A DNA stretch of 33,901 nucleotides from Pseudomonadota bacterium (GCA_031371465.1 JANMJR010000348.1:1-33901); one strand, 5' to 3'. Positions 1 through 33,901 are shown, counted from the first letter of the stretch. Made by a program: numbers and translations. The notes: generated from the sequence alone by a model not told the origin.

Positions 1-365
1 AGCAGCTCATCGATGTCATAAACTTTCGGGCGTTTGACTTCGCCTTCGACGGCGACGGTCCAGGGGCGCGTTTTCAGTGTCGATGCGTAGGCGGCGGGAT
101 CGGCTTTATCGGTTCCGAACTCGTAAAAATTGTTATAGCCGGACACATCGCGTAAGGGCGTTAACGGATCTTCCACTGTCGCCGCCGTTTTCTTCGAGAC
201 GCTGAGTTTGCTCAAAGCATGCGCGTCGCGCGGTGTCAAAATCCCGCCCGCCAATGTCGCCAAACCCGTCGCTGCGCTTAACTGCAAAAATTCGCGGCGC
301 TTCAAATAAAGCGATTTGTCGGTAATTTCCGAGGGAACGATGTCCGTCGAGGGTCTGATAATCAA
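1..365 (-). CDS. msrP: Protein-methionine-sulfoxide reductase catalytic subunit, 5' part (runs off the window)
   Basis: Manual translation from TTG at 365 (AGGAG RBS upstream): LIIRPSTDIVPSEITDKSLYLKRREFL (Tat motif) ... YNNFYEFGTDKADP ... RPWTVAVEGEV, typical of MsrP/YedY. Not in the ORF track. Confidence 0.92.
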   Translation of the reverse strand, partial: MIIRPSTDIVPSEITDKSLYLKRREFLQLSAATGLATLAGGILTPRDAHALSKLSVSKKTAATVEDPLTPLRDVSGYNNFYEFGTDKADPAAYASTLKTRPWTVAVEGEVKRPKVYDIDEL

Positions 366-582
366 GTGTTGTCTCCTAGTTTCTCGATGAGGATTTATAC
401 GTGTTCGGCACAAAGCTGGATGTTAGTCGCAATACCGAGTCTAGACTGACGTTTTGACAAAACGATCACGAAAAGATCACTTTTCTTGACTGTGCCGCAC
501 CGTCAAGGACTGCGTCATTTCCAAGCGACCGGCCTGAGCGCCAATTTCAGTGCGCCTCTTGGCACTATTGCGGAGTGAAAAA

Positions 583-1734
583 CTAAGCCGGATGGCGGAT
601 TTCGGTGCCGCCGGCTCGCATCAGCCCGCCCGCGCCGTGTTTGAGTTTGGATTGATACAGCGCCAGGTCGACGGATTCGAGTACCGCATCCAGGGTCGCG
701 CCATCGCTGGGCGCCTCGCCGTAGGCGATGGTGAGACTGAGGTCATGGCCGCGCGCTTGCGCTGAGACCACCACCTTACTCTGAATGCGGCGCGCGACGT
801 GCTCCGCTTCGTCCATGGTGGTGTTGCTCAGCATCAAGACGAACTCGTCGCCGCCGTAGCGTGCCGCGATGTCGTGGGCGCGCAGCGATTCGCGCAAGAT
901 CGTGCCCAATTCGCGCAGTACTTGATCGCCGGCGGGATGACCGAAGGTGTCGTTAATGTTCTTGAACTTGTCCATATCGGCGAACATCACCACGATTTTT
1001 TCGCCGTGGCCCATCGCGCGGTCGAACAAGCGCTCGGCGATTTCATACAGCCCGCGACGATTCAGCAACCCCGTCAGCGTATCGGTTGCGTTGGTGTGTT
1101 CCAATTGTCGCCGACTGGATTCGATCCGCCCCATTAACATGTAGGCGTAAATCAGCACAATGCCGGAGAACAGGGTCAGGAAAATCATCCCGGGCGCCAT
1201 GCTCAACGTCGAGTGGGTCTGGCGAATGCCGAGGGCGGCGAGCCCACCGATAAATGAAGCGATCAAGCCTTCGGAAAAAAACGGCATGCCGTAGCGCATG
1301 CCGTTGCCCAGCACCACGAGAATATAGACAATCAGGCTGGGCGGGATGTCGTATGGATCATTCAGCACCGCAACGGAAACGGCGAGAATATCCAGCCAAA
1401 GGGCAATGCGGTAGCGTGGGATAGAACGCGGATGACGCCACGCGTGCCACATGATCACGGTATTGATCAGGCTGTGGGCGATAAAAAACGCGTAGATCTG
1501 CCAGCGGCTCATGCCCATTTGGCCGACGGCGTCGGAACTGCCAAAAAATACTAGCGCCAGTACAATGAATAGGTAGCGCGTGAGGAATTGAACGAGTTGT
1601 TCGTTCCATCCGGCAAAGCGCACCTCGCCCGACCAGGAATCGGACAAACGTCGGTGCGCACCGCGACGATCCGCTCGCAACTTACGGCGATCGGCGGACG
1701 AGTCTTCAGCCATGGTTAGGCCAGCGCCGAACAT
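583..1734 (-). CDS. Membrane-anchored diguanylate cyclase (GGDEF)
   Basis: About 5-6 hydrophobic helices, then DTLTGLLNRR, DMDKFKNINDTFGHPAGD, an RxxD I-site (RAHD) and RYGGDEF. An alternative start is ATG at 1713. Confidence 0.93.
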   Translation of the reverse strand: MFGAGLTMAEDSSADRRKLRADRRGAHRRLSDSWSGEVRFAGWNEQLVQFLTRYLFIVLALVFFGSSDAVGQMGMSRWQIYAFFIAHSLINTVIMWHAWRHPRSIPRYRIALWLDILAVSVAVLNDPYDIPPSLIVYILVVLGNGMRYGMPFFSEGLIASFIGGLAALGIRQTHSTLSMAPGMIFLTLFSGIVLIYAYMLMGRIESSRRQLEHTNATDTLTGLLNRRGLYEIAERLFDRAMGHGEKIVVMFADMDKFKNINDTFGHPAGDQVLRELGTILRESLRAHDIAARYGGDEFVLMLSNTTMDEAEHVARRIQSKVVVSAQARGHDLSLTIAYGEAPSDGATLDAVLESVDLALYQSKLKHGAGGLMRAGGTEIRHPA

Positions 1735-1767
1735 GCGCCTCCAGAAAGTTCACGTCCAACGTCCTCC

Positions 1768-3249
1768 TCAAAGCAGAAACAGTGTTGCCAGCCCAAGAAA
1801 AATAAAAAACCCCATGCTGTCGGTGATCGCTGTGATCAACACACTCGATCCCACCGCCGGGTCCCTGCCCAGCCTATGCATGGTTAACGGTAACAGCGTA
1901 CCCATCAATGCCGCAACCAATAGGTTGAGCGTCATGGCGCTCGACATCACCAATCCCAACGGCACGCTATGATATAGCAGATACGTAATCACCCCCAATA
2001 TGCCGCCCCAAAACAGGCCGTTGAGTAGGCTCACCGCCAATTCTTTTACCAGCAATTTTTTCGCGTTGGACAAGTTGATGTGGCCGAGCGCCAAACCGCG
2101 CACAATCAAGGTCGTGGTCTGATTGCCAGAGTTGCCGCCGATACCGGCGACGATGGGCATTAGCGCCGCAAGCGCCGCAAGTTTCTCGATGCTTCCTTCG
2201 AACACGCCGATCACGCGCGAGGCAATCAATGCCGTTACTAAGTTGATGGCGAGCCACAACCCCCGATTCTGCGCGCTCTTCCAGACCGAGGCGAACAAGT
2301 GTTCTTCCTCGCGCAAGCCCGCCAGGCCAAGCATCTGGCTGTCGGATTCTTCGCGCAATACGTCCACCATGGAGTCTACCGTGAGGCGCCCCACCAGGCG
2401 ATTGGAACTATCCACCACCGGCGCGGAAATGAAATCGTAGCGCTCGAACGCCGAGGCGGCGTCGGCCGCGTCATCGGTTGGTTTGAAGCTGGTGACCTCT
2501 GTTTCCATGGTGTCGCCGACATTGCTAACGGGGTCGAGCACCACCATACGCTTCAGCGGCAGGCCGCCGAGCAGATGATCGTCGCGGTCAACCACGAACA
2601 GTTGGTCGGTGTGATCCGGCAACTCGCCGAGGCGGCGCAAATAGCGCATCGCCGTTTCGATGCTGATATCCGGCCGCACCGAGACGATTTCAAAGTCCAT
2701 CGCCGCGCCCACGGACTCGTCCGGATAGGACAACGCCGACTGCACGCGCGCACGATCCTGCGCGTCGAGGCTTTCCAACACATCTTGAATGACATCGCGC
2801 GGCAAGTCCGGCGCCAAGTCCGCCAACTCGTCGGCATCGAGTTGCTCTGCCGCCGCGACCAGCTCGCGCGCATCCATGCTGGCGATCAGAGTTTCGCGCA
2901 CGGAGTCGGAGACTTCCAGCAAGATTTCGCCGTCGCGTTCCGCTTTGACTAAATCCCAGACGCGCAAGCGTCGTTCCGTCGGCAAGGCCTCGAGAATGCG
3001 CGCCACGTCGGCCGGGTGCAAATCGTCGAGCTTGGTCTGTAAGCGGTTTTTCAGATCCGCTAAGCTTTGCCGGTGAACCAGATCTTCGACCAACGCGTGG
3101 TTTGGCATCTGTTGCGCATGAACCAGGTGTTCCACCAAGTCGTGCTTATCCAACAGCGCCGAAATGTCAGCGAATGCGCGCTCGATATCCTCCGCCGGAC
3201 GCGGCTCAGTGCGATCTATGATGACGTCGTTGTTGATCTGCGGGCTCAT
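1768..3249 (-). CDS. mgtE: Magnesium transporter MgtE
   Basis: Acidic N-domain (LHPADVA), CBS pair and five TM helices with MPIVAGIGGNSGNQ, DPAVGS and TAITDSMG motifs. Confidence 0.96.
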   Translation of the reverse strand: MSPQINNDVIIDRTEPRPAEDIERAFADISALLDKHDLVEHLVHAQQMPNHALVEDLVHRQSLADLKNRLQTKLDDLHPADVARILEALPTERRLRVWDLVKAERDGEILLEVSDSVRETLIASMDARELVAAAEQLDADELADLAPDLPRDVIQDVLESLDAQDRARVQSALSYPDESVGAAMDFEIVSVRPDISIETAMRYLRRLGELPDHTDQLFVVDRDDHLLGGLPLKRMVVLDPVSNVGDTMETEVTSFKPTDDAADAASAFERYDFISAPVVDSSNRLVGRLTVDSMVDVLREESDSQMLGLAGLREEEHLFASVWKSAQNRGLWLAINLVTALIASRVIGVFEGSIEKLAALAALMPIVAGIGGNSGNQTTTLIVRGLALGHINLSNAKKLLVKELAVSLLNGLFWGGILGVITYLLYHSVPLGLVMSSAMTLNLLVAALMGTLLPLTMHRLGRDPAVGSSVLITAITDSMGFFIFLGLATLFLL

Positions 3250-3864
3250 TCCGACATTTTATGGAAAATGGCTCAACGACGCCGAATTATTCATATTTGC
3301 GTATTCCGGTGGTCTTGAACACCAATTCCGGCGACGTGGACACGCACTCCACCACTCGTCAACACCGTAGCTAGAACGCTAATCCGACCTGCGCAATTCA
3401 TTCTGTCGGCGTACGTTCTGAAGCCGCCGATCAATCAAACCACGGGATTGGAATTTTTCTACCCATAGTGTGAGTTCGCGGTGCTACTTTCGAATTCACA
3501 GAATGCCACGGGTAGCGGCCATTCAATTTAGAAGCGTAAGGTGGCACGCGATAGTGGATGCCGACATCCGGCGCGAGGCGGTGCGCGAGCGTAATCCTGC
3601 CGTTAGAGTCTGCCGCCCTGGAAAATTGCCGACGTTGGCGGTGCAGCGTCGAGAACAAACAAAGAGCCGCCGCTTGTCAACGCTCAAGAAATAGCGTGGT
3701 AAAGCAACAACGAATCAGATTCTGTACCTTCAGGTCGCGTTGAGCAAACTGGCAGTTTGAGCAGAGTAGACGCCCAATGGAGACAGTAAGAGCATGATCC
3801 TCCAATTGGTAGACTTACTTTGTAAAGCGATGATCTTAGACGGCAGTTGGAAGGGGTGGAGTGT

Positions 3865-3955
3865 GCGGTTATGGTGGTGCGGGCAAGGCGCGACGACGCG
3901 CAATGGTTTTTCCATTCCAAGGAATTGCAACGCCGCCCCGCGCCGCCATAACCGC
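3865..3955 (+). repeat. Palindromic intergenic element (REP/MITE-like stem-loop)
   Basis: 19-nt arms gcggttatggtggtgcggg (3865-3883) and cccgcgccgccataaccgc (3937-3955) pair fully with two G-U wobbles. There is an internal aatgg/ccatt mini-hairpin. Confidence 0.7.
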
Positions 3956-4167
3956 GGGATCCGCCCCTTAGCGCTCTCACCAAATCGGTGATGAGGGCAG
4001 AACGAAAAAGTATTGTGTCCATAAAAGGTTGCGAGTTTGGCAAGCGGTCGAGTGCCGTTTCTAGGATGATCACCATTGCATGATTCGAACATCACCCTGC
4101 GAAGATGCATTGCACCGGAACCCAAATGATAAACGCATCCCGTAAAGGGTAAAGGCATGCCGTGGCT

Positions 4168-5892
4168 TTACGAAACCGCTTGCTCCACGATGTCAAAGCG
4201 CAGCCCGCTCGATCCTTCCCCTCGGCCGGGCTGTTTGCGCCGCCCAATCCAAAGGTGAGTCGAGCCATCCACCCAGCGCGCATATTGGTAGGCGCGCGTC
4301 ACGCGTGCGCCCTCTCGCGCCACTTCTTCATCATGCAGTAGCAATTCGTGGCCCGGCTCGAGCACCATCCCTTGCGGTTCAAATGTGTTGATCAAGCCGT
4401 CGGGCTCGAGCCGGGGAAGCGCGCCGCGCTTCAGACGCATGGCGCTGCCGTCGCGCACTGGCAGCAACGGAATCCAGTAGTCCGGCACGCTGGCGCCCAG
4501 GCGATACGCGCTCTGCGCAGCCGCTTGCACGTTGTTATTTGCCGCGGCGGCGCGATCCTGGCGCCCGCGCTTTTCTTGATAGGCTTCGAATCGATCCAGC
4601 GGAACTCCGGCTGGGCCGGCCACGACCCGTTCGACGCCCCAGGCGACATTCGCCATTTCATCGCGCAGGAACAACACCTCTTCCAGAGGCGCACTCTGCA
4701 AGCTCGGTCCGAGTACGGGTGGCAGCAGAAACAATTGCTGCGTATCGCCGGTGAGCACGAACATACGCCACGGTGAATTCGCCCCGTCGACCTGACTCGT
4801 GTGCGGGATCAGCAGGCGCTCACCAAAGGTGTTCGTGACGATGAGCGATTTAACTTGGGACAGCGAGCCAATCGTTAGTTCGACCGGCACGACAAACCAA
4901 TCATTGCTGTATTCGAGCGCAAACTTGACCAACAATATGCGTGCCAAATCGTGCGGATCCGCCTCCACTTGGGCCAAGTTGACCCTGGCGTCCTCGAATT
5001 CCCAAAACCGAGCGGCAGGCATGCCGCGAAAGGTCACCGGCGCGGGTAAGAAAGCGGCGGTAGATGTTGACGTGCCGCCACTCGCGCCAAGAGATTTTCC
5101 CTCGCGCACCACGAAAGAAAACCAATCCAAGTTGCCTTCCAAATATTCCGGCGCCGATAGCACGACTTCGCCTGCCGATGTCTGAGCCGCGGCGGCGAAC
5201 TCGTACTCGATCCGTTCCGAGATCCACGCGGGTTTGCTCGCGCCCTGCTGGAAAAGCTGGTCGTACCAGATCAGCCATCCGCTAACTGCGTCGATTACGC
5301 CGGACCGGTCGGCGAATGCAATCGTGTCAAACGGCGATTCTTGAAGCAGCTCAGGTAAAGCGCTGCGCGATCGCAATGGAGCTAGTCGCGCGTAGAGTTG
5401 AACGCCATCGACTACACGCTTACCTAGCACTTGCAGAAACCGCAAGCTGTCGCTATCCAGCCCATGTCGTTGCACGTCGCTCGGCGGCTGGAGCAAGTAT
5501 TCGCTGTGCAAGAAAACTGCTCGAGCTTGGCTTACCCCTTTTGCGCTCAACAACCGGCTGAGGTGTGATCCGGTCTCGGCAGCCAGTCTCCAATTCGTCT
5601 TTCGGTCGGCGACGACCGGTTCAGCCTCGACAGTTGTCTCAAGCGCGAGTGCGAGCGGCGCATAGGTTTCGGTAGCGCTCGAGCCCGACCAGGCGCCGGG
5701 CTGATAGCGGCTGAGTGACGCACTCTCAATGACCACCTGCGCCGAGGCGGCAGATCCAACGTCTTCGCCGTTGAACTCGCCAAACTGCCACTGGCGCGCC
5801 AACAGCCAGAGCGGATCATGAATGCGAGCTTGCAGACCGTCCTGTAACTGCGGACAGCCGGTGCTGAGTTCGAGTCGTATTTGTGATGCCAT
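4168..5892 (-). CDS. Uncharacterised 574-aa protein, last gene of the DUF6603-associated operon
   Basis: Long ORF starting 2 nt after the upstream stop. Motif-like blocks ARIHDPLWLLARQWQFGEFNGED, YSNDWFVVP, FLRDEMANVAWGVE and GRGEGSSGLRFD, which I recall from hypothetical proteins encoded next to DUF6603 genes. No signal peptide. Confidence 0.85.
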   Translation of the reverse strand: MASQIRLELSTGCPQLQDGLQARIHDPLWLLARQWQFGEFNGEDVGSAASAQVVIESASLSRYQPGAWSGSSATETYAPLALALETTVEAEPVVADRKTNWRLAAETGSHLSRLLSAKGVSQARAVFLHSEYLLQPPSDVQRHGLDSDSLRFLQVLGKRVVDGVQLYARLAPLRSRSALPELLQESPFDTIAFADRSGVIDAVSGWLIWYDQLFQQGASKPAWISERIEYEFAAAAQTSAGEVVLSAPEYLEGNLDWFSFVVREGKSLGASGGTSTSTAAFLPAPVTFRGMPAARFWEFEDARVNLAQVEADPHDLARILLVKFALEYSNDWFVVPVELTIGSLSQVKSLIVTNTFGERLLIPHTSQVDGANSPWRMFVLTGDTQQLFLLPPVLGPSLQSAPLEEVLFLRDEMANVAWGVERVVAGPAGVPLDRFEAYQEKRGRQDRAAAANNNVQAAAQSAYRLGASVPDYWIPLLPVRDGSAMRLKRGALPRLEPDGLINTFEPQGMVLEPGHELLLHDEEVAREGARVTRAYQYARWVDGSTHLWIGRRKQPGRGEGSSGLRFDIVEQAVS

Positions 5893-5894
5893 GC

Positions 5895-8800
5895 TTAGCC
5901 TCCGGTCCCCGTGTCCACCACACTCGCCAAGTCGATTGCGTCGCCGTTAAAGAACAGCGCTGGCATGCTAAGATCATCGGCTGCCAAACCCTCGGCCCGC
6001 GCGGAACTCTTGCCGGCGCGATCCCATGTTGCTCTGCCATCCCACACTGAAAATGCCATGCCGGAGACTGTCTGCCCTTCGAGGTTGACTAGCGTGGCTG
6101 GAATTTCCAATCGTACCCATTGCCCGACGGGCGGTAACGGTCCGACGCGTTGCCGGCTTGCGGCGCCATCAATCCCCCATTCGATTAGATTCTCGCCCCA
6201 ATAGACACGGTGCTCCCACGTTGTTCCGTCGTTCCATTGCAACATTACTTCGCGTGGCGGATGGACGGGATCGAGATACACGTGCGCAAACAATCGATCT
6301 CCAACACTCACCGGGAGCACGGCTTTGGCGCCGTCAAAGAAGTGTTGATGCATGCCGGTAGCGATCACGGATTGATGGGCGAACTTTCCGGAAATCGGTT
6401 CGGGATGTAGGCGAACCCAAGTCCAACTTTCAGCGTCTCCCAGCGCAACGGCGCCCTCCGGCAGCGCGTCATCAACCCAGATGGTTTCGCGCTGATTCGT
6501 TGGCGCTGTAGCGCGCATTTGCGCAAGTTCTAGCGTTTCGCGCAGGATGGTTTCGAGACTATCCAGATCCCACGACTGCCGTTCATCTGAGGCAACCGCA
6601 AGCAACATCGTCTGAGGTGGCGCTGCGTTGGGTTGATCGTAGTGGAAGCTAAGTCCGGTGGTCTCATGGCGATTCGGCACCACCTCTACCCATTCATCGA
6701 TGAGCAAACCGGCCAGGGGTTGATCGAAGCGCAGCGGCGTGGGGCCCAGCTGGGCGACTAATGACAGCCGCCCAGCAAGAATCCTCTGGTCGGCTGGCGC
6801 CGGCAGAGCGACCCATCGATCTTCGGACTGGAAGGGAAGCTGACCCACGCACAGATCCAAATGCGCGCCATCGCCCAGCGCTTCGGCATAGAGCATCGCC
6901 GCGCTTAGGCGCGCCACTCCGGCACGCACGTAGGAGGCGCGCTGGAACCACGTCACGGCGGCCAGCGGATCGTTAGCTTGCAGCGCTGTACTGGCGCCGA
7001 AGGTCCGCGCGAGATCCGCCGCATTTGCGAGTGTGATGCGCGGCAGCACGCGGAAATCGGCGCCAAATACTTCCTTCAATCGCGCAAAGTCGTGATCGCG
7101 TCGCGCATCGGGCGCAGCGTGGGCAATGTCGACTGCGCGCTCGAGATCTGCAATGCGCTCGAGGCGGCGACTGACTTCCTTGGCCACGGACCGAGCCTGA
7201 AGTAGCAGGTCGGCGCGCGCTTCGGCAGTCTCACCTACCACAGACACGGGCGCCGCGCCTTGGATACCGAAAAAGGCCATCCGGAGGAGCGCTGCTCGAA
7301 TTGCCTCGAGATTGACGGGAGCACCCTCGAGTTCCGCTTGCTGCGTCGGCAGCAAGGCTTGCAGCGCTTGTTGCGCTCGCGCCAATGACTGCGCTGCCTG
7401 CGTGGTGCGCTGGCTGAGCTCTTGCGCATCGACACCACTAGGCTCCGGTGATTCCGGCAGTGACAGGTCACGACCATCGAGCGACCTCGCGCCCGACAAC
7501 AGCTTGCGTGTAGTCCGCGTGACTTCCAGAAATTCGCCGAAGCTCACGATGTGGTCCGGCCAACCAGGATTGCGCACAAAACTCAGTCGAACCTCAGCTT
7601 CAGTCGGCACTGATCCGGGTTTGGTGCGCAGCAAATGAAACAGCAACCGCTGTTCCAGCTCTGAGCGTTGGGTATCCTCCTGTCCTTCGGCCATGTAAAT
7701 GGCATCTAACGGTGATAGTTCAAGCGTCGTCAGCGCCACCTCAACAGAAGCGTGGACCGCGTTATTGTTCGCGTGGACGTAATCTGCTTGGCACCGGACA
7801 TGCGCCGGGGGCGGCAGCAAGGTTGCCGCCCAAGCGTTGAGAATGGGCTCGGCCTGTGCGCGGACTTGTTGCTGACTAATCGGCCAACCGGCAGGTGCGA
7901 CGCCGGCCGAGCTGGGAAATAGCACGCATAGCCGGTGCGTCAGACCAGTGCCGCTGCGCGGCGTGCGCACGACTTCTAACTCTGGCGGCGGCATTTCACC
8001 CGCTGCAATAGCGTCTAGCGTGGCGCCGGCACGCAGCGGATTGCCCTGCACGATCTGATAAACACTTTCCGCCACAACCGTGTCGCCCACCGCATCGACC
8101 ATCTCATCGAGCGCTTGTAGTTGCACATCGAGCGCTGTGAAGTCATCACTGCCTGGGCTGGGAAAGTCCAGTGTTGCGTTACCGAAGGGAATCGTTGTGG
8201 CATCCCATTGGACTTGAGGAGCGCTGCGGCGCTGTCCCGCTTTCCAGCGTCGATGCAGATCCAGTCCGTCGACCACATTGTTGGCCACCAGCGACTCCAA
8301 CGCCCGATCCCATTGCTGGTTGAGCAGTGCCGCAAGCGCCGCTCTTGCCGCAGCCAGATCAGCTTCGGCTTTGCCACGGGTCCCTCCTTCCTTAGCCAGA
8401 CCTTCTTGATCAAACGTCGCAGCCAGGGCTTCTTGAGCAGCGATGAAACGCTCCAGCGCTGGGATCGAGTTCGGATTCGCGGGGTCGCGCAGCTTGGCCA
8501 ACGCGGCCAGCGCCGTGACGCGATCAGCCAGCCGTGCATTGAAGGAATGCTGCGCTGAGTCGGCAGCGGCTTGAGCCTCTGCTACCTCTAACCGCAAACC
8601 AACCAGACGATCCGCCCATAGCTCAAAATCTCTCCCTTCAGTGACTGCTACCTCGTATCTGCCCGACCAGTCTGCGCGGCTGGTCGGCTTCGCGCCCTGC
8701 TGCGCGGTGAAGGCTTGTCGCGCCTGTGCCGCTCTGGTGGTCGCCGCGTTAGCCTGCTGCTCGAGGGCCACGACCGTGTTGATCTCGAACTGATAACACT

Positions 8801-11210
8801 GCTGCAACCCTTCAATGTCGACTTTTACGCGTCGGGCATCTTCGCCGCGCTGATGGGCTTGATCGCGCTGCTCGTACAGCGCTGCTACCTCGCGCGCCAA
8901 CTGCTCGGTCTCGGTCACTTTGGCTTGGGCCGCGGTGAGCTCGTCCACTTGCTTGAGGCTCGCAAGCGTGCGGAACCGATGGGTGTAACGATCCAGCCCT
9001 TGCTCGTGCAGGCCGCGTTCGAACCGGTAGCCGAGCAATGCCCCTAACGATTGGCCTTCGCGCACACCGTCTAGTATCCATTTGGCTCGATGCACCCGAT
9101 CTGAAGACAGATCGACGGCAAAGGGACTGTCGCCGCTGTCGCCCTGCGCTAGCTGTGCCAGATAACCGCTGCGCAGCACGGCCGCCGTCGCGGCGTGTGT
9201 CAGAGACGGCGCTTGTACATATCCCCTATTGCTGGCCGATCGATACAACGGACCCGTGGCGCCCGTCGGCGGTGGTTCAATAAGCCGCAGCGGCGCCGCA
9301 CGTTTCAAATTCTCCAACCAGCCATATGCGCCAAGGCGGATACCGGCAGGTGCGGCCTTGCGCAATTGCGCCAGACGTCTCGTCGCCAGCGAGGTCGCCC
9401 ATGCGTCAAAGCGAAAAGTCACCAGATCCAGCGCTTCTGCGATCAGTACTTGCCGTACAGCATCCGGAAGCGTCTGTAGGAAATTCGCCGCAGGATCATG
9501 CAACAACTTAAGCGCTCGGGCTAGCAACACATCGCGCAGCGAGCTGGTGACGAGCTCGCGCGGCTCTAGCGGATCTCTTGCCGCGTCGGAAAACTCACGC
9601 ATGACATAGTGACAAGAGTTAGCTTCCTGCCCCAACAAAGTCACCGGATCGTCCGCAATCCCCACGTGTAGGGCGCGCGCCGCTTGTTGACGCCACTGCT
9701 GTCGATGCGCGCGCCACCAATCAGCGAGCGCAGTCTCTTGGGCATTCCCAAGCGTCGACGTCCAGCGATCGAGTGCCGCAACCGGCAGAATGCCATAGGG
9801 TTGCGCATCGACGCGCAGTGCCGATAAGGGGCCGCGCGCGCGGACAAAATTCATCAGGTGCTCGAGTAGAAACTCGGCGCTGGTAGCAGCCAAAAGCTGG
9901 CGCAGCAGCGCGCTGTCATTGCCCGTCAAGAAGGCGGCGTTCATGAACTTGGACTGAAGCTGTTCGGTGTCACCAGCGCCACGCACATGCGAAAGCACGA
10001 GTGGCGAAATCCCTAGCGCCTTGGCGGCCAGGTCACCGTCCGAGTCGGGCTTGGCGAGGGCGTTACCCAGTTCCACGGCGAAGGCTCCGGCAGCATCACG
10101 ATCTGCCGAGCGGCGCCCCGAGGAAGCTTCCGCGGTATTGTTGGTCGGCACGTTCTGCGCGACGAAGGCGAGGCCGCCAGTGTAGTGATGCGCCTCAAAC
10201 AATTGCTCGAGCCGCTCCGCCGAGACGGTTTCATTCAAAGATGCTTTCACCCCGAACACGACCAGCCTTTCAAACCCAGTGGCTGCCTGCTCGTCCTTAA
10301 GCGGAATCCTCAGCGCCATCCCGATGGCTTCGGCCGCGGCGAAGTCCAGCATCCAACGCATGCCTTCGTCAATCGGCGGTAGTCCGCTCACATTGACGAT
10401 CGGGTTTGCTTGCGGCGACGGGCCGGTCGGCAGTGTGTCTGGAATCGGTTTTCCCCACGCGGTGATCAGCGGCTGCTGCTCGCGATAGCCGATCGCTACC
10501 CAGCGATCCGGCAACACCAATGTATGCGGTGCGCGCGTCCAAGCATGGTCCCTTCGTCCAACAGGGATGCCGCCGACCGGATTCAATACACGAACAATCC
10601 ACGCCGCTCGCGTTGCACCGAAGCGATCCACGAGTTGCTGCCATCCTTGTTGCTTGCGCTGCGTCGCATCGTCGCTAGCAGGGCTGTTGCCAACCTGATC
10701 CCAGAAGTGCTTGCCCCAGCGCTCTTCTTCGGCGGTCAGCTCAGGTTCATGCGTGTCGATGTGCACGTCGTCGGGATAAACTCGCAGCAAGAGTTCGGCG
10801 CCGGTCCCATTCTGCGTTGGCGCGAATCGCGTCTCCAAGCGTACCGGCAGCAGCAACAAAGGCTGCTTGGTGGAGACGGTTCCTTCCAGTGTGTCGGTCC
10901 CAAGTAGGCGCGCAGTGGCGGCATCGCGCGCTGTGCTAAATTCTCCGTACTGGACGGAAAAATCGGCGACTTGCTGCTTAGCGTTGTCGACTGCGGCTTG
11001 CGCGCCGGGGAGGCGGGCAAAGACACCGTTCAATTCAGCTTGTGCTTGATCGCGTTGGCCGATGAGGTCGTTCAGACGCCGCTGGGCGGATTCAAGCCGG
11101 CCCAATGCGTTGTCATAAGCGACTTGCAGCGCTCGAATCTGGCGTTCCCATACGTGGTTTCTAACCCGAGGAATGTTTACGCCTTCGCCAGTTTCGTCAA
11201 TGGGTTTCAT
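5895..11210 (-). CDS. Uncharacterised 1771-aa protein with two coiled-coil regions and a C-terminal Trp-rich beta domain
   Basis: GAGGA RBS upstream of the ATG. Blocks PLLLLPVRLETRF, RVYPDDVHID, QPYGILP, FRFDAWATSLA, GQSLGALLGYRFERGLH and GLLIDEWVEVVP...FHYDQPNAAPPQ. Ala/Gln-rich coiled coils at the N-terminus and at about 8300-8960. Confidence 0.88.
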   Translation of the reverse strand: MKPIDETGEGVNIPRVRNHVWERQIRALQVAYDNALGRLESAQRRLNDLIGQRDQAQAELNGVFARLPGAQAAVDNAKQQVADFSVQYGEFSTARDAATARLLGTDTLEGTVSTKQPLLLLPVRLETRFAPTQNGTGAELLLRVYPDDVHIDTHEPELTAEEERWGKHFWDQVGNSPASDDATQRKQQGWQQLVDRFGATRAAWIVRVLNPVGGIPVGRRDHAWTRAPHTLVLPDRWVAIGYREQQPLITAWGKPIPDTLPTGPSPQANPIVNVSGLPPIDEGMRWMLDFAAAEAIGMALRIPLKDEQAATGFERLVVFGVKASLNETVSAERLEQLFEAHHYTGGLAFVAQNVPTNNTAEASSGRRSADRDAAGAFAVELGNALAKPDSDGDLAAKALGISPLVLSHVRGAGDTEQLQSKFMNAAFLTGNDSALLRQLLAATSAEFLLEHLMNFVRARGPLSALRVDAQPYGILPVAALDRWTSTLGNAQETALADWWRAHRQQWRQQAARALHVGIADDPVTLLGQEANSCHYVMREFSDAARDPLEPRELVTSSLRDVLLARALKLLHDPAANFLQTLPDAVRQVLIAEALDLVTFRFDAWATSLATRRLAQLRKAAPAGIRLGAYGWLENLKRAAPLRLIEPPPTGATGPLYRSASNRGYVQAPSLTHAATAAVLRSGYLAQLAQGDSGDSPFAVDLSSDRVHRAKWILDGVREGQSLGALLGYRFERGLHEQGLDRYTHRFRTLASLKQVDELTAAQAKVTETEQLAREVAALYEQRDQAHQRGEDARRVKVDIEGLQQCYQFEINTVVALEQQANAATTRAAQARQAFTAQQGAKPTSRADWSGRYEVAVTEGRDFELWADRLVGLRLEVAEAQAAADSAQHSFNARLADRVTALAALAKLRDPANPNSIPALERFIAAQEALAATFDQEGLAKEGGTRGKAEADLAAARAALAALLNQQWDRALESLVANNVVDGLDLHRRWKAGQRRSAPQVQWDATTIPFGNATLDFPSPGSDDFTALDVQLQALDEMVDAVGDTVVAESVYQIVQGNPLRAGATLDAIAAGEMPPPELEVVRTPRSGTGLTHRLCVLFPSSAGVAPAGWPISQQQVRAQAEPILNAWAATLLPPPAHVRCQADYVHANNNAVHASVEVALTTLELSPLDAIYMAEGQEDTQRSELEQRLLFHLLRTKPGSVPTEAEVRLSFVRNPGWPDHIVSFGEFLEVTRTTRKLLSGARSLDGRDLSLPESPEPSGVDAQELSQRTTQAAQSLARAQQALQALLPTQQAELEGAPVNLEAIRAALLRMAFFGIQGAAPVSVVGETAEARADLLLQARSVAKEVSRRLERIADLERAVDIAHAAPDARRDHDFARLKEVFGADFRVLPRITLANAADLARTFGASTALQANDPLAAVTWFQRASYVRAGVARLSAAMLYAEALGDGAHLDLCVGQLPFQSEDRWVALPAPADQRILAGRLSLVAQLGPTPLRFDQPLAGLLIDEWVEVVPNRHETTGLSFHYDQPNAAPPQTMLLAVASDERQSWDLDSLETILRETLELAQMRATAPTNQRETIWVDDALPEGAVALGDAESWTWVRLHPEPISGKFAHQSVIATGMHQHFFDGAKAVLPVSVGDRLFAHVYLDPVHPPREVMLQWNDGTTWEHRVYWGENLIEWGIDGAASRQRVGPLPPVGQWVRLEIPATLVNLEGQTVSGMAFSVWDGRATWDRAGKSSARAEGLAADDLSMPALFFNGDAIDLASVVDTGTGG

Positions 11211-11232
11211 GCGAAAGTCCTCTCAATCTGGC

Positions 11233-12042
11233 CTACTGCCCGGCGTCGAGAAAATTGAACAACTCGGCCGAGGCGGCATCCACTGCAGCTTGTGTCGCTT
11301 GAAGCTCTGCCTGCGCGCCTGGAATTCGACTATTGAAATCGGCAAGAGTAGCCGTCAGTTGATCGCGCCGCGCAAGCAATGACGCGCGATCGCTTTCCGC
11401 ATCTTCCTGCTGAAAGCGGGAGAGGGTGAGCGATTCTTGCAAAACCATCGCGCGTGCCGATAATTCGCTCGCAACCTGCTCGAGCGCGGTCCGATCGAGA
11501 GGATCGCGCGCGATCTCAGTTCTCCAGCGCTCCAGATCAGCCACTTGCTGCTGCGCCGCCTTGAGCGTCGACTGCGCTGATTGCAGCGCCGCCGTCGTTT
11601 CGCTAACTTGCCGCTCAGCCGAATGCACATCCATTTGTGCCTGCTCGACCGCACGTTGGCCATTGCTGACCGCACCGTGGGCGGCGGCCGCGTCAGCTCG
11701 CGCCTGATCGCGCCGCGCGACGAGTTGATCCAATTGCCGCTTCCACACTCTCCAGGCTGGATTGCGACGCGGCGGTTTGCCGTCGTCGACTTCGATGGTG
11801 GATTCCGGCTCATTTGCCACATGAGCTTCGATCTGAGCATCCAATTCCGTTACGCGCGCATCCGCCGCTGCCGCGGCAACTTCAAGAGAAGGAATCTGGG
11901 ATTGAGCTTCAGTGACCCGGGTGCGTGTCGTGACGACACGCTCCTGTGCTGCCGACAGGGCCTGCTGCTGCGTACTCACCAGCTTCGCAACGGCTTGCAC
12001 TGCCGCTTCACGACGGGATTTTTCCTGTTCCAAAAATGTCAT
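11233..12042 (-). CDS. 269-aa coiled-coil protein
   Basis: Ala/Gln/Glu-rich heptads interrupted by one Pro-rich loop (HVANEPESTIEVDDGKPPRRNPAWRVW). Fits between its operon neighbours with 11- and 22-nt gaps. Confidence 0.85.
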   Translation of the reverse strand: MTFLEQEKSRREAAVQAVAKLVSTQQQALSAAQERVVTTRTRVTEAQSQIPSLEVAAAAADARVTELDAQIEAHVANEPESTIEVDDGKPPRRNPAWRVWKRQLDQLVARRDQARADAAAAHGAVSNGQRAVEQAQMDVHSAERQVSETTAALQSAQSTLKAAQQQVADLERWRTEIARDPLDRTALEQVASELSARAMVLQESLTLSRFQQEDAESDRASLLARRDQLTATLADFNSRIPGAQAELQATQAAVDAASAELFNFLDAGQ

Positions 12043-12053
12043 GATGCTTACCC

Positions 12054-15041
12054 CTATTTCGGCGCGGCCAACCAGGTTCTAGCATGAATCGCCACCCGGA
12101 ACGGACGCTGCCGGGTGATCGTCGCCATGTGCGCGGAATTTTTTCCCCAGGCAATGTTGTCCGCTACCTCGTCCTTGAGCAGACCGTCAATCGGAACATA
12201 GGCAATCTGCTTAAGCGTCTCATCATTGGCGGCCAAGTGACCCCACGACAAGTCCCGCCAATGTTGCGGCTTACCCCCAAATGTCGTGGCGACATCCATG
12301 CCGAAGCGTGGCTCAGTGGGTTGCTCTTGTAGGACGAAAAACCAACCGGGATGCCCGGTCGAATCATCTGCGCCGCGGACTTGTTGCTCCGTGAGTAAAA
12401 AGCCCAGCAGGGTAATGTCTTGGCCTTGTGTGGCTCGAAACATTGGATACACTTCCGTCGTCCCCAAATCCCGCCGTGTTTTATCGGAGGACCACACCCC
12501 TTCGACCGCGTAGACCATGGCGCGGGGATAACGGCGCAGTAGGTCGCCTCTGATTAGCAGCACCATCTGCCCCTCGGTGGAAGCCCCTCCGCCGTGCTCT
12601 CCTAAGTGACTTGCATCAGCCCAACTGGCAATAGCGGTGATATCTTTGAGGCGATCGCGTTGGTCTTGATTAAGAGACTGGGCGCTGCCACGAACATCCC
12701 AAAACTGCCGGAAGTAAGTTCCCCGTTGATCGGTAGGATAGCCGCGCCATAGCAATTCACGACTCATTTCGTGATTGAGTCCGACCATGTAGGCCTCGAT
12801 AAATGGCTGGTTGCTTTCGAGCAGCGCAATCGTGTTGGGCGGGACCTTCTCCATGCCGGGCAGCAACATCTCATGAAAGTAGTCGCGCATGAGCTCATAC
12901 ATAGGCTGAGGAAATTCCGGCGCAAAGCGGATCAAGTCGGTGCTTTCGGTGGCAGGCACGTCTCTGCGAACGGCGGCCAAGACTGCCGCTTTCGCATCCA
13001 GGTGGGCTAACACGCTCGTCTTTAGGGCTCGAAGGCGGAAGGTCGCGTGATCAAGCGCGCGGCTGTGCGTTGTTACGGAAGCGGGGAAACTGGACGCGCC
13101 CGCTACGCGCGACCAAGCGGCGGCTGTCGTTGCGCCGATATCGATCCCATTCGAGTGGGTTCGCTCCAGTCGCCTGGCAAGTGGTCCTTGTGATCGGCTG
13201 ATGCGGCGATAGGCTGCCGAGAGCGCGGGAACATTGATCGGCAATCGAGATTCTTCGCTCGAGAATCCGCGTGTGTTTATCAGTCGGTTGATCGCAGCGT
13301 GAACTGGCGTAGTCAATTGCAGTAGTCGGGTAGGCGGCAAAGGAGCGACATGTTTGTTCAACAATGCATCGCCGACCGTTTCCGCGAGCTGGGCTCGTTT
13401 CAACCGTGCATTGTCTTGTTCTTGTCTCGCTAGCTGGTCCCAAGCGGAGGCCATGAGCGGTTCTTGCTCAAACCGAATCACGAGTGTGCCCAGGCCTGCG
13501 GCAACACGCAGACGCGGATCAAGATTCAGTTCACGGAACCAATGCGGAGGATTGCTATCCTCGGGAACCTTTTGCTGCTTTGCATACCATTGACCATACA
13601 GAGGCGGGCCTAGCACCGCGCTTTCCCGTTCCGCGGCGCGAAGACTAGCCTCCAGTGTCGGGATCGCTTGTTGAAATTGCTCCAGCTCTTGCAGGCGTTG
13701 ACGATGTGCTTGAATGGTGGCGGAAGCTTTAGTTTGTTGATTGACCAACTGCTTGTGGTACCTCGACCAAGATTTCCACTTCTTGTTGGCTACCTGCTTT
13801 CCCTCGCTCTCAATAGTTTTCGGCGGTTCTTTGGTTACGTGCCTCGCAATACGCCGATCAAGCCCCTGCACGAGCTGTTGCGTAGCGGCAAGCTCGGTTT
13901 GCACGCCCGGAACTTGCTCAACCAACAGACGAAGCTCGGCGAGCCGACGACGTCGATCTTCAATCTCGGCACGAGCTGACGCATTCGATGCCTCTGCCGC
14001 GCCGGGCGCAGCGTGCTCAGCGGGGAAATTGACAATGTTGCGCAGTGCCGTCTGAAATAACTTGCGCGCCTCGCCGGGCCATTCGGCGGCTTCAGTCTCA
14101 GGCGTGCGCAGCGCACCGGCCAACTCCAGCACAGCGCCAGGAGCACCGGGCTGCAGCTTTGGCATCCCCCACCCTGGCGCGCCGATATCCAGCGGACGCA
14201 AGCCGACCGCGGCCGGCAAGCGCTTGGGTTCCAAGCGGCGCGCCAGCGATTCAAAATCGCCCGCCGATCCGGTGCGAAATTCCCAATGAAAATAGATGGG
14301 CAGCTTCACTGTGTCAGACCCAGCAGCGCTGAGAGTCCACGCGGGCTGTAGAGCCTGCTCCTCTGCCGAAGTGACAGTCTCGCCCAGGCCGATCTTGCGG
14401 CCGACGTCGTATGTCGGCACCAGACACGCAAAGTAAGCAGTGCTGGGATCGAGGCGACGCGGACTGAGCAAGCGAGAGAGCGTGCGCTCCGGATGATGGA
14501 TAAGGATTTGCTTGAGCGCGGCATGTTGCGGAGGATCGGGAATGTTCGCGCTGCTCGACAAGATTTGCGTATGGGCCCAAGCCCATACTTGTTCTAGGCT
14601 GGGCAATTCCTGCTTTGGACACTCCAACACTGGCAAAGGTTGATTGGGTCCGGTTGTGAGCGTGGCCGCGTCCTTGCGCACCACGATCAAGCAGACCCAT
14701 GGCATCAATCGGTTGCCTGTGTCGGGCGTGGCCGGAGTGAACAGCCACGGAAAATCCGGTCGATCGAACTCTAGCAACGGGAAGTAGTTCGGCTCAAAAT
14801 CCGTCATGGACTGTTGCGGGTCGGTGCGGATCACTTCTCGAGAGTCGAGACCGGTTACATCGCTAGGGCCGTAGAGCTGGATCGGCACATCCACATCGCT
14901 CGCATCGTTGACACGTAAGCGGATCGGGAGCACGAGATGGCCGTTGGCGACCGGCGCGGCGCTGCTGCTGTTCGTAATGCCGGCCAGGAGTCCCTCACGA
15001 AACCAGGAAAAAAATCGATATGCCGCTGTAGGTTCAGACAT
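12054..15041 (-). CDS. Uncharacterised 995-aa protein with a coiled-coil insertion
   Basis: GGAG RBS. Blocks LYGPSDVTG, FEPNYFPLLEFDRPDFPWLFTP, GDFESLARRL, FIEAYMVGLNHEMSRELLWRGYPTDQRGTYFRQFWD and LLIRGDLLRRYP. Helical insertion at about 13620-14020. Confidence 0.88.
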   Translation of the reverse strand: MSEPTAAYRFFSWFREGLLAGITNSSSAAPVANGHLVLPIRLRVNDASDVDVPIQLYGPSDVTGLDSREVIRTDPQQSMTDFEPNYFPLLEFDRPDFPWLFTPATPDTGNRLMPWVCLIVVRKDAATLTTGPNQPLPVLECPKQELPSLEQVWAWAHTQILSSSANIPDPPQHAALKQILIHHPERTLSRLLSPRRLDPSTAYFACLVPTYDVGRKIGLGETVTSAEEQALQPAWTLSAAGSDTVKLPIYFHWEFRTGSAGDFESLARRLEPKRLPAAVGLRPLDIGAPGWGMPKLQPGAPGAVLELAGALRTPETEAAEWPGEARKLFQTALRNIVNFPAEHAAPGAAEASNASARAEIEDRRRRLAELRLLVEQVPGVQTELAATQQLVQGLDRRIARHVTKEPPKTIESEGKQVANKKWKSWSRYHKQLVNQQTKASATIQAHRQRLQELEQFQQAIPTLEASLRAAERESAVLGPPLYGQWYAKQQKVPEDSNPPHWFRELNLDPRLRVAAGLGTLVIRFEQEPLMASAWDQLARQEQDNARLKRAQLAETVGDALLNKHVAPLPPTRLLQLTTPVHAAINRLINTRGFSSEESRLPINVPALSAAYRRISRSQGPLARRLERTHSNGIDIGATTAAAWSRVAGASSFPASVTTHSRALDHATFRLRALKTSVLAHLDAKAAVLAAVRRDVPATESTDLIRFAPEFPQPMYELMRDYFHEMLLPGMEKVPPNTIALLESNQPFIEAYMVGLNHEMSRELLWRGYPTDQRGTYFRQFWDVRGSAQSLNQDQRDRLKDITAIASWADASHLGEHGGGASTEGQMVLLIRGDLLRRYPRAMVYAVEGVWSSDKTRRDLGTTEVYPMFRATQGQDITLLGFLLTEQQVRGADDSTGHPGWFFVLQEQPTEPRFGMDVATTFGGKPQHWRDLSWGHLAANDETLKQIAYVPIDGLLKDEVADNIAWGKNSAHMATITRQRPFRVAIHARTWLAAPK

Positions 15042-15062
15042 GATCTCGCTCCACTCTCGCTA

Positions 15063-18000
15063 CTACGCTGCTTCAGTTTGTCGATATCTAGCGGTGTTAC
15101 GACGCCGGAACGCTGCTTGACCTGCGGCGCCTAAGCTGACTACGGCATCGAGCACGGGCAGGGGCAGCACATAAGGCTGCGGCTCAGGTTCAGCCGGTCG
15201 TGTCGGATCGATTAACAAGGTCTCGTAGTCAATGCTCCGATCCAGTGCTGCCTCATACGCATAGGCCAGCTCATCCATGCCAAACTGCAGCCCCGCCCCC
15301 TGTGTGGCGAAGGCCGGCTGCGCCAACTTCTCGTCATCACTTAGCTCTTGGTATTGCGCCAAGGCAAACGGCTCGCTCACCGGCGTAGTACTGATCGGCA
15401 TCGGTGTTGCACCGATACCCGCGGCCTTGAGCGTGAAGGTCGTAGGCCCACTTGCAAGCTGCGCGTTGCCTATCTTGGTGATCGGCCGATTCAGCGGCAG
15501 CACGCGCTGGCGCACCGTCAATTGCGCTAACGGATGCACCCGAAAGCTCGTTGCCGTGCTCGGCGTCGCGCGGATCGATACCACCGGCGGCTCTGCGCGG
15601 GCCAGCGTGGCACTCCAATTGCGTTGATCGCGCAGCGCCTCCATGAGTAGGCCCAGCGCATCGATCGGCGCCGGCAGTGGCGGGGGCTCGCGCTGCCCAA
15701 ACTGGCGATCAAAGTGCACCGACACTTTGAAGAAGAACACCTTGATCGTGGCTTTGCCTTGTACGTGCCAGGGCGTGGGTCCAGCAAGCGAGCCCTCAAA
15801 GTGGATGCCCACCAGCAGATGTCCGTGATAGCGCAAAGCCAGCGCTGCGCCCACCTCTACGACAAAGCTGAGTGGGGCTAATTGAAATAAGGCATCAAAA
15901 CCCAGTGCGCCGTCAAAGCTGAAGCCTCCCCCGGCCGCATGCAGGTCTAGCCTGGCGCCAAACTGCACGGTGTTCGAGGTCAGGGCCAGATACGCTTCGC
16001 AGCGCAGTTGCAGAGTCTCGCCGTCGGACAGACTGAGCGCCAGGCGCGCCAGCCGCGGCAAGCCCGCTGGCGCGGCAAAGCGCGGGTGCAAGCCACCTAC
16101 GGCCAGCACGAAGTTGGGTTTTGCTCCCCAGTTGGCGCGCAGCGCCATATCGCCGGTGAGCGCAAACTGCAGGATGCGTGAGTCGTAGAGCGTGGCATCG
16201 AGCGCCACGTCGCGGCGATTGAAATCGATTACGCCAATGGCGTCCATGCGCACTTGCACCAGGGCGCGCTGCGCATCGGGTAACAGCGCTTGTAAGCGTC
16301 CGAGGATCACCAAGCGCACCGGATCGGGTAGCTCCAGCACTACTGCCAATTCCAGTGTCAGCAGTGTCGGCGTGCCCCAAGCGAGTTGTAGCATCGGACC
16401 GAACACATAGCGGCGGTTCAACGGTGGGAACACGGCGCGCAGATCACTGATAATCTGCGGAGCGTTGCGAATCGGATCGTCGGGAAATAGCAGCGAGCCC
16501 AGCGTGCCGGTCTTCAACCCCGCGCGCAGCACTTCCACCATGACGCTGCGATTCACACCCAACAAACCACCGATGCCAGTCAGAGTAAAACCAAACCCCA
16601 ACTGAATCGGCGCAAAACCCTCAGCAGAGATCAGTATCAGCAGCGAGTAGCCCTTCGATCCATCAGGCATGCGGGTGCTCAGCAACCCCACCGCCTTCAC
16701 CGCTATCGTCTCAGCTATCTCCAATTGCAAGATACCGCTGTATTCCGCCCGCTGTGGATCAAAGCGTACAAATCCACCGCCCACTACACCAGGAGCGTCG
16801 ATGACGATGCCGATCCCAATCGGCAGCGCGGGGCGAAGGGTCAGTTCAGCGGAACCAAGGTTGCCGTGACCGGGACTCACGGCGGTGCGAATGCCAATCT
16901 GTTCGACGATCAGGAGCACCGGACCGAGGGCGACGGTCGCGTTCACCGAAGTTGTCAACGCCAAGCCGCCGTCACTAGTCGACAAACCGACGCCGAGTAC
17001 ATCGATAGTGACTGGGCCAATGCGGCGCCCAATCGCTATGCTTGTGCTTAGCTCGGCCCGCCCTCCCAAGCGCACACCGTGGCGATGCGACCACGACAGA
17101 TCGACGTCCGCTTGGGCGACCAGCGAATCCACTTCGATGAAGGACAATTCAGGTTTGACAGTCAACCGACCGCCTTGGATTTCCAAGCGCAGCGTCGCAT
17201 CGGTTTCTTCGCCGCTGACCTGCACGTTCAGCGTGGCCGCGACCGAGGTAGCCTCGATCTTAGTGCTACCGGCCGTGAGCAGCGTGATGCTCTCGGCGCC
17301 CTCAGGCGCTGCAAGGGTCAAGTCGAGTTTCACCTCCGCGCCTGAAGCACCGGTACCCGCCTGCGGCTCATTCAGTCCGGTGCGTAGCAGTGGCGTGCTG
17401 CCCGGCCGCAGTAGCAGCGCCAGTCCGCTACCGAGATCACCACTGGCGGACATTCCTATCGAAAGCGTCGAAGAAAGCGGAATCCGTAGGTTTGCTGTAC
17501 CCGATGCGTATGGCGCAAAACCGATCCCCCCGTCGGCGACCCCAGGAGCAGAGGCGGGCAGGCCGAACACTGAGATACCGGCTTCGGCGGTCAGCGGCCC
17601 GTTTGAGCCAATGAGGGGCAGCAAGAGTTGTATCTGCCGCTGGTGTGCGAGTGGCGTCCCGCCGTGCAAGCGCGCTAATGGAATCGCCGGCAATTCGCGA
17701 CGGGTGACCTCGGTGGCGAGGTGTTGCAGCACCCCGCCGAGCCGAGTTACTAGGGTATCAGCATCGAAGGCAGTCGTGCCCCAACCATAGGTCTCGCGCA
17801 GCAGACCAATCGGATCGCTCAACAACATCGGCAGGCGATCCCAGTGGACGATGTGCCGCAAGTGCACGACCTGGAACGTGGCCGGATCAGCATCGTATCG
17901 GCGCAATTCGAACCAGCCAATCAAAGCCGCGATATCAAACACCGGCCGCGACGCGACTGCGGCAGCTTGGATCAAGTACAGGTCGAACAGCCGGCTGAGG

Positions 18001-18347
18001 AAGTTTTTCTTAATCTCAGTGCGATCGAGATAATCTTGTGGGGCCTGAAGGCGCAGATCGCCCAGATCAGTGAGCAATTCGGCCACCGCGCCCGCCAACT
18101 CGGCGAGGGCCAGTGCCTGCTGGTCGGTTGAAGACTCGGGATCGGCCGCCAGCGTCGTCCAGTCGTTGAGTCGCGTGCCGACGCGGGCCATGTCTAGACC
18201 GGCCAAACCAATATCGTCGGCGCTCGACGGCAGATCCCAGCCCAGTTTGGCCAGCAGGATTCGCGGGCCACCAGCGATCTTGGCAATCGATCCGGCGGCG
18301 GTCAGTACCGCGGCGACCCCCGCCAGCAGTGTGCGTTCAACGCTCAC
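15063..18347 (-). CDS. DUF6603-like 1094-aa beta-rich protein
   Basis: Helical N-terminal region, then a long Gly-rich run of amphipathic beta strands (GFGFTLTGIGGLLGVNR, LAWGTP, GDMALRANWG, LAVGGLHPRF, GSLAGPTPWHVQGKA), ending with HPLAQLTVRQRVLPL. The DUF6603 label is from memory. The GTG start overlaps the PLD stop (GTGA). Confidence 0.78.
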   Translation of the reverse strand: MSVERTLLAGVAAVLTAAGSIAKIAGGPRILLAKLGWDLPSSADDIGLAGLDMARVGTRLNDWTTLAADPESSTDQQALALAELAGAVAELLTDLGDLRLQAPQDYLDRTEIKKNFLSRLFDLYLIQAAAVASRPVFDIAALIGWFELRRYDADPATFQVVHLRHIVHWDRLPMLLSDPIGLLRETYGWGTTAFDADTLVTRLGGVLQHLATEVTRRELPAIPLARLHGGTPLAHQRQIQLLLPLIGSNGPLTAEAGISVFGLPASAPGVADGGIGFAPYASGTANLRIPLSSTLSIGMSASGDLGSGLALLLRPGSTPLLRTGLNEPQAGTGASGAEVKLDLTLAAPEGAESITLLTAGSTKIEATSVAATLNVQVSGEETDATLRLEIQGGRLTVKPELSFIEVDSLVAQADVDLSWSHRHGVRLGGRAELSTSIAIGRRIGPVTIDVLGVGLSTSDGGLALTTSVNATVALGPVLLIVEQIGIRTAVSPGHGNLGSAELTLRPALPIGIGIVIDAPGVVGGGFVRFDPQRAEYSGILQLEIAETIAVKAVGLLSTRMPDGSKGYSLLILISAEGFAPIQLGFGFTLTGIGGLLGVNRSVMVEVLRAGLKTGTLGSLLFPDDPIRNAPQIISDLRAVFPPLNRRYVFGPMLQLAWGTPTLLTLELAVVLELPDPVRLVILGRLQALLPDAQRALVQVRMDAIGVIDFNRRDVALDATLYDSRILQFALTGDMALRANWGAKPNFVLAVGGLHPRFAAPAGLPRLARLALSLSDGETLQLRCEAYLALTSNTVQFGARLDLHAAGGGFSFDGALGFDALFQLAPLSFVVEVGAALALRYHGHLLVGIHFEGSLAGPTPWHVQGKATIKVFFFKVSVHFDRQFGQREPPPLPAPIDALGLLMEALRDQRNWSATLARAEPPVVSIRATPSTATSFRVHPLAQLTVRQRVLPLNRPITKIGNAQLASGPTTFTLKAAGIGATPMPISTTPVSEPFALAQYQELSDDEKLAQPAFATQGAGLQFGMDELAYAYEAALDRSIDYETLLIDPTRPAEPEPQPYVLPLPVLDAVVSLGAAGQAAFRRRNTARYRQTEAA

Positions 18348-20488
18348 TGCTCAATGTCCTCACGCTCAGGAAACTTGCTCCATTTTCCGGTGAAGAAATC
18401 GAATCCGCGCGTGCCCGAAATCGGTCTTACTACGGCTTCGCTCGGCTTGAGGTGCACCCCGAGAGCGGCAAGGTGTTTGCGAGGCGTGTCGAGCCACCCG
18501 CCGTCTTCCTTCGGATATTCCAAGACGAAGCCAGGAAGGGGAGCTGGGTTTGCCGCCACAACATGTTCGAGCGCGCGCTTCGCCATGGGTCGCCAAAGTT
18601 GTGCCAGCCATTTGTGCTCCGGGCCGCGGTTGAGCGCCTCATCATCCGGGTTGGGAATCCCTTCCTTGACTAAGCCAAGATGTTCCGCGAACAGCCGTCG
18701 CCGCATACGCTCCGCGAATGGCGTAACCGTCCCGGGGGTCGGCGGAAGGAGGTTAACGTTGAGTTCCGAGGCAGTCGTTTCGCCGAAGACCAACGGGCTC
18801 AACAGCAAGTTGTGGTCGAGTGACAGCCCGTCGAGGTTCGCTGATCCAACCGTCGCCCATGAGTCGTCTATCACCGCGCCTTTAGCGTGGATATAGACCG
18901 GCGCGGCCCATGGACGAGGGTGGTTTTCGGCATAACTCCAACGCGTGAACACGCCGACACGATCGCCGCCCGCGCCGCGCAGTTGCTCGATGCGCCAAGC
19001 CTGCCGCCGGGGATAGAAAAGCACGTCCGGCTTGATCGGCACCACGAGAATCAACTCGATATTCTTATTTTTCTTCAAGACCTCGACGAGCGCATCGGTG
19101 ATGACCGAATCGGTAAAGTATTGAGTCTCGAGGTAGATGTAGTGCCGTGCGGCAGCGAAGGCGCGCAAGTAGCCTTCTAGGATCCCCTTCTCGCTCTTGC
19201 CGGCCAGTTCAGAGAAGCGTTTCCCGCTGAGAGTACGCACCACTTGCGCCTTGGTGACGGCGTCTTCGCCGCCCGACTCGGGTCCGGGAGTGGGCGCTAT
19301 AGGCAGCTTTTCCGGCAAGCCCACATCCTCATTCCAGTACAACCGAAATGAGTCGTACAGGTCGCGCACCGCTGGCCCGACAACCGCGAGACTGAGGTCG
19401 TGCACCATGTCGGAAGTGTTGGTTCCCCGATGCGGGTCGTCAATGCGGTGACCGAAAAAGTCGAAGTAACGCTGTGAGAACGGCGATCCGATTACTACCG
19501 CTCGCTTGTCATCCGTAATCACCATCTTGCAGTGCTGTACGCCGTGGTCCGGCGCTGGCTGGTTAAAGCCGCGAACCGTGACCCTGGGGGTGGCCGGCGC
19601 CGCGGCAGCGATTGCTCGCCCGAAGTATCGTTTCGCCTCGTCAACATCCGTTGTGTCCTCAAGCTTCACCTTGATGAAGACGAACTCGGCAAAGAATGCC
19701 ACCACGGTCAAGGCCAACACGATCGGAAAGAACGGGATGCCAATACCCAAGAGCGCGCCCACGCCGCCAACCCCCAACCCCGCCGCCAGCGGCGTGAGAA
19801 CGCCGAGCCAGAACACGCCTTCCGGCCAGCCGAGGCCCGGTTCATTCAGCAAGATTCTGATCGTGCAATCGGCCCGTGCCTGGTCAATAAGCAAGCGCTC
19901 CGGTCGATCGTCGTTAATCCGTGGCGGCGCGTCAGCGTCCTGCGGATTGCGCGGCTCCAGTGGGGGATTGAAAAACTTGAACACCAGAGCAGGTTTTTCG
20001 TCCTTGGCTTGCGCATTGAAGTCCGGTGGTAGAGCGAAGAAAAGTTGAGTGATGTTCACCGAGTGCTTCGCCGCTCGGATATCGTCGGCGACGCGACCGA
20101 ATGCCTCGTTGCCATCGACGAGTAGTTTGACGGCGTTGCCGTCACTGGCGAACTTCGCCGTTCCAGTGAGATGCGTGACGAGTAGGCCGTCCAGATCAGC
20201 GCTTGGAATCGTGATGTCGCCAAGATTGTGGGTGGCAACCGCACCATCAAGCTCACGCTCTGACATCACCGGACGCTTGGTGATGTCAAGCACGCGGATT
20301 TTAAATGAGCGCGGCTGATCGTCCACGCCCAGTATCTCTGGGACCTTGAGCGTGAACCCACCCGCTGTTTTTACCTCGAACTTAGCGAGCTGCTCAGTGG
20401 TGAGCAGCCAATCACCGCGCGCCTCGACAGTAAGCCCAAGCCGCTCATCGCCAGCCTCATCGATGATGCGTCCAGTCACGACAATCAT
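18344..20488 (-). CDS. Phospholipase D family protein (two HKD motifs) with internal hydrophobic hairpin, 714 aa
   Basis: HCKMVITD and HAKGAVID...GSANLD motifs. YIYLETQYF matches the IYIENQ[F/Y]F motif of lipid PLDs, and VHDLSLAVVGPAV is also present. Start moved to ATG 20488 because of a GGAG RBS; the track start at 20560 is a TTG without one. Confidence 0.9.
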   Translation of the reverse strand: MIVVTGRIIDEAGDERLGLTVEARGDWLLTTEQLAKFEVKTAGGFTLKVPEILGVDDQPRSFKIRVLDITKRPVMSERELDGAVATHNLGDITIPSADLDGLLVTHLTGTAKFASDGNAVKLLVDGNEAFGRVADDIRAAKHSVNITQLFFALPPDFNAQAKDEKPALVFKFFNPPLEPRNPQDADAPPRINDDRPERLLIDQARADCTIRILLNEPGLGWPEGVFWLGVLTPLAAGLGVGGVGALLGIGIPFFPIVLALTVVAFFAEFVFIKVKLEDTTDVDEAKRYFGRAIAAAAPATPRVTVRGFNQPAPDHGVQHCKMVITDDKRAVVIGSPFSQRYFDFFGHRIDDPHRGTNTSDMVHDLSLAVVGPAVRDLYDSFRLYWNEDVGLPEKLPIAPTPGPESGGEDAVTKAQVVRTLSGKRFSELAGKSEKGILEGYLRAFAAARHYIYLETQYFTDSVITDALVEVLKKNKNIELILVVPIKPDVLFYPRRQAWRIEQLRGAGGDRVGVFTRWSYAENHPRPWAAPVYIHAKGAVIDDSWATVGSANLDGLSLDHNLLLSPLVFGETTASELNVNLLPPTPGTVTPFAERMRRRLFAEHLGLVKEGIPNPDDEALNRGPEHKWLAQLWRPMAKRALEHVVAANPAPLPGFVLEYPKEDGGWLDTPRKHLAALGVHLKPSEAVVRPISGTRGFDFFTGKWSKFPEREDIEQ

Positions 20489-20531
20489 TGAGAAATCTCC
20501 CGCAGAGCATATTCCAGAGCCTGACGAAATT

Positions 20532-20560
20532 AATTTGCGCCAACTACGCTTGCATGTCAA
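20532..20560 (-). promoter_or_regulatory. Possible sigma70 promoter of the six-gene operon
   Basis: Perfect TTGACA (20560-20555), 17-nt spacer, weak -10 (CAAATT), about 45 nt upstream of the PLD ATG. Confidence 0.3.
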
Positions 20561-21267
20561 TACTAAGCGGAGGAAGCGAAGGGCAATGCGTGGTCACCCG
20601 TATTCCCGACAACGGCTACACGAGCTTCAGCGTTAATCATCGCCGCGATTTGTTGAACTCGTTCAAACCACGCCACGCTTCGGCCAAGCGCGGTGCACGG
20701 GTTGTAACCTTGTTAACGGCTCGAGGTTGCGCCCTCCGGCCGAAGCTCGTGTCGTTAAGGACAGCTTGCGCTAGCGTGAGCGATCCGTTCCCCAAGTCAC
20801 TAGTTCTTACCGAAGTTATATGCAATATCTAAGATCCGGGCGTTATCGCAGTAGATCGATTGAAGGGGTTGCGTCAGCGCGGCGCCAATTTGCACGAACG
20901 TCGAATGTCGGGAGTCCGCTGGTAAGCGTGAATTTGAGTTTAACCGATCGTTGTTCGCCCCAGCGGTCGGCCCGTGGCCGGAGGCTGAACGTCCTAGCGG
21001 CGGGATTGGGAAATCTTCGTTGGTCGCCGCCAAGCCGACCTTCGCCAATGGCCGATTCAAATTTTTCTGAACGGCAAGTTTCGGGGCAGCGAGAAAAATT
21101 CGCTTGTCAATTTCAATGACGGTAAACAGCGGAAATTGTGAATTCGGATAGCGGGCATCGAAGGAACACTTTTGGCCGGTCGCCGCCCATGTTTTCTAAT
21201 GCTGCCTGTAAGATCGGGCCGCGACTTCTATATTTAAGATAGTCCGGAAGCAAAAATCCAACGTTGT

Positions 21268-22773
21268 TCAGCCGGACGCCGATCGGTCCAGCCTACGGTA
21301 TTGAATGGCTTCGCCGATATGGGCACTGGTGATGTTGTCTTTTCCCGCAAGATCGGCGATGGTGCGCGCTAATTTCAAAATGCGATGATAGGCTCGCGCC
21401 GATAAACTTAAGCGCGAAATCGCCTGCTTCAGCAAATTTTCTCCGGCCTCGTCGGGCTTGCACAGCCGATCGATTTCTTTCGTCGCCAGCCGTGAATTAG
21501 GTTTGCCTTGCCGCGTCAACTGGCGCTGGTAGGCGATTTCCACGCGCGCTTGTACCGCGCTAGAGGATTCGCCGTCCGCTTGTTTCGTCAATTCGCTTTC
21601 GCTCAAGGCCGGCACTTCAATTTGTATGTCGATGCGATCGAGCAACGGCCCGGAAATTTTGCCACGGTAGCGCGCCACTTGGTCCGGCGTACAGCGGCAT
21701 TTGCCGTTAGGATGGCCGAGGTAGCCGCAGGGGCATGGATTCATCGCCGCGACCAATTGAAACTGCGCCGGAAAGTCCGCCTGCCTTGCTGCACGAGAAA
21801 TCGTGATGCGGCCGGACTCCAGCGGTTCGCGCAAGACTTCTAACACTCTTCGTTCGAATTCCGGCAGCTCATCGAGAAACAAAACGCCGTGATGCGCGAG
21901 GGAAATTTCCCCGGGTTTTGGGTTGCCGCCACCGCCGACTAACGCCACGCTTGAGGCGGTGTGATGCGGTGAGCGAATCACGCGGCGGCGCCAATTCTCC
22001 AGCCTGAAACCGCCGCTGCCGAGGGACTGAATCGCGGCCGATTCCAGTGCTTCGTCCAACGTCATGCTCGGCAACAGCCCTGGAAAGCGATGGGCGAGCA
22101 TGGATTTTCCCGTGCCCGGCGGGCCCACCATAAGCACGCTGTGAACGCCCGCCGCAGCGATTTCTAACGCGCGTTTTGCCTGCGTTTGACCCTTGACCTC
22201 GCCAAAATCAAGGTAGGAAGCGGCTTGCGGCGATGGCTGCTCACAAAACCGCGCTAGTATTGCCCGTCCGGTAAGGTGCCCACAGACGTCCAGCAGGGAT
22301 TTTGCCGGATAGACGATCGCGTTTTCTACCAGCGCCGCTTCCTTGGCGGATTCGAGGGGTAAGACAAACGCCCGTCCGGATTTAACCGCTTTAAAGGTCA
22401 TTGCCAGCGCCCCGCGGATCGGCCGCAGCTCTCCGGTGAGCGCTAACTCACCGGCAAACTCATATTCAGAAAGCTTGTCGCTGGGAATCTGGCCGGTGGC
22501 TGCAAGAATCCCCAGTGCGATCGGCAGATCGAAACGGCCACTTTCTTTTGGCAGATCCGCCGGCGCTAAATTGACCGTGATGCGCCGTGCCGGAAACTCG
22601 AACCGCGCATTTTGCAACGCCGCGCGAACCCGATCTTTGCTTTCCTTAACTTCCATTTCCGGCAAGCCGACGATGGTGAAATTGGGTAAACCACCGGAAA
22701 GATGAACCTCCACTGTTACCTGTGGCGCGTCCATGCCGGCCAAAGCGCGGCTGTAGAGAACGGCTAGGGACAT
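21268..22773 (-). CDS. comM: YifB/ComM Mg-chelatase-like AAA+ ATPase
   Basis: ITVNLAPADLPKESGRFDLPIA, Walker A GPPGTGKS, LFLDELPEF, MNPCPCG and LSARAYHRILKLARTIADL. Full length and uninterrupted. Confidence 0.96.
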   Translation of the reverse strand: MSLAVLYSRALAGMDAPQVTVEVHLSGGLPNFTIVGLPEMEVKESKDRVRAALQNARFEFPARRITVNLAPADLPKESGRFDLPIALGILAATGQIPSDKLSEYEFAGELALTGELRPIRGALAMTFKAVKSGRAFVLPLESAKEAALVENAIVYPAKSLLDVCGHLTGRAILARFCEQPSPQAASYLDFGEVKGQTQAKRALEIAAAGVHSVLMVGPPGTGKSMLAHRFPGLLPSMTLDEALESAAIQSLGSGGFRLENWRRRVIRSPHHTASSVALVGGGGNPKPGEISLAHHGVLFLDELPEFERRVLEVLREPLESGRITISRAARQADFPAQFQLVAAMNPCPCGYLGHPNGKCRCTPDQVARYRGKISGPLLDRIDIQIEVPALSESELTKQADGESSSAVQARVEIAYQRQLTRQGKPNSRLATKEIDRLCKPDEAGENLLKQAISRLSLSARAYHRILKLARTIADLAGKDNITSAHIGEAIQYRRLDRSASG

Positions 22774-22847
22774 ATACTAATAACGTGAAAGGACGGGGTG
22801 GCCTAGGGCCATGAGGGATGAATGATGAGTCAGCTAGATGCTCGGGG

Positions 22848-23081
22848 CTAGGGCTGTTTTTTTAGCGCTGCGAGTTTGGCTTCAAGTTCCGTAAGTTTTT
22901 CCCTCGTGCGCTTTAACACTTCGGTCTGTACATCGAATTCTTCCCGTGTCACCAAATCCAGTTTCGCGAACATGGACGACAGCATCGCCCGCGAATTTTT
23001 CTCGAAATCCTTTAACGGACTCTGCGCCGCGAGCTCGGAAAGTTTCGCGGTGATTTCTTCGATGAACTTGCTTTGCATCAT
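22848..23081 (-). CDS. ubiK: Ubiquinone biosynthesis accessory factor UbiK (YqiC/BMFP)
   Basis: KLDLVTREEFDVQTEVLKRTREKL signature, in its usual position upstream of comM. Confidence 0.93.
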   Translation of the reverse strand: MMQSKFIEEITAKLSELAAQSPLKDFEKNSRAMLSSMFAKLDLVTREEFDVQTEVLKRTREKLTELEAKLAALKKQP

Positions 23082-23184
23082 ATCGGCTGACCTCTTATCG
23101 CGGCGGCGTAAAACCCATGGCGGAAGTCTAGCAGGTTATGACACACCCGCAGCCGCACCGCTTGCAATGGTGCGGCCGGATAGG

Positions 23185-26022
23185 CTATTTCTCGGCGCGG
23201 ATGATCGGGTTCGCGGCGCTGCCACTCAGATATAGCGTTTCTTGCATTCGCCTTGGACTGATGATCAACGTGGCACTCAGGCGCCCGCTCAACTCTTTGG
23301 TCGGGGAAACATGTGCTTGGCCGCTTGCGCTGAGCGCGCCTCCCGCCAAGCGCATGTTACGCAATTCATGGCTGCCGGCGCTCGACTGAAACACGCCAAC
23401 CAGGGTTTTAAACGGCGTCATGCCGCCGAAGACATCTTTCGGGCTCTCCGCGATGGCGCGCGCCATATCGATACCCGAAAGCTTGCCGCTTTGCAGCGAA
23501 AACTTGCCGCCGACTTTCAAGCGGCTCTGCAGATTCACCGAATCGTCGGCCGCCGCATCAAAGCGACCGTTTAGATCCAACTTACCCTGGGATACCACTG
23601 GCACGTCGGGGAAGCGATCAATGTTCAGGCCATCGGCTTTGAACGTTCCGTTGAGTCGCCAACGATCGCCCCAGCGCAACGCGCCCTGACCCTCAATGCG
23701 TCCGCCGTATGCGCGGCCATTGAAATTGGCGATAACGAATTCGTTGTATTTCAATTGCCCCGCCGCATTGAGGCTTTCCAGGGTGATATCGGTTCCAGGC
23801 AGCCGCCAAGTCGGCGCGGATAATGTCAGTTCAAAATGGGAATCTTGTGGCTTGAGTTCCACCTTCATTGGGCCGTTTTTTGCGGTAAATACGACTTTGC
23901 GTAACCCGCCCTCCGGCAACAATTCGAGCGCCGAAGCCACGGCATTCAACCCTAAGCCGTTGGGCGGGACGTTCATGTCGGGAATGACAATCTGGCGCAC
24001 GGGCAGCGTCAGTCGGGTGCGCGTCGCGAGCAATAATTCAAAAATGCGTCCGTAGGATTCCGGGGTAAAGCTCAGCGCCGCTAACTCCGCCGCCCGAAAA
24101 GACTTTGTACCACTTAGCCAGGCGCCCGTATCCGGTGTGGCGTTGATCGCGCCAATGCGAATAATCGCCGGTTCGCCGATGGTTATATTTTCAAACCGCA
24201 CCAATGGCGTGGGGAACAGCTCCACGCTCGCCGCGGCGACGCTAACTGGCACGCCAAGACTTTCCATGAGCGTACGTTCAGCTTCTTGGCGCAGTTGCGT
24301 TTGCGGAAACAGCCGCAGTGCGCCAAGCGCGATGAGCACGAGCAGCAAGGAAGCGGCGACGATTTTACCCCACGGGATTTCCGCCCGACGCCGGTGCACG
24401 CGAATCGGACTAATATCATCAATTTTAGTGGCCCAACTCGACGACTTTAGCGCCCGTTGCGCGGGCGAAAATCCGCTCGGCTGAACGGCTTCGCTCTTGT
24501 GTTGCGCTATCGGGGCAGGCGTGTCCTCGAAATCCTGATTCGCAAACGGTTCGCGTTCCTCCAGGGTGGGGAGCTCGACGGGGATAGGTGATCGCGATTC
24601 GCTTAACGTCGCTATTTCGTCCGCTTCCGTCGGCAAATCCACCAGCCCATACTGAACATAGGCGGCATGGGCCATCGATTCTTTGCCCCTTGCTTGAATC
24701 GCGTGTTCGATGCGTGCTTCTTGCTCGGAGATGGATTCGGCTTCGGCTCGCGCGGTTTCGTCGGCCCTCATTCGCGCTTGATATTCCACTTCAGCTTGGG
24801 CCACGATTCGCGCCTCTTCCTCGGCCCGCTGGCGCTCTTCATCTTTGGCCCGCGCCTCGGCTTCGGCTTTCAACCGCATTACTTCCGCGTGCGCATTTGT
24901 TTCCGCGTCCAAGCGAGCTTGGTGCTCCTCTTGCGCTTTCAGCCGCGCCTGATAGTCCGCTTCCGCGGCCGCTTTTTCTTCACGCGCGCGGGCTTCGGCT
25001 TCCGCCGCCAGCCGCTTGAGTTCTTCGTCCTTCGCTTGCGCCGCAGCCTCGGCTTTGAGTCGCGCTTGATGATCTGCCGCCGCTCGGGCTTCGGCGTCAA
25101 CTTTTAAACGCGCTGCCTCATCCGCGCGCCGAAGCATTTCGTCTTCGCGCGCCTTGGCTTGCGCCGCGGCTTTCAAACGCGATTCTTCTTCGGCACGATG
25201 GTGTGCCTGCGCCTCGGTCTTCAACTTGGCTTCAGTTGCCACCAGCGCGCGCGCTTCTTGCTCTAGCGCGAGCCGCTTGCGTTCGGCTTCGTTCGCCTTG
25301 GCTTCTGCTTGGGCGCGCAACTTTGCCTCATCCTCCGCCCTGGCTTTTACGACGGCTAGTTCTTTGGCGTTAGCGGCTGCGGCCAAGAATTCCGTTTCGC
25401 GCGCCGCGGTTTTGGTTTGCGCTTCAGCTTTCAGTTTTGCATACCGCTCCGCACCCGGCTTGGTGGCCATTTCCGCTTTGCGCCGAGCAACTTCTTGTTC
25501 TTTTACCTGGGTCTCTGTGCTTGGTGTCGGCGCGGGTTTGCTTGCGCTGTTCGCGTCCGATTGCACCACGGGCACGGCTGGCGGCTCGCTGACCTTACTC
25601 GGCAATTCGGGCGCAGGCGGTGCGGCGGCGTCCGGCTTACCCTCTGCCAGGCCGTGCTGAACCTCGCGCATCATTTGCCCCAGGAAATCGGTCGCGGGCG
25701 ACAAATTTTGCTCCTGCGGTTCGAGTGGATTTCGGCTTTGCGCCTTCGATGCAGAATGGCGATTTCGATCGAGCGGCGCAGGCGGTGATGGCCCTAGATC
25801 CTTTCGCCCACTTAGTTTCACCATCCCATCTTCGAGAAGTATTTCCAGTGTGGTTTCCAACAAGGTGGGGCTAATGCCCGAAAGAGAAGATAATTCGCCC
25901 ACGCTAGAACTGCCATCGACCAAGCGGAGGATTTTTATTAGTCCAGCGGACAGCCGCGTACTGCCAGTCGATTCTAAGTCGCCTTTGGCTGTTCGCGCAA
26001 ACACCTGCGATGATGAAGTCAT
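23185..26022 (-). CDS. Membrane protein: N-terminal wHTH-like domain, TolA-like charged helical repeat, one TM helix, AsmA-like C-terminal region
   Basis: RTAKG...ILRLVDGSSSVGEL...LLEDGMV; Pro-rich linker; about 270 aa of A/E/K/R repeats; TM helix IVAASLLLVLIALGAL; then a beta-rich region (YGGRIEGQG, GKLSGIDMARAI, GGMTPF, LSASGQA). Start set at ATG 26022 (AAGGGG RBS). Confidence 0.78.
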   Translation of the reverse strand: MTSSSQVFARTAKGDLESTGSTRLSAGLIKILRLVDGSSSVGELSSLSGISPTLLETTLEILLEDGMVKLSGRKDLGPSPPAPLDRNRHSASKAQSRNPLEPQEQNLSPATDFLGQMMREVQHGLAEGKPDAAAPPAPELPSKVSEPPAVPVVQSDANSASKPAPTPSTETQVKEQEVARRKAEMATKPGAERYAKLKAEAQTKTAARETEFLAAAANAKELAVVKARAEDEAKLRAQAEAKANEAERKRLALEQEARALVATEAKLKTEAQAHHRAEEESRLKAAAQAKAREDEMLRRADEAARLKVDAEARAAADHQARLKAEAAAQAKDEELKRLAAEAEARAREEKAAAEADYQARLKAQEEHQARLDAETNAHAEVMRLKAEAEARAKDEERQRAEEEARIVAQAEVEYQARMRADETARAEAESISEQEARIEHAIQARGKESMAHAAYVQYGLVDLPTEADEIATLSESRSPIPVELPTLEEREPFANQDFEDTPAPIAQHKSEAVQPSGFSPAQRALKSSSWATKIDDISPIRVHRRRAEIPWGKIVAASLLLVLIALGALRLFPQTQLRQEAERTLMESLGVPVSVAAASVELFPTPLVRFENITIGEPAIIRIGAINATPDTGAWLSGTKSFRAAELAALSFTPESYGRIFELLLATRTRLTLPVRQIVIPDMNVPPNGLGLNAVASALELLPEGGLRKVVFTAKNGPMKVELKPQDSHFELTLSAPTWRLPGTDITLESLNAAGQLKYNEFVIANFNGRAYGGRIEGQGALRWGDRWRLNGTFKADGLNIDRFPDVPVVSQGKLDLNGRFDAAADDSVNLQSRLKVGGKFSLQSGKLSGIDMARAIAESPKDVFGGMTPFKTLVGVFQSSAGSHELRNMRLAGGALSASGQAHVSPTKELSGRLSATLIISPRRMQETLYLSGSAANPIIRAEK

Positions 26023-26132
26023 GCCGATCCCCTTGTCACACTTCTCTACGCCACCGTGCACGCATCTGCGACGACGTTACCAGAAAAATTGCAATAGCGA
26101 AACGGCGGCCGATGAACGGTCGTGATCCGAGG

Positions 26133-27335
26133 CTACTCTCTGGCCTCTTTGACTTTCGCATGCACCACATCGCGCTGCGCCAGCGCGATCAGCGCACCCG
26201 CTGTCAGCACGCCCACGGCGGGCGCGAGGCCGATGCGCAGCGAGCCGAATAGATCGGCCAACCAGCCGGTCGCGACGGGGCCGATGATTTGGCCCAGCGA
26301 AAACACAATTGTGAATGTCGCCACCGCCGAACCCCAAGCTTGTTTCGGCAACGCGCGCTTGGCGAGGTTGGTCACGGAGCTCGGAATATTCCACATCGAC
26401 GTGCCGCACAACACCGCGGAGGCGAACAGCGACGCACTTCCCGCATGCATTAACGGCAATAGCGAGCCCACCGCCAGCATCGCGATTGCCGCGGCCATCA
26501 TTCGCGCCGGTTGCCAGGTTTGCAATGGTTTGCGCCATAGCCAGGGCCCGAGCAAACTGGCGACACCGAACGCGCACCAAACCGCGATCACCGAGCTCGT
26601 GGCCGCGCCGCCATCTCGCATCCAAGCGATCACGAAGGTCATATAGGCGATGTAGCCCAAGCCGAACAGCGCGTAAGCGACGAGGCTCGGGGCCAATTGT
26701 TTCACCCCGCGTGAAGCGGCGACGCCGTTGCTCGATAGGGTCGGTGGTTCCATATTCGGCTCGTCAACTTGCAGCGCCGCCCAGACGCATGCGAAAAACA
26801 TCGCCAAGCCCGCGACGCCCATCCCAATCCAAGCCTTCGGCCAAGCGGACGGGCCCGCTGCGTCGAGCAATAACGGAATCGCCACGCCGCACAAAATAAA
26901 TCCGATGCCGCCGCCGGCGAAATAAATCGCCGTCGTGGTCGAGGCGATTTTGAGTTGGTTGGGCGCCACATTGGCCGACAACGCGCCGCCGCCGATAAAC
27001 GCCGCCGCGCCGGTGATGCCCGACAGCATGCGCCAAAAGCCCAGCCAAAAAATATCGCGCGTGAATCCCGTTCCTAATATCGCCAGCGAAGTCAACAACA
27101 CGCCAAAGATGAACAAGCGCCGATTGCCGGTGCGGCGAATAACTAAGCGCGTGAGAATCGCGCCGATCAAATAGCCGATCGCGTTCGCCGTGTTCAGCCA
27201 ACCGGACTGCACATAATTCCACCCCAGCTCGCCGCGCATCGCCGGCAGCACCAACGCGTACGCGAAGCGCGCGAAGGAATTCGAGACGGTGACGCCGAGG
27301 GAGAGCGAAAACGCGATGAGATAGGCGCGGACCAT
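26133..27335 (-). CDS. YbfB/YjiJ-family MFS transporter, 400 aa
   Basis: SFARFAYALVLPAMRGELGWNY..SGWLNTANAIGYLIG, GLGYIAYMTF and GQIIGP; about 12 TM helices. The real start is ATG 27335; the longer track ORF overlaps the divergent gene. Confidence 0.9.
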   Translation of the reverse strand: MVRAYLIAFSLSLGVTVSNSFARFAYALVLPAMRGELGWNYVQSGWLNTANAIGYLIGAILTRLVIRRTGNRRLFIFGVLLTSLAILGTGFTRDIFWLGFWRMLSGITGAAAFIGGGALSANVAPNQLKIASTTTAIYFAGGGIGFILCGVAIPLLLDAAGPSAWPKAWIGMGVAGLAMFFACVWAALQVDEPNMEPPTLSSNGVAASRGVKQLAPSLVAYALFGLGYIAYMTFVIAWMRDGGAATSSVIAVWCAFGVASLLGPWLWRKPLQTWQPARMMAAAIAMLAVGSLLPLMHAGSASLFASAVLCGTSMWNIPSSVTNLAKRALPKQAWGSAVATFTIVFSLGQIIGPVATGWLADLFGSLRIGLAPAVGVLTAGALIALAQRDVVHAKVKEARE

Positions 27336-27361
27336 GGTTATGTGCGGCAAATGAAATTTTC

Positions 27362-27385
27362 GTAGGGTGCATTTATGCACCCTAC
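27362..27385. repeat. GTAG-type REP-like palindrome
   Basis: gtagggtgcat-tt-atgcaccctac: perfect 11-bp arms beginning with GTAG. Confidence 0.7.
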
Positions 27386-27439
27386 TAAGTTGACAATGAT
27401 AATATTTAAGTTGACAATATATTATCGTTAAGTTGACAA
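27386..27439 (+). promoter_or_regulatory. Three phased direct repeats TAAGTTGACAA (operator-like)
   Basis: Exact 11-mers at 27386, 27407 and 27429 (21- and 22-bp periods) with AT-rich spacers, ending 5 nt before ATG 27445. Confidence 0.75.
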
Positions 27440-27444
27440 AAACA

Positions 27445-28479
27445 ATGGCCCAAATACGCGCGCGCGGCGAAGTCGCGCGAAAATTTATTATCGAAAACGT
27501 CGAAAAGCACCCCAGCGACATCATCGCACATGTCGCCAATAAGCTCGCGCTTTCGCGCCAGGCGGTGCACAAACATGTGCAACGCTTAGTCGAGGAAGGA
27601 GTGATTTCGGAGGCGGGTCAGACAAGGAACAAGGTTTATCAACTGGTTCCAAGTGTAAGCTGGCAAAAATACTATCGCCTCGACGGAAAGATCAGCGAAG
27701 ACCAGGTTTGGCGCGACGATGTTGCACCGTCTTTGGGGCAACTGCCCACGAACGTCATGAACATCTGGCACTCCGGTTTCACCGAGATGTTTAACAACGC
27801 GATCGATCATTCCGAAGGCATTTCAATCCGCGTGACTTTTAGCAAAACGGCGGCCAACACGAAAATATCCTTGTACGACGACGGCATCGGTATCTTTAAG
27901 AAAATTCAAATGGCGTTAGGGTTGTTAGACGAACGCCACGCCGTACTAGAACTGGCAAAAGGGAAATTTACCACCGATCCGAAAAACCATTCGGGTGAAG
28001 GCATTTTCTTTGCGTCACGAATGTTCGATGAATACAGAATACTTTCCGGGGGCGTGTTTTTTTCTCACAATTTTGATGACACCGAAGACTGGATTATCGA
28101 AGATGACAATACACTGCGCGGAACCGGGGTCGTGATGCGCCTCGAAAACCACACATCGCGAACGACTACGAAAATATTTGATAAATTTACCACTGACGAT
28201 AATTACGGTTTCACAAAGACCGTTGTTCCCGTGAAGCTTACGCAGTACGGTGACGACAATCTGGTTTCCCGCTCGCAGGCGAAACGGCTGCTCGCGAGAA
28301 TCGATCTATTCAAAGTGGTGGTTTTCGATTTCGTGGGCGTCACGTCCATCGGGCAAGCGTTTGCCGACGAAGTGTTCCGCGTTTTCGTGAATCAGCATCC
28401 CGATATTGAGATCGTTGCGGTGCATGCGGGCTCTGCCGTCAAGCGAATGATTTCGCGGGCACGGACGCACGATGCGTAG
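27445..28479 (+). CDS. HTH + histidine-kinase-like ATPase + STAS-like (DUF4325-type) protein
   Basis: HTH LSRQAVHKHVQRLVEEG; GHKL boxes EMFNNAIDHS, DDGIGIF and HSGEGIFF; C-terminal LVSRSQAKR...FDFVGVTSIGQAFADEVFR. Confidence 0.85.
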   Translation: MAQIRARGEVARKFIIENVEKHPSDIIAHVANKLALSRQAVHKHVQRLVEEGVISEAGQTRNKVYQLVPSVSWQKYYRLDGKISEDQVWRDDVAPSLGQLPTNVMNIWHSGFTEMFNNAIDHSEGISIRVTFSKTAANTKISLYDDGIGIFKKIQMALGLLDERHAVLELAKGKFTTDPKNHSGEGIFFASRMFDEYRILSGGVFFSHNFDDTEDWIIEDDNTLRGTGVVMRLENHTSRTTTKIFDKFTTDDNYGFTKTVVPVKLTQYGDDNLVSRSQAKRLLARIDLFKVVVFDFVGVTSIGQAFADEVFRVFVNQHPDIEIVAVHAGSAVKRMISRARTHDA

Positions 28480-28509
28480 AAGATCGCAGGCAAACACTTA
28501 GAGAGAACT

Positions 28510-28538
28510 GTTGGGGTTCGTTCCTCACCCCAACTTAC
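28510..28538 (-). repeat. REP-like hairpin
   Basis: Minus strand GTAAGTTGGGGTGAGGAACGAACCCCAAC: GTTGGGGT/ACCCCAAC stem preceded by a GTAG-like tetramer. Confidence 0.65.
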
Positions 28539-28623
28539 CGGGCTATCTCACAGTGCCGGGCCGTTGAGTAACCCCCGGCTCGATAGAGGTTGTTGATCCC
28601 AACGAGCGCGCGAAGAAGGCGCC

Positions 28624-28968
28624 CTAGCACTGGCCCCGGGAAATATTGATGTCGATAAATGTCGGATGCGAAAGTGAGAACGCTGGTTTTTTACCCCCCA
28701 AGAAACCGCGACCTGCGTCGACGTTGACAAAAACGAAATCGGTTTGAAGATCGCGGGACTGAGGCGTCACAATCCCCTCTTGCAGCATTTCTGCAAGATC
28801 AACCACGTCTTCAATCGACAGATCGAGACCGTTGCGGTGGGTAATTTGCAGGTGAGTCCGCATTTGCTCAGCATCTGTATTGCTAAAACGTACGCGGCTC
28901 GTAGTATTGCAGATCGACTCAAATGAAGAACTTTCGACGAAACTCATATTAAACTCCGATGTAAGCAC
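28624..28968 (-). other. Possible hypothetical ORF or gene remnant (114 aa)
   Basis: Open frame filling an otherwise empty interval; no clear RBS or recognised motif. Confidence 0.25.
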
Positions 28969-29116
28969 GGTAAGAAAAGCGAAAGCGCCTTCCGCCGTAT
29001 GTGTTGGAAATGATCTGACAATTCGATGCGATGGCCGGGGGTAGCGCTCGGCCAGCGCCCCACTGGGTAGAATTGCTCAGACTCTCGCGCTCCTGGGACA
29101 CTGCTTCACCCGCCGA

Positions 29117-29572
29117 TCATGCTTTGGCCGTGGTATTGGAGTCTGTTTGTGGATTCGGCGTAAACGCTTTCGGATACGTCGCGACACCGGCTGGAATCGT
29201 CACCCACGGCAACTTCGACTGCACCCAAATATGCCGGTCAATTGCGAACCAATCGGTTTCATCGAAGGTTCCCGCCGCGATACTTCTCATGCCCGGTCGA
29301 ACCTCTGCGGTGTGGCAAACGGTTGTGCCGCATTTGGAACAGAAGCTCATTTTTAGCCAGCGGCCGCTTTCGTCGGAGCGATGTTCGCATTCGGCTAATT
29401 TGCCCTGCGTGACCTCGACATTTTTTTCGTCGAAGACTGCGATGATGGCGAAGGCGCCGGCGAGTCGGCGTTGGCAAAATTTGCAGTGGCAGACGGCGAC
29501 GAAGTTCGGTCTGCCGACTACGCGGTAACGCACCGCGCCGCAGGCGCAGTCGCCGGTATGGGTTTGTTCCAT
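29117..29572 (-). CDS. GFA/CENP-V family Zn-binding protein, 151 aa
   Basis: GDCACGAVRY, CHCKFCQR, FCSKCGT and HIWVQSKLPW; GAGGAG RBS before ATG 29572. Confidence 0.92.
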   Translation of the reverse strand: MEQTHTGDCACGAVRYRVVGRPNFVAVCHCKFCQRRLAGAFAIIAVFDEKNVEVTQGKLAECEHRSDESGRWLKMSFCSKCGTTVCHTAEVRPGMRSIAAGTFDETDWFAIDRHIWVQSKLPWVTIPAGVATYPKAFTPNPQTDSNTTAKA

Positions 29573-29669
29573 GTTTTGCTCCTCGCGCGAGTTGGTTGAG
29601 TGATCATCATAACCGAACGATTGTCGACGTTGCGCTGACGATTCTTGTCTGTGGCCCGAGGCCAGCCGC

Positions 29670-29745
29670 TCATTCCCGCGGCCGGAATCCATTTGGCACG
29701 ACGAATTGAACAGGCACTATGGATTCCCGCCTTCGCGGGAATGAC
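29670..29745. repeat. Inverted pair of TCATTCCCGCG..GGAATCCA REP-like palindromes
   Basis: Degenerate copy tcattcccgcggccggaatcca (29670-29691) and complete inverted copy tggattcccgccttcgcgggaatgac (29720-29745; ATTCCC-N8-GGGAAT). Confidence 0.75.
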
Positions 29746-29908
29746 ACGATGGTATTTTCAACGCATCTCTAAGACCCGCATGCCCTAGGCCACCCCGTGG
29801 TTATTGCCTTTGCTGGCATGCCGTGCCGCGGGGCAAGCAGGGTGAGCTTCTTCAGGCACCCAATTTCCGCTCGCATTTTAGTTTTCGTTAAACCCGGCCT
29901 CCCACCCA

Positions 29909-30489
<581 letters not shown>

Positions 30490-30499
30490 GGAGACAATA

Positions 30500-32014
30500 A
30501 TGTTCAAAAAACTATTTCTGACGATGATGTTGCTCGTGGCGTTTGGTCTGAGCGCAATGGCGGTGGCCGAGGACGCGAAACCGCAAGAGGGTGCGGCGCC
30601 TGCCGTAACGCAGGCCGCAACCGAGCCGGCTTCCGCCGATGCGGCGGTCCCAGTGGCGGAAGCGGCGCCGACTGCCGAACCGGCCGTCGCCGCCCCGCCG
30701 CCCACACCGAACAAGGGCGACACGGCGTGGATGATCGTCGCGACGTTATTGGTCATTATGATGGCGATTCCGGGCTTGGCGCTGTTTTATGGCGGCATGG
30801 TGCGGGCGAAGAATATGTTGTCGATGTTGATGAAAGTATTTGCGACGTTCGCCTTGTTGTCGATCCTGTGGGCGATCTACGGTTACAGCGTGGCGTTCAC
30901 CGATGGCACTGCGTTTTTCGGCGGACTGAGTAAGATGTTCCTGAGCGGGGTGACCACCAGTTCGATCGCGGCCACCTTCAGCAAGGGTGTCTACATTCCC
31001 GAATACATTTATATCGCGTTTCAGTTAACGTTTGCCGCGATTACGCCGTGTTTGATCGTCGGCGCATTCGCTGAGCGAGTGAAGTTTTCGGCGATTCTGT
31101 TTTTCATGGTGCTGTGGTTCACATTTTCGTATCTGCCGATTGCACACATGGTGTGGTTCTGGGCGGGACCGGATGCGATCACCAACGATGAAACCCTCGC
31201 ACAGGTGACCAATGCCGCCGGCTGGCTCTGGGCAAAGGGCGCGTTGGACTTCGCCGGTGGAACGGTGGTGCATATCAATGCGGGTATCGCGGGTTTGGTC
31301 GGTTGCTTAATGGTCGGCAAACGCATTGGCTATCGCAAAGAAGCGATGCCGCCCCATAGCTTGACGATGACGATGATCGGTGCGTCGATGTTGTGGGTGG
31401 GTTGGTTTGGTTTTAACGTCGGCTCCAACCTCGAGGCAACGGGCCTCGCGGCATTGGCCTTCATCAATACCCATCTTGCCACTGCCGCCGCGGCATTGAG
31501 TTGGATGTTCGTCGAGTGGATGGTGCGTGGTAAGCCGACCATGTTGGGCGCGGCCTCCGGCGCGATTGCGGGCCTGGTGGCCATCACACCGGCGTGCGGT
31601 TTTGTCGGCCCGATGGGTGCGATTGTGATTGGTTTAGTCTCCGGTGTCATCTGCCTGTGGGCGGTGGTTGGGCTGAAAGCCAAACTCGGCTACGATGATT
31701 CGTTAGACGTGTTTGGTGTGCACTGCGTTGGTGGTATTTTCGGTGCATTGGCGACCGGCATTTTCGCCGCCCCGTCACTCGGCGGCCAAGGCGTTTACGA
31801 CTATATCAAGGATGCAGCCAATCCTGATTTTTCGATCTCAGGACAATTCATGATTCAGTTGACCGGGGTGTTGACGACGCTTATTTGGTCCGCCGTCGTG
31901 TCGTTCATCGCTTTCAAGATTGTCGATTTGACGATTGGCCTGCGTGTCACGGAAGAGCAAGAGCGCGAAGGTCTGGACGAATCACAGCACGGCGAACGCG
32001 CTTACCATATGTAA
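30500..32014 (+). CDS. amtB: Ammonium transporter AmtB, 504 aa
   Basis: Signal peptide and Ala/Pro linker, then GDTAW, DFAGGTVVHINAG, LWVGWFGFN and DDSLDVFGVH (twin His); GGGAG RBS before ATG 30500. Confidence 0.97.
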   Translation: MFKKLFLTMMLLVAFGLSAMAVAEDAKPQEGAAPAVTQAATEPASADAAVPVAEAAPTAEPAVAAPPPTPNKGDTAWMIVATLLVIMMAIPGLALFYGGMVRAKNMLSMLMKVFATFALLSILWAIYGYSVAFTDGTAFFGGLSKMFLSGVTTSSIAATFSKGVYIPEYIYIAFQLTFAAITPCLIVGAFAERVKFSAILFFMVLWFTFSYLPIAHMVWFWAGPDAITNDETLAQVTNAAGWLWAKGALDFAGGTVVHINAGIAGLVGCLMVGKRIGYRKEAMPPHSLTMTMIGASMLWVGWFGFNVGSNLEATGLAALAFINTHLATAAAALSWMFVEWMVRGKPTMLGAASGAIAGLVAITPACGFVGPMGAIVIGLVSGVICLWAVVGLKAKLGYDDSLDVFGVHCVGGIFGALATGIFAAPSLGGQGVYDYIKDAANPDFSISGQFMIQLTGVLTTLIWSAVVSFIAFKIVDLTIGLRVTEEQEREGLDESQHGERAYHM

Positions 32015-32043
32015 CGCCTCCTCCCTGATCCAAATCGTGATCC

Positions 32044-32069
32044 ACGGGCGCCCAGTGCGCCCGTTTTTT
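32044..32069 (+). terminator. Rho-independent terminator of glnK-amtB
   Basis: acgggcgc-ccagt-gcgcccgt stem followed by a T run. Confidence 0.85.
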
Positions 32070-32244
32070 GGTTTAATGTCGCTAACGGGTGACGCATTTG
32101 CGCCCAAGAAATCAATTGAGTAGCCGAAAAGGGGCAATTTGCGTCGCCTTAAGACGACGTTTTTTCGCACTGCCGAGAAGAAAAACCCGCATGCCAGGCA
32201 GTTATTTCTTTTGTGTCAATTGTTTACATTCTGGTTTCTGAGAG

Positions 32245-32259
32245 TGGCACAGCACTTGC
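32245..32259 (+). promoter_or_regulatory. Sigma54 -24/-12 promoter
   Basis: TGGCAC-AGCAC-TTGC, a consensus match. Confidence 0.8.
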
Positions 32260-32294
32260 GTATAGATAGGTATTCAGATACCGAGGCCACGTTG

Positions 32295-32471
32295 ATGCAA
32301 GTATTTCTAGAACTGCGTGCAGTTACAGGCGAAACAGTGAAATTAGCAGCCGCTCTGATTGCGATCCTGATTCCGCTGTATTTCGCTGCCTCGGCGATCG
32401 AGTATTTACGCGGCAGCGCATCTGTTCCCGCGATTTCCGTTGCATCGATTTTGCAAAGTGTGGGGTTTTGA
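32295..32471 (+). CDS. Small 58-aa hydrophobic protein
   Basis: GAGG RBS and ATG 32295; hydrophobic segment LAAALIAILIPLYFAASAI; lies between a sigma54 promoter and a terminator. Confidence 0.55.
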   Translation: MQVFLELRAVTGETVKLAAALIAILIPLYFAASAIEYLRGSASVPAISVASILQSVGF

Positions 32472-32541
32472 GCTTGTTCTGATGTATCTCCTTTAGTTGC
32501 TTCCTCCTCCAAATTCTGGGCGCTTCGGCGCCCATTTTTTT
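32472..32541 (+). ncRNA. Candidate 3' UTR-derived sRNA with anti-SD-like CUCC motifs
   Basis: tgtatCTCCTttagttgcttCCTCCTCCaaatt directly before a strong terminator; resembles CUCC-rich betaproteobacterial sRNAs (from memory). Confidence 0.4.
32517..32541 (+). terminator. Rho-independent terminator
   Basis: tgggcgc-TTCG-gcgccca followed by T7. Confidence 0.9.
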
Positions 32542-32672
32542 GCCTAGTTTACGATAATAAATTGTCTATCAAGCGTGGGTGGATTCGCAATGTCCTACCG
32601 GCGCGAGTAGCGGGCTATAGGTAGGTCGAGGCACTCCCACTGTAGATGCTTATGGATACACGCTGGCAAGCC

Positions 32673-32719
32673 AGGCCTCGCCAGGAGGCAGGCAAGGCGC
32701 GATTCCTGGCGAGGCCTAC
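32673..32719 (-). repeat. 14-bp inverted repeat (GTAG REP-like, or 3' hairpin of the PBP-like gene)
   Basis: aggcctcgccagga (32673-32686) and tcctggcgaggcct (32704-32717); reads GTAGGCCTCGCCAGGA on the minus strand. Confidence 0.65.
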
Positions 32720-32731
32720 GTTACGGAACGA

Positions 32732-33901
32732 TTAGCGGCACCCGGCTTGTTTCTCGCTGTCGAATAACGTCCCAAGTGTCGGCATGAGGTTTTTCAAAAT
32801 CTGCGTGGCGAGCGCGCTGGTGAAGTGATACTTTGCCGCCTCTTCGCCGGGGACGTAGGCGACAAGTGTGCCGAAGTATTGATCGCCGAGCAAGAACATA
32901 AACGTCGCGGAACGATTCACCACGCGGGAGGACAGTAGCTGCCCTTGTTTACCGTAGGTGTCAAAGCGATGATCGCCGGTGCCGGTCTTGCCGCCGATTT
33001 CGATAACATTGCCGTGACCGTCGGTTAACGCGCCGTTCAAGCGCTTAGCCGTGCCGCTTTGCACGACGTCGATTAAGGCGCGACGGGCGACTGCGGCGAC
33101 TTCTTTGGGCATGACCCGCTCGCCGCTTTTCAAGCGTCGTTCGAAGCGCGTTTCGTACGGCGTGGCGGCGGCGAAATGCAGGCTCTGCAATCGCACCGTC
33201 GGGCGGCGCACGCCTTCGTTGACGATAATACCCATCAATTCCGCCAGCGCGGCGGGACGATCAGCGGAGCTTCCTAGAGCGCTGGCGTAGGACGGAACCA
33301 GAGAATCGAAGGGATAGCCGAGGCGTTTCCACGCCCGATGCACTTCGAGGAAACCTTCTACTTCCAGCAGGTTCAAGATACGCCGATCCTGCGCGTTTTT
33401 GCGCCGTGTGCTAAACAACCAGCGATACACCGCTTGACGCTCGTCGCTACTGGCTTCCAAAACTTGCGCTTCCGTTGCGCCGGGATTAGTGCGCAAAAAT
33501 CCGACCACCCAAAGCTCGAGTGGGTGCACGCCGACGATGTAACCACGATCAGCGAGAGAGAATTTTTCCGCTGCATATTGTTCATAAAGACTTTTTGTTT
33601 TGGTTTCGTTTGGTTTGTCTTCGCTGAGATGTTTTCCCAGAAAGGCGCTGAAACTACCCTCCCCGGCGTCGGGATCAATGCTGCGAAAAATCGTGGCGAG
33701 CTTGGCATCGGTCGCGCGAACACCTTGAACCAATAAATCTTCCGCTTCTTGCACGCTTTTATCGCGGTACTTTTGCAAGAACCGGCGCACGAATATTCGG
33801 CCTTCGCGATCGGCGAAACGCGTCAAGTAATCTTTACGCCGCGGATCATTGGCATCGGTCAAAAGCTTGGCCGACGAGCCCGGCGTTTGAAACATGTAGT
33901 G
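32732..33901 (-). CDS. Penicillin-binding/transglycosylase-domain protein, C-terminal part (5' end outside the window)
   Basis: Open to the window edge; LGSSADRPAALAELMGII, VVQSGTAKR and IGGKTGTGD (KTG motif of the transpeptidase fold). Confidence 0.8.
   Translation of the reverse strand, partial: HYMFQTPGSSAKLLTDANDPRRKDYLTRFADREGRIFVRRFLQKYRDKSVQEAEDLLVQGVRATDAKLATIFRSIDPDAGEGSFSAFLGKHLSEDKPNETKTKSLYEQYAAEKFSLADRGYIVGVHPLELWVVGFLRTNPGATEAQVLEASSDERQAVYRWLFSTRRKNAQDRRILNLLEVEGFLEVHRAWKRLGYPFDSLVPSYASALGSSADRPAALAELMGIIVNEGVRRPTVRLQSLHFAAATPYETRFERRLKSGERVMPKEVAAVARRALIDVVQSGTAKRLNGALTDGHGNVIEIGGKTGTGDHRFDTYGKQGQLLSSRVVNRSATFMFLLGDQYFGTLVAYVPGEEAAKYHFTSALATQILKNLMPTLGTLFDSEKQAGCR

What the first reader, a model, noticed from the sequence alone, without database searches (positions are those of the whole stretch)
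4168..20488. 16.3 kb six-gene operon: phospholipase D + DUF6603-like + four uncharacterised proteins, a candidate undescribed membrane-acting machine
Seen: six co-oriented genes (714, 1094, 995, 269, 1771, 574 aa) with a GTGA overlap and gaps of 21, 11, 22 and 2 nt. None has a signal peptide, and there is no ATPase, nuclease, sheath/tube or transporter motif. Recalled, not verified: the order DUF6603 -> FEPNY..DFPW protein -> PVRLETRF protein -> DPLWLLARQWQ protein recurs as a block of hypotheticals in distant prokaryotes, and I know of no assigned function. Inference: a large heteromeric cytoplasmic or lysis-released assembly with a PLD as enzyme or cargo. Possible roles are lipid remodelling/transfer, a toxin particle or anti-phage defence.
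Basis: partly seen in the sequence, partly recalled or inferred. Interest (0 to 1): 0.92.

Follow-up and report, generated by a model that had tools for sequence, protein, structure and literature searches.

The report
Unknown protein machine carrying swappable hydrolases
This operon pairs a phospholipase D with large proteins of unknown function that recur together in many bacterial and some archaeal genomes, with different degradative enzymes in the same slot, which suggests an undescribed enzyme-delivering protein complex.

Summary
Six co-oriented minus-strand genes (4168-20488) have exactly the stated lengths and junctions. They encode a two-HKD phospholipase D, a DUF6603 protein, three large proteins with no Pfam, NCBIfam, PADLOC, PHROG or PDB sequence match, and a coiled-coil protein.

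The recalled synteny is real. DUF6603 lies directly upstream of g3 in 51 of 53 loci, and g5 and g6 lie downstream in 59 of 59, across ten named phyla. The same order holds on a haloarchaeal plasmid.

Three findings are new.
- The PLD sits in a polymorphic enzyme slot that elsewhere holds PhoD-like, M64, S8, trypsin-like or lipase-like enzymes.
- Neighbouring genes occur fused elsewhere: lipase-DUF6603, DUF6603-g3, g5-g6 and g6-S8.
- Some g6 relatives carry PA14, discoidin, laminin-G, TIG, lamin-tail or collagen modules.

No core protein has a signal peptide, and there is no immunity gene or NTPase.

My best reading (about 0.45) is a released or surface-exposed multi-subunit complex that binds targets and presents a swappable hydrolase, here a membrane-inserting PLD. 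The rivals are a nutrient-scavenging scaffold and an anti-phage system. I found no paper on it.

The parts
18344..20488 (-). g1: 714-aa phospholipase D, the variable enzyme of the module
   Evidence: PLDc_2 3e-15 and PLDc 6e-8, both above cut-off. A profile of seven context PLDs matches plant PLD alpha1 and human PLD1/PLD2 chains at 1e-15 to 1e-13. Start supported by GGGAGA 7 nt upstream.
19511..19534 (-). First HxKxxxxD motif (residues 319-326)
   Evidence: Regex on the translation. H319, K321 and D326 are invariant in the 7-sequence alignment A5.
18866..18889 (-). Second HxKxxxxD motif (residues 534-541), followed by GSANLD
   Evidence: H534, K536, D541, G548, S549 and N551 invariant.
19661..19816 (-). 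Hydrophobic insertion in the PLD (residues 225-276), a candidate membrane-inserting hairpin
   Evidence: Kyte-Doolittle 19-residue windows up to 2.47. In alignment A5 three PLDs carry such an insertion here and four carry one after the second HKD motif.
15063..18347 (-). g2: 1094-aa DUF6603 protein, proposed enzyme-specific carrier or adaptor
   Evidence: PF20248 7e-135 over residues 440-1005. Start overlaps the g1 stop by 4 nt. Paralogues cluster by partner enzyme within Nitrospira. Fused to a lipase-like domain (17 of 36) or to g3 (4 of 36) in longer relatives.
12054..15041 (-). g3: 995-aa core protein of an unnamed family
   Evidence: 1059 relatives among the 8000 candidates scored. 559 matching stretches in the species-genome collection. 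No Pfam or PDB match. An Atlas structure search with homologue P0080 found only its own family.
13275..13916 (-). Lineage-specific coiled-coil insertion in g3 (residues 376-589), paralogous to g4
   Evidence: g4 residues 49-263 against g3 residues 376-589: 29.6% identity, E 8e-8. Only the two closest relatives reach 100% query coverage in their best local alignment; most of the other 117 listed relatives reach only 32-59%.
11233..12042 (-). g4: 269-aa coiled-coil protein, present only in the Nitrospira-type subclade
   Evidence: Only sub-threshold coiled-coil matches. tblastn places a g4-like gene between g3 and g5 in 33 of 75 loci.
5895..11210 (-). g5: 1771-aa core protein of an unnamed family
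   Evidence: Downstream of g3 in 59 of 59 loci with room. No Pfam or PDB match. Fused to g6 in 36 of 54 longer g6 relatives.
8316..8963 (-). Lineage-specific insertion in g5 (residues 750-965), read by eye as coiled-coil-like
   Evidence: In alignment A4 it is filled in 3 of the 16 other sequences (L002, L033, L074) and is 10-14 residues in the remaining 13.
5901..6563 (-). Accessory domain at the g5 C-terminus (residues about 1550-1770)
   Evidence: 42-54% identical to an insertion (residues about 130-340) in six longer g6 relatives; all six have PA14 on record and F5/8-type-C is on record for three of them. Residues 1590-1760 are filled in only 2 of the 16 other A4 sequences, L002 and L033; the other 14 have 16-36 residues there. 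No PDB match and no second copy in the window's genome.
4168..5892 (-). g6: 574-aa core protein of an unnamed family, proposed distal or target-binding subunit
   Evidence: A profile finds 5564 representatives at E<=1e-3 and 2296 at <=1e-30 among 1.84 billion. Relatives carry PA14, F5/8-type-C, Laminin_G_3, TIG, collagen repeats, LTD or an S8 peptidase.
20489..21267 (-). 779-nt non-coding stretch upstream of g1, presumed promoter and leader region
   Evidence: No ORF of 100 aa or more on the minus strand. No Rfam family at gathering score. No sigma-70-like consensus site inside it.

Best explanation
The six genes encode one multi-subunit complex. It has four conserved core proteins (DUF6603, g3, g5, g6), a lineage-specific coiled-coil protein (g4) and one exchangeable hydrolase. 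In this window the hydrolase is an intact two-HKD phospholipase D with a hydrophobic hairpin. I propose that DUF6603 is the enzyme's dedicated carrier and links it to g3. I propose that g5-g6 forms the scaffold, and that its g5-C-terminal/g6 end is exposed and binds a target surface; in relatives that end carries lectin or adhesion modules. The whole complex would act outside the cytoplasm after release by a route that needs no signal peptide, such as lysis, as is recalled for Tc toxins and tailocins. There it would bring the hydrolase to a foreign cell envelope or polymer, and in this window the PLD would insert into and hydrolyse target membrane phospholipid. Shown: the conservation of the module, the polymorphic enzyme slot, the gene fusions, the intact PLD motifs, the binding-type domain fusions and the absence of signal peptides. 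Inferred: physical assembly, the roles of the subunits, the extracellular site of action and an antagonistic purpose.
For: 1. One unit. DUF6603 is directly upstream of g3 in 51 of 53 loci, and g5 and g6 are downstream in 59 of 59, in ten named phyla. The same order is seen on a haloarchaeal, a Streptomyces, a Rhizobium and a Gemmatirosa plasmid. In five genomes searched whole, every DUF6603 copy lies within about 17 kb of a g6 copy.
2. Polymorphic enzyme slot. I classified the same-strand upstream gene of 55 full-length DUF6603 genes: PLD 13, PhoD-like 13, M64 7, S8 6, trypsin-like 3, other 13. Junctions are mostly -16 to +46 nt. Nine loci have two enzyme+DUF6603 pairs in tandem. In Nocardia an S8 peptidase without a signal peptide follows g6 instead.
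3. Enzyme and DUF6603 travel together. Within Nitrospira, DUF6603 paralogues form clades by enzyme class (PLD 8 rows, M64 7 rows, both SH-aLRT 100). Labels need 16 changes against a shuffled mean of 33.8, and 0 of 200 shuffles were as low.
4. Fusions. 17 of 36 longer DUF6603 proteins carry PF00561. In P0324 a lipase-like stretch at 998-1178 lies N-terminal to DUF6603 at 2115-2786. 4 of 36 are DUF6603-g3 fusions. 36 of 54 longer g6 relatives are g5-g6 fusions. One g6 relative is fused to an S8 peptidase.
5. Binding-type modules. g6 relatives carry PA14 + F5/8-type-C, three Laminin_G_3 with sialidase-lectin and pentaxin matches, Ig-like domains, TIG and collagen repeats. The archaeal g6 carries a lamin-tail domain (2e-29), and the archaeal g5 is annotated as having a BGTF surface domain. 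The Streptomyces g3 has an FG-GAP repeat, and the Streptomyces enzyme-slot protein has PG_binding_1. The window's own g5 ends in the domain that sits beside PA14 in those g6 relatives.
6. The PLD is a true phospholipase type. Both HKD motifs are intact and the nearest solved chains are PLD alpha1 and PLD1/2. All seven context PLDs aligned have a hydrophobic insertion, at one of two positions.
7. No signal peptides in the core proteins. No NTPase or nuclease domain was found.
Against: No structure or complex prediction could be run, so assembly and subunit roles rest on gene order and fusions alone. No export route is identified. The one narrow test for lysis genes found none: three Rhizobium lysozyme or glucosaminidase proteins blasted against the gene sets of the 75 loci and the window gave no hit. 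Binding-type modules were seen in a minority of relatives: 11 of 54 longer g6 relatives have such Pfam families on record, and the window's g6 has none. PhoD-like phosphoesterases and M64 peptidases are not typical toxins (recalled), and they would also fit nutrient scavenging. There is no immunity gene. That argues against kin-targeting toxins but is neutral for receptor-restricted particles. There is no expression or protein evidence. Some plasmid neighbourhoods hold toxin-antitoxin, NB-ARC and RHS genes, which would also suit a defence role.
Confidence: 0.45

Rival explanations
1. It is a surface-attached or released exoenzyme scaffold for nutrient acquisition or matrix remodelling. The core holds phosphoesterases, peptidases, lipases or a PLD on polymers or debris, bound through lectin modules, and liberates phosphate, peptides or lipid head groups. 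It is not a weapon.
For: The enzyme classes (PhoD-like, S8, M64, trypsin-like, lipase-like, PLD) are typical degradative exoenzymes. Carbohydrate-binding-type modules occur on g6 relatives. There is no immunity gene. The carriers are mostly labelled as uncultured or metagenome-assembled environmental genomes (record titles), and the window's DNA is held by freshwater-sediment and sediment metagenome runs.
Against: Ordinary exoenzymes carry signal peptides. Two such signal-bearing peptidases do lie beside the module, whereas the module's own proteins lack them. About 4500 residues of conserved core is a heavy investment for display. The module is patchy: not found in 39 of 40 relatives searched. 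The PLD carries a membrane-type hydrophobic hairpin. Many carriers are Nitrospira (25 of 75 loci), which are nitrite-oxidising autotrophs (recalled).
Confidence: 0.2
2. It is an intracellular anti-phage or abortive-infection system. The large core proteins would sense infection, and the swappable enzyme (PLD, protease, phosphoesterase or lipase) would be the effector that destroys the infected cell.
For: Swappable effector enzymes on a conserved core are typical of defence systems (established knowledge). No signal peptides. Patchy distribution. Plasmid neighbourhoods include AbiE toxin-antitoxin, PIN and NB-ARC genes. There are weak DrmC-like hits on the PLD.
Against: No PADLOC model matches beyond the second-HKD region or coiled coils. 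The best DrmC hit is E 6e-6, and NCBIfam DrmC scores 32.5 bits against a cut-off of 133. No NTPase, nuclease or known sensor domain was found. The PA14, discoidin, laminin-G, TIG, collagen, lamin-tail, FG-GAP and PG-binding modules on relatives are extracellular-type modules. No relative was found in 2.9 million viral contigs.
Confidence: 0.15
3. It is a lipid remodelling or lipid-transfer machine of the producer's own envelope, one of the first reader's options.
For: The window's enzyme is a PLD with a hydrophobic hairpin and weak similarity to cardiolipin synthases. Lipase-like fusions to DUF6603 exist.
Against: 29 of the 55 classified slots hold peptidases or PhoD-like enzymes. The module is not found in 39 of 40 relatives searched, so it is not a housekeeping function. 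It occurs in diderm bacteria, monoderm bacteria and archaea alike, whose envelopes differ. The cardiolipin synthase scores are far below cut-off (50.3 bits against 290).
Confidence: 0.05

Closest known systems
Tc (ABC) toxin complexes of Photorhabdus, Yersinia and others
   Same: Several very large subunits without signal peptides, an exchangeable enzymatic component, receptor-binding decorations on the large subunit, and release without classical secretion. These Tc features are recalled.
   Different: No TcA, TcB or RHS-repeat Pfam family matches any of the six proteins at E<=0.1. Here the enzyme is a separate full-size hydrolase or is fused to DUF6603, not a C-terminal hypervariable region inside a cocoon. 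No fold comparison was possible.
Streptomyces umbrella (Umb) toxin particles (PMC11062931, passages read)
   Same: A multi-protein particle that combines coiled-coil elements, diversified lectin modules for targeting and a polymorphic toxic activity.
   Different: UmbC has a TAT signal, ALF repeats and a C-terminal toxin domain, with an immunity gene downstream of its toxin gene for UmbC1 and UmbC3, while none was identified for UmbC2. The module here has no signal peptide and no room for an immunity gene. Its enzymes are whole hydrolases, and it ranges over at least ten phyla plus haloarchaea.
Type VI secretion lipase effectors: Tle1-4 (GxSxG lipases) and Tle5 (dual-HKD PLD)
   Same: The same two lipid-attacking chemistries appear as exchangeable payloads: a dual-HKD PLD and a lipase-like alpha/beta hydrolase. 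The Tle classification is recalled.
   Different: No VgrG, Hcp or sheath genes at the locus. No Phage_GPD match in the window's genome, which is 88% complete. No adjacent immunity gene. Other payloads here are peptidases and phosphoesterases.
Phage-tail-like particles (tailocins, extracellular contractile injection systems)
   Same: Lack of signal peptides and release by lysis (recalled), and binding modules at a distal subunit. A language-model feature search placed a g6 homologue near phage tail and hub clusters, but at only 0.80-0.86, which the tool calls a lead only.
   Different: No sheath, tube, baseplate or hub family in Pfam or PHROGs. Profile-profile comparison of all four core alignments with a VgrG/gpD alignment gave probabilities of 0.3% or less. 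No relative in IMG/VR.

Membership tests
PLD superfamily (HKD phospholipase D) | Two HxKxxxxD motifs in one chain | tested here: met
   Motifs at residues 319-326 and 534-541. The H, K and D are invariant in alignment A5.
PLD superfamily (HKD phospholipase D) | Pfam PLD models above gathering score | tested here: met
   PLDc_2 56.5 bits (cut-off 27) and PLDc 32.8 bits (cut-off 21.9).
PLD superfamily (HKD phospholipase D) | Phospholipid hydrolysis rather than nuclease or synthase activity | not testable with these tools
   Indirect only. All five PDB matches at E<=0.01 are named phospholipase D; the four best are plant PLD alpha1 and PLD1/PLD2 chains. Cardiolipin synthase models score far below cut-off.
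DUF6603 (PF20248) | Match to the family model above gathering score | tested here: met
   450.8 bits against a cut-off of 27, covering model positions 2-501 of 502.
Tc (ABC) toxin complex | TcA-type domains and a TcB/TcC RHS-repeat cocoon | tested here: not met
   No such Pfam family at E<=0.1 in any of the six proteins. Sequence test only; folds not compared.
Umbrella toxin particle | TAT signal on the toxin-bearing subunit, and an immunity gene after the toxin | tested here: not met
   No twin-arginine or hydrophobic N-terminus in the core proteins. Enzyme-to-DUF6603 junctions are mostly -16 to +46 nt. Umb features from passages of PMC11062931.
Umbrella toxin particle | ALF repeats forming a ring | tested here: inconclusive
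   Pfam gave no repeat family, but I do not know whether Pfam holds an ALF model. No fold was available.
Contractile injection systems (T6SS, eCIS, tailocins) | Sheath, tube, baseplate and VgrG/gpD hub proteins | tested here: not met
   No Pfam or PHROG hits. hhalign against a VgrG/gpD alignment gave probabilities of 0.3% or less. No Phage_GPD match in the window's genome.
T6SS Tle5-type PLD effector | Dual-HKD PLD encoded beside a VgrG and an immunity gene | tested here: not met
   The HKD motifs are present, but there is no VgrG in the genome and no immunity-sized ORF at the junction.
PADLOC-listed anti-phage systems (DISARM, Lamassu, Wadjet) | Full-length matches to the system's proteins and presence of its partner genes | tested here: not met
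   DrmC hits cover only residues about 516-580 of the PLD, best E 6e-6. NCBIfam DrmC scores 32.5 bits against a cut-off of 133. LmuB and JetC hits fall on coiled coils. g2, g5 and g6 have no hit.

The most novel reading that the evidence does not exclude
The module is a previously unrecognised kind of effector-delivery particle, independent of classical secretion signals. It would stand beside Tc toxins, contractile injection systems and umbrella particles, be shared by at least ten bacterial phyla and haloarchaea, and use a dedicated DUF6603 carrier to load whole hydrolases (PLD, lipase, peptidases, phosphoesterases) onto a lectin-tipped g3-g5-g6 scaffold that attacks foreign cell envelopes.
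Probability: 0.35. Interest if true: 0.9.

Novelty: categorically new. Interest (0 to 1): 0.8.

Why it matters
The g6 family alone has 5564 representatives at 50% identity. It always travels with three other large families that have no name, no solved relative by sequence and no paper in the searched library. If the module is an enzyme-delivering particle, it would be a new route of microbial antagonism or predation in soil, sediment and wastewater communities, including key nitrifiers (Nitrospira). It would also be a natural modular chassis that accepts unrelated hydrolases. If instead it is a defence or scavenging system, it would still define four new protein families and a new way of coupling enzymes to a scaffold. 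Cultured carriers exist for direct tests: Neobacillus citreus, Gemmatirosa kalamazoonensis, Streptomyces longwoodensis, Rhizobium lusitanum, Nannocystis sp. and Candidatus Nitrospira defluvii.

Tried and rejected
Sequence and family searches that found nothing
- PDB sequence searches with profiles of g3, g6, DUF6603 and g5 gave nothing below E 0.2. The g5 C-terminal domain alone gave only a chance-level hit.
- PHROGs gave only a PLD-type family of unknown function for g1 and sub-threshold coiled-coil hits for g4.
- The IMG/VR scan with the g3 alignment found no relative.
- In the phage collection DUF6603 had no match. g6 had one match, in an UNVERIFIED virome contig.
- Rfam found no family and ARAGORN found no tRNA in the window.
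- Profile-profile comparisons among g3, g5 and g6 showed no shared domain.

Leads tested and dropped
- Phage-hub lead. An Atlas feature search with g6 homologue P0124 listed SH3, phage-tail and GPD clusters at 0.80-0.86. hhalign of A1-A4 against a VgrG/gpD alignment gave probabilities of 0.3% or less, so I dropped it at sequence level.
- Common docking domain. I looked for one across the enzyme classes. hhalign found only a shared C-terminal stretch of about 110 residues between the S8 and trypsin-like classes (98%), and nothing among PLD, PhoD-like and M64.
- Composition as a sign of transfer. The island GC is 0.605 against 0.565 and 0.562 in the flanks, but GC3 lies within the range of the flanking genes, so this is not informative.
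- Lysis genes. Three Rhizobium lysozyme or glucosaminidase proteins had no relatives in the 75 loci or the window. This is a narrow test.
- 142-aa ORF at 3730-4158, 9 nt downstream of g6. It has no family hit and an odd composition, and I did not count it as part of the module.
- Promoter and terminator scans. Promoter-like sites were near, and terminator-like sites below, the shuffled expectation.

No RNA holder listed
- The one sequencing-run search listed 8 DNA runs from 2 studies and no RNA run.

Literature
- Three searches found nothing on this module: 'DUF6603'; DUF7800, PF20248, IPR046538 and PF25077; and a Nitrospira, PLD and subtilisin combination.
- For the umbrella toxins I read passages of PMC11062931. 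Of 10.1101/2025.04.24.650519, PMC13274773 and 10.1101/2023.12.09.570830 I saw only the search listing and the start of the abstract.
- No supplements were opened. They could hold family lists that I did not see.

- The search of earlier findings, structure prediction and complex prediction. Fold search therefore could not be used.

Unpublished genome
- The statement that 1 of 27 same-order relatives has a g6 match rests on G038, which is flagged as unpublished.

Full report
THE OBSERVATION

| Gene | Coordinates | Length | Note |
|---|---|---|---|
| g1 | 18344-20488 | 714 aa | from the ATG at 20488, which has GGGAGA 7 nt upstream |
| g2 | 15063-18347 | 1094 aa | GTG start, overlaps the g1 stop by 4 nt |
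| g3 | 12054-15041 | 995 aa | |
| g4 | 11233-12042 | 269 aa | |
| g5 | 5895-11210 | 1771 aa | |
| g6 | 4168-5892 | 574 aa | |

The gaps are 21, 11, 22 and 2 nt. Family searches gave the following.
- g1 matches PLDc_2 and PLDc above cut-off, and g2 matches DUF6603 at 7e-135.
- g3, g5 and g6 match nothing in Pfam, NCBIfam, PADLOC or PHROGs.
- g4 gives only sub-threshold coiled-coil matches.

The window is contig C220 of a 3.8-Mb assembly in 522 contigs, 88% complete. The flanking genes are ordinary: GGDEF, MgtE, ComM-type Mg-chelatase, an MFS transporter and an ammonium transporter. They are unrelated to the flanks seen at other loci.

THE RECALLED SYNTENY IS REAL

- g3 has 1059 relatives among the 8000 candidates scored, none with a name or a Pfam domain on record in the 120 listed.
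- An alignment of 16 of them (A1) found 559 matching stretches in the collection of one genome per species, and 75 loci were fetched.
- tblastn of the six window proteins on these loci, followed by a count restricted to loci with enough flank, gave two results. DUF6603 is directly upstream of g3 in 51 of 53. g5 and g6 are downstream on the same strand in 59 of 59.
- The loci come from Nitrospirota 25, Acidobacteriota 17, Chloroflexota 7, Verrucomicrobiota 5, Bacteroidota 5, Pseudomonadota 4, Bacillota 2, Myxococcota 2, Gemmatimonadota 1, Actinomycetota 1 and unassigned 6.
- tblastn of g6 against plasmids found 15 records, five of them from haloarchaea.
- In the one archaeal locus examined (Salinigranum marinum) the order is PhoD-like enzyme, DUF6603, g3, g5, g6.
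- A g6 profile finds 5564 representatives at E<=1e-3 and 2296 at <=1e-30 among 1.84 billion.
- The module is patchy. It was not found in 39 of 40 relatives of the window's genome: 0 of 9 in the same genus, and 1 of 27 in the same order. That one is G038, an unpublished genome.

WHAT VARIES: THE ENZYME

I called ORFs in all loci and clustered them, then scanned representatives against Pfam. The gene just upstream of DUF6603 is an exchangeable protein, about 800 aa in the five named classes and 134-735 aa in the unassigned ones. Of 55 full-length DUF6603 genes with a same-strand upstream gene, the classes are as follows.

| Class | Count | Basis |
|---|---|---|
| PLD | 13 | |
| PhoD-like | 13 | PhoD 34-40 bits, a short stretch; with DUF7800 in some |
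| Peptidase M64 | 7 | |
| Subtilase S8 | 6 | |
| Trypsin-like | 3 | Trypsin_2 only 21.2 bits against a cut-off of 27.6; NAL1_N above cut-off in one |
| Other | 13 | |

Ten further upstream-region ORFs outside the five named classes (nine in the slot itself, one two genes upstream) were also scanned. One was DUF2515, one was M64-like and eight had no family.

Other features of the slot:
- Junctions are mostly -16 to +46 nt, so there is no room for an immunity gene.
- Nine loci carry two enzyme+DUF6603 pairs in tandem, for example PLD-DUF6603-S8-DUF6603-g3.
- In a quick maximum-likelihood tree of the 55 DUF6603 proteins, Nitrospira paralogues group by partner enzyme rather than by genome. The PLD clade has 8 rows and the M64 clade 7 rows, both with SH-aLRT 100. 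The labels need 16 changes against a shuffled mean of 33.8. The PLD label still needs 5 changes overall, so enzymes have been swapped repeatedly.
- I found no docking domain common to all enzyme classes.
- In Nocardia the enzyme, an S8 peptidase without a signal peptide, follows g6 instead.
- Two peptidases downstream of g6 in other loci have classical signal peptides and are probably unrelated neighbours.

FUSIONS LINK THE NEIGHBOURS

- Among 36 DUF6603 proteins longer than 1915 aa, 17 carry PF00561. In P0324 a stretch at 998-1178 matches bacterial triacylglycerol lipases (8e-9), and DUF6603 occupies 2115-2786. That mirrors the gene order.
- Four of the 36 are DUF6603-g3 fusions.
- Among 54 g6 relatives longer than 1005 aa, 36 are g5-g6 fusions. 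P0290 was checked residue by residue.
- One g6 relative carries an S8 peptidase at its C-terminus.
- So every adjacent pair except g3-g5 occurs as one polypeptide somewhere. This is the main argument for a single physical complex.

WHERE IT ACTS

g6 relatives carry several binding-type modules:
- PA14 plus F5/8-type-C, inserted near the N-terminus;
- three Laminin_G_3 domains with sialidase-lectin and pentaxin matches;
- Ig-like domains, TIG and collagen repeats.

Other subunits carry such modules too.
- The archaeal g6 ends in a lamin-tail domain (2e-29), and the archaeal g5 is annotated as carrying a BGTF surface domain.
- The Streptomyces g3 has an FG-GAP repeat and is annotated as VCBS-repeat-containing. 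The Streptomyces enzyme-slot protein has a peptidoglycan-binding domain.
- The window's own g5 ends in a domain of about 200 residues that is 42-54% identical to the insertion beside PA14 in those g6 relatives. So the g5-C-terminus/g6 junction is a hot spot for accessory modules.

These are module types that established knowledge places on extracellular proteins. Yet no signal-peptide-like N-terminus was found by my crude test: g3 0 of 69, g5 0 of 35, g6 0 of 40, DUF6603 2 of 31 (weak), and enzymes 1 clear case of 44. That combination is what is recalled for lysis-released particles such as Tc toxins and tailocins.

THE WINDOW'S ENZYME

- The PLD has both HxKxxxxD motifs, at residues 319 and 534.
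- A profile of seven context PLDs matches only chains named phospholipase D (plant PLD alpha1, PLD1 and PLD2 at 1e-15 to 1e-13), with no nuclease or synthase at E<=0.01.
- It contains a 50-residue hydrophobic stretch at residues 225-276. All seven context PLDs aligned have such an insertion, three at this position and four after the second HKD motif. This suggests that membrane insertion matters.

LINEAGE-SPECIFIC ELABORATIONS

- g4 occurs between g3 and g5 in 33 of 75 loci.
- The window's g5 has an insertion at residues 750-965 and the C-terminal accessory domain, both shared with few relatives.
- The window's g3 has a g4-like insertion at residues 376-589 (E 8e-8).

COMPARISON WITH KNOWN SYSTEMS

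- By sequence the core is not related to Tc toxins, contractile injection systems or any PADLOC system.
- By logic it resembles Tc toxins and the Streptomyces umbrella particles (PMC11062931, passages read). These are large particles with targeting modules and an exchangeable toxic activity. The module here lacks their defining parts: RHS cocoon, ALF ring, TAT signal and immunity gene.
- The PLD and lipase payloads parallel the T6SS Tle families (recalled).
A structural kinship to a known machine therefore remains open.

VERDICT

I am confident (about 0.85) that the genes form one functional module whose products assemble. I give 0.45 to the specific reading: a released or surface-exposed, lectin-guided complex that delivers a swappable hydrolase, here a membrane-attacking PLD. 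I give 0.2 to a scavenging scaffold, 0.15 to anti-phage defence and 0.05 to remodelling of the cell's own lipids. The remainder is for something not yet imagined. Three literature searches found no paper on it. I rate it categorically new by sequence, with interest 0.8.

Noticed in passing
window 3730-4158 (-): A 142-aa ORF starts 9 nt after g6 on the same strand. It has no Pfam or PHROG hit and a composition rich in His, Cys and Arg, so it is probably not a gene.
   Followed up: partly
window 23185-26061 (-): A 958-aa ORF with a long Ala/Glu/Lys-rich repetitive middle, a hydrophobic segment and no Pfam match. It lies between the ComM-like gene and the MFS transporter.
   Followed up: no
window 26133-27572 (-) and 27433-28479 (+): The longest ORF of the YbfB-type MFS transporter overlaps, head to head, a 348-aa HTH + HATPase-like + DUF4325 (STAS-like) gene by 140 nt. 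The Pfam match begins at residue 94, so the transporter's true start is probably further in.
   Followed up: no
L096 (MT835531.1) 30106-39228 (-): A contig in the phage collection, labelled 'UNVERIFIED: Bacteriophage sp.' and taken from a faecal virome, carries g3, g5 and g6 in order at its end. ORFs of 200 aa or more overlap in all six frames, and the record has no annotation. Whether it is viral is unknown.
   Followed up: partly
L003 1186-3811; also L009, L014, L017, L031: In several Nitrospira loci the module is preceded on the same strand by a DUF481 protein and coiled-coil OmpA-family proteins. L003, L009, L014 and L017 have both; in L031 only the OmpA-family cluster was seen. They could be a lineage-specific envelope partner.
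   Followed up: partly
L074 20301-21656: In a Saprospiraceae locus, a gene with an Effector-associated domain 11 (EAD11, 2e-21) directly follows g6.
   Followed up: no
window g3 residues 36-45, g5 residues 118-128, g6 residues 4-9: All three unnamed core proteins have a short [IV]RL[ER] stretch near the N-terminus (PIRLRV, PVRLETRF, QIRLEL). It could be chance or a shared assembly strand.
   Followed up: no
L029 and L075; L043 and L069: Two metagenome-assembled genomes each hold two separate copies of the module. In the first pair the enzyme slots differ (unassigned against PhoD-like); in the second, L043 has PhoD-like and L069 has a PLD.
   Followed up: partly
L079 (Rhizobium lusitanum plasmid) 7069-19662: In this variant g3 and g5 each appear to be split into two genes (357 + 731 aa, and 946 + 597 aa). 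No enzyme gene is annotated directly upstream of DUF6603. Two GH25 lysozymes and a glucosaminidase lie about 10 kb downstream.
   Followed up: partly
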